From positions 13,602-77,601 of IMG/VR virus record IMGVR_UViG_3300031993_000048: a stretch of DNA of 64,000 bases, one strand, 5' to 3'. The position numbers and the translations under genes are program-made. The stretch comes from a virus. Its lineage: Duplodnaviria > Caudoviricetes. Shown in pieces: positions 1 to 64,000 of the stretch. How positions within the stretch are numbered: position 1 is the first letter of the stretch; each line of letters starts with the position of its first letter. The notes beneath the pieces are model-generated. The model made no database searches and had not been told where the DNA came from. It saw only the letters and a list, made by a program, of their open reading frames with translations.

Positions 1-1458
1 TCCATAGGCCCGTTCGCCTCCGCGAGCGGCTACTACGCCCTCGCGGGCGGGATGGACTCCCTCGCGTCCGGCGCGTCGTCCCTCGCGTACGGCACGGCGG
101 CGAGGGCGACCGCGGACGACGCGTACGCCATAGGCTACGCGCCCGTGTCGTCGAACCAGTACGCCTTCACGTGGAACGGGAGGACGGGGTACTTCTACGG
201 CTCGCACGGGCGCGGGACGTTCAACATCTTCCCCGCCGCCGGCGTCGACGGGTTCTGGATCGGCGAGCAGACGCTCGCGGACTACGTGACCTCGAGGGTC
301 TCCGGCTTCGCGAACCCCTCGTACCCGTTCACCTTCCGCGCCGCGCTCGGCGACTCCGGCATACAGTTCTCGACCCTCGCGGGCGGCAACCGCCAGGTGT
401 TCACCGGCGGGACCGCGCTCGTCATGCAGGACGGGTCGACGCTCGTCGTCTCGTCCAACGCCACGCTCGCCGTGGCGCGCCCGTGGGACGTGACGGTCGG
501 AGGGACCGCCCTCGACTCGTGGGTCGCCTCCCTCGCGGCCTCCGCGAACGAGGGCGCCGTGAAGGCCGTCGTGGAGTCGGAGACGGGCGGGACGAACGCC
601 GTCCGGGCCGCCGCCTCCTTCGCCGCCCTCAACGCGACGAAGTGGACCGGTGAGGGCTCCGCCGCCGGCATGGTCCTCCTGCGCGATCCCGTCGAGGGCA
701 GGTGGACGGACGGGACGAACTACATCGTCTGGTCGGACATCTCGACCTGGAACTACTACGGGACGAACGGGACGGGCTCCGCCTCGGGAGGCCTTACGGC
801 CGGAAGGATAGTCTTCGACGGGATAGACGGCGACTTCGCCTTCGTCGCCTCCCCGGACGGGCGGGGCGACTTCGTGCGGGCGACGGACGTCGCCGCCCTC
901 GCGCCGCCTCCCGGGAACTACCTCGCCGTCAGCAACGCCGCGCTGGCCTCGCAGTCCCTCGAGGCCGCGAGGACCGGGTTCGGCGAATGGCGCGCCCCGA
1001 CGAACGCGACGTACGAGCTCGTCGAGATGATAATAGATGGCGGGTGGTGCGCGGTGAGGTTCAGGCTCGACGGGTCGGCGACGGTGTACGACGCGATGCC
1101 GAAGCCGTACCAGGACGACATGACGAACTTCACGTTCAACGCCGGGCTGCCCCCGCTCGTCCGCGACCGCTTCCCGACGATGGCCGACCTCGGCGGCTTC
1201 GCGAAGGCGTCCGACCTCGAGGGCGTGGCGCATGCGAGCGACCTCGCCGGGGTAGTGACCGCCGCCGTCGTGACGAACGTCGTCCGCTCCGTGGTCGCCA
1301 TGACCTCGGACTACGTGTGGGACGCGCAGGCGGAGTGCCTCTTCAGGCGTTCGATGGAGAACCAGTACCTCTACTGGACGCCGGTGACGAACGTGAACGC
1401 GCTTCTCCCCGAGAACGCGGAAGTGCTGGAGTACCTGGAGGCGCACAAGAATGACTAA
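1..1458 (+). CDS. Tail fibre/adhesin-like protein with YadA-head (Hep_Hag)-like repeats; 5' truncated
   Basis: Frame 1 is open from base 1 (SIGPFASASGYYALAGGM...). ASGASSLAYGTAARATADDAYAIG matches the A-x-G-x-x-A-x-A trimeric adhesin head pattern. Gly/Ala/Thr-rich and beta-rich. Confidence 0.65.
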   Translation, partial: SIGPFASASGYYALAGGMDSLASGASSLAYGTAARATADDAYAIGYAPVSSNQYAFTWNGRTGYFYGSHGRGTFNIFPAAGVDGFWIGEQTLADYVTSRVSGFANPSYPFTFRAALGDSGIQFSTLAGGNRQVFTGGTALVMQDGSTLVVSSNATLAVARPWDVTVGGTALDSWVASLAASANEGAVKAVVESETGGTNAVRAAASFAALNATKWTGEGSAAGMVLLRDPVEGRWTDGTNYIVWSDISTWNYYGTNGTGSASGGLTAGRIVFDGIDGDFAFVASPDGRGDFVRATDVAALAPPPGNYLAVSNAALASQSLEAARTGFGEWRAPTNATYELVEMIIDGGWCAVRFRLDGSATVYDAMPKPYQDDMTNFTFNAGLPPLVRDRFPTMADLGGFAKASDLEGVAHASDLAGVVTAAVVTNVVRSVVAMTSDYVWDAQAECLFRRSMENQYLYWTPVTNVNALLPENAEVLEYLEAHKND

Positions 1459-1645
1459 CCTCGTATTGACGGCCCTGCTCGCCATGTCCCCCGCGGACTT
1501 CGCGCAGCTCACGAACCGCGTGGACGTCCTGTGGACGGCCCACACCCAGCGCGTCGAGAGGATCGAGCGCGCCCGCGAGAACGCCCGGAGGCGCCGCGAG
1601 GGCCCGCCCGACAGGCCGTTCCGCGCGAAGGGAGGAAGGCGATGA
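1451..1645 (+). CDS. Small hypothetical protein (64 aa), hydrophobic N-terminus and basic C-terminus
   Basis: 8-nt overlap with the upstream stop (ATGACTAA) and ATGA overlap with the next gene; GC3-rich codons. Confidence 0.7.
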   Translation: MTNLVLTALLAMSPADFAQLTNRVDVLWTAHTQRVERIERARENARRRREGPPDRPFRAKGGRR

Positions 1646-2403
1646 GGAAGCTCCTTCTCCTGCTTCTCCCGCTCTCGCTCCTCGCCGATCCGGTCAGGAT
1701 GCGCGAGCTCATGGTCGGCGACGACGGGTCGCTCAACTCGACGAACGCCGTCGCCACGCAGGCCGACCTCGCCAGGGTCGCCGCGTCGAACCAGGTGGCC
1801 GTCGCCGAGCTGAACGCCGCGAGGCAGGGCTACGACCAGGCCGTGGACCTCCTGTCCGCCGTCGCGACGAACATCGCCGCCGGGACGCCCGTCGTCTTCT
1901 ACTCCGTCGAGCTCTCGAGCTTCGACGCCGCCGTCGTCTTCGACGAGAACACCGACAAGGTGAAGGTCATAGGCTTCACGGACACGAAGGAGACGGACAC
2001 CGTGCGCGGGACGGCGTGCCGCAAGTGGCGCATCCGCTTCGCCTTCACCGCCGACCTCCAGTCCGTGCAGCCGAGCGTCGCGTACGCGCAGGTCATCGAC
2101 GGCACTCCCGCCGGCGACTGGGAGAACCTGCACGAGGACAACGTCTCGGCCGCCGTCGCCGAGGAGGGGACGTACACGGACGGGGACGGGAACACCTACT
2201 CCCACGTCTACCACGTGGACGCGTGGCTCCCCGTCGCGAACTCCGGCTTCTCCTTCGTGCGCATACCCAACGACGCCGCGATCGCGGACGGGGCGACGCT
2301 CGACCTCCCGAACGGGGTGAGCGGCGGCGCCACGACGACCGTGACGTGGGGCGGGAAGACCCTGACGTTCCGGGGCGGACTCCTGACGGAGGTGGGCGAG
2401 TGA
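1642..2403 (+). CDS. Signal-peptide-bearing beta-rich protein, paralogue of 3185-4021
   Basis: ATG at 1642 overlaps the previous TGA. MRKLLLLLLPLSLLA is a Sec-type signal. Shares an RQG[YF]xx[AG]VxxLSA motif with 3185-4021. Confidence 0.8.
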   Translation: MRKLLLLLLPLSLLADPVRMRELMVGDDGSLNSTNAVATQADLARVAASNQVAVAELNAARQGYDQAVDLLSAVATNIAAGTPVVFYSVELSSFDAAVVFDENTDKVKVIGFTDTKETDTVRGTACRKWRIRFAFTADLQSVQPSVAYAQVIDGTPAGDWENLHEDNVSAAVAEEGTYTDGDGNTYSHVYHVDAWLPVANSGFSFVRIPNDAAIADGATLDLPNGVSGGATTTVTWGGKTLTFRGGLLTEVGE

Positions 2404-3188
2404 TCTGCGGACTTGCCATGAAGGCGCTCGTCGCCCTGCTCGCCGCGTGCCTCGCGGCCCTCGCGTGCATCTGGATGAAGCCCCTCCTCTCGAGGGCGTC
2501 GTCGAGGCTGTCCGGCTGGGAGAAGGCCGTCCTGCTCCTCGCGGTCGCGGCGTTCACGTTCTACGGCGGCTCCAAGTCGATCATGTCGAAGACGTCGCAC
2601 GACCCGGAGATCGGGCTCTCGGCGGCGGAGTACGTGAAGGGGACGAACGGCGTCCCGGCGTCCCTCGTCTCCTCCCTCGGGGCCGGGACGAACATGGTCG
2701 CGTACGCCTTCTCCGTCACCAACTCGGCGCTGACGGCGGAGGAGCTTCTCGCGAAGCTGTGGTTCCGCGAGGACAACCGGAACGCGTGGACGAACTTCGC
2801 CGCCGCCGGGGTCTCGATGCAGACGGCGTCCGAGACGCACAGCCCCACCACGACCGTGTGGCTCGCCTACGCCACGAACTCGTGGGAGCACCAGCAGATA
2901 TACGTCGGCGACGACCTTCCCCCCGTGTACGTCGAGACCGAGGGCGGCATAACGCTGGACTCCCTCGTCATGACGTCGAAGAAGGCGACGATAACCTACA
3001 CCGTCGACGCGTCCGCGCTCACGGGCCCGGGGCAGGTCGTCTTCGAGAGGATGGCGACGGGCGGGAACTGGGCGGCCGTGAGGACCGTCGAGGCCTCCGC
3101 CGGGACGCACTCCGAGGTGTTCTTCGGGTTCTTCGTCAGGATCCGCACGATGTGGCGCATAAGGCTTCAGGTGGAGGTGACGGAATGA
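2400..3188 (+). CDS. Membrane-anchored protein: two N-terminal hydrophobic helices, then two probable Ig-like beta domains
   Basis: GTGA overlap start (alternative ATG at 2418). Hydrophobic segments LVALLAACLAALACIW and AVLLLAVAAFTFYGGSK. The beta-rich remainder has two similar halves (LWFREDNRNAW / VVFERMATGGNW). Confidence 0.75.
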   Translation: MICGLAMKALVALLAACLAALACIWMKPLLSRASSRLSGWEKAVLLLAVAAFTFYGGSKSIMSKTSHDPEIGLSAAEYVKGTNGVPASLVSSLGAGTNMVAYAFSVTNSALTAEELLAKLWFREDNRNAWTNFAAAGVSMQTASETHSPTTTVWLAYATNSWEHQQIYVGDDLPPVYVETEGGITLDSLVMTSKKATITYTVDASALTGPGQVVFERMATGGNWAAVRTVEASAGTHSEVFFGFFVRIRTMWRIRLQVEVTE

Positions 3189-4021
3189 GGTGGCTGGTTC
3201 TCCTTCTGCCCTTCGCGGCGTTCGCCCAGCTGGGCGCGGACAGGTCGGTGGTGGCCGAGTCCGTCTCCAACGTCCACACCAACTACTCGTGGAGGAAGAA
3301 CGTCATAATGGAGACGGAGGGCGGGCAGCTCCGCGACAAGCAGCACGCGCTCGCCACCGTCGCCAACGCCTCCGCGCAGGCCGAGACCGCGGACGGCGTC
3401 GGACGCGTAGCCTCCGCGTGGAGGCAGGGGTTCTCGAACGGCGTCGAGTCCCTGTCCGCCACGCTCTCCAGCGTCCCGCGCACCGGGCGGTACGTCTCCC
3501 TCCGGTTCCCGCTCGTCCCGCAGACCTCGCGCAGGTTCGACATCTACGTCGTCTCCAACCGGTACGACTCCGCCGCGAACGAGGACATCCTCTGGATATA
3601 CTTCGGGCAGAGCTACACGAACCCGCCCACGATGATGGTGCCGTACGTCTACGAGTCCGGCTTCACGACCAACAGGGTCGCCGCCTCGTGGAAGAAGGCG
3701 GGGACGACCGACCACTTCACGAACACGGTGACGCTCGTCGGGCGGGCCGACGGCGCGAACAGGACGTACGTGTGCCACAAGCTGCACGTCCCGCGCCCGG
3801 CGGTGCTCGCGGGCGTCCCGTGCAACCTGGACCCGCACGGGAAGTGGGGCGGTCCGGGCGGCGTCGTCTTCGGGAGCTACCTCCTGACCGTGACGCAGTC
3901 CGGCGTGACCTACCCGACCTACACGGGACCCGTCACCAACCAGGAGGCGGGGGTAGTTGCGTTGTTTGACAACGGCGCGTTCCTCGGAACGGTGCCCATA
4001 GGAGAGGAGATCGGACAATGA
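3185..4021 (+). CDS. Signal-peptide-bearing beta-rich protein, paralogue of 1642-2403
   Basis: ATGA overlaps at both ends. MRWLVLLLPFAAFA signal peptide. AWRQGFSNGVESLSA aligns with AARQGYDQAVDLLSA. Confidence 0.8.
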   Translation: MRWLVLLLPFAAFAQLGADRSVVAESVSNVHTNYSWRKNVIMETEGGQLRDKQHALATVANASAQAETADGVGRVASAWRQGFSNGVESLSATLSSVPRTGRYVSLRFPLVPQTSRRFDIYVVSNRYDSAANEDILWIYFGQSYTNPPTMMVPYVYESGFTTNRVAASWKKAGTTDHFTNTVTLVGRADGANRTYVCHKLHVPRPAVLAGVPCNLDPHGKWGGPGGVVFGSYLLTVTQSGVTYPTYTGPVTNQEAGVVALFDNGAFLGTVPIGEEIGQ

Positions 4022-4479
4022 AGAAGATCGCAATGCTGGCCGTGATGTTCCTTGCCGCCGCGGCGTCCGCCGCGGGGCTCGACAAGGTGACGGTGTCGAG
4101 GCTCGAGTCCATCGCGTCGCAGCGGAGGCTCCAGTCGAGGGTCGTCACGAACGGGACGATGATCTGCACCTACGTGCAGGCGGGGAGGACGTGGACGGTC
4201 ACGAACCGCCTCTTCTCCGCGACGGGGTACGCCCGCCCGCCCGTCTACTCGAAGCTCAAGATGTACGTCGTCTTCTCGAAGGCCGGCCACTGGGACGCGC
4301 TCAAGGCGTGGCTCCAGACGCAGACCGTCGAGGGCGTGAACGCCTGGGAGGCGTTCGACATGTGCAACGAGGTGGCGTCCGACAACCCGCTGTTCCTCCA
4401 GTGGCTTCCGGTGGCGGAGGCCGCGCTCGGGGTGGACGACGCGACGGCGAAGGCGTTGCTCAAGCAGTGCGAGCAGTAG
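4018..4479 (+). CDS. Signal-peptide-bearing protein with a tail-fibre-assembly-chaperone-like helical C-terminus
   Basis: MKKIAMLAVMFLAAAASA signal. C-terminal WLPVAEAALGVDDATAKALL resembles phage fibre chaperone tails (recognition only). Confidence 0.55.
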   Translation: MKKIAMLAVMFLAAAASAAGLDKVTVSRLESIASQRRLQSRVVTNGTMICTYVQAGRTWTVTNRLFSATGYARPPVYSKLKMYVVFSKAGHWDALKAWLQTQTVEGVNAWEAFDMCNEVASDNPLFLQWLPVAEAALGVDDATAKALLKQCEQ

Positions 4480-4489
4480 GGAGGCGGAC

Positions 4490-4906
4490 ATGAAGCTCAC
4501 GATACGCAAGTACGATCCCGCGAACCCGACGAGGATCCACATCGACGAGGGTGGCTGCATCTTCTCGTCGAACTCCTACGACGTCCGGGTGTTTGCCGAC
4601 GACTTCAGGACGGACACGACCACGAAGGGGCACCTCCGCCTCCTGCGCAAGGCGTCGGAGGAGGACTCGGAGCTCACCGAGTACGCGAAGTGCCTCCTCG
4701 TCGCCGACCCCTACCGCAGGGACTGCCGCGCCGGGACGCTCGTCGTGAACGACCTCGCGCACGCGGAGCTGTGGGCCGCGCTCGCGCCCGAGAGCAGGCG
4801 GAACATCGACGACGGCTTCACGCTGGAGGTGACTCTCCAGGCCGGGGCGAGTCGCGTTGTCTACGCGCAGGTGCCGGTCATGCTGGCGCCCGCGGAGGGG
4901 GAGTAG
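4490..4906 (+). CDS. Hypothetical protein (138 aa)
   Basis: RBS GGAGG upstream; typical codon bias. Confidence 0.8.
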   Translation: MKLTIRKYDPANPTRIHIDEGGCIFSSNSYDVRVFADDFRTDTTTKGHLRLLRKASEEDSELTEYAKCLLVADPYRRDCRAGTLVVNDLAHAELWAALAPESRRNIDDGFTLEVTLQAGASRVVYAQVPVMLAPAEGE

Positions 4907-4907
4907 C

Positions 4908-5390
4908 GTGGACGTCATCGCCGACAACCAGACGGAGGCCACCATCGCCAAGCTGCGGCGCGGGGAGGCGACCGACGCCATCCGCGACGAGGTGTCGGCG
5001 GCCCTGCTGTCCTCGATGCAGACGATCATCGCCGAGCTCGGGGAGATGAAGAAGAGCCTGTGGTCCGCGCAGACGCTGAAGGACCTCGTGGACGAGAGGC
5101 ACAACGTCCGCTGCGCGTCGTGCCCGGCGAAGCAGTTCGCCAGCATCCAGGCCGTGCTGGCCTCGCAGAAGAAGCAGGAGGACGCCGGCGGAAAGTCGGA
5201 GGACGCGGGCGGAAAGCCGGGGGAGAAGCCATCGTGGCTCCAGCTTCTCCTCTCGTCCGAGTCGATAAGGTACTTCATACTCATCCTCGTCCTCGTGTGG
5301 GCGGTCATCTACATCAAGACCGGCCCGGAGGGCGTGGACGCGGTGAAGGGCGGGGTCGCCCATACGGTAACGGGAGGACAAGTCAAATGA
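4908..5390 (+). CDS. Holin-like membrane protein (coiled-coil N-terminus, single C-terminal TM)
   Basis: GTG start 1 nt after the previous stop. TM segment YFILILVLVWAVIYI. Immediately precedes a lipoprotein and a peptidase, as in a lysis cassette. Confidence 0.55.
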   Translation: MDVIADNQTEATIAKLRRGEATDAIRDEVSAALLSSMQTIIAELGEMKKSLWSAQTLKDLVDERHNVRCASCPAKQFASIQAVLASQKKQEDAGGKSEDAGGKPGEKPSWLQLLLSSESIRYFILILVLVWAVIYIKTGPEGVDAVKGGVAHTVTGGQVK

Positions 5391-5515
5391 AGTGGATGTT
5401 CGCAGTCGTCGCGCTGGCCCTGCTGGCCGGCTGCGCGTCGAGGCACGAGCTGCCGAGCGGGGACCGGTTCCCGGAACCCGACCGGTGGTGGCTGGCTGGA
5501 GGAAACGGAGAATGA
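5387..5515 (+). CDS. Small lipoprotein (42 aa), possibly o-spanin-like
   Basis: MKWMFAVVALALLAGC has a lipobox (LAGC); short Pro/Trp-containing mature part; ATGA overlaps on both sides. Confidence 0.65.
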   Translation: MKWMFAVVALALLAGCASRHELPSGDRFPEPDRWWLAGGNGE

Positions 5516-6207
5516 ACAAGTACGAGAAGCTGTTCTTCCCCGGCGCCCTGAAGACGCCGGAGAAGCTGAAGTCCAGGGCGTTCTGCGCGGCGAAGAACTT
5601 CGAGCCGCCGAAGGAGCTCATACTGTCGGGGTACTGCGTGCCCGTCGACAACCAGGGGCAGACCCCGTGGTGCGCCGCGTACAGCGCGGCCAACTACGCG
5701 GAGAACATCCTCTGGCGCAAGCGGGGCTACCACTCCGAGATCGACCCGGAGCCGCTGTACAGGTACGCCAAGTCGATCGACGGCGACCCGCACGGCGACG
5801 GGACGTACCTGGAGTGCACGCTCGAGGCGCTCGTCAAGTACGGGCACTTCGACGGGACCCTGTGCAAGATCAGGACGTTCGGCGGGCCCGGGTTCGGGCG
5901 CGACGCCGCGTCCGCGCTCCTGGACGTCAAGTACGCCGTCCACAAGTACGGCATCTGCATGGCCGGGTTCAACGTCTCCTCCGAGTGGTTCCGCCCGAAG
6001 AACGGCGTCATCACCGGCGCGACGAAGGACAGCGAGGGCGGCCACGCCGTCCTCATCTGCGGGTACGACGAGGGCGGCGTCCTCGTGCAGAACAGCTGGG
6101 GCAAGGACTACGGCCACGGCGGGTTCGTGTACGTTTCCAACAAGGCGTTCGCCGACCAGTTCATATACGGCGCGATCCTCACGCGGTCGCTCGACGGGTT
6201 CAACTGA
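5512..6207 (+). CDS. Papain-like (clan CA, family C1) cysteine peptidase
   Basis: Oxyanion Gln and catalytic Cys in DNQGQTPWCAAYS (Cys codon 5671), catalytic His in GGHAVLICGY (6043), and Asn in VQNSWG (6091). Confidence 0.9.
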   Translation: MNKYEKLFFPGALKTPEKLKSRAFCAAKNFEPPKELILSGYCVPVDNQGQTPWCAAYSAANYAENILWRKRGYHSEIDPEPLYRYAKSIDGDPHGDGTYLECTLEALVKYGHFDGTLCKIRTFGGPGFGRDAASALLDVKYAVHKYGICMAGFNVSSEWFRPKNGVITGATKDSEGGHAVLICGYDEGGVLVQNSWGKDYGHGGFVYVSNKAFADQFIYGAILTRSLDGFN

Positions 6208-6221
6208 TCCCGGGAGGGCGG

Positions 6222-8159
6222 ATGGCCGACAGCGGGTACAGGCGGTACTACGGGCAGGACTGGCCTCCCGTGCCCGACGGGCGCGGGAACCTCGTCCCCG
6301 TCACCAAGGCGTTCGCCGGGCTCGTGATCGGGAAGAAGTGGCGGTTCTTCAAGGCCCAGCAGGACATCGAGTTCGACGTCGAGCCGTGGGTCGCCATGCT
6401 GGACGCGGCGAAGGCGCTCATACCCGAGCGGTACTTCGTCGTCTCCGAGTGGACGGAGCAGCACTTCCACGACTGGTGCATGTGCCCGAAGGGGATCGTC
6501 ACGATCGGCTGCGCGTCGTGCGGCAAGTCGTGCGACACCGGGAACCTCATGGTCCTCGACTACATCGTCGACCCGTTCGACACCGTGATACTGCTCGGCT
6601 CCACCACGAAGGAGGCGCTCAAGTCCCGCTCGTGGAACTTCGTCCAGCAGTACCACGCCGCGCTCTGCAACAACAGGCTCGGGCTCGCCGTCCCCGGCAA
6701 GATCACGAAGGCGGGGTACGCCCTCGTGAACGTGAGCGAGGACGGGTCGCCGGAGTCCGTCGGCGACAAGGCCGGCATACAGGGCAGGGCCCTCAACGAG
6801 GACGGCAACCTCCAGGGCGCGCACGCGAAGTTCGTGCGCCTCGTCGTCGACGAGCTCGCCACGATCCGCAACCACGACGCGATCAAGACCGCGATGACGA
6901 ACCTCCGCGTCGGCGCCCTCGACTTCAAGTTCGCCGCGCTCGCCAACCCCGAGAGCTGGGACGACCCGTCGTGCCAGTACATCGTGCCGGAGGGCGGGAC
7001 GAAGGCCGTCGACGTCGACACCGGGTTCTGGGTGTCCACCCGCGGCTACTGGGTCAGGCACCACGACGGGCTCAAGTCGCCCGCGCTCAAGTCGCCGGAG
7101 GCCGCCGCGAAGTTCTCGTTCCTGATGACGCAGGACGTGATAGACGACAACCTCCGCGAGTGCGACGGCAACTGGGACGCGCCGCAGATGTGGAAGATGG
7201 TGCGCGGGTTCCCGATGCCCGTGAACGTCTCGGCCCCGACCGTCCTCGACAGGAAGGTCGGCGAGCAGAACAAGGTGACGGAGCCCGTGGAGTCCTACGG
7301 CAGGCCGCCGGTCGCGGTGGCCGCGGGCGTCGACCCCGCGTGGAGCGACGGCGGCGACGGCGCGATCTACCAGCGCGTCCTTATAAGGAACGTCGACGGG
7401 CGCCTGGTGCTCGACTTCTCCGACGGGCAGAGGAAGCTCGCGATCGGCGCGACGAAGGGCGTCCCCGTCTCGCAGCAGCTGATAACGCAGGTGAAGGAGA
7501 TCATGCAGTCGCCGGGCGACTACTGCGCGCCGCTCTCCGCGACCGCCGTGGACGCGTCCGCGAACCAGGGCCTCGCCGACGACCTCGACATGTTCATCGG
7601 CCAGGGCGCCGCGTCGTGCCTCCACGTCAACAACTCCAACAGGGCGTCGTCGAACCCGATAAGGGCGATGGGCGTCGGCAGGGCCGACAAGAAGGACAGG
7701 CAGGTCGAGCGGTGCTGCGACAGGTACGGCGACCGCGGGACGGAGGCGTGGTGCGTCCTCGCCGAGTTCTGCAAGGCCGGGCAGGTGCGCGGGCTCCCGG
7801 AGGAGGCGTTCCGCCAGCTCACGCAGCGCAGGTTCATGCTCGTCACGAAGAAGGTGAACGGCGAGACGATGTCCTCCGGCGTGAGGTTCCCGCTCCGCCT
7901 GGAGCCGAAGGACGATTTCAAGAAACGGATAAAGAAGTCCCCCGACGAGTGCGACGCGTGCGCCCTCGCGGCGCTCGCGGTGAAGGAGGCGCTCGGCCTC
8001 CTGCCGTTCGGATGGATGGCCCCCGCGGACGTTCCGCTCACGGGCCCCGCCGTGCCGCCCGCGCCGCTCGAGCTCGTCGACGTGCCCGACCCGGAGGCGT
8101 ACTGCGCCGCGCCGGACTCGGGGCCGTGCGGGGCCGGAGAGGAGGATCCCTCATGGTGA
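6222..8159 (+). CDS. terL: Terminase large subunit
   Basis: Walker A-like GCASCGKS, Walker B LVVDE, motif III-like LANP, RNase H nuclease AAGVDPAWSDGGD and C-terminal SPDECDACALA. Confidence 0.88.
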   Translation: MADSGYRRYYGQDWPPVPDGRGNLVPVTKAFAGLVIGKKWRFFKAQQDIEFDVEPWVAMLDAAKALIPERYFVVSEWTEQHFHDWCMCPKGIVTIGCASCGKSCDTGNLMVLDYIVDPFDTVILLGSTTKEALKSRSWNFVQQYHAALCNNRLGLAVPGKITKAGYALVNVSEDGSPESVGDKAGIQGRALNEDGNLQGAHAKFVRLVVDELATIRNHDAIKTAMTNLRVGALDFKFAALANPESWDDPSCQYIVPEGGTKAVDVDTGFWVSTRGYWVRHHDGLKSPALKSPEAAAKFSFLMTQDVIDDNLRECDGNWDAPQMWKMVRGFPMPVNVSAPTVLDRKVGEQNKVTEPVESYGRPPVAVAAGVDPAWSDGGDGAIYQRVLIRNVDGRLVLDFSDGQRKLAIGATKGVPVSQQLITQVKEIMQSPGDYCAPLSATAVDASANQGLADDLDMFIGQGAASCLHVNNSNRASSNPIRAMGVGRADKKDRQVERCCDRYGDRGTEAWCVLAEFCKAGQVRGLPEEAFRQLTQRRFMLVTKKVNGETMSSGVRFPLRLEPKDDFKKRIKKSPDECDACALAALAVKEALGLLPFGWMAPADVPLTGPAVPPAPLELVDVPDPEAYCAAPDSGPCGAGEEDPSW

Positions 8160-11100
8160 GCGCGAACGACAGGGGCGCGGCGGAGAAGATAGCGGCCGAC
8201 CTCGTGTGGAGGCTGGACGTCCTCCAGCACCGGTGCAGGTACAACGTCCGCACCGGCAAGTACAGGAACCTGCCGACGAGGATCCGCAGGTTCTCCAACG
8301 CCTGCCCGACCGACATCGTCGCCGACGTCCTCGACGCCCTCATCAGGATGGCGCCGTACACCCGCGTCGTCTTCAACGGCGAGGACGATCCCGAGGTGCG
8401 CTACCGTCCGACGATGACGATGATCAAGAAGGACGACTCCCTGAAGTCCACGGAGGGCAGCAAGGGCACGTACACGATCGTCCAGGACCTCCTGCTCGAG
8501 GGCGAGATAGACCTCTTCATGCACGGCGACGCGTCGTCGTGCTCGCGCGCCGTGACCGCCACGCGCTACTGGGACGAGGCCGAGGTGATGGACTGCCCGC
8601 AGGGAGGGCAGGGCGTCGTCTACCAGGTGACGGACGTCGTGCGCGACAAGGAGACCGACCTCTTCTCGTTCACCGTCAAGGAGACGCGCGCGATCACGCA
8701 GCACCTCCCGGAGACCGTGACGGAGTGCGACGACGACAAGACCGTGACCGTCGAGACCTGGGACAACGTCTACACCGACGACACCGGGGCGGAGCGGACG
8801 TACAGGTGGGACGACGTCGTCCACGACGGGAGCGCGATCGGGCTGCCCGCCCCGTGCGACCACGAGGACGGGACGCTCGTCAAGATCGACGTCTCCGAGA
8901 ACGACGACTGCACCCTGAAGATACAGGTGACGCGCACGACCTCGAAGCCCGAGGAGTACGCCGAGTACCTCCGCTACCGCGACCAGTTCCTGAAGAGGGA
9001 CATGGACTTCCACAAGGCCGTCGCGCCCGTCCCCGGCGACAGGAGCGGAGTCGAGTACGACCCCGCCGCCGGGACGAAGACGACCGTCGAGGTGAAGTCG
9101 AACGAGGACGGCACCGTCGACAGGCGCGTGACCGTCGACACCGAGCGGGCCGTCCAGAACTACGAGTACAGCGAGACCGTCATGCCCCGGTTCACGGAGA
9201 AGTCCTGGACCGACCGGTTCCAGCTCTCGCCGGCGGCGGGGCTCCCGCCCGAGTTCGCGTACGGCACGTGGAAGTTCACGAAGACCGAGGCCGGACGCTA
9301 CCACAACACGTACACGGGCCACGTCCCGATAGCGAGCACGATCGGCTACCAGTGCGACGACACCGCGTTCCTCCACACGCACTCGGAGAACAGGACGCTC
9401 GCGGCCTACCCCGACCCGGAGGAGTGCGTCCCCGTCGCGGGCGGCGGCGTCGTGACGGCCTACGACGTCAGGAAGGACGACCAGGGCAACATCACCAAGG
9501 TCACGCAGAGGAAGACGGAGCACGAGTACCCGGCGTACAGGCGCACGGTCTCGTCGACGCTCCTCGGCAAGATCGTCCGCGTCTACGACAAGAGCATGGC
9601 CTCGATCCTCGGCGACCCCGCGGACGGCACCGTCGCGACCGTCGAGTACCAGGTGACGGACGGGAGGCTCTTCGACAGGGTGCAGGAGACGTTCGTCCTG
9701 AACAACGACGAGATCGAGCTCGCGGCCAACTGCCGCAAGACCGTGTTCGAGCACGTGCAGGCGGGCGAGAAGACCGCGACCGCGATGGGCGGCCACACGT
9801 CGGACGCGGGCGTGCGGCCCGACCAGTACACGAGCGGGGCCCCGCTCCGCGGCTGGCACTCGCAGACGCACTTCGTGAAGGACGTGAACACGGGCGCGAT
9901 CCGCCGGCAGGTCGAGGAGACCGTGGAGATACCCTTCCAGGACGCTGTCGTGGAGAAGCACCGGACGCTCCGCGGGACCCTCGTGAAGGTGACGCACCGC
10001 AACCAGACGGTGACGGCGGCGCAGCTTCTCGGGCTCGACAAGTCCGTCGGCCAGCAGGAGTCCCGCTCGACGAACCTCGGCGGGTCGGTCGACCAGACGC
10101 TCACCTACTACGTCCCGAACGCGGGGGCGGACTTGCAGGCCAGCTGCTCGCTCACGATCACCCGGCACAGGCACGAGACCGAGACCGTCCTCGAGGACGG
10201 CGCGGCGGTCGAGGCGGGCTCGGGCGTCGTCAAGGCCGGCGGCGGGCTGTGCGTCAAGGAGACCGTCCAGTCCGACGAGAACGGGATCGCGACGAAGAAG
10301 GTCGAGACCACGAAGGAGCTCGACCGCGTGTTCGGCTCGCGCGTCCACGAGGACGCGTTGCAGGCGCACCAGGTCATCGAGGAGACGAGCGCCAGGAAGA
10401 ACCTCGGCGACGCCGACGGCGAGGGGACGGAGTTCCCGGACGGCCACGCCACGCACCCGAACGCGGGGGCGGAGGGCGCCGCGTCCAACCTCGCGGACGG
10501 CGTCGCCAGCCCGTTCGACGCCTCGCGGACGGACGCGGGGCTCGGCGACAACACGTTCCCCAACGGGCCCAAGGGGTACCTCGGGGAGTGGATCACCACG
10601 GGCAAGCTCGTCCCCGGCGGCGGGTTCGAGCGCGGGCTCCAGTACGTCGCCGACAGCGAGCTCACGGACGGCGGGCGGTACCACACGAAGAAGTACAAGT
10701 ACGTCCCCAAGCCGCAGAAGTGGCTGGACGCCGCGCTCGAGAACACGACCGGCGGCCACTACACGTGGAACTTCAGGAACCTCACGCAGGAGCAGGTGAA
10801 GGAGCTTGTGATCGACGCCTGCGCGGTCGCGGGCGGGGCGGAGAACCGGACCGGCAAGTTCTTCGGGTCGTTCAAGAACTGCCCGTTCATCCGCCGCGTG
10901 CTGAACGACTTCGGGCTCTACGACGGATCCTGCGGGTTCGAGTCCCGGGCCGTGACCGGCAGCGGCTCCAGCTCGCAGGCCACGACCGACTACATCGACA
11001 CGATCGCGACGTGGAGGGAGGTCGACGTGAAGGTCGTGCCCGTGGTCGCGGAGGACGTCGACCTCGACGGGTTCGCCGCCTACGTGACCACGACCACGTC

Positions 11101-11293
11101 GGACTGGGTGCTGAAGGTCGGCAAGGGCCGCACGAAGATCAACAACTCGACGTTCTACGGAACCCCGTCGATCCAGTTCGACCCGCTCTCGGAGCGGTTC
11201 ACGATCCGCGCGTGCACGGGCGTGACGACGAAGACGGAGTACATCGAGAAGGTCGGAAGCGGAGCCGAGATAACGGTGAAGCCGAAGACGTGA
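8153..11293 (+). CDS. Repeat-rich beta-structured virion protein (1,046 aa), probably tail/baseplate-associated
   Basis: ATG 8153 overlaps the terL end. Thr/Val/Asp/Glu-rich with recurring ~70-90-aa modules; located in the structural cluster. Confidence 0.6.
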   Translation: MVSANDRGAAEKIAADLVWRLDVLQHRCRYNVRTGKYRNLPTRIRRFSNACPTDIVADVLDALIRMAPYTRVVFNGEDDPEVRYRPTMTMIKKDDSLKSTEGSKGTYTIVQDLLLEGEIDLFMHGDASSCSRAVTATRYWDEAEVMDCPQGGQGVVYQVTDVVRDKETDLFSFTVKETRAITQHLPETVTECDDDKTVTVETWDNVYTDDTGAERTYRWDDVVHDGSAIGLPAPCDHEDGTLVKIDVSENDDCTLKIQVTRTTSKPEEYAEYLRYRDQFLKRDMDFHKAVAPVPGDRSGVEYDPAAGTKTTVEVKSNEDGTVDRRVTVDTERAVQNYEYSETVMPRFTEKSWTDRFQLSPAAGLPPEFAYGTWKFTKTEAGRYHNTYTGHVPIASTIGYQCDDTAFLHTHSENRTLAAYPDPEECVPVAGGGVVTAYDVRKDDQGNITKVTQRKTEHEYPAYRRTVSSTLLGKIVRVYDKSMASILGDPADGTVATVEYQVTDGRLFDRVQETFVLNNDEIELAANCRKTVFEHVQAGEKTATAMGGHTSDAGVRPDQYTSGAPLRGWHSQTHFVKDVNTGAIRRQVEETVEIPFQDAVVEKHRTLRGTLVKVTHRNQTVTAAQLLGLDKSVGQQESRSTNLGGSVDQTLTYYVPNAGADLQASCSLTITRHRHETETVLEDGAAVEAGSGVVKAGGGLCVKETVQSDENGIATKKVETTKELDRVFGSRVHEDALQAHQVIEETSARKNLGDADGEGTEFPDGHATHPNAGAEGAASNLADGVASPFDASRTDAGLGDNTFPNGPKGYLGEWITTGKLVPGGGFERGLQYVADSELTDGGRYHTKKYKYVPKPQKWLDAALENTTGGHYTWNFRNLTQEQVKELVIDACAVAGGAENRTGKFFGSFKNCPFIRRVLNDFGLYDGSCGFESRAVTGSGSSSQATTDYIDTIATWREVDVKVVPVVAEDVDLDGFAAYVTTTTSDWVLKVGKGRTKINNSTFYGTPSIQFDPLSERFTIRACTGVTTKTEYIEKVGSGAEITVKPKT

Positions 11294-11303
11294 CGGAGGG
11301 GTT

Positions 11304-12458
11304 ATGGCGGGAGCATCCAGCAAGAGTCCTGACAAGGCGCCGACGACGTCGCCGCAGCGCGCGCAGCCGATGGAGTCGTTCTACCTCGACGCCGCCCTCG
11401 GCGCCGACGGCGGAGGCGAAGAGTCCGCGGCGATGGGCGGGGGCGGAGCGGCGGGCGGCTCCGTGCAGTTCGGGAACCCCGTGCGGCTTTCCGCGCCCGT
11501 CACCTTCCAGCTCCGGTTCAGCCGTCCGCAGGGGGAGAAGGCGAGGCGCGAGCTCCAGATGTACATGGCCGACCCCGACTACGCCGTGTGCTGGAACGGG
11601 GTGGCGCTCGAGGACGACTCCGACCTCCCCGGCGGGAACTTCATGGGCGGGCGGTGGGAGACGATCTCGTCGGACGCGTCGCGGTCGATGAGGGTGTGGC
11701 TCGACATCCACCTGAAGCTGCTGTACGACCGCAAGCTCGAGAAGCGCACGATCACGGAGACGATCGACGGCGTCGAGCGCGAAGTCGAGCGCAAGTTCGT
11801 GAAGGACACGTTCCGCAAGGTGGACGACGACTGCAAGAAGTTCAAGGTCGTCGTGGGCGCCCGCCCGTCCGAGACCAAGGACCAGTGGATCGCCAAGAAG
11901 GCGGCGGACGTCGGAGGCGGAACCCCGCTCTCCACGAGTCCGCTCGTCCGGTGGCGGCTCCTCGCCGACAACAAGGACGACGGCTCGCAGGAGCTCGAGG
12001 CCGAGGTCCACTACTCGATCCTGGTCGGCGGCGTGTACGACGGCAAGATCGTGAACAACGTGCTGGGCGCGATCCAGATCGTCAACTTCAACGGACTCGA
12101 GAGCTACGTGCCGGAGGACAGTGGCACGGGAAGCGCGTCGGCGTCGCAGTCGGCGTCGCAGTCCGAGTCCGCCGGAATGAGCGAGAGCATGTCCGCCGGC
12201 GGCTCCGGCTCCGGCGGCGGGCCCGGCGGGGCTTCCGGCTCCGGCGGAGGTCCGGGCGGCTCCGGCTCCTCCACCCCGCCGCCCCCGCAGACCGGGACGA
12301 CCGGCAGGAAGAAGCGCAAGTACGTCGGGGAGATACGGTACGTGTGCCCGAACTTCCAGCAGCGCATCGACACCTACGACCCCGAGACCGACACGGTGAC
12401 GGAGGGCGAGTGGACGAACGTCACGACCGCCGTGCCGCACAGCGGGGAGCACGCGTAA
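11304..12458 (+). CDS. Hypothetical structural protein with Gly/Ser/Pro linker
   Basis: RBS GGAGG upstream; globular core, then SASASQ and GGSGSGGGPGG low-complexity linker, then a short C-terminal domain. Confidence 0.7.
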   Translation: MAGASSKSPDKAPTTSPQRAQPMESFYLDAALGADGGGEESAAMGGGGAAGGSVQFGNPVRLSAPVTFQLRFSRPQGEKARRELQMYMADPDYAVCWNGVALEDDSDLPGGNFMGGRWETISSDASRSMRVWLDIHLKLLYDRKLEKRTITETIDGVEREVERKFVKDTFRKVDDDCKKFKVVVGARPSETKDQWIAKKAADVGGGTPLSTSPLVRWRLLADNKDDGSQELEAEVHYSILVGGVYDGKIVNNVLGAIQIVNFNGLESYVPEDSGTGSASASQSASQSESAGMSESMSAGGSGSGGGPGGASGSGGGPGGSGSSTPPPPQTGTTGRKKRKYVGEIRYVCPNFQQRIDTYDPETDTVTEGEWTNVTTAVPHSGEHA

Positions 12459-12467
12459 GGAGGACGA

Positions 12468-15400
12468 ATGGGGGTCCACGTCAGTCCAGTGGCGGCGGAT
12501 GACGCCGGATGTTTTGCGGCGCTGCGCCAGGTAAGCCGCGCGCAGACGGCATGGGGCCACCCCGGGAGCGACAACGGCCCGTCCGTCTGGACGACTACGT
12601 GGGCGGTGGACGCCAACGCGGCCGACGGGTGGTACCTCGACTACATAGACGTACAGGTGGTGACGCGCTGTACGATGTGGAACAGCCAGTACTACGGGGG
12701 CAGTCCCCGTCCCGCGGACCGCGTGACGTCGTTCAGGCTCGCGGCGGGCGGCACGTTCGTGACGAAGACGTCCACGGAAACTTGCGCCATAGCGTTGTCC
12801 GACAGCGGCTACCATGGCGACCACCATACGTACGTGCAGGAGGTCTTGTCGGTCGTCGCGCACTTTTCCACGTCGCCGACGCCGGAGACCGGGACGTCCA
12901 AATGGGGCTCGGAGGGCGGCGGGATAGACCCGGGCGCGGGCGACGAGGTGTCCGGCACGGCCAAGGACCCGTGGACCGCGTCCGCCGACGGGGGCGGCAG
13001 CCAGACGGAGAGCGTGCCCGACCCTTCGTGGATTCAGGTAAACGTGTCGGCCTCCCCCTCGGGGATGGGTGTTGTCGCCGGCGGAGGGCTGCGCCAAGGT
13101 CGTGTCGGCGAGATGGCCACGTTCGGTCTGTCCGCGAAGCCCCTCGATCCCCTGAAGTTCAGGTTCGTCAAATGGACGCGTAATGGGGCGACCGTCGGGA
13201 CTGACGAGAACATCTTTCCGCAGTTCCGCTATCAGGCGGGCACGACGGCGGCCAGCCCGACCACATACAATTACACGGCGGTGTTCGAGCAGATCGCGCC
13301 GTCCGTGAGCGTCAAGGCGGAGATGTCTCCGTCCGTGTCCTACTGGCGGGTGTCCCCGTCCGACCGCGAGCGCCGGTACAAGAACGGCGACAACACGGTC
13401 GAGGACTTCCAGGTGTTCGCGTGGGCGCAGGGCGAGGAACCGTCCGACCCCACGGAGCAGTACCGGTTCGACCACTGGGAGATAACGAGCGGGAGCGAGT
13501 ACGCCACGATCAGCGACCCGAACAACCCGACGGCGATAGTGCGCGTCGAGTACGGGCCGGGCGGGACCGACAGGGACGTGACCGTGCAGGCCGTCCTCCT
13601 GTCGAACAAGCCGTACGTCGTGCAGATCTCCGCCGTCGCCGGGAACCCGGCGATGGGCGACGTCTCCGGCGGGCTCTACAGGATCGACGCAGTCGAGGGC
13701 GTCAAGTACTGCACGCAGCTTTCCGCGACCCCGAAGGCCGGGTACCGGTTCACCGGATGGTCGAGCGACAAGGGCGGGTCCGCACCGTCCGCGAGCTTCA
13801 ACGCGTGCCTGACGTGCAGCTCCGACGAGAACCAGAACTCGGTCACGTGGACGGCGCACTTCGAGCCCGACCCGGACGCCCCGATCATCCCGGAGTTCAC
13901 CGGCTCCGTCGGGGGCGGCGGGAGCGGGAGCGAGAGCGGGTCCGGCGAGCCGCCCCCCGAGTGGTCGGGCACGACGGAGCGCTCCGCGGTCCGCGTGACC
14001 GTGACATGCGACGAGACGAAGGGCACCGCCACGGTCGGCGGGGGCGCGTCGGACCTGCGCACCGGCTACGTCGGCCAGACGCGCACGCTCTCGCTCGAGG
14101 CGAAGCCGAAGGCGGCGTCCGGCTCCCCGGCGTGTCCGCTCTACAAGTTCGCCGGATGGTACGAGAACGGGACGCTCCTGTCCGAGGACGCGGTCCACTT
14201 CATCGAGCACGTCCTCCAGCCCGGCTACTCCGAGGAGTCCCCGGAGGAGCGGACGATCGAGGCGAGGTTCGAGCTCGCGGGCCCCGTCATCCATCTCGTC
14301 GCAAGCGTGTCGCCGGACGCCGGCGAGTGGTCCGTCTCCCCGTCGGAGAAGTGGTTCGCGAAGACGGGCGACTGCAAGGACAGGACGAACGAGGCCGAGC
14401 TGCTCGTCGCGTCCATGAACGCGGGCGCGTCGATCTACAAGTTCGACCGCTGGTCCGTCTCCGGCGCGGGCGCGTCCCTGACGGGGACGACGAACCCCGC
14501 GACCACCGTGTCGATGCAGTACCCCGAGGGCACGGAGATACGCACGGTCGAAGTCACCGCCGTCCTCAAGGAGAAGCGCAAGGTCTGCGTCACCTTCAAG
14601 GCGTCGGCGGGGGCCGGCGGCTCCGTGTCCGGCGGAGGGAAGGAGTGCGGGCGGGAGGGCGACCGGATATGCTCCCCGAATCCGCTCGTCGCGACGCCGG
14701 ACGAAGGGTACAGGTTCGTCGGGTGGACGGGCCCGTCGCCCTCGGACGACGACTCGTTCACGCCGTGCGTGCTCGCGTCCGCCGCGGGCGTGCCCGGCGA
14801 CGGGGACGTCGAGATCGAGAGGACGTGGACGGCGAACTTCGAGGCGCTGCCGGAGACCTCGTCCGGCGGCGAGTCCGAAGGCGGCTCCGGGGGCGGCTCC
14901 GGCGGAACTCCCCCGCCCGGATCGGAGGGCGGCTCCGAAGGCGGTTCCGGCGAAGGATCGGGCACGTCCGGCTCCGGCGGGGAGACGACCGGAGAGGAAT
15001 ACGTCTACATCGAGATCACGGCGAAGATCGCCGACGACAGCCCGTGCGGCGGCGCCGTGTCGAACGCCGGCGGGTCCTGGTACCTCCTGCGCGGCGACGA
15101 GGTGTACTTCGTCTCCGAGGCGTTCCCGGAGGCCGGGTGCACGGTCGTGGAGTGGGTGGACAACGACGGCGTCGTGCGCTCCACGGGCCCGCGCGTCGAG
15201 ATCACGGTGCCCGCCGACAGGGACAGGGAGATCACGCTCACCGCGATCCTCGCGTCCTCGACCGAGCCGGAGACCTCGACGGCCGACCAGACGGAGTCGG
15301 GCGGAGAGTCCTACGTCGAGTTCAAGACGGAGACGACCGGGCCCGGCAAGGGGGCGACGTCGCCTTCGTGGGACAGGAAGCGCGGGGAGCCTGGCACCGA

Positions 15401-15659
15401 CGTGACGTTCACGACTACCGCGTACCCGAACCCCGGGAGCAAGTTCCAGGAGTGGAGGGACGAGGGCGGGAACGTCATATCGCAGGAGCCCACGCTCACG
15501 GTGTCCGTCACCGTCGCGGACGAGCCGCAGACGGTGACGTACACGGCGGTCATGGCGATAGTCGGCCCGCTCCTGTACGGGGACGACGGGTCGCTCCTGT
15601 ACGGCGCGGGATGCGCCGGACCCGTGTACGCCGACAAGGTGGTGAAGATGGACGGTTGA
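12468..15659 (+). CDS. Adhesin-like protein with about 8 divergent InlB B-repeat-like (beta-grasp) domains
   Basis: AGGAGG RBS. Repeated A-x-P-x-x-G-Y-x-F-x-x-W motifs (FRFVKWTRNG, YRFDHWEI, ATPKAGYRFTGWS, YKFAGWYENG, YKFDRWSV, ATPDEGYRFVGWTG, AFPEAGCTVVEWVD, AYPNPGSKFQEWRD) with Gly/Ser/Glu linkers. Confidence 0.78.
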   Translation: MGVHVSPVAADDAGCFAALRQVSRAQTAWGHPGSDNGPSVWTTTWAVDANAADGWYLDYIDVQVVTRCTMWNSQYYGGSPRPADRVTSFRLAAGGTFVTKTSTETCAIALSDSGYHGDHHTYVQEVLSVVAHFSTSPTPETGTSKWGSEGGGIDPGAGDEVSGTAKDPWTASADGGGSQTESVPDPSWIQVNVSASPSGMGVVAGGGLRQGRVGEMATFGLSAKPLDPLKFRFVKWTRNGATVGTDENIFPQFRYQAGTTAASPTTYNYTAVFEQIAPSVSVKAEMSPSVSYWRVSPSDRERRYKNGDNTVEDFQVFAWAQGEEPSDPTEQYRFDHWEITSGSEYATISDPNNPTAIVRVEYGPGGTDRDVTVQAVLLSNKPYVVQISAVAGNPAMGDVSGGLYRIDAVEGVKYCTQLSATPKAGYRFTGWSSDKGGSAPSASFNACLTCSSDENQNSVTWTAHFEPDPDAPIIPEFTGSVGGGGSGSESGSGEPPPEWSGTTERSAVRVTVTCDETKGTATVGGGASDLRTGYVGQTRTLSLEAKPKAASGSPACPLYKFAGWYENGTLLSEDAVHFIEHVLQPGYSEESPEERTIEARFELAGPVIHLVASVSPDAGEWSVSPSEKWFAKTGDCKDRTNEAELLVASMNAGASIYKFDRWSVSGAGASLTGTTNPATTVSMQYPEGTEIRTVEVTAVLKEKRKVCVTFKASAGAGGSVSGGGKECGREGDRICSPNPLVATPDEGYRFVGWTGPSPSDDDSFTPCVLASAAGVPGDGDVEIERTWTANFEALPETSSGGESEGGSGGGSGGTPPPGSEGGSEGGSGEGSGTSGSGGETTGEEYVYIEITAKIADDSPCGGAVSNAGGSWYLLRGDEVYFVSEAFPEAGCTVVEWVDNDGVVRSTGPRVEITVPADRDREITLTAILASSTEPETSTADQTESGGESYVEFKTETTGPGKGATSPSWDRKRGEPGTDVTFTTTAYPNPGSKFQEWRDEGGNVISQEPTLTVSVTVADEPQTVTYTAVMAIVGPLLYGDDGSLLYGAGCAGPVYADKVVKMDG

Positions 15660-15685
15660 CGCGGACCGCGCAGTTGTGGTATCAT
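15656..15685 (+). promoter_or_regulatory. sigma70-like promoter with extended -10
   Basis: TTGACG (15656-15661), 18-nt spacer, TATCAT (15680-15685) preceded by TGTGG; lies in the AT-richer gap before the head operon. Confidence 0.75.
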
Positions 15686-15710
15686 ATTGGCCGAGAGGGG
15701 AACAGAAGAA

Positions 15711-16280
15711 ATGTCAAACGTAATCCACGTAAAGCTCACGTGCCCGGAGGCGCGTGGCCTGAAGGACCGGTTCACCGGCAAGGAACTCGAGATCTTCGCG
15801 CACGTGTGCGAAGGCGTCGCGACCTACAGCGCGCCCGGAGCGTTCTCGCTCCGGGTCCCGCAGCTCACGGTCGACGCCCTCATGCGGCGCGCGTCCACGA
15901 GAGGGAACGTCGCCGGCATCGCCGACGCCGACGAGAGGATGAGGTGCCCGTACACGAAGGAGCCCCTGTCCGTCGTCGAGATCCCCGGCGAAGGGTACAT
16001 ACTCGACGGCGGGTTCGATCCCACCGTGGCGACGCTCGACCTCGCGGACTTCCTCGCGAAGGCGTCCGGCGGGGACCGCGAGGCGAAGGCGCCCGAGGCG
16101 CTGTCCGTCGTCGACGTCCCGGACCTCACGCCCGACGACGGCGACCTCGCGCACAAGGTCGTCGAGGAGGAGACGGAGAAGGCCGCGCACGAGCTGGTGA
16201 AGGCCATGCCCGGAGTCGACAAGGGCCGCACGACCGTCGGGTACGAGTCCGGCGGCAAGAAGGGGAAGAAGGGCAAGTGA
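15711..16280 (+). CDS. Hypothetical protein (189 aa) with two CP-x-T/F-x-x-x-L half-motifs and a basic tail
   Basis: ATG 15711 follows the promoter and a purine-rich RBS; contains LTCP...FTGKEL and RCPYTKEPL; ends GGKKGKKGK. Confidence 0.75.
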   Translation: MSNVIHVKLTCPEARGLKDRFTGKELEIFAHVCEGVATYSAPGAFSLRVPQLTVDALMRRASTRGNVAGIADADERMRCPYTKEPLSVVEIPGEGYILDGGFDPTVATLDLADFLAKASGGDREAKAPEALSVVDVPDLTPDDGDLAHKVVEEETEKAAHELVKAMPGVDKGRTTVGYESGGKKGKKGK

Positions 16281-16822
16281 GCAGGTTCGCGCGCACGATG
16301 TCGGCCCCGCCGGGAGGCGAGTGGTTCTGGGAGGACGGCGAGACGTTCATACACTCGCCGTCGTACGCCGACGCCGTCGACGCGCTCGCCCGGCATTTCC
16401 GGGCGAAGGGAATCCAGAGGGACCCCGCGACCGCGCTCGCCGAGCACATGTGCCCGCGCATGCCGCGCGGGTTCTGCATAGGCGCGACGCAGGCGCAGTC
16501 CGGCCCGACGCTCTCCGAGCTTCTCACCCGCACGAGGGACATCTGCCTCGGGGCGCGCATGCAGGACGCCGCGACCGCGCAGCGCAGGCTCGAGCGGTGC
16601 GCCTCCTGCCCGAAGTGCTCGCACCCGACGTGCGTGCCGTGCCGCGGCGTGGACGCGCAGATATACGAGATGTTCGAGGGGCGCAGGCCGCCCGTCCCCG
16701 CCGACCGCAAGTCCGGCGTGTGCGACTGCTTCACCGTGTTCGCGATGGCGCTCGCGACCGTGGACGACAAGGTCCCGGACCCGCCCGACCTTCCCGACAC
16801 CTGCTGGAGGAACGAAAGATGA
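16277..16822 (+). CDS. Cys-rich (11 Cys) putative metal-binding protein
   Basis: GTGA/ATGA overlaps at both ends; contains CPRMPRGFC, CASCPKCSHPTCVPC, CDC and TCW. Confidence 0.72.
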   Translation: MSRFARTMSAPPGGEWFWEDGETFIHSPSYADAVDALARHFRAKGIQRDPATALAEHMCPRMPRGFCIGATQAQSGPTLSELLTRTRDICLGARMQDAATAQRRLERCASCPKCSHPTCVPCRGVDAQIYEMFEGRRPPVPADRKSGVCDCFTVFAMALATVDDKVPDPPDLPDTCWRNER

Positions 16823-19479
16823 GCTGGATATACGGCTACGACTACACCGACGGCGACAGCGCCCGGCCCGCGCGCGAGCGGTTCTCCGACCCCCGCGCCC
16901 TCTACAAGGTCTTCGAGACCTTCCGCAGGTACGACATCAAGGACCAGGAGCGCCGCGCGCGCATCCTCGCGATCTACAACAAGAACCGCCCGTACAAGCC
17001 GGAGGAGCTCGAGAAGATCGGGCAGAAGTGGCGGACGAACCTCAACTTCGGCGCGCTCGCGAACGCGGTCGACGCGAGGGCCGGCGCGGTCGCGCGCATA
17101 GCGACGGAGACGTGCAGCCTCGTGAGCCTCGAGAGCCCCGTGCCGCAGTTCGCCGGGCCGGAGGACGAGGCCGTCACGACCGTCATCGAGGAGGAGTTCT
17201 CCCGCGCCATCCGGCTCGACGGGAGGGTCATCCCGCAGCTCGCGCTCGCCAACAAGGAGGCGGACCTCTACGGGTGCGGGCCGGTCACGTGGCGCGACCC
17301 CGAGGACTACGTGCCGCAGGCGCTCCGCCGGGGACAGGTGCTGTTCGACCCCGAAGGCCCGACGGCGTCCGCCGACCACGAGATCATCATGGTCGACACG
17401 GAGCTTTCCGCGACGGAGGCGTTCCGCGTCGTCGACAACCCGGACATGGCCGCGTCTGCCGGGTGGAACGTCGAGGCCATGAAGAAGTGGATCGTGCGCG
17501 TGTTCCGCGAGGACTTCGACACGAGGAGCGACACGTCCGCCGTCGGCGGCGTCGGCGTCCTCGAGTCCATGCTCGAGACCATGCGCCGCAACGACTACTT
17601 CGAGGCGAACCAGTTCCGCAAGTTCCACGTCCTGTTCGTGTTCGTGCGCGAGATGGCCGCGCCCCGCAAGATAACGCAGATCATCGTGCCCGCCAACGAC
17701 CAGCTCGTCGGCGACGACTGCGACAAGGAGTTCCTGTACAAGAAGCAGGACGCCTACGACACGATGGACGACGTGTTCTTCTGGTTCTGCCCGGACCTCT
17801 CGAAGCACTACATCCGGTCGGCCCGCGGCATAGCGTCCGACGTCGCGCCCAAGTCCGCCGTCAAGGACCGCGTGTGCTGCGCGATGGTGGACGGCGTCAT
17901 CCGCGCCATGTCCCTCGTCGTGAGGCAGCAGGGCCCCGGCGCGTCGCCGGTCACCTCGCTCCAGGAGGTCGGGCCGTACACCGTGATCGGCCAGGACTTC
18001 GAGGCCGTGCCGAACGCGAACCAGATGTCCAACTTCCAGAGCGCCGTCTCCGTCGTGCAGATGCTCGACCAGGAGAGCACGGGCTCGCTCGCCGGCATGG
18101 CGTTCGGGGCGACCGTGCCGAGGGTCGCCGCCGGAGGCGACAGGCAGTCGAAGGCGGAGGCAGAGATCGCCGAGCGCAGGCAGACGCAGCGCGACGACAA
18201 CTACATGACCTCGCGCCTCGCGTTCCACCGCCTCGTGTGGCGCGGGACGTTCCGCAGGTTCATGAAGATCGCGACCGGTCCCGACGTCGTGTGCCGCGAG
18301 TACCCGCACGTCCAGGAGTTCAAGGAGCGGTGCGAGAAGCGCGGGGTGGACAAGGCCACGCTCCGCGAGGCGCTGAAGACGTTCCAGGTCGACGTGAGCC
18401 GCGAGGTGATGCTCGGGATGGACGGGCTCACGCAGCTCATCGCCGACGCCCTCGCCCAGTTCGGGGGCACGTCCGACGAGCCGGGCCGCAAGCGCATGGC
18501 GCACGACGTCATCCGCTTCCGCCTCGGGCCGAAGCTCGCCAACAGGTACTTCCCCATCGAGTCCCGCGACAACGGGCCGTCCAACGACGCGTCCGTGGCG
18601 ACGCTCGAGAACAACGCGCTCCAGGCGGGGCAGCCGGTCCTCGTCGGCCCCGACCAGCGCCAGCTCGCCCACATCAACGTCCACATGCAGGTCCTCCAGT
18701 CGATCCAGGAGCAGGTGCAGAACGGCATCGCCGAGGCCCAGCGCGAGTGGGAGGAGCAGGGGCAGATGGAGCAGAGCGCGGACGGGAACCTCGCGCCGAA
18801 GATCGAGGATCCCGAGCGCCTCATGCGGGTCCTCGTCGCGACCTCGCAGCACATCCAGGAGCATCTCGCCATCTTCTCCGTGCAGCCCAACACGAAGGAG
18901 GAGGCGCAGCGCGTGAGCCAGGTCCTCACCGGCATGGGCGACGTGACGCAGGCCCTCAACCTCGCCATCGCCACCCAGCGCCGCGTCCGCGAGGCCGAGG
19001 AGGAGAAGCGCCAGCGCGAGCTCGAGGAGCTCCAGCGCGCGGCGGACGAGGCGGAGATCGCGAAGGCCAACCACAAGGCGGACCTCGACGCGCAGAACGC
19101 CAGGCACAAGATCGACCTCGACCACCAGGTCGCGCTCGAGCGCCTCCGCATGGAGGGTGAGATCGGTCGCCAGCGCCTCGCGATCGAGGCCGACAGCGCG
19201 AGGGGCAAGCAGCGCATCGCCTTCGAGACCGCGCGCAACGACGCGCTGGTGAAGTCCGAGCAGGCCCGCGGAGACATGGCCCGCAGGGACGCGGAGTCCC
19301 GGCAGAGCATGGAGCTCAACAGGGCGAGCGCGGAGCAGGAGGCCCGGATCAGGGCCGGCGAGGCCGCGCAGAACAGGCTTGAGGGCCGCAGGGCCATCAG
19401 AAGCGTGACCGGTCGGGAGACGCCGCAGCCCGCCGATCTCGCGGACAACGGAGCGTCCGGCGGGGTGGTCCCGCTGTGA
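16819..19479 (+). CDS. Portal protein with long C-terminal coiled-coil (P22/podovirus-like barrel)
   Basis: 886 aa; helical/beta core followed by Gln/Glu/Arg/Ala-rich helical tail; lies upstream of scaffold and capsid genes. Confidence 0.72.
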   Translation: MSWIYGYDYTDGDSARPARERFSDPRALYKVFETFRRYDIKDQERRARILAIYNKNRPYKPEELEKIGQKWRTNLNFGALANAVDARAGAVARIATETCSLVSLESPVPQFAGPEDEAVTTVIEEEFSRAIRLDGRVIPQLALANKEADLYGCGPVTWRDPEDYVPQALRRGQVLFDPEGPTASADHEIIMVDTELSATEAFRVVDNPDMAASAGWNVEAMKKWIVRVFREDFDTRSDTSAVGGVGVLESMLETMRRNDYFEANQFRKFHVLFVFVREMAAPRKITQIIVPANDQLVGDDCDKEFLYKKQDAYDTMDDVFFWFCPDLSKHYIRSARGIASDVAPKSAVKDRVCCAMVDGVIRAMSLVVRQQGPGASPVTSLQEVGPYTVIGQDFEAVPNANQMSNFQSAVSVVQMLDQESTGSLAGMAFGATVPRVAAGGDRQSKAEAEIAERRQTQRDDNYMTSRLAFHRLVWRGTFRRFMKIATGPDVVCREYPHVQEFKERCEKRGVDKATLREALKTFQVDVSREVMLGMDGLTQLIADALAQFGGTSDEPGRKRMAHDVIRFRLGPKLANRYFPIESRDNGPSNDASVATLENNALQAGQPVLVGPDQRQLAHINVHMQVLQSIQEQVQNGIAEAQREWEEQGQMEQSADGNLAPKIEDPERLMRVLVATSQHIQEHLAIFSVQPNTKEEAQRVSQVLTGMGDVTQALNLAIATQRRVREAEEEKRQRELEELQRAADEAEIAKANHKADLDAQNARHKIDLDHQVALERLRMEGEIGRQRLAIEADSARGKQRIAFETARNDALVKSEQARGDMARRDAESRQSMELNRASAEQEARIRAGEAAQNRLEGRRAIRSVTGRETPQPADLADNGASGGVVPL

Positions 19480-19493
19480 AAGGAGAAAGACAC

Positions 19494-19811
19494 ATGGAAG
19501 AGAAGAAGACAGACACCCTCGGGGCCGAACTCATCCCCGAGGCCAAGGACAAGGTGAGCCACGAGGACGCGGAGAAGGTCCGCGCGCTCGTCAGGCTCGA
19601 CATCGCGAAGTTCCGCCAGCAGAAGGAGCAGTTCCTTCGCGCCGCCGCGGACTGCGACGTCGCGATCGCGCAGCAGGAGGTCGTGCTCGCCGACCTCGAC
19701 CGCCGCGAAGTCGGGGTCGCGTACCCCGAGCCCCCGGAGGCCCCCAAGGAGCCGCCGAAGGCCGATCTCGGCCAGCCGAGGGGACCCGGAGCCGAAGGGG
19801 AGCAGAAGTGA
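19494..19811 (+). CDS. Hypothetical coiled-coil protein (105 aa)
   Basis: AGGAG RBS before ATG 19494; GTGA overlap with the next gene. Confidence 0.7.
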   Translation: MEEKKTDTLGAELIPEAKDKVSHEDAEKVRALVRLDIAKFRQQKEQFLRAAADCDVAIAQQEVVLADLDRREVGVAYPEPPEAPKEPPKADLGQPRGPGAEGEQK

Positions 19812-20215
19812 CCGATCCCGCGATCAGGCATCTGGTCGAGGTTCTCACCGCCGACATGCGTACGCGCATGTCCGGCGGGCTCGAGCGGTTCCTCACGCGC
19901 CTCGCCCTCGACGGCGGGCGCAAGGACTACGAGGAGTGGGCCGCGTCCCCGATGACGCGGACCTTCCTCGACGCGGTCAAGTCCCTCGCGGACACCGTGC
20001 CGCTCGCCGAACCGTCCGACCACGGAGGGCTCGCGAAGGCGTTCGGGTGCCTGTCGGCGCTGCGCCTCGTCGTGAACCTCGTAGAGGATCCGACGAAGGT
20101 GTTTCCGTCGATCTACGACGGGGCGGGCATGCTCATGTCGCGCACCGTCGACGGCACGCCGACCGCGTCCTACGAGACGCCTCCCACCAGCGAACCCGAA
20201 TCCACGGAGACATAA
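19808..20215 (+). CDS. Hypothetical protein between portal and scaffold (135 aa)
   Basis: GTG start overlapping the upstream TGA; helical; occupies the portal-scaffold slot common in podovirus-like head modules. Confidence 0.7.
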   Translation: MTDPAIRHLVEVLTADMRTRMSGGLERFLTRLALDGGRKDYEEWAASPMTRTFLDAVKSLADTVPLAEPSDHGGLAKAFGCLSALRLVVNLVEDPTKVFPSIYDGAGMLMSRTVDGTPTASYETPPTSEPESTET

Positions 20216-20218
20216 GAC

Positions 20219-21595
20219 ATGGCAGAATCCGCACCGAGCGCCGCCGCGCTCGACGCCCAGGTCGCCGGGCAGATAGGCGACATCCTGAACGGGCTCACGG
20301 GAGGCGGGGAACCGCCCGCCCCCGCGCAGCCGCCCGCGCAGCCGCCCGCGCAGCCGGCGGAGCCTCCCGCGGCGCAGCCGCCGTCGGAGCCGCCCCCGCC
20401 CGCGCAGCCCAGGCCGCCGGAGCAGCCCGCGCCCGCGCAGCCGCCCGCGCAGCCGCCCGCGCAGCCCCCGGCCCAGCCCCCGGCCCAGCCTCCCGAACCC
20501 GAGTTCACCGTCGCGCCGACGTCCGCGGACACGCTCCGCTCGATGTTCTCGCGCCAGCAGGTGCAGCCGGCGGAGGCGCAGCCGCCCGTCGAGGTCCCGC
20601 CGGACGTCCCGATCGCGGAGCCCGAGAACATGGACGAGAAGGCGCGCAACGCCTGGGTCGAGTCCCGCAACCGCGAGAAGCAGCTGCGGCAGTTCCTCGC
20701 CCAGCAGAAGCGCCAGATCGACGAGTTCGCGGGCAAGCAGGAGGAGTTCCAGAAGGAGCGCGATGAGCTCGCGAAGGCCCTGAAGGAGCGCGACGACCAG
20801 CTGAAGGCCGCGAACGAGAAGCTCGGGAAGCTCGACCTCTCCGGCTCCGTGGAGTTCCGCAAGAGGTACGACCAGCCGCTCCAGCAGGCGGAGGCGAACC
20901 TCGACACGGCGATACACGACTCCATCGAGGGGGCCGACACCCCGGAGCAGATCGCGAAGATCCGCCAGTACATCCTCGGCGACGACGCGCAGTTCAGCGA
21001 GTACATCTCCGGCCTCGACATCGACACGCAGGGGACGCTCATCGAGAAGCGGCGCACGCTCATCGAGCTGTCGGCCCAGCGCGAGCAGGCGTTGAAGGAC
21101 TGGCAGACGACGGCGCGCGGGCTCACCGACGCCGCCGCGAGGGAGGACGCCGCCGAGCGCGCGATCGCGAGGCGGAGGGCGGCGGAGAACGCCGTCCGCC
21201 GCAACACGACCGAGCTGCCGGCAAACCTCCGCCCGTACGTCACGACCGACGAGGCCTTCGCCGACGAGGTGAAGACCGCGAACGACGCGTTCTCCGCGTT
21301 CATGGCCACGGCCACGGACGAGGAGATGGCGGCCGCCGCGCACCTCGGGCACTTCATACCGGCCATGAACCGCGCGCTCATGCTCGCGATCGGCAGGGCG
21401 CAGCAGGCGGAGGAGGAGCTCCTGCGCATGCGCGGGATCCGCAACGTCCCGATGAGGACCGCGCCGCCCGCCCCCGCGCCGAAGCCGCCGCCTCCGCCCC
21501 CGCCCACCGCGGAGGGACTGGAGAACCAGACCCTGCGCGGGATCGAGGAGACCCTCGCGCCGCTCATGGGCGGCCCCGCCGTCCCCCGGGCATAG
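20219..21595 (+). CDS. Capsid scaffolding protein
   Basis: Pro/Gln/Ala-rich N-terminus and long coiled-coil; directly upstream of the major capsid gene. Confidence 0.7.
   Translation: MAESAPSAAALDAQVAGQIGDILNGLTGGGEPPAPAQPPAQPPAQPAEPPAAQPPSEPPPPAQPRPPEQPAPAQPPAQPPAQPPAQPPAQPPEPEFTVAPTSADTLRSMFSRQQVQPAEAQPPVEVPPDVPIAEPENMDEKARNAWVESRNREKQLRQFLAQQKRQIDEFAGKQEEFQKERDELAKALKERDDQLKAANEKLGKLDLSGSVEFRKRYDQPLQQAEANLDTAIHDSIEGADTPEQIAKIRQYILGDDAQFSEYISGLDIDTQGTLIEKRRTLIELSAQREQALKDWQTTARGLTDAAAREDAAERAIARRRAAENAVRRNTTELPANLRPYVTTDEAFADEVKTANDAFSAFMATATDEEMAAAAHLGHFIPAMNRALMLAIGRAQQAEEELLRMRGIRNVPMRTAPPAPAPKPPPPPPPTAEGLENQTLRGIEETLAPLMGGPAVPRA
20312..20495 (+). repeat. 12-nt tandem repeats (CAGCCGCCCGCG) encoding QPPA/AQPP in the scaffold
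   Basis: PAQPPAQPPAQP...PAQPPAQPPAQPPAQPPAQPP seen directly. Confidence 0.9.
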
Positions 21596-21610
21596 CCGGA
21601 ACCGGACCTG

Positions 21611-21660
21611 TCCGCGCTCGCCGCAAGCCCCTCTGCGGTGGGCGCGGACTTTTTTGCTTT
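21611..21660 (+). terminator. Rho-independent terminator after the scaffold gene
   Basis: TCCGCGCTCGCCGC (21611-21624) pairs with GCGGTGGGCGCGGA (21635-21648) with two G-U pairs, followed by CTTTTTTGCTTT. Confidence 0.85.
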
Positions 21661-21667
21661 CTGGGGC

Positions 21668-21696
21668 TTGCGCGCGAGGCGCAGATGTGGTATCAT
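21668..21696 (+). promoter_or_regulatory. sigma70-like promoter for the capsid operon
   Basis: TTGCGC (21668-21673), 17 nt, TATCAT (21691-21696) with TGTGG extension; immediately after the terminator. Confidence 0.75.
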
Positions 21697-21884
21697 AGGT
21701 GCCGACGGAGTAAATCGCCCTCCCCGCGGGGCACCTGAACTCGGGTCTATTCCGCGTGCCCGCGCGGCGCACCCGGCCACGTACAGGCCGGACAAAGGGT
21801 CTACTTTCGCGACAGCCCGCGCGAGATGCAGGAGACGCGTGTCTCCCGCGCAACCGTTCACGTTCCAAGAAAAGGAAAAAGACT
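21697..21884 (+). promoter_or_regulatory. Long structured 5' leader of the major capsid gene (candidate cis-regulatory RNA)
   Basis: About 190 nt non-coding with several stems: CCGGCC/GGCCGG, GGAGAC/GTCTCC, TCGCG/CGCGA, and TGAAC/GTTCA closing; duplicated GGGTCTA. Confidence 0.5.
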
Positions 21885-24131
21885 ATGGCTACTTTGCCAG
21901 GTTATGACTCTGCCCGCGCCGCGCTGTCGGGCATCGAAGGTTTCAATGACGGAGCCGCCGCCATTCCCGGCCGCTCCGGCCCGTTCGCGAAGTTCCTGCT
22001 GCCCGGCATGGGCGACGAGGCTCGCTTCGGGATAGGTCCCGTGCGCAAGTCGTCCGGTTGGGTCGAGACCCAGCTCGGCCGCTACGCCGTGCAGGGAATC
22101 CCCGCCGACCAGAAGCGCCGCTACGCCGGCCCCATCGCGGGCGCGTCGGTCGCCGAACAGCTCGAAGGCTGGACGCAGGCGCTCGACACGATCGCCGCGA
22201 CGCAGGCCAACACGATCCACGAGATCGCGACGATGCGCCTGTCGAAGTTCTGGATCAACATGATCAAGAGCGAGTCCTGGAAGCCGTTCAACGGCTGGGA
22301 GTCGAAGGTCACGATCTTCCGCGGCGGCCTCCTGCACCAGTCGGGCCTCTCCAACTGGCGCCGCATCATGCCGGTCCCCGAGCTCGGCGTCAACCATCCG
22401 TCGACCCTTCCCGGGTTCGAGACGGTCATGGGCACGACCGAGGAGCTGACGGGCGTCGGCTACGAGGCGGGCTGGGGCTCCGACTCGATCAACATCGACC
22501 ATCTGCGCAACGTGCCCAACGCGCCGCAGCAGGTCAAGCAGATCCTCGACGTCGGCGTCGACCAGGCGATCGCGCTCCGCGAGAGCTACAACCGCGAGAC
22601 GTACATCAACATGGCGTGCCTCATGCACCGCGCCTTCGTGATGTGCTGCGACTGCCAGCCCACCGAGGACGTCGGCTCGCGCGCGTTCATCTACGACCCG
22701 CACGTGGCGTGCGACGCCTTCCAGGCCGTCGTCGGCACGAACGTGCCCTCCGGCACGGTGCTCGTCGGCAAGGCCACGAACTCCGGCGTGGTGGAGAACA
22801 ACGACTGGGTCGCCCTCGTCGACGACCGCAGCGCCTTCACCAACAAGAAGGTGTTCGCGTTCCTCGACTCCACGACCCGCCTCGACTGCTACGGCCAGTA
22901 CCACGCCCAGAAGGACGTCGTCATCGACCCGTCCACGGGCATGGAGGCTCCGTTCGTGCTGATCGACGCCGGTCCCGCGGGCGAGACCCTCGAGATCGAG
23001 CCGCCGAACTTCGACATGCTCGAGCGCATGACGGACGAGTACGCGCAGCGCTGCCCCGAGGCCGCTGTCGGCCACGACGGCGACGTTCCCGTGTTCGCGA
23101 TCACGCTCAACCACAGCGACATCGACAAGCTCATCCGGGCGACGCCGATCGAGTGGGACGCGTGGCGCCGCGCCGAGCCGCAGGCGCTCATCACGCACTA
23201 CGGCATCAGCAAGGCGAAGGTCTACCGCCGCTGGGCGATCGTGAACGACACGAACCAGCTGCGCATGAAGCCGATCGCCTACATCTCGGAGTACACCTCC
23301 ACGGAGGCGAAGAAGTACGGCAACGTCGGCTACCGCGACGGGGACGACACCTCGCTCCAGGGCCGCGCCGTCTACGTCTGCGTGGTCGTGAACCCGAAGA
23401 TGCTCTCGCCCACCCGCAAGGGCACGAACGGCTACTCCGTGCCGGTTCCGAACCCCGAGTACTTCACCGCGCCCCTCGCGCTGGCGAACGTCGTCATCAA
23501 GGACACGTTCATCAACCAGCTCGAAGGCCCGGCCCCGTCCATCGGCAACGGCACCGACTTCGGCCCGCAGCCTCCGTGCAACGGAACGTGGGGCTTCCTG
23601 AACATCCAGGACAAGCTCACGAACCCGTTCCGCCAGACGGGCAACTTCTACGGCCTCCTGCGCACGCACGTGAAGCCGACGAAGTACACCCAGGAGGCGG
23701 CGTGCTTCGTGTACGCCCGCGACGTCCAGGCGTTCAAGGCGTTCACGCAGGCCGAGAACCGGATCATCAACCCCGACTACACCGGCCTCTCGCAGAGCGC
23801 CGCCGTGGCCAAGGTCGAGTCCTCCGCGTTCACCGGCACGTCCGCGGTGACGACCCTCCCCGCCGGCAAGCCGATCGACCTGACGCTCGAGACCACGCCC
23901 CACCTCGCGCTCGAGCTGGGCTCGAAGGTCGAGCTGGCCAAGGACACCGGAGGCACGCTCTCGGGCAACTCCCCCGTGGTGGTGCTCGACGCGAGCCGCT
24001 GGCCGCGCGTCAAGGTGGCCCCGCTGTCGACCCTCACGCTCTCCAACGTGGGCATCGCCGACAACTACGTCACCTCCACGCACGAGTCGCACGACCTCAC
24101 CCTCACGGGCACGGTCCTCGTCGGCAAGTAG
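21885..24131 (+). CDS. Major capsid protein (748 aa) with N- and C-terminal extensions
   Basis: Strong RBS (AAAGGAAAA), own promoter and downstream hairpin; follows portal and scaffold; mixed alpha/beta composition consistent with an HK97-fold core. Confidence 0.75.
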   Translation: MATLPGYDSARAALSGIEGFNDGAAAIPGRSGPFAKFLLPGMGDEARFGIGPVRKSSGWVETQLGRYAVQGIPADQKRRYAGPIAGASVAEQLEGWTQALDTIAATQANTIHEIATMRLSKFWINMIKSESWKPFNGWESKVTIFRGGLLHQSGLSNWRRIMPVPELGVNHPSTLPGFETVMGTTEELTGVGYEAGWGSDSINIDHLRNVPNAPQQVKQILDVGVDQAIALRESYNRETYINMACLMHRAFVMCCDCQPTEDVGSRAFIYDPHVACDAFQAVVGTNVPSGTVLVGKATNSGVVENNDWVALVDDRSAFTNKKVFAFLDSTTRLDCYGQYHAQKDVVIDPSTGMEAPFVLIDAGPAGETLEIEPPNFDMLERMTDEYAQRCPEAAVGHDGDVPVFAITLNHSDIDKLIRATPIEWDAWRRAEPQALITHYGISKAKVYRRWAIVNDTNQLRMKPIAYISEYTSTEAKKYGNVGYRDGDDTSLQGRAVYVCVVVNPKMLSPTRKGTNGYSVPVPNPEYFTAPLALANVVIKDTFINQLEGPAPSIGNGTDFGPQPPCNGTWGFLNIQDKLTNPFRQTGNFYGLLRTHVKPTKYTQEAACFVYARDVQAFKAFTQAENRIINPDYTGLSQSAAVAKVESSAFTGTSAVTTLPAGKPIDLTLETTPHLALELGSKVELAKDTGGTLSGNSPVVVLDASRWPRVKVAPLSTLTLSNVGIADNYVTSTHESHDLTLTGTVLVGK

Positions 24132-24139
24132 CCGACGAA

Positions 24140-24180
24140 GGCTCCGCCGGGCGCTTTCTCCCCCGGCGGAGCCGACTCTC
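24140..24180 (+). terminator. Strong hairpin after the capsid gene (weak terminator or RNA-stabilising stem)
   Basis: GGCTCCGCCGGG (24140-24151) and CCCGGCGGAGCC (24162-24173) form a perfect 12-bp stem; followed by pyrimidine-rich CTCTCTTC rather than a U-tract. Confidence 0.6.
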
Positions 24181-24206
24181 TTCAACCGGACACGGGAACC
24201 GACGGC

Positions 24207-25172
24207 ATGAAGTACACTTTCGGAAAGGCCAAGCAGCTGCTTGCGAGGTCGTGCCACTCGAAGGCCGAGGACATAGGCGAGAAGATCAACATCGCCGTCC
24301 GCGCCCTCTGCGACACGAACCCCTTCGAGCACGAGTTTCTCCGGCAGGTGGTGCGCATGACGTCCGCGACTCCCGTGTTCAGCCTCCCCCAGGGGGCGAC
24401 GGGGCTGGTGCGCGTCTGCGTCAACGGACGCCCGACGACGCTGCACGGCCCCGATTTCCAGTTTCTCTCGTCCGGCCCCGGCGACCTCGACATGGTGCCC
24501 GGCGGCTACGAGAGGTTCGGCGGCGACGTGGCCGACCTCGGCACCTCGCCCGTGTGGATGCAGCCGTCCGGCTTCGGGTGGCTCGCTGCCACCTACAAGG
24601 GTTCGGCGCTCCAGCCTCCGATCACCGTCCACGCGACGGGGATGGACGGCGACCGGGTCACGTTCAAGCTGATGCCGAAGGCGGAGTCCGCTCCGCTCGA
24701 ATACGACAAGGCGCACCCCGTGCGCACGATAGACAGCGTCGTCCTCGACCCGTCTACCGACAACTACATTTCGCTGTACATGACCGAGGTGCTGCCCGCG
24801 AGGAGCGAGTGCCTCGTCGCCCGGTACCATCCGGGCTTCCACGTCCCCGAGTTCAGGCGGTACAGGCTTCCGTGCCTTCCGCATCCGGGGCCGTACGAGA
24901 TCCTCGCGGAAATACAGTTCGAGCCTCCCGACCTCATCGACGACGAGGACGTGATACCGTTCCCGTCCCTCGAGCCGATCAAGTCGATGATCCTCTACGA
25001 ATACTCGAACCAGAACCTCGAGGGCACCGCCGCGGAGGCGTACCTGAAGCAGGCGCAGGAGTGGCTCGCGAGGGCCAACCAGCGCAACCGCCTCCAGCAG
25101 GGCCCTGTCACCCTGAACGTGCCGTACGAAGGCTCCGTTGGCCAGCTGTGCGACGCGCTCGACAACCTGTAA
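24207..25172 (+). CDS. Putative head-tail adaptor/tail tubular protein
   Basis: 321 aa directly after the capsid gene; helical N- and C-termini flanking a beta core, as in podoviral adaptors (position-based inference). Confidence 0.5.
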   Translation: MKYTFGKAKQLLARSCHSKAEDIGEKINIAVRALCDTNPFEHEFLRQVVRMTSATPVFSLPQGATGLVRVCVNGRPTTLHGPDFQFLSSGPGDLDMVPGGYERFGGDVADLGTSPVWMQPSGFGWLAATYKGSALQPPITVHATGMDGDRVTFKLMPKAESAPLEYDKAHPVRTIDSVVLDPSTDNYISLYMTEVLPARSECLVARYHPGFHVPEFRRYRLPCLPHPGPYEILAEIQFEPPDLIDDEDVIPFPSLEPIKSMILYEYSNQNLEGTAAEAYLKQAQEWLARANQRNRLQQGPVTLNVPYEGSVGQLCDALDNL

Positions 25173-25182
25173 GGAGGCAAGC

Positions 25183-27258
25183 GTGGCGAACGGAACAGTC
25201 CAGAAGGGCACCGACAACGTCGAGGACCGCACGGAAGACAGGACGCGGAAGGCCCAGCCTCCCCGTCCGCCCGAGCACCGCTCGATGACCGTGACGGTGC
25301 AGGCGGGCGACGGCGTGGTCGGGGGAGACTCCTCCGCCACCGCGACCCGCGGCTACGGGAACGGCTGGACGACCCGCGGCATGAACGTCACCGAGGCCCG
25401 GCAGCGCAGGGAGGCGGCGGACAAGGCCGCCCGCGACGCCGCGTACAGGGCGGACAAGGCAGCCCGCGACGCCCATCGCGCGGATCTCGAGAGGAACGCC
25501 TACCGCATGAACGCGGCCACCCAGCGCCGCGACGCCCGCGAGGCCCGTGCCCGCGAGGAGGCCAGGAGGGCGGAGCGCGCGAAGACGACGATCGACGCGG
25601 CGGAGTGGGAGAAGGCCGGGCAGAGGAACGGCCAGCTCCGCACGGAGGAGGTGAAGAACGCCGACGGCTCCCTCGTCATGGGGGCCGACAAGAAGCCCGT
25701 CGTGAAGACCTTCCGCAACGAGGGCTCGATGTTCGACCCGACGAAGAACGCAGACGCGGTCGCCGCCGTCGAGAAGTGGTGGCAGGATTCCGGCGGACAG
25801 TTCACGACGGGCCACGGAGTGCCGCAGGGCACGTTCGACAAGAACGGGAAGCTCCAGGCGGCGAACCTCACGTCCGACCAGTTCGCCCAGCTCCAGCGTC
25901 TCCAGGGCGCGTTCGACGAGAAGATGGCCCCGATCCGCCAGGCGCAGGCGATGCGCGACGCGCAGAGCTACCTCAAGGCCTCGGAGCTTGTCCAGCAGAA
26001 CGGCGTGCAGGTGTGGGACACGAGGACGGGCGAACGCCGGCTGTCCAGGGACCAGGTGATGGAAGCCGCGCGCCGCATACAGACGCAGTCCGCGTACGGG
26101 GCGCTGGCCAACCTCGACAACGCCGCGTCTCGCGCCGAAGGCGGACGGTACTACGGCGAGGGCGGCATGGACCGGATGCTCGCCGACGAGCAGACGGTGA
26201 TTTCGCGCATGCGCGATCTCGGGTTCAAGGCGAACGAGATCACCAACGACCAGGGTCGTCTGGAGGTCCAGAGGGCTTCGGCCGCGCTTCTCTCGAGAGC
26301 GCAGCAGGGACAGGCCGGGCAGACGCCGGCCGCGGCTCCGAAGGCCACTCCCAGGCCCGCGGCCAAGCCGGCCGCGGCACAGCCGGCGGTGCCTGCGGCG
26401 CAACCGGCGGTGCCTGCGGCGCAACCCGCGCCCGCCCCGAAGCCGACCGCGGTGCCGAAGGCCGCGCCGAAGGCGGAAGTCAAGCCGGAAGTGAAGGCCG
26501 AGGTCAAGTCGGCCGTAGCCACGGCGGAGCCTGCCCAGCCTTCCGCGGAGCCTGCGGCAGACCGCATACCGGACGAAACGACGGCGGCGGCGCTCCGCGA
26601 GGCGTTCGGGCTTTCGGCGGAATCGCCGGTACCTACGATGTCCGATCTCGTCAGCGGAAAGACGACCGCGCTCCCACCGTTGAAGTCGACCAAGACGAGC
26701 GCGGAGCCAAGTGCGCCGGGATTCCTGGACCGCGTGATGGCGCGGGCGAAGGAAGCGTGGAACGCGTCCGGCCAGTCCAAGCCCGCGATGGGCATCGGCA
26801 TGCCAGGCATGCTGCCGGTGACGGCGGCGGAACGTGCGAGCCCCGCAGGACGGAAGGCCGAAAGGGACGCGGTTCTCGCGTCGTTGTCGATGGTAGGAAC
26901 AGGTGGAGCCAGCGCAGGAATCAGGATCGGGACGCAAGCTCTCGGCCGGGCGATCGGCCGCAAGGCGACCGGCACGGCGACACGCGCCGTCGCCCGTGCG
27001 CTCTCGAACCCCGCCGTGCGCGGGGCCGCCAAGGAGACCGTCAAGTTCGACGCGCTCACCCCTGCGCAGCAGACCTTGACTCTCGCAAAGAAGTCGATGA
27101 TGACTCCGGCGCAGAAGAAGGCTGCTGACCTCGCGTTCAAGCGCACCCTCGACAGGCAGTACAGGGCGGCAATCGAAGCGACCAAGACGTCCGCCGAAAA
27201 GACCCTCGATGCTGTCGGCAAATTCAGGAAGAGGGTCAAGGGAGGGCTCTTCAGATGA
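25183..27258 (+). CDS. Putative internal virion (ejection) protein, Ala/Arg/Gln-rich with Pro/Ala/Lys linker
   Basis: AAGGAGG RBS before GTG 25183; helical low-complexity sequence with AAQPAVP repeats; position typical of ejected core proteins. Confidence 0.6.
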   Translation: MANGTVQKGTDNVEDRTEDRTRKAQPPRPPEHRSMTVTVQAGDGVVGGDSSATATRGYGNGWTTRGMNVTEARQRREAADKAARDAAYRADKAARDAHRADLERNAYRMNAATQRRDAREARAREEARRAERAKTTIDAAEWEKAGQRNGQLRTEEVKNADGSLVMGADKKPVVKTFRNEGSMFDPTKNADAVAAVEKWWQDSGGQFTTGHGVPQGTFDKNGKLQAANLTSDQFAQLQRLQGAFDEKMAPIRQAQAMRDAQSYLKASELVQQNGVQVWDTRTGERRLSRDQVMEAARRIQTQSAYGALANLDNAASRAEGGRYYGEGGMDRMLADEQTVISRMRDLGFKANEITNDQGRLEVQRASAALLSRAQQGQAGQTPAAAPKATPRPAAKPAAAQPAVPAAQPAVPAAQPAPAPKPTAVPKAAPKAEVKPEVKAEVKSAVATAEPAQPSAEPAADRIPDETTAAALREAFGLSAESPVPTMSDLVSGKTTALPPLKSTKTSAEPSAPGFLDRVMARAKEAWNASGQSKPAMGIGMPGMLPVTAAERASPAGRKAERDAVLASLSMVGTGGASAGIRIGTQALGRAIGRKATGTATRAVARALSNPAVRGAAKETVKFDALTPAQQTLTLAKKSMMTPAQKKAADLAFKRTLDRQYRAAIEATKTSAEKTLDAVGKFRKRVKGGLFR

Positions 27259-27761
27259 ACGGAGATTGGCCCTTCTACCCTCTCGTGAGGTCGGGCGAGC
27301 TCTTCACGGAGCACGGCGACGACTTCAGGACGCGGTACTTCGACGGAGTGGCCTCGGCCCCCGCCGGGTTCGTCGCGCCCGAGCACGTGTTCGGCACGAA
27401 CGGCTGGCGCAGGAAGCTCGAGGAGACCGGCGCCGATCCCGTCGCCGCGTTCGAGGCGTTCAGCCAGGAATGGGACGCGCTGCCGTACCAGGCCCGCAGG
27501 GACCTCGTCGTCGGCAACGCGGTCGCCAGGTTCTACGCCCCCGGCGTCGCCAAGAGCGTCGCGGACGCGGGGCTCCGGGCGAGCAGGGACGACGGCGCGG
27601 CGATCTCGACCGACCCCGACCTCGGGTTTCTCGCGCTCGGCGACCCCGTGAAGTCCAGCGAGGAGTTCCAGAAGAAGCTGCTCGGCGCTTCCGCGGAGCC
27701 GGCGCCCGATCCGCTCGCCGATCTCATGGCGGACGCGCAGGGAGAGGAGGCGCAGGCATGA
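27255..27761 (+). CDS. Hypothetical protein (168 aa), probable virion component
   Basis: ATGA overlaps at both ends; GC3-rich codons. Confidence 0.7.
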   Translation: MNGDWPFYPLVRSGELFTEHGDDFRTRYFDGVASAPAGFVAPEHVFGTNGWRRKLEETGADPVAAFEAFSQEWDALPYQARRDLVVGNAVARFYAPGVAKSVADAGLRASRDDGAAISTDPDLGFLALGDPVKSSEEFQKKLLGASAEPAPDPLADLMADAQGEEAQA

Positions 27762-30247
27762 CGAGCCCGCTCGATTCAGGAGCCTGGATGAGGCTCGACC
27801 AGGAGCAGTTCGGCGGATTCCCTTCGGAGGACAGGCGCCCCGGCGCGTCCACGGGCTTCGGGCTGTTCGGCACCGATCCGTCCACCGGGCCGGTGCTCGA
27901 CACCCGCGGCGCGTTCAATCCCGCCTTCAACGGAGGCACGGAGCATCCCGCGTTCGAGGCGGAGACCGACCCGTTCCGCGCCGTGCTGCCCGGCCTCGCG
28001 AAGCGCGCGAGGAAGGGCGACGCCGCGGCGGCGGCCCAGTACCAGGTGTTCTACAGGACTCTCGACTCGAAGAAGCGCCTCTACGACCTCGCGTACTCGA
28101 CCGGCCTCAACGACCGCAACGCGACGGACATCATGAACCACGTGTTCGACAGCGTCGCGCCGGAGAAGTTCGGAGGCGGCACCGACCAGTTCCGCTCCGT
28201 CTACGCCCGCTACCTCGCGTCGCAGGCGAAGCAGCGCGGCACGAACGCCCGCGACCTCTTCGCGTCCGAGCAGTCGCTCACGGACGCGTTCCGCACGTCG
28301 TTCCTCCCGTCGCTCTCCGCCGCCACGGGCATCGCGAGGGCGAGCGGGCTGAAGGACCTGTACGGCGCGAGCGACGGCATGATGGCCAACGCCGGGCTCT
28401 TCCTCAAGAAGGGCATCGCCGAGTGGGAGGCGAAGAACGGCCTGCGCGACGACGCGACCAGGGTCGCTCTGATGTCCCGGGCCGCCGAATACTACGCGAA
28501 GTGCCTGTCGAACCCGGGGCTTCGCGCCCTGGCGGGAGACGCGTACTCGATGGTCGAGGCCGCCGCAGGGGAGGTCGGAGCCGTCTCCGGCCCCCGCAAG
28601 TTCAACAAGTTCGACGACTACACCCGCGCGGTCGCGAATCTCGACCGCGGCTTCATCAGCTACACCGGCTCGTCCGACAGCGACAGGGCCGCGGGCTACG
28701 GCCCGGGCACGGGGAACAACGACGGAAGCGACGGGCGCACCGCCGCGTTCTGGGCGTTCCACGACGCCTACGAAAAGGCCTACGCCGCGAACCTCACGCA
28801 GAACGGAGGGGCGCGGAACTGGAGCGACGCCACGAGGGCGCAGCTCGAGGCCGACATCGCGGCCAACCTCGCGGACGTTTCGCCGCGCGCGGTGGCCGCC
28901 GGGAGCGTTACGAAAGACGGCCAGTCGAGCTCGGCGTGGGACAACATGATACGGTCCCTCGCCCGCGAGGCCCGCGAGATGGGCGAGAAGGAGGGCGTCG
29001 TCGACATGAACCGGCTGGCGACGCGCTACGTCAGGGACGTCAAGCTCCCGGAGCCCGCGACCGTCCCGCAGGCGCTCGGGCTGCGCGACGCCATGCAGAA
29101 GATCGCCGACGACATGGTGACGTGGGGTATCGACGAGCGGCCCGTGTTCCGCGTCGCGGGATCGCTGCGACCGCAGTACGACCCGAAGGCGATCCGCGCC
29201 CGCGTCGAAGAGCAGCTCGCCCAGCTGCTCGGCGCGCCCGGCGTGGACGCGAACTTCGCGAAGGACAACGCCGGGTTCCTGAACGACGTGACGAAGGTCA
29301 TCACGTCGTACATCGGCAACGCCAACAACGTCGCCGATTCGTGGGCCGCGGGAAGCGGCAACGTCGCCGAGTACCGGACGGGCCTGAAGGACCGCATCAA
29401 CGCCCTGTACATGGCGGAGGAGCTCCGCCGGCGCGGCGTCGACGTCAGCCCCTGGTGGGAGCCGGCCACGGCCGGCGAGGACTTCCAGGTGCGCGGCAAC
29501 ACGCAGGAGAACCTGCGCGGGATCTACGGCGGGCTTTCCGAGGCGATAGGCCGCAAGCTCGGCGAGCTCGGGGAGGACACGAGCGGGATGCACGGGGCCG
29601 ACCTCCACAACTGGCACTTCCTCCACAACATGAAGAAGGGCCTCGACTTCCTGCTCATGTCCGGCGGGGACTTCGGTCCCGACTCCCCGGACGGCAAGAA
29701 GGCGGAGACGTACAGGAAGCTGTTCGACGCGTGGGCCGGATCCGACATGTCGTCCGCCCGGGCCGCCGCGGACCGCGCCGTCGCGATCGACCGGGGGAAG
29801 TCCGTCACCGAGCTGTTCGCCTCGCCGCCCGGGCTCACCGACGAGGCGAAGGCCCTTTCCGTCCTGTCCGAGGACATGTTCTCCGACGTCCTGAACCCGG
29901 TCATGGCGAACAGGGCGAAGGCGTACGTGAAGACCGTTCTCGGCGGAGCGGACTACATGAACATCGGCAAGGAGGCGAGAGACCTTCTCGCGGACCGCTA
30001 CCACCTCGGCGTCATGCAGCTCATGCGCCAGGTCATGCGCTCCCGGCCGGAGATCGCCCCCACGCAGTGGGCGAGCGACGACGTGTTCTTCAAGGCGCTC
30101 GACGGCGCCGCGGCCCCGCTCTTCGCGCAGGCGAAGGCGATGTCCGCGGAGCTCGGCGCGGCGAAGCAGGCGGCGGCCTTGCAGTTCGCCGCCCAGAAGT
30201 ATCGCGACGCCCTTGGCATCAAGGGCGAGTACGAGGACAACAAGTAA
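27758..30247 (+). CDS. Putative internal virion (ejection) protein (829 aa)
   Basis: ATGA overlap start; Ala-rich all-helical composition; lies between the capsid module and the giant protein. Confidence 0.6.
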   Translation: MTSPLDSGAWMRLDQEQFGGFPSEDRRPGASTGFGLFGTDPSTGPVLDTRGAFNPAFNGGTEHPAFEAETDPFRAVLPGLAKRARKGDAAAAAQYQVFYRTLDSKKRLYDLAYSTGLNDRNATDIMNHVFDSVAPEKFGGGTDQFRSVYARYLASQAKQRGTNARDLFASEQSLTDAFRTSFLPSLSAATGIARASGLKDLYGASDGMMANAGLFLKKGIAEWEAKNGLRDDATRVALMSRAAEYYAKCLSNPGLRALAGDAYSMVEAAAGEVGAVSGPRKFNKFDDYTRAVANLDRGFISYTGSSDSDRAAGYGPGTGNNDGSDGRTAAFWAFHDAYEKAYAANLTQNGGARNWSDATRAQLEADIAANLADVSPRAVAAGSVTKDGQSSSAWDNMIRSLAREAREMGEKEGVVDMNRLATRYVRDVKLPEPATVPQALGLRDAMQKIADDMVTWGIDERPVFRVAGSLRPQYDPKAIRARVEEQLAQLLGAPGVDANFAKDNAGFLNDVTKVITSYIGNANNVADSWAAGSGNVAEYRTGLKDRINALYMAEELRRRGVDVSPWWEPATAGEDFQVRGNTQENLRGIYGGLSEAIGRKLGELGEDTSGMHGADLHNWHFLHNMKKGLDFLLMSGGDFGPDSPDGKKAETYRKLFDAWAGSDMSSARAAADRAVAIDRGKSVTELFASPPGLTDEAKALSVLSEDMFSDVLNPVMANRAKAYVKTVLGGADYMNIGKEARDLLADRYHLGVMQLMRQVMRSRPEIAPTQWASDDVFFKALDGAAAPLFAQAKAMSAELGAAKQAAALQFAAQKYRDALGIKGEYEDNK

Positions 30248-30258
30248 AGGAGGAACAC

Positions 30259-30642
30259 ATGGACATCAGCAAGTGGATGATAGCGATCAAGCTCCTGTTC
30301 GGAGGGGTCGGCGCCGTGGCAAGCTACGTGCTCGACCTGCTGAACAAGGCCCTGGCGGCGCTTCCCGCGGGCAACCGCGTGAAGATTCAGGCCGTCCTGA
30401 ACCTGGCGGAGCGCGTCCTCTCCGTGCTGACCGCGCTGAAGTGGCTCTGCCCGACGAAGTGGCAGACCGCGTACGGCAAGTCGGTCGACGCGGTGGAGAC
30501 GGTCGTCGCCGCGCTGGCGGACCTGACCATCACGGTCGACGAGATCGGGAAGGTGCGCAAGGCGTTCGCCGAGGCGGTGGCCTCGTGGAAGGGCGACGAT
30601 GACGAAACGTGCGTCGACTGCGTCGACTGCGACGTCGGTTGA
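30259..30642 (+). CDS. Amphipathic/hydrophobic helical protein (127 aa) ending CVDCVDC
   Basis: AGGAGG RBS; hydrophobic N-terminus WMIAIKLLFGGVGAVASYVL. Confidence 0.75.
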   Translation: MDISKWMIAIKLLFGGVGAVASYVLDLLNKALAALPAGNRVKIQAVLNLAERVLSVLTALKWLCPTKWQTAYGKSVDAVETVVAALADLTITVDEIGKVRKAFAEAVASWKGDDDETCVDCVDCDVG

Positions 30643-30799
30643 CCCCGACGAGCTGGCGGACCGCCGGTTCATCGAGAAGTGGAAACCGCGAAAGCCCCCT
30701 CCGGGATGGTCCCCGGAGGGGTGCAACATCCGCCGCTACACGAGGGTCGTCGGACTCCGCACCGTGTACGTCGAGGTGAGGAGCGGTCTCGCCAATTAG
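30599..30799 (+). CDS. Possible small protein (66 aa)
   Basis: Fills the gap before the promoter at 30804; overlaps the upstream gene by 44 nt; start uncertain. Confidence 0.35.
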   Translation: MTKRASTASTATSVDPDELADRRFIEKWKPRKPPPGWSPEGCNIRRYTRVVGLRTVYVEVRSGLAN

Positions 30800-30803
30800 G
30801 GGC

Positions 30804-30832
30804 TTCCACGCCCCGGCATATTGTGGTATAAT
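30804..30832 (+). promoter_or_regulatory. sigma70-like promoter for the giant gene
   Basis: TTCCAC (30804-30809), 17 nt, perfect TATAAT (30827-30832) with TGTGG extension. Confidence 0.75.
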
Positions 30833-30876
30833 TGTCGGCACGCGGCGCGAGGGCGCCGCGCAAGGAGCGATGGAAG

Positions 30877-33800
30877 ATGCCGAGAAACCCGTTTGCCGAC
30901 CCGTTCACGAACCCCGCCGACGCGGGCGAATCCCTTTTTGGGCGCGATGGCGCGATGGCGCCCGCCATGCCCCGGCTCGTGCCGGCCGCCGACGAGATCG
31001 CGGACTCGTCGCTCTCGATTTCTTCCGCCCCGGATCCCCTGGCGCCTCGCCTCGACGACGATGACGACGAGCCGGACGTTCCGCAGTTCCAGTCTCCGTA
31101 CAAGGGCCAGGACCTCCTGTCCGAACCCATGGACAAGGAGAAGGGGCCGACGGCGTTCCAGCGCAAGGAGATAAACTGGTCCGACGGCGGGGAGGACCTG
31201 ACCCGCCCGCGCCGCCGCAACGTCGCCCCCTCCGACTGGCTCGAGGTCGACTACCTGTTCGGGAAGAAGGAGGGCGCGTCGGGCAAGCCCGTCGAGGCCG
31301 CCAACGTGTTCGGGCGCCAGTTCACCCGCGACGAGCTCGAGCGCGACGAGGACGGCAGGAAGCTCCTCGGGCTCATGGAGTTCCGCCGGTCCGGCAAGGT
31401 CAACGAGGGCGGGGCGCTCGCCAACTTCGGCAAGGGGTTCTCCGACTGGGGCACCTCCGACATACCTTTCTACGGCTGGTTCGCCGACATCGGCACGACT
31501 GTCGGCGACGCCATCGAGATGTCGCGGACGATCCGCAAGCTCCAGGACGGTGGCGAGGTGACGCCGCGCGAGGCGATCCGCCTGCGCACGCACATGCTCC
31601 GGCAGGAGCTCGAGAGCCAGCGCACGATGGCGCACCAGGTCGGCTCCACCGTCCGCTCGTCCGTGACGCTGGGCGCGGAGATCCTCGCGTCGTCCGCGAT
31701 AGGCGCGGGCATCGGCGCGATGTTCGGGGGCGTGGGAGCCCCGGTCGGCGCGGCGGTCGGCGCGCTGTTCGCCCCGATCCGCTGGCTCTTCGGCATCGGC
31801 GGCACCGCCGCGAAGGCCGGCGCGCGCAAGGTCGTCAACGTCGGGATGAAGCAGCTCACCGCGAAGATGGCGAGGGACCTCACGGCGGCCGAGCTCAAGA
31901 CGATCGTCCGCACGGGGGCCGCGACCTACGGCGAGGAGGGGGTCCGCTCGCTCCTCCGCGAAGGCGTGAAGAAGGGGCTGCGCGGGCGCGAGCTGTACCA
32001 TTCGCTCGCGGGCGAGCTCCAGTACGCGACGAGGATGTCCGACCCCGGCAGGATGGCCGCCCGCGCCCTGTTCAGCGCCGACTACCGGCTCGCCCTCGAG
32101 GGCGGGCTCCGCGCCGCCGTGGAGCAGAAGGCGCTCGCCAAGACCCTCGTGAACGCGACGAAGGACGACATCGCGCGGCTGTCCGTCAGGGAGCGCGCGA
32201 GGCTCGTGAACGAGGGCATCCGCAAGATGGTCGCCAACAACGAGTGGAAGCCGTTCGTGCAGGACTTCGCCAAGGGCGTGATGGTGGGCGACCGCACGGC
32301 CGCCGTCGACTTCGTGCGGAAGGGCGTCCAGGAGGCGACAGGGCGCACGCTCGTCGCCCCGCAGTACGCGCAGCGCATCCTCGACATCGCCGCGTCCAGC
32401 GTGGCGAAGGACATGGAGCTCGCCGCCGGCAAGCTCGCCTTCGCCAACCCCGTCCGGTTCTTCAGGTACTTCGGCGAGCACGCCGCGCGCGGCCTCGTCC
32501 AGTCGGAGCACGGGCTCTTCGGTGGAGCCCCGACGATCGCGCACAGCGGGTTCACCACGTTCGCCCGCGGCAAGGACGCGCTCAAGGAGGGCATCGGCCG
32601 CGTGTTCATAGAGGCCCCGATCCAGGGCGCGCTCCAGTTCGTCGGCGGGCCGCTCGCGCTCTCCCCGATATTCGCCGCCGCGTCCGGCTACAGCCCGACC
32701 GACCTCACGGTGAAGGGGCAGCTCGGCTACCAGATCGACGCCCTGATCCGCGGCGACAGGGAGAAGATGGACACGGCGCGGCAGGCCGCGCTCGGCTCCG
32801 CGTTCGTCGAGTACGCGTCGGAGGCCGCCGGCCGGGGGCTCGGCGCGATGTTCGGCGGCGCGGTGGCGACCGCCGTCGGCAAGTCGCCGTCCGCCGTGGC
32901 CGAGGGCGCGAAGGCGATGGTGACTCCGGTCTCCCGCCGGATCGGCTCCGCGCTCGACCGTGCCGTGAAGGCCGTGTACGGCGAGGGCGACCTCCTGAAG
33001 AACGGCGTCGAGGGGTTCACGGGCCAGGCGTCCCGCGCCCTCCGCGGCCTCACGGGCCGCTCCGGCGTGAAGGCGTCGGTGGCCCGCGCCGTCCAGAACC
33101 GCACGATAGACGGGTTCGACGACGCCACGAAGACCGCGCTCGCCCGGAAGGGCGTGAAGGACTGGAAGGGCTTCCAGAAGTTCGTCGCCGCGTCCGCCGC
33201 CGACGGCAACCGCATGCGCGCCGGCCTCAACTACTTCGGCCTCAAGCTGATGGAGCGCGGCATGACCCCCGACAGGGTGGTGCAGTTCTTCCGCCAGGCC
33301 GGCTATTCCGGGATCCTCGAGGAGATGGGCGAGGAGCGCGTCGGCGACTTCATGCGCGGGCTCTTCGGGTTCGACGACACCGCGTCCGACGCGACGTGGA
33401 AGGACAAGCTCCGGTCGATGTTCTCCGGCATCACGGACTTCGACCAGCTCGCGACGGAGTTCATCGCCTTCGCGATCCCCGGCGCGATCCGCCGCGGCAC
33501 CATATCGGCGCAGTCGTGGCTCGCGAACGGCGCGGTCGGGCAGGCGAGGGCGGCGGCCCAGGGCCTGCGGTACATGACGGACCTCGGGCGCGGCAAGGTG
33601 TACGCCGCGGTCGGCGGGGTCACGCAGGAGGACAAGGAGCGGATCGAGCGCCGTCCGGCGGAGTCGGCCGCGATGCGGGACGGCGTGCTGGGGACGACGA
33701 AGGACAACCGGAGCCGGATGTCGGCGAACGCCGCGGCCATGGCGGCGAACGCGGCCGGGATCGAGCAGGCGGTGCGCGACGCCGGCGGCCTGTCCGAGCA

Positions 33801-36800
33801 GGGCAGCTCGCCCGACGAGCGCGCGGCGTACGAGGCGATGCTCGCGCCCGTCCTGTCCGCGCAGGGCGAGGGGCAGATGAGGGCCGCGATGGACGAGCTC
33901 GCCGACGAGTACCTCGCCGCGGGGGACGAGGCGACGCTCGAGAGGACGATGGAGCAGACGGGGGCGACCGCGATCTTCGGCGAGGACGGCGTGGACGCGA
34001 TCCGCAGGGAGTGGCGCAAGGGCGCGGGGCACGAGTTCTCCGCCGACAGCGAGATCGAGGCGTCCCTGGCGGACTGGAAGGCGTTCGACGCGCAGTCCCC
34101 GACGGTCTCGAGGCGCGAGCCGGGATCGGTCGGCGAGGCGGTCGACGACATGTGCGCGCAGATCGCGGGCATGGACCGCAACGCGTCCGTGACGGCGGGC
34201 GAGGAGGACCGGGCGAACGGCGAGCGCGACGCGATGGTCGCCGACGAGAACGCCCGCGACGTCGCCGTCGAGGACGCGATGACGCTCGCGAGGTACCTCG
34301 GTCGCGGAGCGGTGAACTCGTCCCGCGAGATGAGCTTCGGCAGGCGCGTCATGTCGCGCATCGTCGGCATGCTCGGCGCCGCGTCCACGGGCGACCTGTC
34401 GCTCGCGGCGACCAGCCCGGCCGCGTGGCTCGCGCAGGACGAGGGCGTGGACAAGAACCTCCAGATGGCGCTCCTGCAATGCTATTCCGCCGGGCTCATG
34501 TCCGGGTGGGCGAAGATGTCGGCCGGCCAGTCCGAGGCGCTGCGCCAGGCGGTCGGGTCGGTGGAGACCGCGGAGGAGCTTCGCCAGAAGCTGGACGCCC
34601 TGCGGAGGGAGCGGAGGATCTCCGACGACATATTCGACCAGCTCGAGGAGGCCGGCGAGGAGACGTTCCGGGCCCGGGTCACGGAGTTCATGACGGCGTA
34701 CATGACGGCGAGCGGCGTGGCCCTCGTCACGCGGCAGGACGCCGTGGACATGGCGCGGTCCATCGTGGCGAAGCGCCACGAGAAGGCGGGCGAGGCGTTC
34801 GAGAGGGACGAGGCGTGGTTCGCCCGCGAGGACATAGCGCGCGAGGTGGAGGCCGCGAGGTCCGACGTGATCGACGGCGTGATCGCGACGGCCAGGAACT
34901 CCCTCGGCTACACGACGCACAGGGGCGCGGGGGACTACGGCACCTACATGACCGTCGACGTGGCGCAGGCCATGAAGAACGGCACGAGCGCCGAGGTGCT
35001 CGCCGCCATCCTCGACTCCCCGGCGTTCAGGGGCGTCGCCCGCGTGCAGAACGTCTCCGGCCTGTCGGAGCACGAGCGCGAGATGGCGATGTCGCTTTTG
35101 ACGTCCGACGTCGCCGACCTCGGCGCGATCGCCGCGATCGAGACGGAAGGCGAGGGGAACGCCGACAGGGAGCTGACGGAGCGCGAGCTCGCCGAGGTCA
35201 ACGCGGCCATGCGCGCGAACCCGAGCGACTACACGCCCGAGGCGTTCCAGAACCTCGCGAGGACGTTCGTGCGCCGCGTGAAGCTCGCCCGCGAGAACAT
35301 GCGGTCCACGTTCTCCAGGCTGGACGACGCAGGGAACAGGATCGTGGCGACTATCGCCCCGGCGGCCGGAGGGTTCGCCGTGGTGGAGACGGACGAGTCG
35401 ACCGGGGCGACGACGCGGACGGAGGTCGCCGGGAGCCGCGAGGACGTCGAGGCGCAGCTCGCCTCGCAGGGCTTCGCGCTGGAGGAGCAGAGGCTCGTCA
35501 TATCGCAGGTGAAGACCTTCGCGTCGTCCGACGCGACGAGCCTCCTCTTCCTGCGCAGCGGGCAGGACCGCGAGGCCGTCCGCGACATCTTCAAGGACTC
35601 CGCCGGCGAGATCGAGGACGAGAACGTCCTTCCGCCGTGGTGCCGCAAGGAGCGGAGGGAGCCCGGCGGCCCGCTGGTGTGGAAGTATTCCGACGACCAG
35701 TCCGACCTCGCCGCGGAGGAGTTCAGGCGCGAGCTCGCCCTCGCCGACGAGTACGAGCGCAACGGCGACTCCTGGATGTACTATCTCGCAGGCACCGGCG
35801 CGTCCGCGAAGGACCGCAGGGCGCGGATGGCGGAGGCGAAGAAGATGCACGAGCGCGTGTACGGCGTGTCCGTCGAGGGCGCCTCGCCGACGAGCGGCTA
35901 CGAGTCCCGCGCCCGCCTGGAGCTGGAGCGCCTCGGGATCCGCCGCAGCTCCTCGGTCGGCACCGACCTCCAGCAGATCGGCATGCCGTCCGACGCCTAC
36001 GTGATGCCGGTCGACGCGGTGAACGCGAAGGACGTGGTCGTGCTGACGCCCGACTACTTCGCGCTGGGCCACGGCGAGGCCCTGCTGCGGCACGGCGTCC
36101 GGCACGCGCTCAACGCGTACGTCGCCGGCGCGGGCGAGGAGGCCGAGCTCCGCAACGCGCTGCTCGTGGAGGCGTACCGCGAGTTCCGGGGCTGCATCGA
36201 CGACATCGTCGCGGAGGCGGAGACGGCGCGCGGCGGGCGGGCGGAGGCGAAGAGGCTCCGCGCCGCGTACGACGAGCTGTTCCCGGCCAGGGCGGACGGG
36301 CTCCCGTCCACGCTCGACCTCGCGAAGATCGCGTCGTCCTCCCTGTTCTTCTCCTGCGACCGCGGGAACTACGAGGACGGCAACGGGTTCCTCCATTCCG
36401 CGGAGCTGTCGAAGGCGGCGGACCGGTTCCGCTCGACCGACATCTTCATGTTCTTCATGTCCGCCGTGGACGAGGCGCTCGGAGGGAAGGGCCTGTTCGA
36501 TCCGGCGCGCTCCAGCGCGGGCGGGCTCGCCCGCTACCGCGCGGCGTTCGCCCCCGACTTCGTGAAGCTGCGCGAGGCCCGCAAGTCCGCCGTGTTCGGC
36601 GGCCAGAGCGGGGAGATGAAGAACCCGTTCGTGCGCGGCTTCAGGCTGCGCGACGGGCTCACTGCGGACGAGGTGCGGAGCGGGGCCGGGAAGTGGGTCG
36701 TCCCCGACGCGGCCATCGGCCTGAAGGAGCCGACGAGCGACAGGCTCCGCGCCCGCGACTTCGACGGCAAGATCGGCGGCTACTGGGGGCTCTACGCGTC

Positions 36801-39800
36801 GAGCGGCCAGCGCTTCGCGCAGGCGTACGGCTCGCTCACGGGCGAGCGCGACGCCGTGCTGTCGTCCGCGAGGGCCTTCGAGATGGCGAGGCGCTCCGAC
36901 CTCTGCGGCGGCGAGACCGCGGGCGGGACGGAGACGAGGGCCCGCATGAGCGACACGGTCGCGCCCCTCGCGAAGAGGGAGCTCCGCAGGCTCTCCGAGA
37001 CGCTGTCGGTCGCGGACATATCACCGGCGTCGCTCGAGAGCGCGGGGCAGGCGATGCGCTCGATAGCGACGAGCCTCATGGCGGGGGCGAAGGACAAGGC
37101 CCGCACGGAGGCCGCGCTCGTCCGCGAGTTCGAGGGCTGGCTTCTCGGGCGCGGGGTCTCCAAGGCGATCGCCGCCGAGATGGTCGCGGCGTTCGAGAGG
37201 GCCACGGTGCGCCCGATCGCGAAGAAGACCGACGAGGAGGCGAAGAACGAGGAGGCCGACGCGCAGAACGCGGAGACCGAGGAGATCGAGAACCGCGAGT
37301 CCACCAACGACCCGGACAACGAGCGGCGCGTCGGACAGTTCATAAACGACCAGAACATCATGGCCGTCTCCGGCTTCCTGAAGTTCATCATGCCCGCCGA
37401 GTGCGGGGACTCCGCGCCGACGTTCCTCCGGCTCCGCGCGGACCTCTCCCGCCCGGAGATGTACGGCGAGCTGGCGGGCGAGAGGGCGTCGTGGAAGGAG
37501 GACGTGGACGCGTTCGTAAGGATGCTCGGCGTCAACTCCGACCTGCGGAACATCGACAGGGCGCTCGCGTCCAACCTCGTGAACCTCTCGTCGCGCGAGG
37601 ACACCGACCGGATGCTCGACCGCGTCGCGACGCTCCTGTGGGAGAACGGGAGGCGCGACTACGCCCTCGCCGTCGCCGCGATCCGCAACGTCGATCCCGC
37701 CAACGGCGAGCGGAGCAAGATGCTCGAGAGGCTGTCGCAGGCGACGGCGGTCACGCCGATGCGCCTCGACCGCACCGGCCCGGCCAAGCCGTTCGGGATC
37801 GACTTCATCGGCTCGGGCGCGCGGGCGGACGTCGTGCCCGGCGTCGTGGCGTCCGGCTACACGTCGCTCTCCGAGACGGTGCTCAAGGGGATGTTCAAGG
37901 CGGACGGGTCGCTCGCGAAGGACGCGGGCGCCGCGCTCGCGAAGGTCGTCGCGTACGTCCGGTCCGACAGCTTCGCGTCGAAGCGGCTCGCCCCGATCCT
38001 CGGAACTCCGGTCAAGGTCGGCTTCGTCCACGTCACGTTCGACAAGGCGCTGTACGAGACGCTCGAGGCCGTCGCGAACGGCAAGGGCGCGACGACCCTG
38101 GCGGAATACACGGACGCCGTGCTCGCCGTCGCGGACATAATCAGGGCGCGCTCCGCGGCCGCCGCGGACGTCCTGGACGGAATCCTCGGGGCGGGCAGCC
38201 AGTACGCCCACATGCTCCGTTCCCCGTACGTCCTGTCCGAGGTCGTGCGCGTGGCGCTTTCGGCGTACAACATGAAGCGCGGTACGTCGTACGGGCGCAA
38301 CCTCCGCGAGGCCGCCGTGATGAAGCTCGTCAGGCTCGCCAACTACCTCGTGGCCGACCCGTCGCAGCGCGGCAAGGTGTCGTGGCAGACCAGCGTGCAG
38401 CGGTGCTCCGGCATCGTCGAGGACCTCGTCGTCGAACCGGTCGAGGGGCTGCTGCTCCGGCTCGGGGTCAACCCCGCGTCGACCACGCTCGAGGCCGACC
38501 TGGCGAAGGCCCTGGAGGGCAAGGACGCCGACTGGGTGCGCGACACCCTGCGCCAGATGGCGAAGGACAAGCTCGCGACGGACATGCACCTCGACTGCGG
38601 AGCCAACCCGGCGGAGGCGATAAGGAAGCGCGACAAGGCGGGGGACAAGCCCTGGACGGGCCTCAACAACGCCCCGACGTTCGTCCCCGGCGCGTACCGC
38701 TCCGCAAGCAACCTCGACGTCCTCGTGGAGGCGTACCTCGCCGGCGCGCCACGTTCCAGCGCGACGCTCGGCGGCCGCGCGGCGAGCGCCATAGAGGGCG
38801 CGAAGAACAAGTCCGTGCAGACTCTCCCCTCGATGCTCCCCGGGTTCGTGAGGTTCGCGAACAGCGTCCTGTGCCAGGCCTCCGGCGTCACCGACGAGCT
38901 TGCCGGGAACGGCAACCGCTGGCGGGACAGGTCGAATCCGATCGTGTCGTTCGTCGGCGCGAAGGACTCCGGCGGCAGGCTGCTTCGCCGCGAGTCGGTG
39001 GCGGGCGCGCTCCGCAGCGCGATCGACGCGGAGAACAGCGACCCCGAGTACGTGCCTACGCACGTCCTCGTGCCGTTCTTCCGCGCCGACAAGCCCGCGT
39101 GCTACGCCCTGCGCATACCGGTCGGCACGATGCGCGCGATGATCGAGGCGGCCGTCGGGAACGAGGAGGTCGTGCGCCAGCTTCCGGCCGATCTCGCGGC
39201 CGTCGTGGAGGAAGTCGCGAAGACGAAGGGCGAAGACCTGAAGGGCAAGGAGTACGTCGCCTACAAGAAGAAGTTCCACCAGGCGGCGTACGCCCTCGCC
39301 GCGTCCGCGCTCGGCCAGTCGCAGATCGACCCGAAGCGCGTCCCCGTCCTCTCGTCGTGCGGCCCGCTCATCTCGACCTACGTCGACAGGGGCGAGGGCA
39401 CCGACCCGAGGGCCGGCTGCTACTTCGTCTCGATGGTGGGAGGGTCGACGGGCGCGTCCATGATGGGCGGCTACATCACCGCCGGCGTTCTCCCGTCCCG
39501 CGTGTCGGGCATGGGCGAGGGATCGTGGAGCCAGGCGCAGAAGCTGCACATGTTCTCCGTGAAGCGCGGCGTCAACTTCAAGAAGGGCCAGGCGTCGGCG
39601 ATCGGCCTCGGCTTCTACGCCGACGGACGGTCGGACGACAGGTCGCGGACCAACGGCGAGATCGTCTCCAACCACGCCGTGCGGTTCGCCCAGCGGCAGG
39701 GCCGCCGGCAGCTCGAGGCGCTGCTCTCGCAGGAGTTCAAGGACGCGGGGCTCTCCGGCCAGAACCTTCTCGATCCGGTGCCGGCCCTCGAGGACGGCGC

Positions 39801-42800
39801 GACGGACGAGCAGAAGGCGGAGCACGCCGAGCTCGAGCGCATCCACGACAAGGCGGTCGACGTCGCGAACGCGTTCCTCGCGAACGCCACGATCGCGGTC
39901 GACGACCTCGAGACGAACAAGGCGGGGCTCTTCGGATCGTCGTGCGGCGTCAAGGTCGAGAAGGGCGCGACGAAGATCGAGGTCGGCGGCGTCACGGTCG
40001 CGGAGCTCGCAGACGGCAAGTGGAGGTCGTCCGTGCCGGGGTTCGAGTTCGACTTCGACGGCGAGGGCGTGAAGAACGGGCGGGCCCTCGTCATGCCGGT
40101 CCTCGCGGCGCTCGCGGCGAAGCAGGGCGGCAGGGTCGACGCGGCGGGCATCGAGGGGACGTGGGTCAGGCCCGACGGCTCCGAGTTCACCGGAAAGCTC
40201 GGCGACTCCGGGCTGCTCTCCGAGGGCGAGACGCTCGCCTGCGAGATCGACAAGGAGACCGGCGCGGCGCGCGTCGTGTTCTTCACCCGCGACATGTACG
40301 GGCAGGTCGTCGCCAGCAACGCCAACTCGTCGAAGGCGTCGGACCACCACGTGTTTCCGACGAACGCGACCCGCGACCACTGGATGATGGAGGCGATAAC
40401 GAACGCCACCACGCCGGGCGGGCGCAACGGCTCGCGCCGGTTCATCGACGCGCACGCCGGGTACTCGCTCCTCCGCCTCGCCACGCTCGCGCACAACGGC
40501 GAGCTGATGCGGCGCGAGATGCGCAGGGACCAGGAGCTCGTCGCCCTCCTGAAGGCGCACCCGAACGACAACCAGGTGCGCGACGCGATCTCCGACAGGG
40601 CCAGGGCGTTCCTCGAGAAGCAGACGCTGGTCGGGTACTACGGGAACCACGGCATCATGGTGCCGTCCGGCGGCAAGCTCGTGTCGGGCGACGAGTTCGC
40701 GCACACGGTCGAGATCGAGTGGGCCCCCGGCACGACCGACTACGACAGGGGCTGCTACAAGCCCGCGACCGTCTACACGCGGGAGGAGGCCGAGGCGTTC
40801 GGCGCGTCCCGCAGCTGGGCGTCCGGCTCCGTGAACGCGGACGTGGAGGGGTTCCGCTACGGGCTCTACTTCGACGAGGCGGCGCTCGACAGTCTGCTGT
40901 CGCAGGTCGCCCCGGACGAACAGGCTCTCGCCCGCTTCGCCCGCGCGGGAGTGGACGCCGCCGTCGCGGGGCGCATGGCGCGGCTGGCCGCGTTCATGGA
41001 GGACCTGGGAGGCCCGCTCGAGTCGCAGGAGCAGCGGACGAAGAGGGACGCGCTCCTCGCGTGCGCCTACGACTACACGGGCAAGAAGGCGAGCGAGAAT
41101 GTCCGCGCGAAGGACATCCGGTTCGACGACCTGTTCGTCAGGTCGTGGGACGGCACGACGTCGTTCGACTATGCGGCTGTCGACCACGAGGGCCGTGTCT
41201 CGCTGCACGACGGCGCGAAGCACCTGTACCTCGGCGGCTCCGTGTTCCACGCCCACCGCTCGCCCTCCGGCAACATCGCGGCGGCGTGCGGCACGGTGCG
41301 CGCGACATGCCCGTACTCGTTCTTCCCGGACGGCAGGATCGGGCGCGAGTCCAAGTACGCGCTCGATCCCGTCACCACGGCGACGCAGGGCTCCGACATG
41401 GACGGCGACTCCGCGTCCCTCCAGTTCTACGACTACGGCGCGGAGGACCTCGTCGACGCGCCGGCGATGCGCCGGTTCACCGACGCCGTCCTCGGCGGGG
41501 CGGACCCGTTCGACGTCGCGAAGGAGATGAAGTGGACGGTCGTCCAGGACGGCATGGAGGTCGTGGACCCCCGCGTTCTCCGCGCCGTCTCGCGTCTCGT
41601 GTTCTCCGCCCAGGCGAACAACTACCGCGAGGCCGCCACGTTCCACCAGGGCTACACGAGCGTGACCGCGCTGGCCGGTCGCAAGGCGACCGGAGCCGAC
41701 TTCGCCGTGCACTACCGCGAGAACCCGCCGGCCGACGGCGTGTTCGCGGACTACGGGTTCGCCGGGCGGCACCCCGTCGGGACGGACGCCGTGTTCTCCG
41801 AACCGTTCGGGGCGGAGACGCTCGCCCGGTTCGAGACGCTCGCGGGCCGCAAGGTCCTCGGCCGCCTGTCCGCCGAGTTCAAGGCGAAGTGGTTCGTCGA
41901 GGGCAAGAAGATGAACAAGGTCCTCGAGGCCATCGTGGACGAGATCCGGGGCAAGCCGAAGAACAGCCTCCTCAAGATGGGCGAGGCGGCCGACGCGTCC
42001 GACGCCGCGTCCGACTCCGCGAAGGCGCGCGGAATCTCCGTCGCGTCGCAGTCGACCATCCTCCGTGCCATCGTGACCGACCTGTTCGGGACCGGCGACA
42101 GGATGACGTACGACGAGGCGAAGGGGTATTCCGCCGTCATCGACCTCATAGCCCACATCGACGGCGTCTCGAACAACCTCTTCGACACGCTGAAGAAGAT
42201 GTTCGCCACCCGCGCCGGATGGACGACCTCGATGCTGCCGTTTTTCCTCGGCCGCCTCGCCGTAGACGCGCGCGAGGAGGCGGGCAGGGGCGGGCCGGTA
42301 GACTCGGCGTTCGTCCTCGCGGAGGCGGCGAAGTTCCTCGAGGAGCTGACCCGCGTCGACGGGAAGATCCATACGTCCGCCACGGTGGCGGGGCGGCTCG
42401 CGTCGCTTCTCGATCCGGTCAGGCGCGACGTCGCGGCCGCCCGGCTCGCCGAGCTGTACAACGGGGAGCAGAAGGACAAGGGCGCGACCGTCATGACGCA
42501 GTACCGCGGCAGGCCCAAGACCGCCGACGAGATCATAAACGACTTCTGCCGCAAGCGCCTCGAGGGCGAGGCGTACTCGATGACGCGCGACGCCAAGGCG
42601 GTGTACGCCGCCGCGTACATGACGGACGCCGCGCATCCGGTCGACGAGTCCGACTACGCCGTCTACGACCTCGTGGCGTCCTCGATGGACGACAGCAAGG
42701 CGCTGTGCCGCGCCGTCGACTACATGAAGGTCGCGGGCAAGGGGCTCGCGGACGTCGGGCGCTACGCGCTCAAGGCCGAGGGGGAGGAGACGGACGAGAC

Positions 42801-45800
42801 GATCGCCCGCGACCCCGCGCTGCGCCTCCAGGACCTGGTGGTGAAGGGCTTCTCCTCGCAGGTGGCGAACTGGCTCGACTCCACGGAAAACCTCCAGCTG
42901 GTCCTCGACGGGCAGCTCGGACGCAGGCCGTGGGACTTCGCGGCGGGGTCCGCCCTGCGCGACAACGCCGACCGGTTCGTCCATCTGATCGGAGCCGTGC
43001 GCGGCGTCGACCCCGCTCTCGTGCGCGCCATCGCGACGAAGACGACGACCGAGCAGGTCCCGCAGGGCGGGAAGGTCGCGGACCGGACGGTCGAGACGGC
43101 CTCCACGGAGACGCTCCTCCGCCGCATAGCGACCACGGTGGCCGTGTACGGGGACCTCGCCGCGACCGGAAGGGCGAAGGTCCCGGCGATCGCCCGGCTC
43201 CTCTCCTCGATACGCGTCGGGGACAACGGCGTCTCCCTTTCGCTCTCGTCGCGGGAAACCTCCGCCGACATCGAGACGCTCCGCGCCGGGTTCGACCTCC
43301 TCGCCGGCCAGGGCGGGGCGAAGGGCTACAGGATATACGAGCGCAACGAGGCGGGCGAGGCCGCGGACACGGGCCTGCGCGTGAGCGGCGCGGAGCTCGC
43401 GAAGCTCCTCGTCCTCCACGCGTCGCTCACGGGCACGTTCGGCGCGGCGCAGGACTACGTGACGCAGTCCAACCTCCCCGCCGTGTTCGGCGACGCGAGG
43501 CTCCGCTTCCTCGAGCGGTGCCGCCACGAGATCCTGGACACGGCCGAGATCGCGAGCGCCCTCGGGCTCGCGCCGGTCGACGTCGCGCGCACGAGCGCCT
43601 ACGACCTCTTCGGCGACGTCGAGGTCATCCGCACCATCGGGAGGGAGCAGGCGAGGGACGTGGAGCTGCCGTACCTGCGCGAGGAGCTCGCCGCCGCGAA
43701 GAAGGCCGACGACGCGTCGCGGACGCGCACGGTGCTGCGCCGGGGCAAGGCCGTCAAGAAGGGGCTCGAGGACGGCGAGGAGGCGTTCCAGAGCTTCCGC
43801 ACCTATCCCGCCCTGTCCGTCCTCCGCGGCGCCGCCGGGCTCACCCGCTACGGCGCGGAGGTCAACAACGCGCTCGAGGCCCGCCTCGGGCCGCACGACC
43901 TGTACCGCCGCTGGATGTCGGACGACCCGTTCGCGGAGCTGACGCAGGACGTCCCCGGGCCGGAGACGGTCGCGTCCGCCGAGATCGGCTTCCCGGTCGA
44001 GGAGAAGTCCCCGCGCGTCGACGCTTCGGCGGTGGACACGTCGTGGGCCGATCCGCTCGAGACCCGCACGGCGTTCCGCCGCCCGGGCGAGACGGAGGAC
44101 GCGTACGTGTTCCCGCGCCCCGCGCTGTCGGAGGACGGGAGCCGCGTCGTGTTCTCCACGGACGACATGGTCGACTCCCTCGAGAAGGCGTACAACGGGC
44201 TCCTCGACGCGCTCATCGACGACTCGAAGTCCAACGAGGCCCGCGCCGAGCGCAAGCGCCTGTACAACGAGCTGAACCCGACGAAGAAGATCCTGACGCG
44301 CAGGCCCGACCTCGTGGCGTCGGACCTCGCGGACATCCTCTCGGAGGCCGCGAGGCGCGACGCCGACGTGTACGACGCGCTCGACAAGATCGGCGACAGG
44401 CTCGCGGTCCACCCCGACCCGAGGATCGCGGCGGCCATCGACATCGCGAACTCCCGCCTCGGGGCGGAGGGGCGGAACGGGATCGCGCGTCCGTCGGCCC
44501 CTGCGACGAGGGCGAGCTTCATGGGAGGCGCGACGCGCGCCCGGGTCGAGGCCGACCCCCGCTCCGCGTTCGCGGACAGGGCGGAGCGCGTGGCGCCCGG
44601 CTTCACGTCGCAGCAGATGATGTCCGCGAAGACCGCTGTCGTCGGCGCGTTCGAGAAGGCGTTCGACGGCGCGGAGGTCACGGAGGTGCAGGGCAAGGAC
44701 GGCGCGGAGACGAACCTCCTCAAGGTGACGCGCCGGATCGCGAACGGCAGGCAGATCGTCACGTACGTGGCGATCGGCTCCAGAATGGGCGACACGCTCG
44801 GCATGGAGGCCGCCGCGGACTCGATCGCCGCGCTCCTCAACGCCCGGAACGGCGGGTCGCTCACGGGCGAGGCCGTCATACGCGCGTTCGGCGCGGCGAA
44901 CGTCGCCAGGCTCGCCGACATCATGCGGCGCACCGGCGCGCAGACCGGAGAGTCCGACACGACGAGCCTCGACTTCGCGCCGTTCATGTCGGGCGTGATC
45001 CGCCTTTCCGACAGGGCGGACTTCACGACGCTCTTCCACGAGTACTACCACCAGATGGTCGCCGTCTACAGGAAGCTCGGCATCCTCGACCCCGACACCG
45101 AGCGGAGGCTCAACGAGGACTTCGGCGGCGAGGAAGGCGCGGCGGAGATGTTCGGCCGCTACCTCTCCGGCGTCGAGGCGGGCGCGGACGACGTGGAGCT
45201 CCGGGACTTCATGGGCGCGGACGGGCTCACCGACGCGCACCTCCGGCTGTTCGCGGACTTCCGCCGCAGGGCCGCCGACATCGCGCGCGGCATGTTCCGC
45301 GGCATGGACGCCGACGGCGCCGCGCACTTCGTCGCGCTCCGCATCGTGCAAGGCGAGGTGACGGAAGAGGAGGCCCTGCGCATCGCCGAGCCGTCCGCGG
45401 CCGACGTGGAGAACCTCGAGCGCCAGCTCCAGGGGCTCGAGTCCCGCCCGCGCCTCGACGTCCTCACGGACGAGCAGATGGCGGACGCGATGTCGATCAG
45501 GGAGGCCGCGCTCGCCGCGCTGGCGTCCGGCGACGCCGGCGCGATCCGCGCGGCGGGGCTGCGCACGCTGGCGTTCTTCCAGAAGAAGACGCCGTCGGCT
45601 CCCGTGTCCAGGACGACGGACTCCGAAGCCCGGGACGAGGAGCGCGGGGAGCGCGCGGAGGACGTCGACATCTCCCGCGTCTCCGGGTTCATCAGGAGGG
45701 CGCTCCTCCGGTACGAGAGGGACGGCATGGGCGAGGACTTCGCCGAGTCGATGCGCCTGTATCGCGAGTTCCCCGTGGTCGGGGACGCGGCGAGCGGCCC

Positions 45801-48800
45801 GAACGCCGCCCTGTTCTACACCGTGCGCAGCTTCATCGCGCACGTCGCGGAGGCGGAGAACATCTCGATATACAGGGAAGACGGGTCGCTCACGCCCGCC
45901 GGCGAGAAGCTCATGTCGAGCGAGACCGTCGGCGAGCTCGCCATGCGCTTCGTCAACAACGCCACGCAGGAGCGCCGGTCGCAGGACCGCCGGCAGGGCG
46001 TGGAGTGGGCCTCGTCCGCGTGGGCGTTCAGCCGCGCGCTCGAGAGCGTCGCGCCCGGGACGTACGAGCGGTACTGCGCCCTGCTCGCCCGCAAGAGCGC
46101 GGAGGCGTTCCGCCGCCTCGGCGAGTCCCTGCTCGCCCGTCCCGGGAAGACGCAAGACGACATAGACGCCGCCAACGAGTTCATCGCGAAGTCCGGGGAG
46201 ATCGAGAACTTCGTCCGCCACGTGGCGAGGGGCGAGGACGTCCGCTCGCTGCTGCCGTTCGACGTCGAGTCCGGCGGAAACCTGCACGGCCTGTTCCTCG
46301 CGTACTTCACCGGAGGCGCGAGGTTCCAGCGGGACGAGGAGGGCGAATACCTCTACCCGAAGGGCCCGGTGCGCCCGTACTCGCGGGAGCTCGACCACAC
46401 GTCCCGCCTCGAGACCGGGGACCCGGCGCTCGATCCGCTCGTCGACCTCGCCTACAACTACGCGGCGCAGGCGTTCTCCGTCGCGGAGGCCGCGCGCAGC
46501 TACCGCAGGCAGGTGCTCGGCGAGGGCAAGGACGGGGAGGCCGCGGACGAGGAGCGCCCGGAGGGCGTCGGCGAGACCGCCGGCCCGGCGTCCATCTCGT
46601 CCGAGGAGGTCTCCGAGTCGACGAAGGGCCTCGAGGAGGCGCTGCCCCCGGACGCGCCGCTCGACGTCAACGCGTCCCCCGCGGCGACGGCGCCGTCCGA
46701 CTTCTTCGCGAAGGTCGACACGACGCTCACGACGCCGGAGTGGATCCTGGCGAACCCGGGCAAGTGGCTCGAGTCCGACATGCAGCGGAACCTGTCCGGC
46801 GCGTCCATGCGCGACATGATGACCGACCACGCCGTGAAGGCGGCGACGGAGCGGCACTACCGGCTCGCGATGGACTGGGTGCAGTTCTTCGGCATGGACA
46901 CGCACGTCGGCGACGGGGTGCGCAAGGTCGAGATCGTGGAGTCGAGGCTGGGCAGGAACGCCCAGGGCGACTTCTCGGTCTCGGAGGGGAACGCCCATTC
47001 CGTGATGCGCTTCTCGCAGACGCGGGGCGCGCTGTTCGGCGCGTTCGCGTGGCAGGAGAAGAGGGTCGGGGAGGCGCTCACGACCGACGACATCCGCGAG
47101 CTGCACGCGGTCGGGCGCCTCGTGAAGCTCATCGCGAACCGCCAGTCCGCGGACCTGCTCGGGATCGAGATCGGGCACCTCGCCGTGCCGGGCGCGGTCG
47201 AGATGCTGCGCAGGGACGACTACGCCGACTTCCTCTCGAGGGGGCGGCTCCTCGAGCGCGTCGCCGACTCGGGCTACCGCCTGAACGCCCTCGAGGACCT
47301 GCTGCGCCGGATCGTGGACGACGTCCCGAAGTCCGTCCTCGACGCCGGGTTCTACGACGCGGTCGTCGGGGCGCTCCGCAAGGCCGCGCTCCGGTCGGGC
47401 CCCGGAGGCGCGGAGCTTCCGCCGGAGGCCGTGAACGAGAACATGCTGCGCGCGCTCGAGAGGGCGGGCGTCGTCCACCGGTCGAAGGGCACCGGGCGCG
47501 CGGTCGTCTGCGTCTCGGCGAAGCGCATGCTCGACGCGTGGAACGCGTCGGACGCGAAGCGCAAGCTCCGGGACGCCGGGCGGCCGGAGAAGATGCTGAA
47601 CCCGTACTACTGGGCCGACAGGTTCGCGAGGGCCGCGAAGGACCTGAACAACGTCGCGGCGAAGTCCACGTACCTCACGCTCGGCGAGGGGTCGCGGTTC
47701 ACGCTCGCCGGCACGAGCCGCTTCTGGTGGCACGGCGGGACGGGCTCCCACAAGTTCCAGGTCGACGCGTACCAGAACGCGATCAGGGCGTTCGAGGGGA
47801 TGTCCCCGTCGAGCGTGGACGTCCTCCGGGCGAAGCAGTCGGAGCTCTTCGAGATCATCGAGGCGAGCCGCGACCCGTCGGTGCTGCGCCGCCAGGCGTT
47901 CTCGAAGAAGGGTGTCTCCCGCCTCTCCGACCGCGAGCTCCGCTACCTCGCCTACCTCATGGGGCTCACGACCCGCGGCGACGAGACGCGGTTCGACGCC
48001 GCGGGGTTCGCGCGCGACATCGCGGCGGGCCGGTACGAGACGTTCGACCGCGACCTCAAGGTGCCCTGCACCATCCGGCGCGACGCGACCGTGCTCGACA
48101 TCCGCCTCCAGATCGCGGAGCTCGTGTCGAGGAAGACGTTCTCCGAGAACCTCTCCGCGCTGACCGCCGAGGAGCGCCAGGACTACCTCAACGCGCAGAC
48201 CGCCGCCGACGAGCTCCGCGAGACGCTCTCGCGCGACGTGCCGGGGCGCGTGACCGCCCGCAGCGAGATGGAGGAGTTCGACCGCACCGGGCGTCTCGGC
48301 GACTCGCGCACCGCCGCGGAGTCGCTCATCGAGATGTGCAAGGAGCTGACGACCGCCGAGCGGTTCCGCGGATGCCTCGCGCAGATGCTCGCGGCGGTCT
48401 CCGCCGACGGCACGCCGTCGTTCGTCGTCGCCCCGACGGAGGCCGCGGTCGGCGTGGACCGCATGCCGGACGAGTACTGGGGCGCGCTCGCGCGCCACGT
48501 CGCGAGGTTCCTCGGGCGCAAGATCCCGACGATCGGCTACGACGAGGGGCTCTCCGGCGCGGAGAACATGCGCCGCATCCACAGGCAGCTCTCCGAGGGC
48601 GACCAGAAGCTGTACGGGAAGATGAGCGCGTCGAAGTACGGCGGGGGCCGGCTCTTCCAGGGCGACATCCTCTGCCGCCTGGACGACCGGGACGCCGCCG
48701 GGAACGTGGACGAGGCGACGAGGGCGCTCGGCGGAGAGGCCGCGTGCTACATGAAGCAGCTCCTGTCGGCGCTCCGCGCGCCGACGCAGAGCGCGGCGTG

Positions 48801-51800
48801 GCGCGTCCTCGACACCATGGCGAGCTGGTCGAAGATCTCGTCCGTCGGCTTCTCCGCGTTCTTCCAGATCGCGACCGCCTTCGAGTCCCCGACCGCCGCC
48901 GTCGGGTTCCTCCGCGCCCTCGCGGGCCAGGCCGAGTGGATCGGCAAGGCCGTCAGGAAGGCGACCGGCTCCGACGAGGTGTTCACCCGCGACCTCGTCC
49001 GGCTCCTCAACTCCAACGACCCGTTCGTGACGGAGGCGAGGGAGCTGTGCGACCTCGTCGGCATGCCGCTCGACCCGGCGCTCGACTTCACGAACGACCC
49101 GAACGACTCGAACCCCGTCCTCGGCCACGCGCAGGGCGTGAAGAGGCAGGTCGAGCAGGTCTCCGCGTTCGCGGAGCGCGCGCTCGGCAGGCGCGGCGGC
49201 AAGGCCGTCCGCAAGGCCCTCGAGTTCGGCTACCGCCACCCGACGGACTACACGTTCAACGTCGTCCTCAACGGCGTCAAGATGGCGGTCGTCATGCAGA
49301 CGGTCCGCCGCCTGCGCGAGGAGTGCCTGAAGGGCGGGCGCCCGTTCGACCTCGTGAAGGAGATGCGCAAGTACGGCGGCTACGTCAACGCCGAGATCGG
49401 CGGCATCGACCCCGCGCGCTACGCGTGGGCGACGCCCGGCATGCGCAAGCTCCTGTCGCTCGGCATGTTCTCGTGGCAGTGGACGGTCGGCGCGTGGAGC
49501 GCGGGCGGGGGCGAGGCGATCTCCGACCTCATATTCGGCGGGCACTCGTCCACGAAGGCGCTCCGCCGCCACGCGCTCCTGCGCTGGATCAGGATGTTCG
49601 GCATCGTGAAGTTCGGCGTGCCCGCCGTCCTCCAGGCCGGGATCAAGGTCCTCTCGATGCTGGGCCTCAAGGCGCTTCCGCCGGACCCCGACGACCCCGA
49701 GGACGGCCTCGAGCAGGAGGTCGACGAGATGCCGTGGTGGACGTTCAACAACGAGTCGAAGGCCGGCATGCTCGCGTTCGACGTGACCCCGCTCCTGAAG
49801 CTCGCGGCCCGCGTGCCGGGCATGAAGGAGATGAAGCGCGCGGACGTCCCGTACCTCTCGTGGGCGATCCCGGCGTACGTCGGCGGCGGGCGCAACACCA
49901 CCGGCAAGCGGCACTACTACATGCACTTCGGCAAGCAGTCGGACGAGTTCTGGCGCTGGTTCGAGAACCCGCTCGGGCAGTTCGTGTCGAAGCTCTCGAT
50001 CCCGCTCCAGAAGGGGCTCGAGGGATTCTTCGGAAGGCTCTCCCCGAACGGCTTCTCCAAGGGCTTCGCCGACAAGACGATGGTCGACCGGTGGTTCACG
50101 CTGTCGCTCGATCCCGACCAGTCGGCGCTCGCGAACTTCGTCCTCTCGCACTTCATGTCGTTCTCCGTGGAGGGCATGAAGGCGAACGCGGACGCCGGGT
50201 TCCTCGCCGCCGTGGGTCCGATGCGCATGGGGCAGTCGAAGCGCTCGACGATGCTCCGCATCGAGGACCGGCTCCAGCGCTTCGTCGAGGACGACCGCAC
50301 GGGCAACCCGTGGAGCAGCAGGAAGAACCGCCGCAAGTTCAACCTCATGTGCACGGACATCCTGCGCGAGGCGCAGCTGAACGGCGTGGACGTGACGACC
50401 ATCGTCTCCTCCGCCCTCGGCAACGTCGCGCACAGGGAGTACCAGAAGTTCTTCGAGGCGTTCCCGCCGAGCCTCGACGGGAAGCCGGACATCGAGAAGA
50501 TGCAGGACGCGCTGCGCGGCCTCACCCGCGTCGACCGCAAGGCGAAGGACATAAGGACGTGGGCCGTCGAGAAGTTCAAGGCCGCCGGCACGGACGTGAA
50601 GAGGAACAAGGCGTACTGGGCCGCGATGCGCGAGATGATCCGCGCCACGCAGGCGTCGCCCGTCGCGTTCGACTCGGCGGCGGCGGAGAGGCAGTTCGAC
50701 GCGTACCTCCTCCAGGCCGAGAAGGCGAAGAGGGCGACGCGGCTCGACGCGAACGGCGGCGAGGCGCTCTCCAACTTCCTCGCCACCGACGACGTGCCGG
50801 AGACGCTCTACGGCGTGGAGATCGTGACCGACGACCTCACCGAGGAGGACCGCGAGTTCTTCGAGGCGCACCCCGAGGCGGGCGGGTTCTACGACACGGA
50901 CGACGAGGGCGGAGGGGGCGAGCCCCCGACCGACGAGCCGCCTCCGACCGGCGCGTACAAGGGAGGCGACTCCCTTCTCGAGAAGGCGAGACGCCGGATC
51001 GGCGAGACGGGCGAGGTGCTCGACTTCGTCGGGGCCGGGGTCGAGCGCGCGCTCGCGAGGATCGCGGACAAGAACATCCCGGTCGTGAGCACGCTCGCCG
51101 ACGCCGTGGCGCAGCCCGCCGTGGTCGGCGCCCGGGCAGCCGTCGCGAACCTGACGAGCGGAGGCGGCAAGTACTACCGGCCGGAGACGCGTGACGAGAA
51201 GCACTTCTCGAAGGCCGCCCTGCGCGAGCTCGGCGAGTCCGTCAAGGGCATGCACGGGCGCGCGGCGGGCCGCGCCGACGGCATGGACAACGCCGCGCAG
51301 TTCAACCTCACGCAGACCGTCGGAGGATTCACCGTGAAGGACGGGGCCGTCACCGACAAGTTCGACATCAACCAGCGCTACCCCGGTGTGCCCGACGCGA
51401 TGACCTCCGTCGCCCGCGCCGTGCTGGGTCGCGAGGAGGATCCCGACGCCGGCAAGATAAGGACGTCGATCCCGCTGACCACGCTCGACCTCCACCTCGA
51501 CGCGAAGGGCGGCGAGACCGCGGACGACGAGTACGTCCGCCGGATCAACGCCGCCGTCGAGGACGCGATCCCGTTCGTGAAGGAACACGAGGGCTTCCGC
51601 GACAAGGCGTACCGGGACTCCGTCGGCAAGTGGACGATAGGCTACGGGCAGACGGAGATCGACGGACGCCCCGTCCGCGAGGACGACACGATAGACGAGG
51701 CCGCGGCCGCCGCGTTCGTCGCGGAGCGCATGAGGGAGAACGCCGTCGCGCTCCACAGGCAGAACCCGTGGACGCGGAACCTCTCGCAGGGCGCGCTCTC

Positions 51801-52011
51801 GGCGCTCTACGACGTCGCCTACAACCTCGGCGCGGGCGCGCTCTCGGAGAAGAGGTCGCCGAACCTCAACTACGAGGCGGGCTCCGCCGACATGGACTGG
51901 GATTCGATAGTGTGGCGCGAGCTTCCCACCTACGCCAGCGCGGGCGGGAAGCGCGTGCAGGGGCTCGTCAACCGGCGCAACGACGCCATAAGGAAATGGA
52001 GGACGCCATGA
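30877..52011 (+). CDS. Giant polyvalent virion protein (~7,044 aa): putative two-barrel RNA polymerase, zincin metallopeptidase and C-terminal GH24 lysozyme
   Basis: 21-kb ORF with uniform GC3-rich codons; AAGGAG RBS 9 nt before ATG 30877. Motifs: GSDMDGD (41389-41409), HRSP (41254-41265), FKKG (39577-39588), HEYYH (45037-45051) with downstream EEGAAEMF, and HEGFRDKAYRDSVGKWTIGYG...LVNRR (51586-51980). Confidence 0.85.
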   Translation: MPRNPFADPFTNPADAGESLFGRDGAMAPAMPRLVPAADEIADSSLSISSAPDPLAPRLDDDDDEPDVPQFQSPYKGQDLLSEPMDKEKGPTAFQRKEINWSDGGEDLTRPRRRNVAPSDWLEVDYLFGKKEGASGKPVEAANVFGRQFTRDELERDEDGRKLLGLMEFRRSGKVNEGGALANFGKGFSDWGTSDIPFYGWFADIGTTVGDAIEMSRTIRKLQDGGEVTPREAIRLRTHMLRQELESQRTMAHQVGSTVRSSVTLGAEILASSAIGAGIGAMFGGVGAPVGAAVGALFAPIRWLFGIGGTAAKAGARKVVNVGMKQLTAKMARDLTAAELKTIVRTGAATYGEEGVRSLLREGVKKGLRGRELYHSLAGELQYATRMSDPGRMAARALFSADYRLALEGGLRAAVEQKALAKTLVNATKDDIARLSVRERARLVNEGIRKMVANNEWKPFVQDFAKGVMVGDRTAAVDFVRKGVQEATGRTLVAPQYAQRILDIAASSVAKDMELAAGKLAFANPVRFFRYFGEHAARGLVQSEHGLFGGAPTIAHSGFTTFARGKDALKEGIGRVFIEAPIQGALQFVGGPLALSPIFAAASGYSPTDLTVKGQLGYQIDALIRGDREKMDTARQAALGSAFVEYASEAAGRGLGAMFGGAVATAVGKSPSAVAEGAKAMVTPVSRRIGSALDRAVKAVYGEGDLLKNGVEGFTGQASRALRGLTGRSGVKASVARAVQNRTIDGFDDATKTALARKGVKDWKGFQKFVAASAADGNRMRAGLNYFGLKLMERGMTPDRVVQFFRQAGYSGILEEMGEERVGDFMRGLFGFDDTASDATWKDKLRSMFSGITDFDQLATEFIAFAIPGAIRRGTISAQSWLANGAVGQARAAAQGLRYMTDLGRGKVYAAVGGVTQEDKERIERRPAESAAMRDGVLGTTKDNRSRMSANAAAMAANAAGIEQAVRDAGGLSEQGSSPDERAAYEAMLAPVLSAQGEGQMRAAMDELADEYLAAGDEATLERTMEQTGATAIFGEDGVDAIRREWRKGAGHEFSADSEIEASLADWKAFDAQSPTVSRREPGSVGEAVDDMCAQIAGMDRNASVTAGEEDRANGERDAMVADENARDVAVEDAMTLARYLGRGAVNSSREMSFGRRVMSRIVGMLGAASTGDLSLAATSPAAWLAQDEGVDKNLQMALLQCYSAGLMSGWAKMSAGQSEALRQAVGSVETAEELRQKLDALRRERRISDDIFDQLEEAGEETFRARVTEFMTAYMTASGVALVTRQDAVDMARSIVAKRHEKAGEAFERDEAWFAREDIAREVEAARSDVIDGVIATARNSLGYTTHRGAGDYGTYMTVDVAQAMKNGTSAEVLAAILDSPAFRGVARVQNVSGLSEHEREMAMSLLTSDVADLGAIAAIETEGEGNADRELTERELAEVNAAMRANPSDYTPEAFQNLARTFVRRVKLARENMRSTFSRLDDAGNRIVATIAPAAGGFAVVETDESTGATTRTEVAGSREDVEAQLASQGFALEEQRLVISQVKTFASSDATSLLFLRSGQDREAVRDIFKDSAGEIEDENVLPPWCRKERREPGGPLVWKYSDDQSDLAAEEFRRELALADEYERNGDSWMYYLAGTGASAKDRRARMAEAKKMHERVYGVSVEGASPTSGYESRARLELERLGIRRSSSVGTDLQQIGMPSDAYVMPVDAVNAKDVVVLTPDYFALGHGEALLRHGVRHALNAYVAGAGEEAELRNALLVEAYREFRGCIDDIVAEAETARGGRAEAKRLRAAYDELFPARADGLPSTLDLAKIASSSLFFSCDRGNYEDGNGFLHSAELSKAADRFRSTDIFMFFMSAVDEALGGKGLFDPARSSAGGLARYRAAFAPDFVKLREARKSAVFGGQSGEMKNPFVRGFRLRDGLTADEVRSGAGKWVVPDAAIGLKEPTSDRLRARDFDGKIGGYWGLYASSGQRFAQAYGSLTGERDAVLSSARAFEMARRSDLCGGETAGGTETRARMSDTVAPLAKRELRRLSETLSVADISPASLESAGQAMRSIATSLMAGAKDKARTEAALVREFEGWLLGRGVSKAIAAEMVAAFERATVRPIAKKTDEEAKNEEADAQNAETEEIENRESTNDPDNERRVGQFINDQNIMAVSGFLKFIMPAECGDSAPTFLRLRADLSRPEMYGELAGERASWKEDVDAFVRMLGVNSDLRNIDRALASNLVNLSSREDTDRMLDRVATLLWENGRRDYALAVAAIRNVDPANGERSKMLERLSQATAVTPMRLDRTGPAKPFGIDFIGSGARADVVPGVVASGYTSLSETVLKGMFKADGSLAKDAGAALAKVVAYVRSDSFASKRLAPILGTPVKVGFVHVTFDKALYETLEAVANGKGATTLAEYTDAVLAVADIIRARSAAAADVLDGILGAGSQYAHMLRSPYVLSEVVRVALSAYNMKRGTSYGRNLREAAVMKLVRLANYLVADPSQRGKVSWQTSVQRCSGIVEDLVVEPVEGLLLRLGVNPASTTLEADLAKALEGKDADWVRDTLRQMAKDKLATDMHLDCGANPAEAIRKRDKAGDKPWTGLNNAPTFVPGAYRSASNLDVLVEAYLAGAPRSSATLGGRAASAIEGAKNKSVQTLPSMLPGFVRFANSVLCQASGVTDELAGNGNRWRDRSNPIVSFVGAKDSGGRLLRRESVAGALRSAIDAENSDPEYVPTHVLVPFFRADKPACYALRIPVGTMRAMIEAAVGNEEVVRQLPADLAAVVEEVAKTKGEDLKGKEYVAYKKKFHQAAYALAASALGQSQIDPKRVPVLSSCGPLISTYVDRGEGTDPRAGCYFVSMVGGSTGASMMGGYITAGVLPSRVSGMGEGSWSQAQKLHMFSVKRGVNFKKGQASAIGLGFYADGRSDDRSRTNGEIVSNHAVRFAQRQGRRQLEALLSQEFKDAGLSGQNLLDPVPALEDGATDEQKAEHAELERIHDKAVDVANAFLANATIAVDDLETNKAGLFGSSCGVKVEKGATKIEVGGVTVAELADGKWRSSVPGFEFDFDGEGVKNGRALVMPVLAALAAKQGGRVDAAGIEGTWVRPDGSEFTGKLGDSGLLSEGETLACEIDKETGAARVVFFTRDMYGQVVASNANSSKASDHHVFPTNATRDHWMMEAITNATTPGGRNGSRRFIDAHAGYSLLRLATLAHNGELMRREMRRDQELVALLKAHPNDNQVRDAISDRARAFLEKQTLVGYYGNHGIMVPSGGKLVSGDEFAHTVEIEWAPGTTDYDRGCYKPATVYTREEAEAFGASRSWASGSVNADVEGFRYGLYFDEAALDSLLSQVAPDEQALARFARAGVDAAVAGRMARLAAFMEDLGGPLESQEQRTKRDALLACAYDYTGKKASENVRAKDIRFDDLFVRSWDGTTSFDYAAVDHEGRVSLHDGAKHLYLGGSVFHAHRSPSGNIAAACGTVRATCPYSFFPDGRIGRESKYALDPVTTATQGSDMDGDSASLQFYDYGAEDLVDAPAMRRFTDAVLGGADPFDVAKEMKWTVVQDGMEVVDPRVLRAVSRLVFSAQANNYREAATFHQGYTSVTALAGRKATGADFAVHYRENPPADGVFADYGFAGRHPVGTDAVFSEPFGAETLARFETLAGRKVLGRLSAEFKAKWFVEGKKMNKVLEAIVDEIRGKPKNSLLKMGEAADASDAASDSAKARGISVASQSTILRAIVTDLFGTGDRMTYDEAKGYSAVIDLIAHIDGVSNNLFDTLKKMFATRAGWTTSMLPFFLGRLAVDAREEAGRGGPVDSAFVLAEAAKFLEELTRVDGKIHTSATVAGRLASLLDPVRRDVAAARLAELYNGEQKDKGATVMTQYRGRPKTADEIINDFCRKRLEGEAYSMTRDAKAVYAAAYMTDAAHPVDESDYAVYDLVASSMDDSKALCRAVDYMKVAGKGLADVGRYALKAEGEETDETIARDPALRLQDLVVKGFSSQVANWLDSTENLQLVLDGQLGRRPWDFAAGSALRDNADRFVHLIGAVRGVDPALVRAIATKTTTEQVPQGGKVADRTVETASTETLLRRIATTVAVYGDLAATGRAKVPAIARLLSSIRVGDNGVSLSLSSRETSADIETLRAGFDLLAGQGGAKGYRIYERNEAGEAADTGLRVSGAELAKLLVLHASLTGTFGAAQDYVTQSNLPAVFGDARLRFLERCRHEILDTAEIASALGLAPVDVARTSAYDLFGDVEVIRTIGREQARDVELPYLREELAAAKKADDASRTRTVLRRGKAVKKGLEDGEEAFQSFRTYPALSVLRGAAGLTRYGAEVNNALEARLGPHDLYRRWMSDDPFAELTQDVPGPETVASAEIGFPVEEKSPRVDASAVDTSWADPLETRTAFRRPGETEDAYVFPRPALSEDGSRVVFSTDDMVDSLEKAYNGLLDALIDDSKSNEARAERKRLYNELNPTKKILTRRPDLVASDLADILSEAARRDADVYDALDKIGDRLAVHPDPRIAAAIDIANSRLGAEGRNGIARPSAPATRASFMGGATRARVEADPRSAFADRAERVAPGFTSQQMMSAKTAVVGAFEKAFDGAEVTEVQGKDGAETNLLKVTRRIANGRQIVTYVAIGSRMGDTLGMEAAADSIAALLNARNGGSLTGEAVIRAFGAANVARLADIMRRTGAQTGESDTTSLDFAPFMSGVIRLSDRADFTTLFHEYYHQMVAVYRKLGILDPDTERRLNEDFGGEEGAAEMFGRYLSGVEAGADDVELRDFMGADGLTDAHLRLFADFRRRAADIARGMFRGMDADGAAHFVALRIVQGEVTEEEALRIAEPSAADVENLERQLQGLESRPRLDVLTDEQMADAMSIREAALAALASGDAGAIRAAGLRTLAFFQKKTPSAPVSRTTDSEARDEERGERAEDVDISRVSGFIRRALLRYERDGMGEDFAESMRLYREFPVVGDAASGPNAALFYTVRSFIAHVAEAENISIYREDGSLTPAGEKLMSSETVGELAMRFVNNATQERRSQDRRQGVEWASSAWAFSRALESVAPGTYERYCALLARKSAEAFRRLGESLLARPGKTQDDIDAANEFIAKSGEIENFVRHVARGEDVRSLLPFDVESGGNLHGLFLAYFTGGARFQRDEEGEYLYPKGPVRPYSRELDHTSRLETGDPALDPLVDLAYNYAAQAFSVAEAARSYRRQVLGEGKDGEAADEERPEGVGETAGPASISSEEVSESTKGLEEALPPDAPLDVNASPAATAPSDFFAKVDTTLTTPEWILANPGKWLESDMQRNLSGASMRDMMTDHAVKAATERHYRLAMDWVQFFGMDTHVGDGVRKVEIVESRLGRNAQGDFSVSEGNAHSVMRFSQTRGALFGAFAWQEKRVGEALTTDDIRELHAVGRLVKLIANRQSADLLGIEIGHLAVPGAVEMLRRDDYADFLSRGRLLERVADSGYRLNALEDLLRRIVDDVPKSVLDAGFYDAVVGALRKAALRSGPGGAELPPEAVNENMLRALERAGVVHRSKGTGRAVVCVSAKRMLDAWNASDAKRKLRDAGRPEKMLNPYYWADRFARAAKDLNNVAAKSTYLTLGEGSRFTLAGTSRFWWHGGTGSHKFQVDAYQNAIRAFEGMSPSSVDVLRAKQSELFEIIEASRDPSVLRRQAFSKKGVSRLSDRELRYLAYLMGLTTRGDETRFDAAGFARDIAAGRYETFDRDLKVPCTIRRDATVLDIRLQIAELVSRKTFSENLSALTAEERQDYLNAQTAADELRETLSRDVPGRVTARSEMEEFDRTGRLGDSRTAAESLIEMCKELTTAERFRGCLAQMLAAVSADGTPSFVVAPTEAAVGVDRMPDEYWGALARHVARFLGRKIPTIGYDEGLSGAENMRRIHRQLSEGDQKLYGKMSASKYGGGRLFQGDILCRLDDRDAAGNVDEATRALGGEAACYMKQLLSALRAPTQSAAWRVLDTMASWSKISSVGFSAFFQIATAFESPTAAVGFLRALAGQAEWIGKAVRKATGSDEVFTRDLVRLLNSNDPFVTEARELCDLVGMPLDPALDFTNDPNDSNPVLGHAQGVKRQVEQVSAFAERALGRRGGKAVRKALEFGYRHPTDYTFNVVLNGVKMAVVMQTVRRLREECLKGGRPFDLVKEMRKYGGYVNAEIGGIDPARYAWATPGMRKLLSLGMFSWQWTVGAWSAGGGEAISDLIFGGHSSTKALRRHALLRWIRMFGIVKFGVPAVLQAGIKVLSMLGLKALPPDPDDPEDGLEQEVDEMPWWTFNNESKAGMLAFDVTPLLKLAARVPGMKEMKRADVPYLSWAIPAYVGGGRNTTGKRHYYMHFGKQSDEFWRWFENPLGQFVSKLSIPLQKGLEGFFGRLSPNGFSKGFADKTMVDRWFTLSLDPDQSALANFVLSHFMSFSVEGMKANADAGFLAAVGPMRMGQSKRSTMLRIEDRLQRFVEDDRTGNPWSSRKNRRKFNLMCTDILREAQLNGVDVTTIVSSALGNVAHREYQKFFEAFPPSLDGKPDIEKMQDALRGLTRVDRKAKDIRTWAVEKFKAAGTDVKRNKAYWAAMREMIRATQASPVAFDSAAAERQFDAYLLQAEKAKRATRLDANGGEALSNFLATDDVPETLYGVEIVTDDLTEEDREFFEAHPEAGGFYDTDDEGGGGEPPTDEPPPTGAYKGGDSLLEKARRRIGETGEVLDFVGAGVERALARIADKNIPVVSTLADAVAQPAVVGARAAVANLTSGGGKYYRPETRDEKHFSKAALRELGESVKGMHGRAAGRADGMDNAAQFNLTQTVGGFTVKDGAVTDKFDINQRYPGVPDAMTSVARAVLGREEDPDAGKIRTSIPLTTLDLHLDAKGGETADDEYVRRINAAVEDAIPFVKEHEGFRDKAYRDSVGKWTIGYGQTEIDGRPVREDDTIDEAAAAAFVAERMRENAVALHRQNPWTRNLSQGALSALYDVAYNLGAGALSEKRSPNLNYEAGSADMDWDSIVWRELPTYASAGGKRVQGLVNRRNDAIRKWRTP

Positions 52012-52586
52012 AAGCTCTCGCGCTTCTGCTGCTCTGCCCGCTCTGCCTCTTCGCGAAGACGTCGTACTACGACCTCGTGATGCTGCTGAAGGTCCCGGTC
52101 ATCCTGAACAACGCGCAGTCCCTCGGCTCGCGGCAGTACAGGCTCCAGCGCATCAGGGGCCGCGTGATCGTCGAGCACTTCCCGGACTCCGAGCCGGAGG
52201 TCTCGTTCGTCGACATGGTGAACAGGTCGCACAAATTGTCGAGCGGCGCGTACGTCACCTACAAGACGGTCGTGGACAAGGTCGGCTGGCACGCGGTCGG
52301 CAGCAACAAGACGGGCATATTCAGGAAGCCCTCGATATTCGTCTCCATCGAGGCGACGCCGAGCTACGCGCTCGCGGACGGGGAGGACAACACGCTCGTC
52401 GTCACGCTCTCCGGGAGCGGGACGAACGACAAGCGCGTGCACGGCTACGTCGCCGGACAGCTTGGCTGCGGATGCTACGCCTACGGGCACACGAGCCCGA
52501 CGAGGATCCTGGGGACCTGCACGGTCGTCGACACGGCGGCGGTGTGGGGCACGTTCACGATGAGAAAGACCATGGAGTGCGACTGA
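52008..52586 (+). CDS. Signal-peptide-bearing beta-rich protein (192 aa)
   Basis: ATGA overlap with the giant gene stop; MKALALLLLCPLCLFA signal; contains GCGC. Confidence 0.75.
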   Translation: MKALALLLLCPLCLFAKTSYYDLVMLLKVPVILNNAQSLGSRQYRLQRIRGRVIVEHFPDSEPEVSFVDMVNRSHKLSSGAYVTYKTVVDKVGWHAVGSNKTGIFRKPSIFVSIEATPSYALADGEDNTLVVTLSGSGTNDKRVHGYVAGQLGCGCYAYGHTSPTRILGTCTVVDTAAVWGTFTMRKTMECD

Positions 52587-52966
52587 TGGCAAGGATAGTC
52601 ATAAACCCGACGACGTTCAAGAACTCCAAGGATGCGCTGTGCGTCGCGTTCAACGAGCGCTTCCGCATAGCGATGGAGGAGTACGGGTGGGAGCCGCAGT
52701 CGGAGCCGACCGACGCGCAGCGGAAGTTCTTCTCGGACACCGCCTACGCGGACGACGAGGTCCAGCTGCGGCGCACCATCATAGCGAGAATACTGACGCT
52801 CGACACGAGCGTGAAGGACCCGACGGACGACCAGCTTCGCGAAGCCCTCGGGTTCCTGGACATGTTCGCGGAGCGCGAGCGGCCGTCGAACGACTGGGAG
52901 GCGAGCGCCATAGGGCGCCTGCGCGCCCTCGTCGAGGCGGCCGCGCCGAAGGAGGCGGAGGAATGA
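52586..52966 (+). CDS. Hypothetical helical protein (126 aa)
   Basis: TGATG overlap start; typical codon bias. Confidence 0.72.
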   Translation: MARIVINPTTFKNSKDALCVAFNERFRIAMEEYGWEPQSEPTDAQRKFFSDTAYADDEVQLRRTIIARILTLDTSVKDPTDDQLREALGFLDMFAERERPSNDWEASAIGRLRALVEAAAPKEAEE

Positions 52967-54429
52967 ACCCGGCGTACGTGATGAGAAGGAACGGGATGGG
53001 GGTCGCGTCCATCGTGTCGCACCCCGGCCCCACGCCCAGAGGCTTCAGGCAGTGCATGACGGGGCCGATACCGTTCAGCCCGTCGGTGCGGGTGGCGCCG
53101 CCGTTCCCCCGGGGCGCCGCGCAGGACGCGCCTGGCGGGGCGCCGCAGACGGGCCCGATCGACGTCAGCAGGGTCCTCGAGGGCATATCGTTCGACATGA
53201 ACTCGACCGACTGGGAGGCGCGCGAGACGTTCGCCGCGATCCTCCGGCGGCTCGGCGGGACGGTCACGGACGGCTCCGGCGGCGTTACGATGTGGGGCGG
53301 ACGGAGCGGCGGAGGCCCGCTCTCGCTCGACGTGAACGACCTGAACCTCCCCGACGACGCGTCGCAGCGCACGGTCCGCGAGACGCTCCAGACGCTCATC
53401 GCCCGCGTGAAGGCGGCGACGGCGTGCGTCGCGGCGGCCCTGGCCCTCTCGTCCTCCGGCGTGCAGTGGCAGGACGTGAACCCGACGCAGGACGTGGCGA
53501 CGGCCGTCGCGGAGACCGCGAGGGCCGACGTGGACGGGACGTTCGTCGACGCCTACGGGGAGGACGCGAACGTCGCCGTGGAGCTCGGGCGGAACGCGAG
53601 GGCCGCGGTCTCCGCCGACGTCCCCGCCGGGACCGTGGGACGGTCGGTGTCGGTCGCCATCGGGGCGCACGCCGACGCGACCGTCTCGGACGGGTCGACG
53701 AAGAACCAGGCGATCGCGATAGGCTGGCACGCGCAGGCGAAGGCGTCGAACGCGATCGCGATAGGGAGCGGGGCGCAGCATCCGCACGAGACCGCCGAGA
53801 CGGGCGACGCGACCGTGGCGTCCGCCAGCGAGGCGATGGCGTTCGGCTACGGCGCGAAGGCGACGGCGCAGCGCGCCGTGCAGCTCGCGAAGGGCGTGAA
53901 CTCCTCGTCCGACACCTTGCAGTTCCGCGGATGGACGGTCGTGGGGGCGGACGGGAAGATCCCGGAGGGGCGCCTTCCCGCCGCGACCGTGCCCGAGCGC
54001 CTCGTCCGTCCCGGCGCCACGTCCTACGTGGCGGACGGCGGGACCGACAAGACGCTCGAGCCCGTGTTCGGAGGGACGACGGAGATCGGGATCGAATCCT
54101 CGAACGGCACGTACCGCGCCGGGAACGAGGTGTCGGTCGACCCTCCCCTCGGGAGCCGGAACTTCGACCTCGTCCTTCCCGCGCCCCCGCAGTTCGTGCA
54201 TAGGAACGGCACGGACGTCGAGCCCGGGGACAACTTCGGGATCGACCTCTCCGAGCTGCCCGCCGGGATCGTCCCCGTCGCCCGGTGCGCCCCGTCGTGC
54301 GGGTACGTCGCCGGGGCGTGGGTCGCCATCACCGGCGCGACGCCCGTCGTCGTGAAGGTGCGGCAGACGTCCCCGACGAGGCTCTACTGCGTCGTCAAGC
54401 CCTTCGACCCCGAAACCGCCTTCGACTGA
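52963..54429 (+). CDS. Tail fibre/adhesin-like protein with YadA-head-like repeats (488 aa)
   Basis: AIGAHADA, AIAIGWHAQAKASNAIAIGSGA and AMAFGYGAKATAQRAVQL repeats; ATGA overlap start. Confidence 0.7.
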   Translation: MNPAYVMRRNGMGVASIVSHPGPTPRGFRQCMTGPIPFSPSVRVAPPFPRGAAQDAPGGAPQTGPIDVSRVLEGISFDMNSTDWEARETFAAILRRLGGTVTDGSGGVTMWGGRSGGGPLSLDVNDLNLPDDASQRTVRETLQTLIARVKAATACVAAALALSSSGVQWQDVNPTQDVATAVAETARADVDGTFVDAYGEDANVAVELGRNARAAVSADVPAGTVGRSVSVAIGAHADATVSDGSTKNQAIAIGWHAQAKASNAIAIGSGAQHPHETAETGDATVASASEAMAFGYGAKATAQRAVQLAKGVNSSSDTLQFRGWTVVGADGKIPEGRLPAATVPERLVRPGATSYVADGGTDKTLEPVFGGTTEIGIESSNGTYRAGNEVSVDPPLGSRNFDLVLPAPPQFVHRNGTDVEPGDNFGIDLSELPAGIVPVARCAPSCGYVAGAWVAITGATPVVVKVRQTSPTRLYCVVKPFDPETAFD

Positions 54430-54437
54430 AAGGAGAC

Positions 54438-54818
54438 ATGAAGATGAAACAAACGCTGCTGACCGCCGCGCTCGCGCTCTGCGCGGGCTGCATGAACCTG
54501 TACGTGAGGAACCCGCTGACCGACGTCAGGATCGACGAGGTCTACAAGTCGACCCGGACCGTCGGCCTCCTGTCGTACGCGATCGCGTTCCCGCAGATAA
54601 TGAACCCCGCCGGGGACGGCGGGTGGATGCTCGCGAACCTGCTCACGATCCCCGTCGGATGCGTCTGCCTCTGCGACGCCGCGTGCGAGGCCGCGATCGA
54701 CACCGTGTGCCTCCCGTACGACTGGCCCGTGTCGGCGAAGCGCGAGGCGGACTGGGAGGAGTGGTGCAGGAAGCGGGCCGAGGACGCCGAACGCGAATAC
54801 GAAAAGGAGACGAGATGA
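54438..54818 (+). CDS. Lipoprotein, YceK/YidQ (DUF1375)-like
   Basis: AGGAG RBS; lipobox LCAGC; C-terminal AAIDTVCLPYD resembles the D-T-x-x-L-P-x-D signature of that family. Confidence 0.62.
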   Translation: MKMKQTLLTAALALCAGCMNLYVRNPLTDVRIDEVYKSTRTVGLLSYAIAFPQIMNPAGDGGWMLANLLTIPVGCVCLCDAACEAAIDTVCLPYDWPVSAKREADWEEWCRKRAEDAEREYEKETR

Positions 54819-57800
54819 AGAGAAGGCTCCAGCTGCTGCTCCTCGGGGTCGCCGCCGCGTGCGGCCTCGCCGCCGCGACCCTGAAGCCCGGGTACGCGTA
54901 CCACGGGAGCCTGCGTCCGACGGACCAGGTGCCCACGAACTACGAGGCGGTCGCCGCGAGCGCCGTCTCGAACGTGCTCGAGGCGATGGACCTGGCGCCC
55001 GTCGTGGTGACGGACGTCGTCGTGGTCGTCTCCAACGTCTACGTCACCACCAACGCCGAGCACTGGATAACGAACAACGTGATGGACGAGTACCGCACGG
55101 TCGTCATAACCAACACGATGCTCACCAACGTCCACCACTACGTGACGAACACTGTCGTCCACAACACCGTCCAGAGCTTCGAGCACTGGCACACGAACTA
55201 CACGCACGAGGTGACGAACGTCTACCACTACGAGACGACGGAGTTCACGAACGTCGTCCGGGAGGTCGAGCTCGTCCCCTACACGAACTTCGTCTACATA
55301 GTGACGAACTTCGTCGAGCGGACGAACTACTACCACTACGTGACGAACGAGGTCCACGAGGTGACGTTCTCCCACCACACGAACTACGTGGACAACGTCA
55401 TATCGAACTTCTGGACGACGAACTACGTGGACAACGTCATATCGAACTTCTGGACGACGAACTACGTGGACAACGTCATATCGAACCTGTACTTCACGAA
55501 CTACGTCACCACGGTCGTCTCCAACCATTACGTCACGAACTACGTGGACAACGTCATATCGAACCTCTACGTGGTCTCCAACTTCGTCGAGCACACCTGG
55601 CACACGAACAACCGGTACGTCGTCAACAACGTCATATCCAACTTCACCGAGCACACCTGGCACACGAACTACGACACGCTCGTCGTCTACGAGTCGACGA
55701 ACTACCTGGTGAACGTGACGACCCACGTCGACCGGGTGGTCCACGAGACCAACATCACGACGGAGGTCATCGCCGACGTCGTGACGAACTACTACGTCGG
55801 GACGATAGGCGACAGCATCTGCTTCACGAACGGGACGTCCCTCTACCTCCTCGAGGCGAACAACAAGCGGTACGCCGAGTACCGGCGCGTGACGGAGACG
55901 AGGGACAGGTACTGGACGGCGCAGAAGTTCGCGCACCTGTACGGCACCAACATGCAGGAGGTGTCCGTCGTCCCCTCGTACTCCCTGACCGTCCCGGACG
56001 TCTTCATCGAGGGGAGCAACGACGCCTTCGTCGTCACGGCCCTCTCGGACGGGACGGTGGTCAGCGCGACGTTCCGCGGAAGCGTGCGCCCGGCGCTCAT
56101 AAACGCGAGCGTCACGGACGGCTACGTCTACACCTACCTCGCCATGCGCGTCGACGGAGGCTGGCTCTCCGTCGCGCAGGACGGGACGACGAACTACTGC
56201 ACGTCCGCGACGGTCCCGGCGCTCGGGGACTGGCTCCTGTTCCCCACCGCCGGGCTGACCGGATCGGGCGCCATGCCGTCGTTCTACAAGGAAGACGGGT
56301 CGTCCACGTCGTTCGGCTGCTACCTCCTGTCGGGCGAGGACGTGCTCGGGGCGAAGGGCGGCTCGGGCGACCTGTACTCCACCCCGTACACGGTCGGCTC
56401 CGGGAAGGGCGCGCTGAAGTCGGGGAAGAACGGGACGTCCTACGCGGGCGCCCCGGCCGGCAACCTCGTCAACTCGCAGTTCATGAGGTTCGACCTCGGG
56501 ACGACGCCGACGACGCTGACCTCCGACGCGTGGGTGCTCGCGAGGGTGCGGAGCCTCGTCGCCTACGACGAGATGACGGGCTACGTCGACAACTACGTGG
56601 CGTGGCACGCCGCCGACGACGTGGTGACGAACGAGACGTTCATGTCGAGGATGGAGGCGGCCATGGCCCCGTACACGCTCGCGTCGTACTCCAACTCCGT
56701 CCGCGCGGCGGAGTCCGCCGCCGACGCGGCCGGCTCGGCGCAGGCGGCCGCCGCGTCCGCCTCGGCGCTCGACGCCTTCCAGTCGTCCGCGCAGAACATG
56801 CTCTCCTCGTACGTGGACCAGGCGACCACGCGCGCGACGGCCGCGGCCAACACGGCCACGTCCATGAGGAACTACGCGAAGACCTACATGAACTCCGCGC
56901 TGGACGCGGCGAACTCCGCGCAGACGACGCTTGTCACGATACAGGACGAGTACGCCAAGGTCGAGACGTTCACGAACTGGTTCTACCAGACGGCGAACTC
57001 CGGCAAGATCATAACGAACATGCACTACCACGTGCACCACTGGGACGTCACGGACGACCGGCGGAACATAGACGGCACGATCTCCATCACCGACACGCGC
57101 AGCGGCATAACCGCGACGGTCCCCTACAAGGTGAAGGAGAGCGGTGCGTCCGGCGTGCAGTGGCCCAACAGCTCGTTCACGTTCCTCACGACGTACAGCG
57201 GGTACGCCACCGCCGGCAACGGCGACACGCTCCAGGTCGTCTACACGAACGACGCGCCCGGGTCGGCGTCCGACGTGTACGTCCACGGGGACAACTATCT
57301 CCTGCACCAGGCCAGCTTCACGCTTCTCCTGAAGAAGAACACGGACGGCGATCCCATCGGATGGCGCGTGTACCGGGCCACGAGCATCTACCACAACTCC
57401 GACATCCTGTCGAACTGGTACGACTACGACCTGTCGTGGGCGAACCCGTCGCACATCGACCAGGCCGACGGCGTGTCCGCGTCCGGCAACCCGACGTACG
57501 CCAGGGCCCCGTACGGACTGGTCCGCGACATGGCGAACGTACGGGCCGTCATCCCGCCCCTGGCGGCCTTCGCGACCAACACCTACGACGCGGTGACGAA
57601 CCTCGCCCCGTATGCCGCGACTACGCGCGACATGGCGACGAACCTCGCCCTGTACGCGACCAACACGTACGCCGCGGTGACGAATCTCGCCCCGTACGCC
57701 ACGAATACGCACGACACGGTGACGAACCTCGCCCTGTACGCGACCAACACCTACAGCGCGGTGACGAACCTCGAGAACATGGTGACGAACAGGGTCGACG

Positions 57801-58246
57801 CGCAGATCGCGTGGGACACCGGGTCGCGCGTCGTCCTGTACATCACGAAGTTCCTGTCGGGCGACTCGCAGAAGAAGACGATGTACGCGGCGAGCTACGA
57901 CAGCGTGCTGTCGGCCTCGTCCGCCATGCTGACCTTCGACAGCGCGCACGACGTGGAGACCGGGCAGACCGGCTCCTCCGACCCGAAGGTCTGCCGCATC
58001 TCCGCGGTCGGCTGGTACGGGTCGGGGTCGAGCTACGCCAAGCTCGGGATCCGGCTGGACTACGACACGGGGACGACGGCCACGAACTGGATCAACACCG
58101 GCACCGCCGCGTCCACGCTGTTCCGGGCGTCCGGGTACGTCAAGACGCTGTCGAACCAATACATGTACACGTCGCCGTCGGCCAGCGGAAGCAGCAGCCG
58201 CACGATCAGCGGGACCCTGCGCGTGCTTCCGAAGGGGACCTACTGA
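54815..58246 (+). CDS. Signal-peptide-bearing, Thr-Asn-rich fibre/adhesin protein (1,143 aa)
   Basis: MKRRLQLLLLGVAAACGLAAA signal; TN-repeat region; beta domains; Ala-rich coil; ATNT/VTNL heptad stalk; C-terminal beta domain. Confidence 0.78.
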   Translation: MKRRLQLLLLGVAAACGLAAATLKPGYAYHGSLRPTDQVPTNYEAVAASAVSNVLEAMDLAPVVVTDVVVVVSNVYVTTNAEHWITNNVMDEYRTVVITNTMLTNVHHYVTNTVVHNTVQSFEHWHTNYTHEVTNVYHYETTEFTNVVREVELVPYTNFVYIVTNFVERTNYYHYVTNEVHEVTFSHHTNYVDNVISNFWTTNYVDNVISNFWTTNYVDNVISNLYFTNYVTTVVSNHYVTNYVDNVISNLYVVSNFVEHTWHTNNRYVVNNVISNFTEHTWHTNYDTLVVYESTNYLVNVTTHVDRVVHETNITTEVIADVVTNYYVGTIGDSICFTNGTSLYLLEANNKRYAEYRRVTETRDRYWTAQKFAHLYGTNMQEVSVVPSYSLTVPDVFIEGSNDAFVVTALSDGTVVSATFRGSVRPALINASVTDGYVYTYLAMRVDGGWLSVAQDGTTNYCTSATVPALGDWLLFPTAGLTGSGAMPSFYKEDGSSTSFGCYLLSGEDVLGAKGGSGDLYSTPYTVGSGKGALKSGKNGTSYAGAPAGNLVNSQFMRFDLGTTPTTLTSDAWVLARVRSLVAYDEMTGYVDNYVAWHAADDVVTNETFMSRMEAAMAPYTLASYSNSVRAAESAADAAGSAQAAAASASALDAFQSSAQNMLSSYVDQATTRATAAANTATSMRNYAKTYMNSALDAANSAQTTLVTIQDEYAKVETFTNWFYQTANSGKIITNMHYHVHHWDVTDDRRNIDGTISITDTRSGITATVPYKVKESGASGVQWPNSSFTFLTTYSGYATAGNGDTLQVVYTNDAPGSASDVYVHGDNYLLHQASFTLLLKKNTDGDPIGWRVYRATSIYHNSDILSNWYDYDLSWANPSHIDQADGVSASGNPTYARAPYGLVRDMANVRAVIPPLAAFATNTYDAVTNLAPYAATTRDMATNLALYATNTYAAVTNLAPYATNTHDTVTNLALYATNTYSAVTNLENMVTNRVDAQIAWDTGSRVVLYITKFLSGDSQKKTMYAASYDSVLSASSAMLTFDSAHDVETGQTGSSDPKVCRISAVGWYGSGSSYAKLGIRLDYDTGTTATNWINTGTAASTLFRASGYVKTLSNQYMYTSPSASGSSSRTISGTLRVLPKGTY
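55379..55570 (+). repeat. 39-nt (13-codon) tandem repeats encoding TNYVDNVISNxxx
   Basis: ACGAACTACGTGGACAACGTCATATCGAAC starts at 55379, 55418, 55457 and 55535 (spacings 39, 39, 78). Confidence 0.92.
57572..57790 (+). repeat. 42-nt (14-aa) degenerate repeats forming an Asn-layer trimeric coiled-coil stalk
   Basis: ATNTYDAVTNLAPY AATTRDMATNLALY ATNTYAAVTNLAPY ATNTHDTVTNLALY ATNTYSAVTNLENM. Confidence 0.85.
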
Positions 58247-59580
58247 TTCCCCTCGCAGTACAGCATCCGCACCTTCGGGTCCCGGCGGAACGCCTCCTGC
58301 TCCCACGACACGTCGTGGCATTTGTTGACCACGAACCCGTTCGTGTTCCCGAAGAAGTTGACGAGGCAGATCGTGGCGTCCGGCCAGCGGTCCCGGAGGA
58401 TCGCGTACGTCTGGTAGCCGGCGGTCGGGTTCTTCACGACCCTCGCCGCCCGCAGGGCCCGCGTCGCCCGCGTGTGGACGATCTCCCCGTCCACCGTCGC
58501 GACCGTCGGGTTCGCGCAGTTCCACGGCGTCCAGTGCACCGTGAGCGTGTCGTGCCTTCCCTTCCAGCCCCGCTGCGCGAGGTAGAGCGGGATCTCCCCA
58601 TGCCACGACGGGCCGAACGGGGCGTCCCTGCACTCGTTGTGCACGGTCAGGATCCTCGGGGACTTCTCGACGAGCCGCCAGCCGCTCTCGTTCTCGCGGA
58701 ACGCCCGGCACTTGTTGGCGAAGACGAGAAGCCGCTTCGACGGATCGGGCTCCGCGTCCGCGACGAGCCTCTCGTAGTCGTGTTCCCTGCGCACGGCGGA
58801 CGAGAAGACGAAGACCGTCCTCGGCGGGACGTCCGGGATGCAGAGGCGCTCGCGCACCTCCGGCCTCGGGTCGAACAGGAACATCGGAAGGTGCCCGCGC
58901 GTTATCGACATCAGCGTCTCCATGCTCGTGCAGCCCTCGGCCGGGAGGTCGGACGGCCTGTCCCACGCGAACCTCGCCTGCTCCGCCCTCGGGCAGTAGA
59001 CGGGCTCCGGCATGGCGACGCGGTTGGCGCGGGGGAGCCCGCCCGACAGGACCACGTCCTCGTACATGCCACCGCGCGACCTCACGTCGAACCGGCTCGC
59101 CACGACGCGGCGGACGAACTCCCTCATCGCGGGGACCCTGCGCATCGACATCTCGTCGCGCCCGCCCCTGGGGGCGTCGAGGCCCCTCGTCCATTCCGAG
59201 CCGGACGCGGCGAGCGACAGCCACGGCGCGGCGAGGTAGTCGTACTCCCGCTCCATCCACCAGTCGAGCGCGTCGTACAGCGGCCACGTCTGGCGGAGGG
59301 ACGCCACGACCACGTAGTCGTAGCCGGAGAACAGGTCGTAGAACTCCGGCGTCAGGCGCGTCAGCCCGCGGTCCCGCACCCCGCTCACGCAGGCGGCCGG
59401 CACGTTTCGGACATGCGCCGGCGCGAGCGCGTCGAGATACGCGTCCGTGCCCTCCATCCCCTCCGGCGCCATCAGGAAGAACGGGCGGTCGGGGAACACC
59501 CGGCGGTACTGGACCGCGGCGGCCAGGATCCTGGCCGACGGCCTCGCCTCCTCGGCGAAAAAGCAAAAGCAGCAGTTCAT
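58240..59580 (-). CDS. Putative glycosyltransferase fusion: DUF5672-like N-domain plus GT29/sialyltransferase-like C-domain (446 aa)
   Basis: Start MNCCF at 59580 overlaps the upstream gene stop. YDYLAAPW...SMRRV...YEDVV resembles DUF5672 (YDYIGAPW...SLR...ED). PTAGY...CLVNF...HDVSWE resembles GT29 motifs S and VS. Confidence 0.55.
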   Translation of the reverse strand: MNCCFCFFAEEARPSARILAAAVQYRRVFPDRPFFLMAPEGMEGTDAYLDALAPAHVRNVPAACVSGVRDRGLTRLTPEFYDLFSGYDYVVVASLRQTWPLYDALDWWMEREYDYLAAPWLSLAASGSEWTRGLDAPRGGRDEMSMRRVPAMREFVRRVVASRFDVRSRGGMYEDVVLSGGLPRANRVAMPEPVYCPRAEQARFAWDRPSDLPAEGCTSMETLMSITRGHLPMFLFDPRPEVRERLCIPDVPPRTVFVFSSAVRREHDYERLVADAEPDPSKRLLVFANKCRAFRENESGWRLVEKSPRILTVHNECRDAPFGPSWHGEIPLYLAQRGWKGRHDTLTVHWTPWNCANPTVATVDGEIVHTRATRALRAARVVKNPTAGYQTYAILRDRWPDATICLVNFFGNTNGFVVNKCHDVSWEQEAFRRDPKVRMLYCEGNQ

Positions 59581-60347
59581 GCGTACGTCTCCTCGGCGCG
59601 CCTGCGCCACCTGTCCCGCACCCACTTCTTGCGCAGCGGCCCGGCGTAGTGGACCGCGTACGCGACCTTCGCGTACTCCAGCTCGCGCCCGTCCCTCACC
59701 ACGTCCTTCGGCACGATCTGGTGGAACTCGCGCGGGAAGAACCAGCGGCGCAGGTACACGAGCGCGGCGTGCTCCTCCGGCAGGAACAGCCTGTAGCGTT
59801 CCGAGGCGGCCAGCGCCCCCCGCAGCGCGTCGACGAACCCGGCGCGCCAGCCGGGGCGGCAGACGACGAGGCCCGTGTTGGAGTACGGCACCCGCGCCCC
59901 GTACCACAGGTTCGCGAACGGCGCGGGCGTGCCGCTCCACAGGCGGTGGGCCGGGCCGGCCACGCCGAGGTGCAGCCCCACGTCGGCGTCGTCCGGGAAC
60001 GGAAGCTGGCCGAGGCCGGCGAAGCGTCCGTCGAACACCTCGATGTCCCCGTCCATCGCGACGACGCGGTCGTACGACGCGAACTCCGGGCACATGCCGA
60101 GGATGAACTTCCCGAACACCAGCAGCGGGAACTTCCCGTTCCCCCTGCATTTCGCCAGGGGGTCGACGTCCTTCCCGTACACCTCGCGGAACGTCCCGGA
60201 GATGTCCACGGCCCCCTCCCGCCTCCCCGCCGTGCACACGAACACGTCGACGTCCCCGCAGTGGTGACGGAGGGACGCCTCCGACCACGCGAACATGTCG
60301 AGGTCGTTCTTGAGGTCGGTGAGGTAGCAGTAGGCGACCCGGTTCAT
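59577..60347 (-). CDS. GT8-like (GT-A fold) glycosyltransferase (256 aa)
   Basis: FGKFIL...YDRVVAMDGDIEV (DxD motif), YSNTGLVV (NxG) and AVHYAGPLRKKW (HyxGxxKPW-like). Confidence 0.8.
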   Translation of the reverse strand: MNRVAYCYLTDLKNDLDMFAWSEASLRHHCGDVDVFVCTAGRREGAVDISGTFREVYGKDVDPLAKCRGNGKFPLLVFGKFILGMCPEFASYDRVVAMDGDIEVFDGRFAGLGQLPFPDDADVGLHLGVAGPAHRLWSGTPAPFANLWYGARVPYSNTGLVVCRPGWRAGFVDALRGALAASERYRLFLPEEHAALVYLRRWFFPREFHQIVPKDVVRDGRELEYAKVAYAVHYAGPLRKKWVRDRWRRRAEETYA

Positions 60348-60790
60348 GGCAGCCCGCACATCCCGTAGAGGAACCCGAGGAACTTCCCGTACACGTGTTC
60401 CAGGAGGTACGCGGCCGCCTCGTCGTGGTCGCCCCTCTCGACCCCGAGGTGCGAGAGCGCGGAGTTGACGAGGTGGTACGTCTCGTGGGCGAGGACGGCG
60501 TGGTCCTCCACCGCGCTCTTGCCTCTCGGGTAGAACTGCGGTATGCGCACGAACCGGTAGGTCGACCCGTCGTTCCCCGTGATGACGATATGGTCGGCGT
60601 ACGCCGTCTCGTCGCGGGGGCCGAGCTCGACCCGTCCGTCCTCCTCGAGCCTGTCCGGCCACGCCTGGCGCATCTTCCGCGTCAGCCACTCCTCCGTGCA
60701 CTTCTCGAGCGGGCCGAGTATGAGCCCTATGTGGAGCCCGTACACGTCCGTGTCGAAGTGCCAGAACTTGAGTTTCGCGTCAGCCACCAT
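60344..60790 (-). CDS. Small zincin-like HExxH protein (148 aa)
   Basis: VLAHETYHLV...DHDEAAAYLL. Confidence 0.7.
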   Translation of the reverse strand: MVADAKLKFWHFDTDVYGLHIGLILGPLEKCTEEWLTRKMRQAWPDRLEEDGRVELGPRDETAYADHIVITGNDGSTYRFVRIPQFYPRGKSAVEDHAVLAHETYHLVNSALSHLGVERGDHDEAAAYLLEHVYGKFLGFLYGMCGLP

Positions 60791-61181
60791 TCAGCTCCAA
60801 CCACCCGTCCGAGTTCACGGTGACGTTGCTGCCAAGCGGCAAGTAGTTCGTCGCCTCGAGCACGCGCTGCCGCGTTTCGCGGACGTAGTCCTCGAGGATG
60901 TCGAACCGGTTCGTCGTGTAGATCGCGTCCGACAGGTAGTTGGTGATCGTCACGAGCGGCATCGGCGTCACCTTCGGGCAGTCGCACTCGACGCGGGCGG
61001 GCTGCGGCAGCTTCTGCCAGATCGGGCCGTCGTGTCCCGTCACCATGCGCTGCTCGTACCCGAGCTCGGCCATGCGGTGCATGTGCCAGAAGTTCAGGAA
61101 CGTGCAGCCGAGTATGAGGAGCGCGATCGTCCCGAGAAGCCCGGCCATGAGCGACAGGTAGAACTTCGCCTCATCGTCCAT
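60780..61181 (-). CDS. Membrane-anchored hypothetical protein (133 aa)
   Basis: N-terminal TM segment FYLSLMAGLLGTIALLILGCTFL. Confidence 0.7.
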   Translation of the reverse strand: MDDEAKFYLSLMAGLLGTIALLILGCTFLNFWHMHRMAELGYEQRMVTGHDGPIWQKLPQPARVECDCPKVTPMPLVTITNYLSDAIYTTNRFDILEDYVRETRQRVLEATNYLPLGSNVTVNSDGWLELNGG

Positions 61182-61656
61182 CGGCGGCCCTCCACGAATC
61201 CATCAGCTCGTCGGGCACGCGCCCGAGGACGCACCCGGTGTTCGGCTCGACCTGCACGACGCGGTCGTCGAAGAGGTTCAGCATGAGGTAGTCCTTCTCG
61301 TGCGTGATCTCCGGCACGAATCCGAGGCAGCGCCAGCACCAGTCCTGTATGAACTCGCGCGCGGTCCACGGCTTCGGGTCGAGTGCCCACGGCATGTCGC
61401 TCGGGCTCTCGATGCACCAGTTGTTCTCGCGGTACGGGTTCGGCTTCGTCTCCGGCTCCGGGCGCGGCGAGACGCGGGCGGTGAGTATCTTCACCCGCAG
61501 CCCGGCCTTGTGCATCTGCTCCACGAGCTTCGTCATCCTGCGGATCGGCGGGCCGATGTGGTCGATCCCCCGCCAGCGGTCGTACACCGCCAGCGTCCCG
61601 TCGAGGTCGAAGCCGTACCAGCCCTGCCCCGTTGCCCCATGTGTGTCATTTGCCAT
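61171..61656 (-). CDS. HAD-superfamily phosphatase-like phage protein (161 aa)
   Basis: Motif I GFDLDGTLA, motif II ILTAR and motif IV FDDR. Confidence 0.82.
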   Translation of the reverse strand: MANDTHGATGQGWYGFDLDGTLAVYDRWRGIDHIGPPIRRMTKLVEQMHKAGLRVKILTARVSPRPEPETKPNPYRENNWCIESPSDMPWALDPKPWTAREFIQDWCWRCLGFVPEITHEKDYLMLNLFDDRVVQVEPNTGCVLGRVPDELMDSWRAADGR

Positions 61657-61927
61657 TAGCGTTTCTCCTGTCGTTCAGCCTTTTCGCCCTTATGAGAATC
61701 GTGCCGTACCGGCAGGCGGGCGATCCCGCCGTGCACGGCCTTGCCGAGATCGGGCACCACCGCCGCGGGCAGTCCCACTTGGGGCACTCGCCGCACTTCG
61801 CGGAATCCCTTCTCGCTCCGGGAACGGGCGCGAACCCGTTCTCCACGCTCCGCACCGGACGCCCGCGCCGTCGCTTCGGCACGTCCTCGTCCGGCAGAAG
61901 ATCCTCTTCCCCAGTCTCGTCCCTCAT
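61646..61927 (-). CDS. AT-hook-like/Cys-rich small protein (93 aa)
   Basis: Contains RRRGRPVR and CGECPKWDCPRRWCPISARPCTAGSPAC; start at MRDE (61927) chosen. Confidence 0.6.
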   Translation of the reverse strand: MRDETGEEDLLPDEDVPKRRRGRPVRSVENGFAPVPGARRDSAKCGECPKWDCPRRWCPISARPCTAGSPACRYGTILIRAKRLNDRRNANGK

Positions 61928-61944
61928 GGAACGTCGTCCTCCTT

Positions 61945-62106
61945 CTATTGGCGCTCGCCGACATGGACCCTCCGCAGCTCCGTCAGTTCGCATCCGGGAT
62001 GGTCCCGCTCGAACTCCCGCACCGCCGTCCCGGCCGTGTCGGCCGCGTACCTCGTGGTCGTCAGCTTGCCGCCGCCGTTTATGTATTCTATCGCGTACAC
62101 GTGCAT
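61945..62106 (-). CDS. Small hypothetical protein (53 aa)
   Basis: MHVYAIEYINGGGK...; fills the gap and overlaps the neighbouring stop codon. Confidence 0.55.
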   Translation of the reverse strand: MHVYAIEYINGGGKLTTTRYAADTAGTAVREFERDHPGCELTELRRVHVGERQ

Positions 62107-62321
62107 CAGAATGTTCCCTCCACCCCGACTTCGACCGCGACCTCGTCGCCGAGGTCGTTCAGCCTGACGAACGGGCGCGGGTCGGGGATCCGCGGCCCGT
62201 CGTCCCTCTTTCCGAACGCGGCCTGCTCCTCCGGCGTGAGCGGCCTCGTCATCGCGTCCCATACGGGCGTGATGTCCCTGCCGCTGCGCGCGTTTCGGAG
62301 CATGACCTCGTCCGGGTTCAC
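62106..62321 (-). CDS. Small hypothetical protein (71 aa)
   Basis: GTG start overlapping the upstream TGA; GGAGG RBS on the minus strand. Confidence 0.55.
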   Translation of the reverse strand: MNPDEVMLRNARSGRDITPVWDAMTRPLTPEEQAAFGKRDDGPRIPDPRPFVRLNDLGDEVAVEVGVEGTF

Positions 62322-62584
62322 GGGGCGTCCTCCCCTCCGAGCAGCCCCGCGATCTTCTCGGCCATCTCGAACCCGAGCTGGCTCAAGCGCGTCCACCATA
62401 TCCACACGGTCCACATCAGCAGCCCGGCGGGCCACAGCAGGACGGTGATCCACACGCCGATCACGTCGCCGACGCGCATGTTCTCCTCGCAGTACGGCTC
62501 CCTGCCGAACAGCGACAGGAAGAACGGCGCGAACGCCACGCCGAACGCGTATATGGCCGCGCACGCCAGGAAGAACGTCCTCAT
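62318..62584 (-). CDS. Small two-TM membrane protein (88 aa)
   Basis: MRTFFLACAAIYAFGVAFAPFFL and VIGVWITVLLWPAGLLMWTVWIWW hydrophobic segments. Confidence 0.7.
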   Translation of the reverse strand: MRTFFLACAAIYAFGVAFAPFFLSLFGREPYCEENMRVGDVIGVWITVLLWPAGLLMWTVWIWWTRLSQLGFEMAEKIAGLLGGEDAP

Positions 62585-63189
62585 CGTCCCACCTCGTCGT
62601 ACTGCGACGCCAGCATGTCCGCCGTGTGCGTCGCGATGACCTCGAGCGGGAACTCGGAGACGGCGGCGTCGAGGTGGCGGACGTCGTACTCCTCGCCGAC
62701 GCGCCACGCGCCCATGTGGTACACGATGCACACACGCTCGACGTACGAGACCGGGTGCCCGAGGAAATCGGGGGCGAGCATCGCCGAGAGCGTGCCGTGC
62801 CCCGGGAACATCGGGCGTAGCTTCATGATCTCCCTGCCGTCGGCCTTGAAGTCGTACGCCTGCATCTTGCACAGGTCGTGGCACATGCCGATGACGTACG
62901 GCGAGCCCGAGTTCGACCAGGCGATCTTGAGGTCGCCCGTCAGCTGGAGGAGCCGGTCGGTCACGTTCATCGAGTGGATGGCGAGCCCGCCCCTCACGGC
63001 GAGGTGGTGGCCCGCCGACGCCGGGGCGTTCAGGTAGCACATCATGTACCCGCTGTAGTCCAAAAGGAGCGGCTGGCATACGCCGGCGAACGCGAGGTAC
63101 TTGGCGAGCTTGTCGACCTGCTCGTCGGTGAACCACGACAGGCCGTACAGTTCGCGCAGCCGCGCCTTGATCGCTTCGATGTCGACCAT
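62581..63189 (-). CDS. HD-domain phosphohydrolase (202 aa)
   Basis: APASAGHHLAVRGGLAIHS...GMCHDLCK...GHG...YHMG, the typical phage HD hydrolase pattern. Confidence 0.85.
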   Translation of the reverse strand: MVDIEAIKARLRELYGLSWFTDEQVDKLAKYLAFAGVCQPLLLDYSGYMMCYLNAPASAGHHLAVRGGLAIHSMNVTDRLLQLTGDLKIAWSNSGSPYVIGMCHDLCKMQAYDFKADGREIMKLRPMFPGHGTLSAMLAPDFLGHPVSYVERVCIVYHMGAWRVGEEYDVRHLDAAVSEFPLEVIATHTADMLASQYDEVGR

Positions 63190-63488
63190 CACTCCACCTC
63201 CTCCCAGTCCTCGGCCAGCAGATCGCAGGGCGTCGGATGCCAGCCCGTGAGGACCGTCGGCGCGTCGTCGACCACGAGATACATGCAGATGGTCCCGAGC
63301 CCGTCGATGGCCCCGCCGTTGTCCTCCGCCAGCTTCTTCAGCTTGGGGTCCTTGCACCAGTCGGCCTGTATCTGGACCGGCGGCTTGAACCAGAGGAACT
63401 TGCGCTTGTCGCGCCACCCTTGGCGGCGCACCTTCTTCCCGAGCTTCAGGCCGCGTACGGCCCAGCCTATGTCGAGAGTGTCCATCAC
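63189..63488 (-). CDS. DUF2829 family protein, Tad2-like (anti-Thoeris sponge)
   Basis: IGWAVRGLKLGKKVRRQGW...GWHPTPCDLLAEDW matches the DUF2829 pattern (AxxxLKxGxKVxRxGW...WxPxxxDxLAxDW). Confidence 0.8.
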   Translation of the reverse strand: MMDTLDIGWAVRGLKLGKKVRRQGWRDKRKFLWFKPPVQIQADWCKDPKLKKLAEDNGGAIDGLGTICMYLVVDDAPTVLTGWHPTPCDLLAEDWEEVE

Positions 63489-63685
63489 TTCGGCCCTCCG
63501 TGCGCGACAATCGCCCTGAACAGCGTCTGCGCGGATATGCCGCGTTCCTTGAACCCGTGCCTGCCCCGCGCGCGGTACGCGGAAAGCCCGCAGTACTGCC
63601 GGAGCGTCTCGCCTCCGCAGTTGCCGGGAAGGGGCCGCCTCGCGGCGGCCGCCTTTCTCGCCTCTTCTTCCGGGTCGTATCTCAC
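63485..63685 (-). CDS. Small hypothetical protein (66 aa)
   Basis: ATGA overlaps on both sides; GGAGG RBS. Confidence 0.6.
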   Translation of the reverse strand: MRYDPEEEARKAAAARRPLPGNCGGETLRQYCGLSAYRARGRHGFKERGISAQTLFRAIVAHGGPK

Positions 63686-64000
63686 GCCGCGCCTCCTTCC
63701 GCCTTGAAGTGGTCCTGGGCGTGGCTGGCTGTCTTCATGATGCGTTCCGGCGCGCCGCCGTTGTCGAGGTACAGGTGGAAGAGGTAGAACATCGCCTTCT
63801 CCAGGTCCTCGACCGGCTTGCCCTTGAACTGGTAGCGCTGGACGTACTTGATCACGTTCCCTTGCAGGAACCCGTCGAACGCCTCCTTCCCCATCTGGTC
63901 CTTCATGTGCATGAAGGAGTCGCGTCCGTTGGGCGCGTAGTGGTTGGGACGGTTCACGACGTCCTCGCTCGGGGACTGCTTGAGCCCCTCCTTCGTGCGT
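63682..64000 (-). CDS. DUF3310 family protein; 5' end beyond the window
   Basis: The frame stays open to the window edge (RTKEGLKQSPSEDVVNRPNHY); contains GFLQGNVIKYVQRYQFKG..EDLEKAMFYL. Confidence 0.82.
   Translation of the reverse strand, partial: RTKEGLKQSPSEDVVNRPNHYAPNGRDSFMHMKDQMGKEAFDGFLQGNVIKYVQRYQFKGKPVEDLEKAMFYLFHLYLDNGGAPERIMKTASHAQDHFKAEGGAA

Follow-up and report, generated by a model that had tools for sequence, protein, structure and literature searches.

The giant gene and its surroundings

The window (the whole stretch of 64,000 nucleotides analysed here) carries one uninterrupted gene on its plus strand at 30877-52011, with an ATG start and 7,044 codons plus stop; its product has a mass of roughly 0.76 MDa. 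The gene and the features recognised in and beside it are listed below.

30822..30832, plus strand: extended -10-like motif TGTGGTATAAT, situated 45 nt before the giant gene's start codon; predicted function
30877..52011, plus strand: giant gene (open frame; third-position GC, GC3, of 0.95-0.99; contigs in other samples; more than 50 collinear relatives)
30877..39216, plus strand: N-terminal module, aa 1-2780; no recognised family, delimited by conservation profile and insertion sites
31681..31803, plus strand: Gly/Ala-rich, glycine-zipper-like hydrophobic segment, aa 269-309 (Kyte-Doolittle, KD, profile and alignment)
39334..42381, plus strand: single-chain two-barrel RNA polymerase module, aa ~2820-3835 (predicted fold)
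39580..39921, plus strand: conserved lysines K2903 (KGQ) and K3015 (ETxKxG), candidate beta-subunit-type barrel lysines
41257..41409, plus strand: beta-prime-type barrel catalytic signature, R3461-S-P-S, 46 residues, G-S-D3507-M-D3509-G-D3511
44854..45606, plus strand: zincin-like module, aa ~4660-4910, flanked by insertion hot spots (motif-based)
48235..50931, plus strand: most conserved part, aa 5787-6685, almost all-helical (conservation and model)
50932..51564, plus strand: last part of the conserved core, then an acidic Gly/Pro/Glu linker (GGGGEPPTDEPPPTG) and a ~200-aa sub-module (family alignment)
51565..51984, plus strand: GH24 (T4-type) lysozyme domain (Pfam, PHROG, PDB, catalytic triad)

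An in-frame TTG at 30832 is an alternative start that would give 7,059 codons; the ATG has AAGGAG 9 nt upstream and agrees with the conserved N-terminus of the relatives, MxxNPFxDPFT. The GC content by codon position is about 0.67/0.49/0.97 in each 1.5-kb slice of the gene, with GC3 at 0.95-0.99 throughout, and this uniformity indicates that the frame is coding along its entire length. Two other frames over the gene are also open (4,900 and 6,300 codons); since the high GC3 is found in the giant-gene frame only, they are by-products of the 70% GC of this DNA. One 18.4-kb contig from a different cattle-gut sample spans 31501-48868 with 94 substitutions and zero gaps, and contigs of a second other sample tile the whole giant-gene stretch. 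For the sample behind run X4, contig word depth over the gene is about 46-fold; among the public runs listed as containing this DNA, none is of RNA. The sequence-only reading had described a single 21.1-kb open reading frame and had named misassembly as the danger to it; codon-position composition, the independent cattle-gut contigs and more than 50 full-length homologues bear out the frame. High-GC DNA does yield very long spurious frames, as it does here, but a chance open frame or a chimeric assembly is a negligible and already refuted explanation, given the high GC3 confined to one frame, the contigs from other samples, the full-length homologues, two confident folds or domains and the invariant motifs.

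Alignment of contigs to the giant gene also gave 'joints' with sides of 20-39 nt, which are read as other organisms or repeats and not as rearrangements. Self-BLAST found no internal repeats in the giant protein, and helical 'ruler' regions could not be told apart from globular regions in a Chou-Fasman-type secondary-structure profile. The giant protein has 32 cysteines, of which none is at a terminus.

The gene lies on the same strand as the large terminase gene and downstream of it, within a one-directional block that ends, after the giant gene, in fibre-like genes with YadA-head and InlB B-repeat domains. Searches with PHROG, Pfam and PDB sequences recognised no portal, capsid or tail genes near it. 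As for the proposal that the gene has its own promoter, a generic scan found no full sigma-70 -35/-10 site upstream, whereas an extended -10 sequence does recur: the 11-mer TGTGGTATMAT has three copies in the window, at 15675, 21686 and 30822, where chance would give 0.05. The copy next to the giant gene is likely to be a late promoter element for the host RNA polymerase, a function predicted from its sequence.

A clade of collinear giants

Relatives of the giant protein number more than 50 (6,200-7,700 aa) and are encoded on viral contigs of 90-100 kb with 65-71% GC. They include 39 protein clusters of 6,300-7,700 aa and six IMG/VR contigs with frames of 6,200-7,225 aa, all collinear with the giant protein; the six loci were found with an alignment query, a single-sequence query having found none. 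The family alignment comprises 47 giants, and the six IMG/VR relatives were checked besides. The clade inhabits the ruminant gut, with at least 50 variants over many cattle, goat and other gut studies, and the giant gene takes up 22-27% of the genome within it.

Fusion into one gene is universal in the clade, as the metagenome survey found it in all 47 aligned giants and in the six IMG/VR genomes. No split forms occur among proteins of 500-1,580 aa; two shorter relatives, P0049 (3,024 aa) and P0051 (2,768 aa, without a match to PDB), lie on contigs of ~9 kb that offer no context. Relatives carry added domains at fixed insertion hot spots, which lie near aa 2783, 4622, 4915 and 6690; Pfam labels are known for some of these domains, which were putatively assigned to individual hot spots. 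Outside the clade, tblastn with aa 2401-5400 of the giant protein found no match in GenBank phages, and the large terminase found none in ~50,000 GenBank phage records.

A predicted two-barrel RNA polymerase

The RNA polymerase-like core that the sequence-only reading had proposed is borne out by a predicted fold together with an invariant catalytic signature. In the model of this module, two DPBB domains, a connector and a bridge-helix region are arranged as in known two-barrel RNA polymerases, and the closest structure is gp66 of phage phi14:2 (PDB 6VR4). The model gives the central part of the protein the fold of a single-chain two-barrel RNA polymerase, and its catalytic signatures are intact. 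Besides DMDGD (aa 3507-3511, nt 41395), the coding frames of the 77.6-kb record contain no DxD[GIV]D, and both R-x-P-S and G-x-D-x-D-G-D are invariant in 47/47 aligned giants and 6/6 IMG/VR relatives. K2903 and K3015 vary little or not at all, both among the 47 relatives and within alignments A1, A2 and A5; they fall where the module aligns with the first 6VR4 barrel, and may be first-barrel lysines.

Sequence searches recognise little of this. Nine tiles of the giant protein searched against Pfam and PHROG returned the lysozyme and two weak matches on a hydrophobic segment, nothing else, and PDB sequences returned lysozymes only. The T7-like RNA polymerase family PF00940 gave no match in this and four related genomes, a search that is uninformative, its controls having been silent too.

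The two-barrel module might be something other than a DNA-dependent transcriptase, either a dead scaffold or an RNA-dependent or primer-making polymerase; QDE-1, a eukaryotic relative, was reportedly first taken for one of the latter. This seems highly improbable. The three aspartates, the R-x-P-S loop and the lysines are strictly kept in a family whose identity otherwise falls to 20-30%, and such conservation amid divergence argues that the active site is under selection. Moreover, the closest structure, phi14:2 gp66, is a proven DNA-dependent RNA polymerase (bioRxiv 10.1101/2020.03.07.982082).

The zincin-like module

HEYYH lies at aa 4721-4725 (nt 45037-45051), with EEGAAEMF ~27 residues downstream, an HExxH motif followed by a glutamate as candidate third zinc ligand. 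HEY[FY/G]H is found in 46/47 giants, and in alignment A3 the H, E, H, E, E and A of HEY[FY]H...EExAAExF are invariant. No Pfam family matched the module at E <=10 in any of seven members, comparing its profile with PDB sequences brought up no relevant match, and a language-model protein atlas returned only weak LPD, MuF and ART 'polyvalent' leads; nor was any Pfam LPD or MPTase family found in the giant protein by sequence search. The zincin protease announced by the sequence-only reading is therefore partly supported: the invariant HExxH...EE motif points to it, whereas Pfam and PDB sequences provide no match.

The N-terminal module and the hydrophobic segments

The N-terminal module has conserved blocks at aa 86-311, 523-663, 783-883 and 1811-1907 and ends at an insertion hot spot, aa ~2783, where relatives have extra domains. 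It has no match in Pfam or PHROG save weak ones on its hydrophobic segment, and a protein atlas search with aa 86-900 returned viral hypotheticals only, with low recognition. The weak matches are limited to aa 269-309: DUF6861 (1.6e-5, below the cut-off) and a tape-measure PHROG (6.5e-4). Over this segment KD hydropathy in a 19-residue window reaches 1.64, and a hydrophobic segment occurs at the aligned position in most of the 47 relatives, being missing from the most divergent. The earlier proposal of an N-terminal Gly/Ala hydrophobic segment is thus credible, and aa 269-309 may be considered a credible candidate for membrane insertion. A second hydrophobic region had been placed near 49400-49680. 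It does recur in relatives, but aa 6246-6265 are only mildly hydrophobic (KD 1.56) and lie inside a 40-residue helix of the model, so that no clear membrane segment emerges.

The conserved C-terminal core and its swappable end

The most conserved part of the protein, aa 5787-6685, includes this mildly hydrophobic helix and ends in the motif EFFxxHPEAGGFYDxGD. Its model (pLDDT 67.6, pTM 0.43) has a single strong BFVD match, piece 4 of UniProt A0A516MBM4 (E 2e-18), and piece 2 of the same protein is the top BFVD match of the polymerase model. Weak fold matches of the C-terminal module are to LPD-domain proteins (E ~4e-3).

Past the end of the conserved core, relatives have 0-530 variable residues in the family alignment. 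In the giant protein this stretch holds the linker, the sub-module of ~200 aa, which belongs to no known family and whose start is common to P0023 and P0026, and the lysozyme. The terminal lysozyme of the sequence-only reading is confirmed by sequence comparison: Pfam PF00959 matches aa ~6902-7035 at 3e-24 (86.2 bits against a cut-off of 22.3), PHROG endolysins match at 1.5e-31 and PDB endolysins down to 7e-9, and the catalytic triad is E6905-x8-D6914-x5-T6920. This GH24 domain is an optional module behind the Pro/Glu linker, since relatives have other modules or none.

A proposed packaged and injected transcription block

What may be called the transcription block of crAss-like phages is made up of giant virion proteins, two or three in number and encoded side by side: an N-terminal partner, a virion RNA polymerase and a zincin-bearing protein. 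The giant protein is, with fair probability, a whole block of this crAss type in one gene, which would be packaged in the virion and injected. It would be made late, packed into the particle and injected with the DNA. The cell-wall hydrolase at the swappable C-terminal end, in this protein the GH24 domain on its flexible Pro/Glu linker, would open the peptidoglycan at infection, and the glycine-zipper-like N-terminal segment would then aid entry into, or crossing of, the membrane. The central two-barrel polymerase would transcribe the first phage genes without the host enzyme. Late genes, including the giant gene itself, would be read by the host RNA polymerase from promoters of the TGnTATAAT type, which fits the recurrent extended -10 motif upstream. 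The HExxH...E module may be a protease cutting the giant protein or a host target, or may provide a second wall-degrading activity. Enzymatic activity, early-gene transcription and any cleavage of the giant protein are what we infer on this reading.

Several observations argue for a packaged block. The gene is fused throughout the clade, and its motif layout is collinear with crAss blocks. It belongs to a same-strand block downstream of the terminase that ends with fibre-like genes. Its C-terminal design resembles that of a virion lysin, with a core-end motif and a Pro/Glu linker followed by lysozyme, other modules or nothing. Accessory domains are inserted at fixed hot spots, which is reportedly typical of injected polyvalent proteins (PMC5512222). 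Finally, a huge polyprotein reported from some crAss-like phages unites the virion polymerase with the zincin protein and one more virion protein (bioRxiv 10.1101/2020.03.07.982082). [quoted passage not shown] With portal, capsid and tail genes unrecognised, a crAss-like podovirus particle is no more than a candidate.

The main rival is that the giant protein is a tape-measure fusion like gp96 of Thermus phage P23-45, which would be stretched out inside the tail tube and come out first, forming the membrane channel and transcribing the entering DNA. This possibility is unlikely. P23-45 gp96 joins a two-barrel RNA polymerase, with Gly at the fourth motif position as here, to membrane and metallopeptidase domains, and fibre-like genes come after the giant gene. 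Tape measures often have C-terminal lytic domains and hydrophobic segments, and the weak tape-measure PHROG match points in the same direction, on the glycine-rich hydrophobic segment only.

It is quite unlikely that the clade represents an independent, unrecognised lineage of two-barrel RNA polymerases, with a cellular-type DxDGD and no sequence link to Crassvirales, in which polymerase and all of the ejection machinery stay on one uncleaved 0.76-MDa chain that is held in the envelope through the hydrophobic segment and the end that binds the wall, and that pulls the genome in by transcription. If such a tethered chain did exist, genome entry and first transcription would be one physically coupled act.

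Very unlikely, too, is an unpackaged giant protein: an intracellular multi-enzyme, produced once infection is under way, that would transcribe or prime phage DNA and whose lysozyme would serve in lysis. Packaging is a deduction here, GH24 domains are mostly endolysins, and some phages have non-virion two-barrel polymerases, P23-45 gp64 being one (bioRxiv 10.1101/2022.12.01.518664). Nevertheless, the gene has a late-operon position beside structural and fibre genes. Endolysins are small and free, whereas this lysozyme is the last 2% of the chain, and the C-terminal lytic module is optional or replaced in relatives. The nearest structural and architectural relatives, moreover, are proteins found in virions.

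Significance

Phages that supply the RNA polymerase themselves, among them N4, crAss-like phages, P23-45 and jumbo phages, are models of host takeover without host transcription, and the crAss-type enzyme is the proposed ancestor of the eukaryotic RNAi polymerases. The present clade adds to them a coherent and widespread group of ruminant-gut phages whose marker genes have no match in GenBank phages, and would extend crAss-type polymerases beyond low-GC phages of Bacteroidota. Because all members keep the fusion while accessory domains are inserted and swapped at fixed sites, the clade forms a natural series for asking which parts serve packaging, ejection and transcription. It also allows one to ask if giant cargo proteins work as intact chains or after cleavage, and what role is played by the ~5,000 of 7,044 residues that have no assigned fold.

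Comparison with known systems

The giant protein matches the crAss-type order of N-terminal partner, RNA polymerase and zincin-bearing protein. In phi14:2 this order is gp078 (1,797 aa), gp077 (the polymerase, DFDID at 1361) and gp076 (HEIMH at 245); the polymerase called gp66 in PDB 6VR4 is GenBank gp077, with gp078 and gp076 as its GenBank neighbours. All three are in virions by mass spectrometry, according to the GenBank record. The DxDxD motif lies ~3,160 aa from the start of the block in phi14:2 and 3,506 aa from it in the giant protein, and HExxH follows ~1,060 and 1,214 aa further on, respectively. A fused example within Crassvirales is cr1_1, with 4,551 aa + 2,007 aa. The giant protein differs from the crAss block in being a single open reading frame in every relative seen, and in possessing two further parts, a conserved helical module of ~900 aa and a C-terminal hydrolase that is swapped among relatives. 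The clade also differs from crAss block phages in its GC content of 65-71%, in its ruminant-gut habitat and in a terminase unrelated, by tblastn, to those of GenBank phages.

The link to crAss polymerases is structural only, since profile comparisons by hhalign were not significant, either with phi14:2 gp66 (probability 0.05%) or with a core profile of eight crAss sequences (probability 0.5%, E 0.12). The crAss polymerases have been reported to be extremely divergent, so that missing profile similarity leaves room for a distant common origin. The motif reported for crAss-like polymerases is, without exception, DFDxD with either Ile or Val as its fourth residue (bioRxiv 10.1101/2020.03.07.982082); this residue is Gly in 47/47 relatives, whereas the crAss loci compared have DFD[IV]D or DYDID.

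Flavobacterium phage Fpv2 (Fipvunavirus; genome ~89 kb) comes near to the same layout. Its gp33 is annotated as a 'virion structural protein' and is 4,401 aa long; DYDID (at 3222) and HEVIH (at 4179) stand in this one chain, as against 3507 and 4721 in the giant protein, and the adjacent gp34 (1,596 aa) could match a part that is fused in the latter. Fpv2, which was reached via phi14:2 only, differs in having two genes, Ile at motif position 4 and no lysozyme noted.

P23-45 gp96 (PDB 8H2M/8H2N) has an N-terminal virion two-barrel RNA polymerase (DFDGD) that is delivered at infection and transcribes the first genes. It is a tape measure of 5,002 aa that has, beside the polymerase, a metallopeptidase and membrane domains described as 'characteristic of many TMPs' (bioRxiv 10.1101/2022.12.01.518664). 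Like the giant protein, it combines a two-barrel polymerase, hydrophobic segments and a metallopeptidase, in the giant protein a metallopeptidase-like motif, in one giant chain.

Coliphage N4 offers a parallel in strategy: its gp50 (~3,500 aa) is reported to be a giant encapsidated polymerase that is expelled with the ejection proteins gp51 and gp52 and starts transcription. This enzyme belongs to the T7-like single-subunit polymerases, whose fold is unrelated, and N4 encodes the ejection proteins separately. Polyvalent proteins (Iyer et al. 2017, PMC5512222) and T7-type gp16 likewise carry many enzymatic domains on one injected chain; the giant protein shares with them a zincin-like motif, a peptidoglycan hydrolase and accessory domains that vary among relatives, but is far larger than polyvalent proteins, has a polymerase as its core and gives no Pfam LPD or MPTase match by sequence.

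The sequence-only reading had suggested a possibly undescribed machine for entry plus transcription, which overstates the case, as crAss-like polyproteins and the P23-45 tape measure were already reported. The strategy itself is known; what is new here is the lineage, the size and the completeness of the fusion.

An uninterrupted giant gene

An uninterrupted frame of 7,044 codons runs on the + strand of the window from an ATG at 30877 to a stop at 52011. The window DNA has a GC content of 70%, so that long frames stay open by chance, and two further frames across the gene are open for 6,316 and 4,911 codons. Among these long frames the coding signature is confined to that of the giant gene (GC of ~0.67/0.49/0.97 at codon positions 1/2/3 in each 1.5-kb slice). 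The start is backed by AAGGAG 9 nt 5' of the ATG and by an N-terminus conserved among relatives. The window forms the right-hand 64 kb of its source record, a 77.6-kb IMG/VR virus entry (CheckV completeness 81%). The gene accounts for 27% of this record and ~22% of a complete genome in its clade. Gut metagenomes of cattle, goats and other animals (14 studies) contain the stretch. A single 18.4-kb contig from one independent sample spans 31501-48868 without gaps and with 94 substitutions, and overlapping contigs from a second tile the entire 20 kb compared. With full-length homologues also available, misassembly is ruled out, the fusion proposed in the sequence-only reading is real, and an artefact is extremely improbable.

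Among 5.8 billion proteins searched, homologous giants of this kind make up 39 clusters of 6,300-7,700 aa. When the polymerase region was used for an exhaustive HMMER search, these giants came back together with a small number of short or fragmentary proteins. Frames of 6,200-7,225 aa also occur on six IMG/VR contigs (90-100 kb, 65-71% GC). Five of them are genomes with 94-100% completeness, whose large terminase is 53-61% identical to that of the window phage. The fusion is thus universal in a coherent, terminase-sharing clade. A tblastn search of ~50,000 GenBank phage records gave no match to the terminase, and this is a high-GC ruminant-gut phage clade without detectable relatives among deposited phages.

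Modular architecture

In a MAFFT alignment, the 47 giants are collinear from residue 1 to ~6,690 and fully divergent thereafter. No internal repeats were found in the giant protein. Module borders were set by conservation and insertion hot spots:

aa 1-2780: N-terminal part, with conserved blocks and a glycine-rich hydrophobic segment (aa 269-309)
aa ~2820-3835: polymerase module
between the polymerase and HExxH modules: variable middle part
aa ~4660-4910: HExxH module, with hot spots on both sides
aa ~4920-5780: further part
aa 5787-6685: most conserved region, ending in EFFxxHPEAGGFYDxGD
C-terminus of the giants: linker rich in Pro/Glu and, behind it, a variable tail (0-530 residues)

While overall identity drops to 20-30%, every one of the 47 giants and all six IMG/VR relatives keep K2903, K3015 and two motifs of the polymerase module: R3461-S-P-S and, 46 residues on, G-S-D3507-x-D-G-D3511. 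Together these motifs match the R-x-P-S...NADFDGD pattern that cellular RNA polymerases carry in their beta-prime barrel. The giant gene holds the sole coding-frame DxD[GIV]D of the record. Neither tblastn nor profile-profile comparison gave a significant match to gp66, the virion RNA polymerase of Cellulophaga phage phi14:2 (PDB 6VR4), or to an eight-member profile of crAss polymerases; on the predicted model, the link to crAss polymerases is structural only. The invariant signature and the fold match to the crAss enzyme bear out the RNAP-like core noticed initially. At motif position 4 the giants have Gly, whereas all crAss enzymes are reported to have Ile or Val (bioRxiv 10.1101/2020.03.07.982082).

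Of the two hydrophobic regions read earlier as membrane helices, the N-terminal segment is real, and most members have a hydrophobic segment in that position; family matches there are all weak and compositional. The stretch near 49400-49680 exists, is mildly hydrophobic (KD 1.56) and is conserved in relatives, but gives no sign of a membrane span and lies within a helix of 40 residues in the C-terminal model.

Of the 47 giants, 46 conserve the motif HEY[FY]H, with EExAAExF ~27 residues later; it does not vary in an alignment of seven members, among them relatives at ~20% identity. No sequence match of this module to a curated family or solved structure was obtained; its conserved motif makes the proposed zincin identity probable.

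The conserved C-terminal module is predicted to fold as an almost entirely helical domain (pLDDT 67.6, pTM 0.43) with no meaningful PDB match. Its top and sole strong match is piece 4 of BFVD entry A0A516MBM4 (E 2e-18, 19% identity), a UniProt viral protein of at least ~5,000 aa stored in pieces; the next matches are weak, to 'large polyvalent protein associated domain' proteins. Piece 2 of the same entry tops the polymerase-model search (E 3.5e-4). Since both models are best matched by its pieces, A0A516MBM4 is a full-length though distant relative that UniProt already holds unannotated. In one metagenome sample (X4) the long contig ends at 48868 and depth drops from ~47 to 1-7 until ~50.7 kb (window 48842-50700), where other samples run on; the strain there probably has a divergent version of this module.

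In the window phage the variable tail of the giant protein comprises a ~200-aa sub-module without known family and, as first read, a terminal lysozyme (GH24, Pfam 3e-24, E-D-T triad intact). Other giants terminate in different modules or right at the core motif. Relatives bear extra segments of 110-560 aa at aa ~2783, 4622(-4624) and 4915(-4921). Members with inserts at these sites and/or the C-terminus (P0007, P0010, P0011, P0012, P0018, P0033 and P0034) have precomputed Pfam labels including NADAR (PF08719), RadC (PF04002), PF08902 and PF08010, with DUF1848-type families among them; insert sizes suggest which label sits at which site. The sites resemble 'cargo slots' that would take up anti-defence or accessory enzymes.

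Genomic surroundings

The giant gene lies within a one-directional block, with the large terminase (PHROG 1.2e-7) 22.7 kb upstream on the same strand; the strand switches after the fibre-like genes. Features of interest are:

5392-6204: papain-family cysteine peptidase (Pfam Peptidase_C1 2e-9; PHROG peptidase 4e-10)
12468-15656: InlB B-repeat protein of 1,063 aa with three Flg_new_2 domains, in the same block as the giant gene
30247-30639: small ORF just 5' of the giant gene, with an N-terminal hydrophobic helix and a CxDCxDC motif at its end
52017-52583: 189-aa ORF directly 3' of the giant gene, starting with a hydrophobic, Cys-containing leader (LALLLLCPLCLF...)
52639-54426: fibre-like YadA-head repeat protein, downstream of the giant gene

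Portal, capsid and tail proteins were not recognised by any sequence method (PHROG, Pfam and PDB sequence searches). The InlB B-repeat and YadA-head proteins are likely adhesin-like fibres, and their domains hint at the host envelope type. The peptidase gene, directly 5' of the terminase, is an unusual neighbour; its product might serve as a maturation or processing protease, which makes it a candidate for cleaving the giant protein. The ORF at 52017-52583 is 61% identical to the same-position ORF of a relative (L008) and so is a conserved partner. The short upstream flanks examined in relatives yielded no counterpart of the ORF at 30247-30639.

The extended -10-like 11-mer TGTGGTATAAT stands upstream of the giant gene at 30822-30832. 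The + strand has three copies of TGTGGTATMAT (15675-15685, 21686-21696 and 30822-30832) against 0.05 expected, each preceding a gene group; the 11-mer is a candidate late promoter element of extended -10 type; the promoter originally assigned to the giant gene is to be read in this sense. Between the preceding gene and this motif lies a GC-rich inverted repeat (CCCCTCCGGG ... CCCCGGAGGGG, 30690-30722), which is missing from the terminator scan list because it has no T run.

Proposed role

The architecture and domain identities are established; packaging, injection, activity and any cleavage of the protein we infer by analogy. The giant protein is probably injected virion cargo of the crAss type. 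Its lysozyme end would open the cell wall, the hydrophobic segment would engage the membrane, and the polymerase module would transcribe early genes; late genes would be read by host polymerase from extended -10 promoters.

The main rival, a tape-measure fusion, is considerably less probable. It has a precedent in P23-45 gp96, a 5,002-aa tape measure with polymerase, membrane segments and metallopeptidase (bioRxiv 10.1101/2022.12.01.518664), which represents another way of arriving at this domain set, and Gly at motif position 4 also favours it; however, the polymerase sits mid-chain, the fold match is far closer to the capsid-packaged crAss enzyme and the motif spacing is crAss-like. That the protein acts as a non-packaged intracellular enzyme is unlikely. 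A barrel module with a non-transcriptase role, which concerns activity rather than location and may overlap the other readings, is a little less likely still. Overall, the observation behind the sequence-only reading is confirmed and its interpretation partly supported, with crAss-type cargo preferred.

Comparison with known systems

In phi14:2, three adjacent genes encode proteins of 1,797, 2,180 (polymerase, DFDID at 1361) and 1,421 aa (HEIMH at 245), all annotated in its record as structural from mass spectrometry. If the block is read as one chain, ~3,160 aa precede DxDxD and another ~1,060 aa separate it from HExxH, compared with 3,506 and 1,214 in the giant protein. In Flavobacterium phage Fpv2 a virion protein of 4,401 aa has DYDID at 3222 and HEVIH at 4179, and the next gene encodes 1,596 aa; in the prototype crAssphage the zincin protein precedes the polymerase. 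In human-gut crAss-like phages, polymerase giants of 4,491-4,551 aa adjoin genes of 1,803-2,007 aa. Under table 11, the annotated 4,491-aa and 1,803-aa genes of one of these, cr4_1 (L014, NC_055893), are interrupted by 38 and 18 in-frame stops; this fits the stop-codon recoding known in some crAss-like phages. The window's clade has no recoding of this type.

Giant virion-delivered two-barrel polymerase proteins are known already, and the giant protein probably belongs among them. What is new is the fusion of the complete block in one gene of 6,200-7,700 aa in every member, the cellular-type motif, the extra conserved helical module of ~900 aa, and the fixed slots for accessory domains together with a swappable wall hydrolase.

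Follow-up and report, generated by a model that had tools for sequence, protein, structure and literature searches.

We analysed a window of 64,000 nucleotides of phage DNA, in which a single giant open reading frame (30877..52011; all features given here lie on the + strand) appears to carry, at residues ~2826-3840 of its product, a single-chain two-barrel RNA polymerase. The joint explanation that we consider probable is that this polymerase module is packaged in the virion, ejected and used for early transcription, the giant protein being the counterpart of a virion block of crAss-like phages. An earlier sequence-only reading had proposed such a catalytic core within an injected virion protein, and, taken as a whole, that interpretation was partly supported.

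The giant ORF encodes 7,044 aa counted from the ATG at 30877, on which all residue numbers are based, and an in-frame TTG is found at 30832. As GC reaches 0.97 at third codon positions compared to 0.48 at second positions, the ORF is truly coding. About 30 homologues were found, with lengths of 5,675-7,638 aa, and the family has only ~21 cluster representatives among 1.8 billion. With ~7,000 residues these proteins exceed the 5,002-aa tape measure of P23-45 and the further giant phage proteins included in the comparison. The source phage is uncultured, comes from cattle rumen and has a genome GC of 69%.

The four motifs on which the sequence-only reading was built are all present in the giant ORF where it had placed them: GSDMDGD (residues 3505-3511, nt 41389-41409), which begins 46 residues downstream of AHRSP (residues 3459-3463), NFKKGQ (residues 2900-2905, nt 39574-39591) and ETNKAG (residues 3012-3017, nt 39910-39927). 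Considering their conserved forms, QGSDMDGDS (41386..41412, residues 3504-3512) holds D3507, D3509 and D3511, the predicted Mg-binding triad, and HRSPSGN (41254..41274, residues 3460-3466) provides the R-x-P element, found as R[SRT]PSGN in nearly all homologues. The FKKGQ motif (39577..39591, residues 2901-2905) reads xKGQ in all giant homologues, while DDLETNKAG (39901..39927, residues 3009-3017) follows a conserved D-x-E-T-x-K-[AVS]-G pattern. A protein of this size is expected from composition to contain DxDGD 0.25 times and it was seen once; therefore, the motif alone is not significant, and the weight of the motif evidence is carried by conservation.

We looked at this conservation among the homologues. 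QGSDxDGDS is identical in 19/19 giant homologues at 38-82% identity, and together with the HRSPSGN-type R-x-P element it is retained in 29 of the 30 homologues that could be aligned, even where identity across the modelled segment falls to ~22-30%, so that the aspartates are kept as the sequence-only reading required. In an alignment of 31 rows, of which one (P0033) failed to align in the motif blocks, the three aspartates and the glycine of the loop, R3461, P3463, K2903 and K3015 show no or almost no variation. Gly occupies the fourth position of DxDGD in each homologue retaining the motif. Moreover, residues 3451-3500 contain 22 invariant columns, the densest block of the protein except for its C-terminal region.

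Template-free AlphaFold2 modelling of residues 2841-3840 (39397..42396) gave a pLDDT of 78.7 and a pTM of 0.81. The best VIA match of this model was gp66 of phi14:2 (PDB 6VR4; Phi14:2_gp077), with Z 12.2 over 485 aligned residues (model 1-984 versus gp66 909-1654) extending from the first barrel through the connector and the second barrel into the helices that follow, while the next-ranked row reached Z 8.1. Foldseek also placed 6vr4 first in the PDB (E 6e-3, probability 0.92), with modest E-values, and the remaining PDB matches listed (RNAP largest subunits, QDE-1, P74 gp62 and P32 gp64) are all two-barrel RNAPs. In BFVD the top match was an unnamed viral protein (E 2.5e-4), followed from E 7.6e-4 by pieces of giant proteins of crAss-like phages, phi14:2 itself among them, and 24 of 30 ESM Atlas feature matches were viral clusters carrying PF05183 RdRP (score 0.95).

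Both DPBB barrels, whose formation the sequence-only reading had predicted, are present in the template-free models. The catalytic barrel, DPBB-A (40633..41436, residues ~3253-3520, model md2d92cce3109), contains insertions and encloses both R-x-P and QGSDxDGDS. The isolated DPBB 7dbo_B fits positions 416-679 of the module model with 83/86 residues, rmsd 2.6 and Z 8.1; isolated DPBB domains in general align here over 83-84 residues (rmsd 2.6-2.8, Z ~8), and RNAP largest subunits cover the same range. The lysine-bearing barrel, DPBB-B (39352..40332, residues ~2826-3152, model m92519609ca32, pLDDT 80.4), has a long helical insertion. Folded alone, it was matched by VIA to gp66 900-1104 (Z 6.2), QDE-1 676-787 (Z 5.3), ZmRDR2 (Z 5.2) and P74 gp62 (Z 5.1), then to generic DPBB domains and beta-type subunits; these values of 5-6 fall in the range that VIA calls common, and Foldseek with this barrel gave noise. 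The models thus suggest two DPBB domains making up one core, with the DxDGD loop in the beta-prime-like barrel and R-x-P ahead of it, as is found in the two-barrel superfamily.

The predicted order of the module would then be a beta-like barrel bearing the invariant lysines in FKKGQ and ETNKAG, a connector, and a beta-prime-like barrel in which HRSPSGN would give the R-x-P element and QGSDxDGDS the three Mg-binding aspartates. The helices past DPBB-A may correspond to the bridge-helix and trigger-loop part of gp66. In gp66 the bridge helix spans 1529-1559 and the trigger loop 1598-1636, and the alignment up to 1654 takes in both, the matching model segment having a pLDDT below 50 in places. 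A conserved helical block of low pLDDT, SNNLFDTLKKMFATRAGW (42169..42222, residues 3765-3782), falls in the span aligned with this final gp66 stretch and could be a bridge helix or trigger loop.

The relationship of the module to polymerases is invisible to every sequence method applied. Neither Pfam (PF05183 and PF00623 among its models) nor PHROGs nor phmmer against the PDB gave a polymerase link for the module. Hmmscan with a limit of E 0.1 and a six-frame search with a limit of E 10 both returned no match to PF05183 RdRP, and PF00623 RNA_pol_Rpb1_2 had none at E up to 10 in the source genome or its relative G001, while the control matched in 14/14 genomes. PF00940, the model of T7/N4-type single-subunit RNAPs, gave no signal in the source genome, and control genomes were likewise silent. 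A tblastn search of the RNAP region against 50,697 phage records returned no match, and an hhalign comparison between the family profile and gp66 gave a probability below 1%.

We then considered how the giant protein relates to crAss-like phages, in which gp66 of phi14:2, the enzyme that transcribes the early genes, is a virion protein like its two neighbours. The local motifs of the catalytic barrels are alike (YRIPNQG...TGSDFDIDK in gp66, HRSPSGN...QGSDMDGDS here). The giant ORF also shares the crAss-like block order, in which a large protein is followed by the RNAP and then by a protein with a zincin-type HExxH motif, this block closing the late operon. In phi14:2, DFDID stands at residue 1361 of the 2,180-aa RNAP, while HEIMH is at residue 245 in the protein that follows, a distance of 1,064 aa. 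In the giant protein, HEYYH (45037..45051, residues 4721-4725), lying inside a conserved TLFHEYxHQM...EExAAD, is 1,214 aa downstream of DMDGD; its region had no Pfam match, and hhalign of the zincin parts of the two phages gave E 0.09. The giant protein is probably the one-ORF counterpart of the three-gene virion block. The sequence-only reading had set this high-GC genome apart as unlike crAss-like phages; this overstates the separation, considering that the module is structurally closest to gp66 and that the RNAP-HExxH order is shared.

The same likenesses could mean that the phage is simply a very divergent crAss-like member with a fused polyprotein of a type already described, in which case nothing would be new except one more sequence. 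In favour of this reading, the nearest structural neighbours are crAss-like proteins, the order of RNAP then zincin is shared, the operon extends from the terminase to the block, and some crAss-like phages are already reported to have the virion block fused as a single huge polyprotein (bioRxiv 10.1101/2020.03.07.982082). On the contrary, neither TerL nor the RNAP region was matched by tblastn in the 50,697 phage records, 18/20 neighbouring late ORFs have no PHROG match, and no significant similarity was found between the phi14:2 late proteins and those of the source phage; sequence relatedness to the gp66 family or Crassvirales was therefore seen neither for the module (hhalign, PHROGs, tblastn) nor for TerL (tblastn) nor for the late genes. 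In addition, all crAss-like phages have Ile or Val at the fourth position of the DxDxD loop, where the giant protein family has the canonical Gly, and the single 7,044-aa ORF with its lysozyme tail and the GC content of 69% differ from phi14:2 as well; the scarcity of the family also speaks against this reading. Taken together, we find a crAss-like membership unlikely.

We can also ask, tentatively, whether these phages form a deeply separate, previously unrecognised lineage of ~90-150-kb high-GC gut and rumen phages, whose largest gene occupies over 20% of the genome and encodes the entire ejected transcription block in one chain, with a canonical, QDE-1-like GxDxDGD site; we regard this as nearly as likely as not. 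If so, the injected two-barrel polymerase block would be older than Crassvirales or would have moved between distant phage lineages, and the family would model the proposed phage ancestor of eukaryotic RNAi polymerases more closely than gp66 does. As the module is most like the injected crAss polymerase, a rare way of starting infection seems present in a lineage without detectable sequence kinship.

To our knowledge, experiments have demonstrated injected two-barrel RNAPs only for crAss-like phi14:2 and for Thermus phage P23-45, and a third family would broaden the known spread of this infection strategy. The virion, injection and early-transcription reading is put forward because of the gene position, the accessory domains and the analogy with phi14:2 gp66. 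The giant gene shares a same-strand late operon with large genes of structural size, headed by the terminase large subunit (TerL, 6210..8156, phrog_2 E 7.7e-8). Close to its N-terminus, a Kyte-Doolittle scan revealed a Gly/Ala-rich hydrophobic segment (31681..31800, residues 269-308), possibly a membrane hairpin, with a weak DUF6861 match under the cut-off. The most conserved region (48274..50946, residues 5800-6690) contains a hydrophobic helix (residues 6241-6264, nt 49597-49668); no family was found for it, the only lead being LPD38 at 0.86 in the Atlas. The C-terminus is a phage lysozyme domain (51580..51981, residues 6902-7035; PF00959 E 3e-24, 86.1 bits versus a gathering cut-off of 22.3; phrog_7 E 2e-30), also weakly matched by an 'internal virion lysozyme' PHROG; this tail is variable and behaves as an optional module, absent from about a third of homologues.

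In the scheme that we propose, the polymerase would be part of a late-expressed polyprotein with membrane-active segments, a zincin of HExxH type and a lysozyme at its end. The giant protein would be packed into the capsid and ejected with the DNA, its lysozyme and hydrophobic parts aiding the crossing of the envelope; it might be cleaved by its own zincin, and the polymerase would then transcribe early genes without the host enzyme, perhaps from T-rich-CCT motifs. Such a repeated AT-rich motif occurs in the low-GC early control region of the source phage, and a relative at 28% identity has one like it, so that the promoter idea concerns two genomes.

A true two-barrel polymerase could instead have a late or other intracellular role, such as RNA priming of replication, QDE-1-like RNA-templated synthesis or late-gene transcription. 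Fold and motifs are silent on template, timing and location, and QDE-1 relatives use RNA templates (PMC9508822). However, the ORF of the module also encodes a lysozyme and hydrophobic segments and sits in a late operon, its closest structure is a virion enzyme, and an enzyme made late could act early only when packaged; we hold this alternative to be quite improbable. That the barrels are peptidoglycan-binding or -cutting DPBBs of an ejected protein, of the kind found in cell-wall-active proteins (expansin, RlpA/MltA-type, barwin), with a coincidental acidic loop is far-fetched: expansin, kiwellin, barwin and cerato-platanin do appear in the VIA lists (Z 5.5-7), DxDGD alone has a chance expectation of 0.25 and the protein has another wall-degrading domain, but the beta then beta-prime barrels with their connector align with gp66 far above any single-domain row, the invariant R-x-P and GSDxDGD pair fits RNAP barrel A, and the Foldseek list contains polymerases only.

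Virion-delivered early transcription, which remains the favoured reading, has a precedent in N4, whose virion RNA polymerase (~3,500 aa) is packaged, injected and transcribes the early genes; the lifestyle proposed here is the same, while the N4 fold is the T7-like right hand. P23-45 gp96 (PDB 8H2M/8H2N) is also a two-barrel RNAP within a giant protein (VIA Z 7.2-7.6), a virion enzyme fused to the tape measure protein and carried into the cell along with the DNA (PMC10770324), but it lies N-terminal in the tape measure and has no clamp, whereas the present module is mid-protein and matches gp66 much better. QDE-1 and plant RDR2 share with the module a single chain, both barrels and DxDGD with Gly, in agreement with VIA values of Z 7.2 and 6.4 for the whole module and with the PF05183 features in the Atlas; they differ considering that the PF05183 model itself had no match and that the module belongs to a viral DNA genome and forms one part of a giant multi-domain protein. 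Single-chain polymerases of YonO or FP_oengus type, which have DxDGD and are related to PF05183, are likewise already known from phages, including those that infect high-GC actinobacteria (bioRxiv 10.1101/842583), but they are stand-alone, are detectable by HHpred against PF05183 and showed no tblastn similarity to the module.

The module carries a canonical catalytic loop, is hidden from sequence searches and occurs in a phage that has essentially no recognisable genes, and its family offers a new, well-conserved alignment for relating phage two-barrel polymerases to the eukaryotic RNAi polymerases. Motif reading combined with structure prediction was able to annotate the middle of a protein that Pfam and PHROGs leave blank.

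The window, the right-hand 64 kb of a linear 77.6-kb IMG/VR virus record with a CheckV completeness of 81%, has a GC content of 66-72% throughout and contains a single frame open from 30832/30877 to 52011, which encodes, from the ATG, a giant protein of 7,044 residues. GC reaches 0.97 at third codon positions and 0.48 at second ones; this ORF is therefore translated sequence and not the shadow frame of a high-GC region. The sequence-only reading had proposed a two-barrel (DPBB) RNA polymerase core within this protein on the basis of four motifs, and all of them are exactly at the positions claimed: NFKKGQ (residues 2900-2905), ETNKAG (3012-3017), AHRSP (3459-3463), and GSDMDGD (3505-3511). DxDGD is expected by chance 0.25 times in 7,044 residues of this composition, and the motif by itself would be worth no more than chance, a verdict that its conservation alters.

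A word-indexed search retrieved 19 giant proteins, 6,338-7,638 aa long and 38-82% identical in the polymerase region, and just 21 matches emerged when 1.84 billion cluster representatives were scanned exhaustively with HMMER. The family is small and of uniform size. QGSDxDGDS is identical in 19/19 giant homologues, so that the Asp residues, whose loss of conservation would have spoken against the sequence-only reading, are in fact retained. Moreover, R[SRT]PSGN and Y-x-L-x-P...QG[SA]DxDGD[ST] are kept in a 31-row alignment that goes down to about 22-30% identity, as are xKGQ, D-x-E-T-x-K-x-G, and SNxLFDxxKxxFAxRAGW, and residues 3451-3500 form the most invariant stretch of the giant protein apart from its C-terminal region. 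Short matches were also considered as stand-alone polymerases and rejected, since they are fragments, encoded on contigs of 2.6-9.2 kb. One family member, P0032, a 3,024-aa fragment from a contig of 9.2 kb, has QAASAGGNTANL where the rest of the family has QGSDxDGDS, and has lost the Asp triad. In contig collections of viral, genome, and metagenome origin, scans identified no more than two different related loci. A homologue with 63% identity (CAVEVC010000159.1, a 25.6-kb contig) comes from a metagenomic bin named "Clostridiales bacterium CCNA10", a name that says little on the host because the contig is almost wholly occupied by the giant gene.

Sequence searches did not connect the module with any known polymerase. 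Pfam and PHROGs searched with the entire giant protein returned a lysozyme as the sole match and none in the polymerase region, and this region gave no match by phmmer against PDB sequences or by tblastn against 50,697 phage records. Six-frame searches with PF05183 and PF00623 found no match, nor did one with PF00940, for which the control genomes were equally without match. The distant homologues (P0032-P0035) gave nothing for the polymerase region against PDB and Pfam. By hhalign, slices of the family alignment reached a probability below 1% against the single sequence of gp66, the virion RNA polymerase of the crAss-like Cellulophaga phage phi14:2.

AlphaFold2, run on residues 2841-3840 without templates and with a 16-row alignment, gave a model with a pLDDT of 78.7 and a pTM of 0.81. 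Both barrels are present in this model, in agreement with the predicted two-barrel fold. The top Foldseek match in the PDB was the phi14:2 virion polymerase (6vr4, E 6e-3, probability 0.92), and the remaining rows listed were all RNA polymerase largest subunits, QDE-1, or Thermus-phage polymerases. VIA-align against 48,161 representative chains also placed 6vr4 first (Z 12.2, 485 residues aligned; next rows 8.1), with model positions 1-984 spanning gp66 909-1654, a segment that includes the two barrels with their connector as well as the DFDID loop, bridge helix, and trigger loop. P23-45 gp96, P74 gp62, QDE-1, RDR2, and cellular and giant-virus subunits followed at Z 6-7.6, and isolated double-psi barrels superpose near-completely on model positions 413-680 (83/86 residues, rmsd 2.6). 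Among predicted viral structures, the top Foldseek match was an unnamed viral protein (E 2.5e-4), the next being fragments of giant proteins from crAss-like phages (E 7.6e-4), phi14:2 included. Independently, an ESM-feature search returned viral clusters with the PF05183 RdRP in 24 of 30 matches, which we take as a lead only.

As the VIA list of the module covered the first barrel poorly, residues 2801-3165, corresponding to the Lys-bearing barrel B, were folded alone (pLDDT 80.4). The best VIA match was the equivalent barrel in gp66 (residues 900-1104, Z 6.2), followed by QDE-1 676-787 (Z 5.3), maize RDR2 (Z 5.2), and P74 gp62 (Z 5.1), and below them by generic double-psi barrels and beta-type subunits (phiKZ, vaccinia, ASFV, and plastid polymerases). 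Foldseek with this barrel alone gave only noise (MexA-type adaptors, probability ≤0.05). The Z values for the modelled barrel B are modest, yet the kinds of protein in the VIA list are consistent.

On the coding strand of phi14:2, a 1,797-aa protein is followed by the 2,180-aa polymerase (DFDID at 1361) and by a 1,421-aa protein (HEIMH at 245). All three are found in the virion, the protein downstream of the polymerase bears a zincin domain that may serve to activate the polymerase or to degrade peptidoglycan, and in some crAss-like phages the block is one huge polyprotein (bioRxiv 10.1101/2020.03.07.982082). The giant protein likewise has a conserved zincin-type motif, TLFHEYxHQM...EExAAD, at residue 4721, after the polymerase, with a spacing of 1,214 residues compared to 1,064 in phi14:2. 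Because the order is the same and the spacing similar, we read the giant protein as a one-ORF counterpart of the phi14:2 block. Compared by eye, the catalytic stretches are alike, with YRIPNQG, about 38 residues, and TGSDFDIDK in gp66, and HRSPSGN, 37 residues, and QGSDMDGDS here. The giant protein has the canonical Gly in its catalytic loop, where Ile or Val is found in all crAss-like phages. The HExxH motifs co-align in hhalign comparisons with the single sequences of phi14:2 gp076 and gp078, but with an E of 0.09, and a resemblance of residues 2585-2761 to gp078 (tblastn E 0.16) was not upheld by profile comparison.

Besides the module and the zincin-type motif, only hydrophobic segments (residues 269-308 and 6241-6264) and a phage lysozyme domain at the C-terminal end are recognisable. 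The tail past residue ~6690 (window 50947-52011) is modular, being of lysozyme type in a subset of homologues and of 3 other unrelated types, while about ten homologues are without any tail. Some homologues have precomputed Pfam matches to NADAR (PF08719), PF08010, or PF08902; NADAR as an alternative tail was dropped, as a homologue with this match (P0010) has no tail. Conservation in the giant protein is highest in residues 5800-6690 (window 48274-50946), where a 50-residue stretch has as many as 25 invariant columns; this region includes one hydrophobic helix and may be a membrane or translocation part. An Atlas search with this conserved C-terminal region found no family, LPD38 at 0.86 being a sub-threshold lead only.

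The giant gene lies downstream of the terminase large subunit gene (TerL, 6210-8156, phrog_2) and of a run of large ORFs, on the same strand as these. A papain-family cysteine peptidase (5392-6204; PF00112, E 2e-9; phrog_16701) directly precedes the terminase, and large late proteins at 12468-15656 and 52639-54426 carry divergent InlB B-repeats (PF18998, 3 stretches) and a YadA-head repeat (PF05658), which are likely parts of surface or fibre adhesins. Among neighbouring late-operon ORFs (1-30244, 52639-58243), 18 of 20 had no match in PHROGs, TerL had none by tblastn against the 50,697 phage records, and no resemblance was found between the late proteins and those of phi14:2. The phage is otherwise unrecognisable and, as a whole, unplaced. 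One relative, 28% identical in the module, is represented by a complete 100-kb genome, and the giant gene thus takes a fifth of the genome of these phages.

Virion two-barrel polymerases of crAss-like phages, fused forms among them, are already known, as is a polymerase fused to the tape measure in P23-45 (PMC10770324), and polymerases with DxDGD are on record from phages that infect high-GC actinobacteria (bioRxiv 10.1101/842583). Both the concept and the fused architecture have precedent. What is new is a family without sequence link to crAss-like, P23-45, or actinophage polymerases, with the canonical Gly in its catalytic loop and in phages whose lineage has no place in current databases; the literature searched gave no description of this giant-protein family.

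The analysis establishes the predicted fold, the motifs and how well they are conserved, the order of the domains, and the place of the gene in the operon, and the likeness to gp66 and the accessory domains suggest how the protein may act. It would be produced late and packaged, then ejected, its lysozyme and hydrophobic parts aiding passage, and perhaps processed by the zincin, after which the polymerase would transcribe the early genes. An AT-rich 17-mer, ACTTTTTTCCTGATTCG, absent from the 64-kb window, is repeated in the left arm (genome 1-13601), where the divergent early control region has 3 exact copies and 1 that differs at three positions, located at 7879-7895(-), 8235-8251(-), 9263-9279(+), and 9838-9854(+). 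In the 28%-identity relative, TTTATTTTATCCTT is found four times on one strand (56708, 56841, 58045, and 59182), adjoining its sole low-GC stretch. Both share T-rich-CCT-N1-2-RRTT-(G)CG, a motif that could be the phage-specific promoter of the polymerase.
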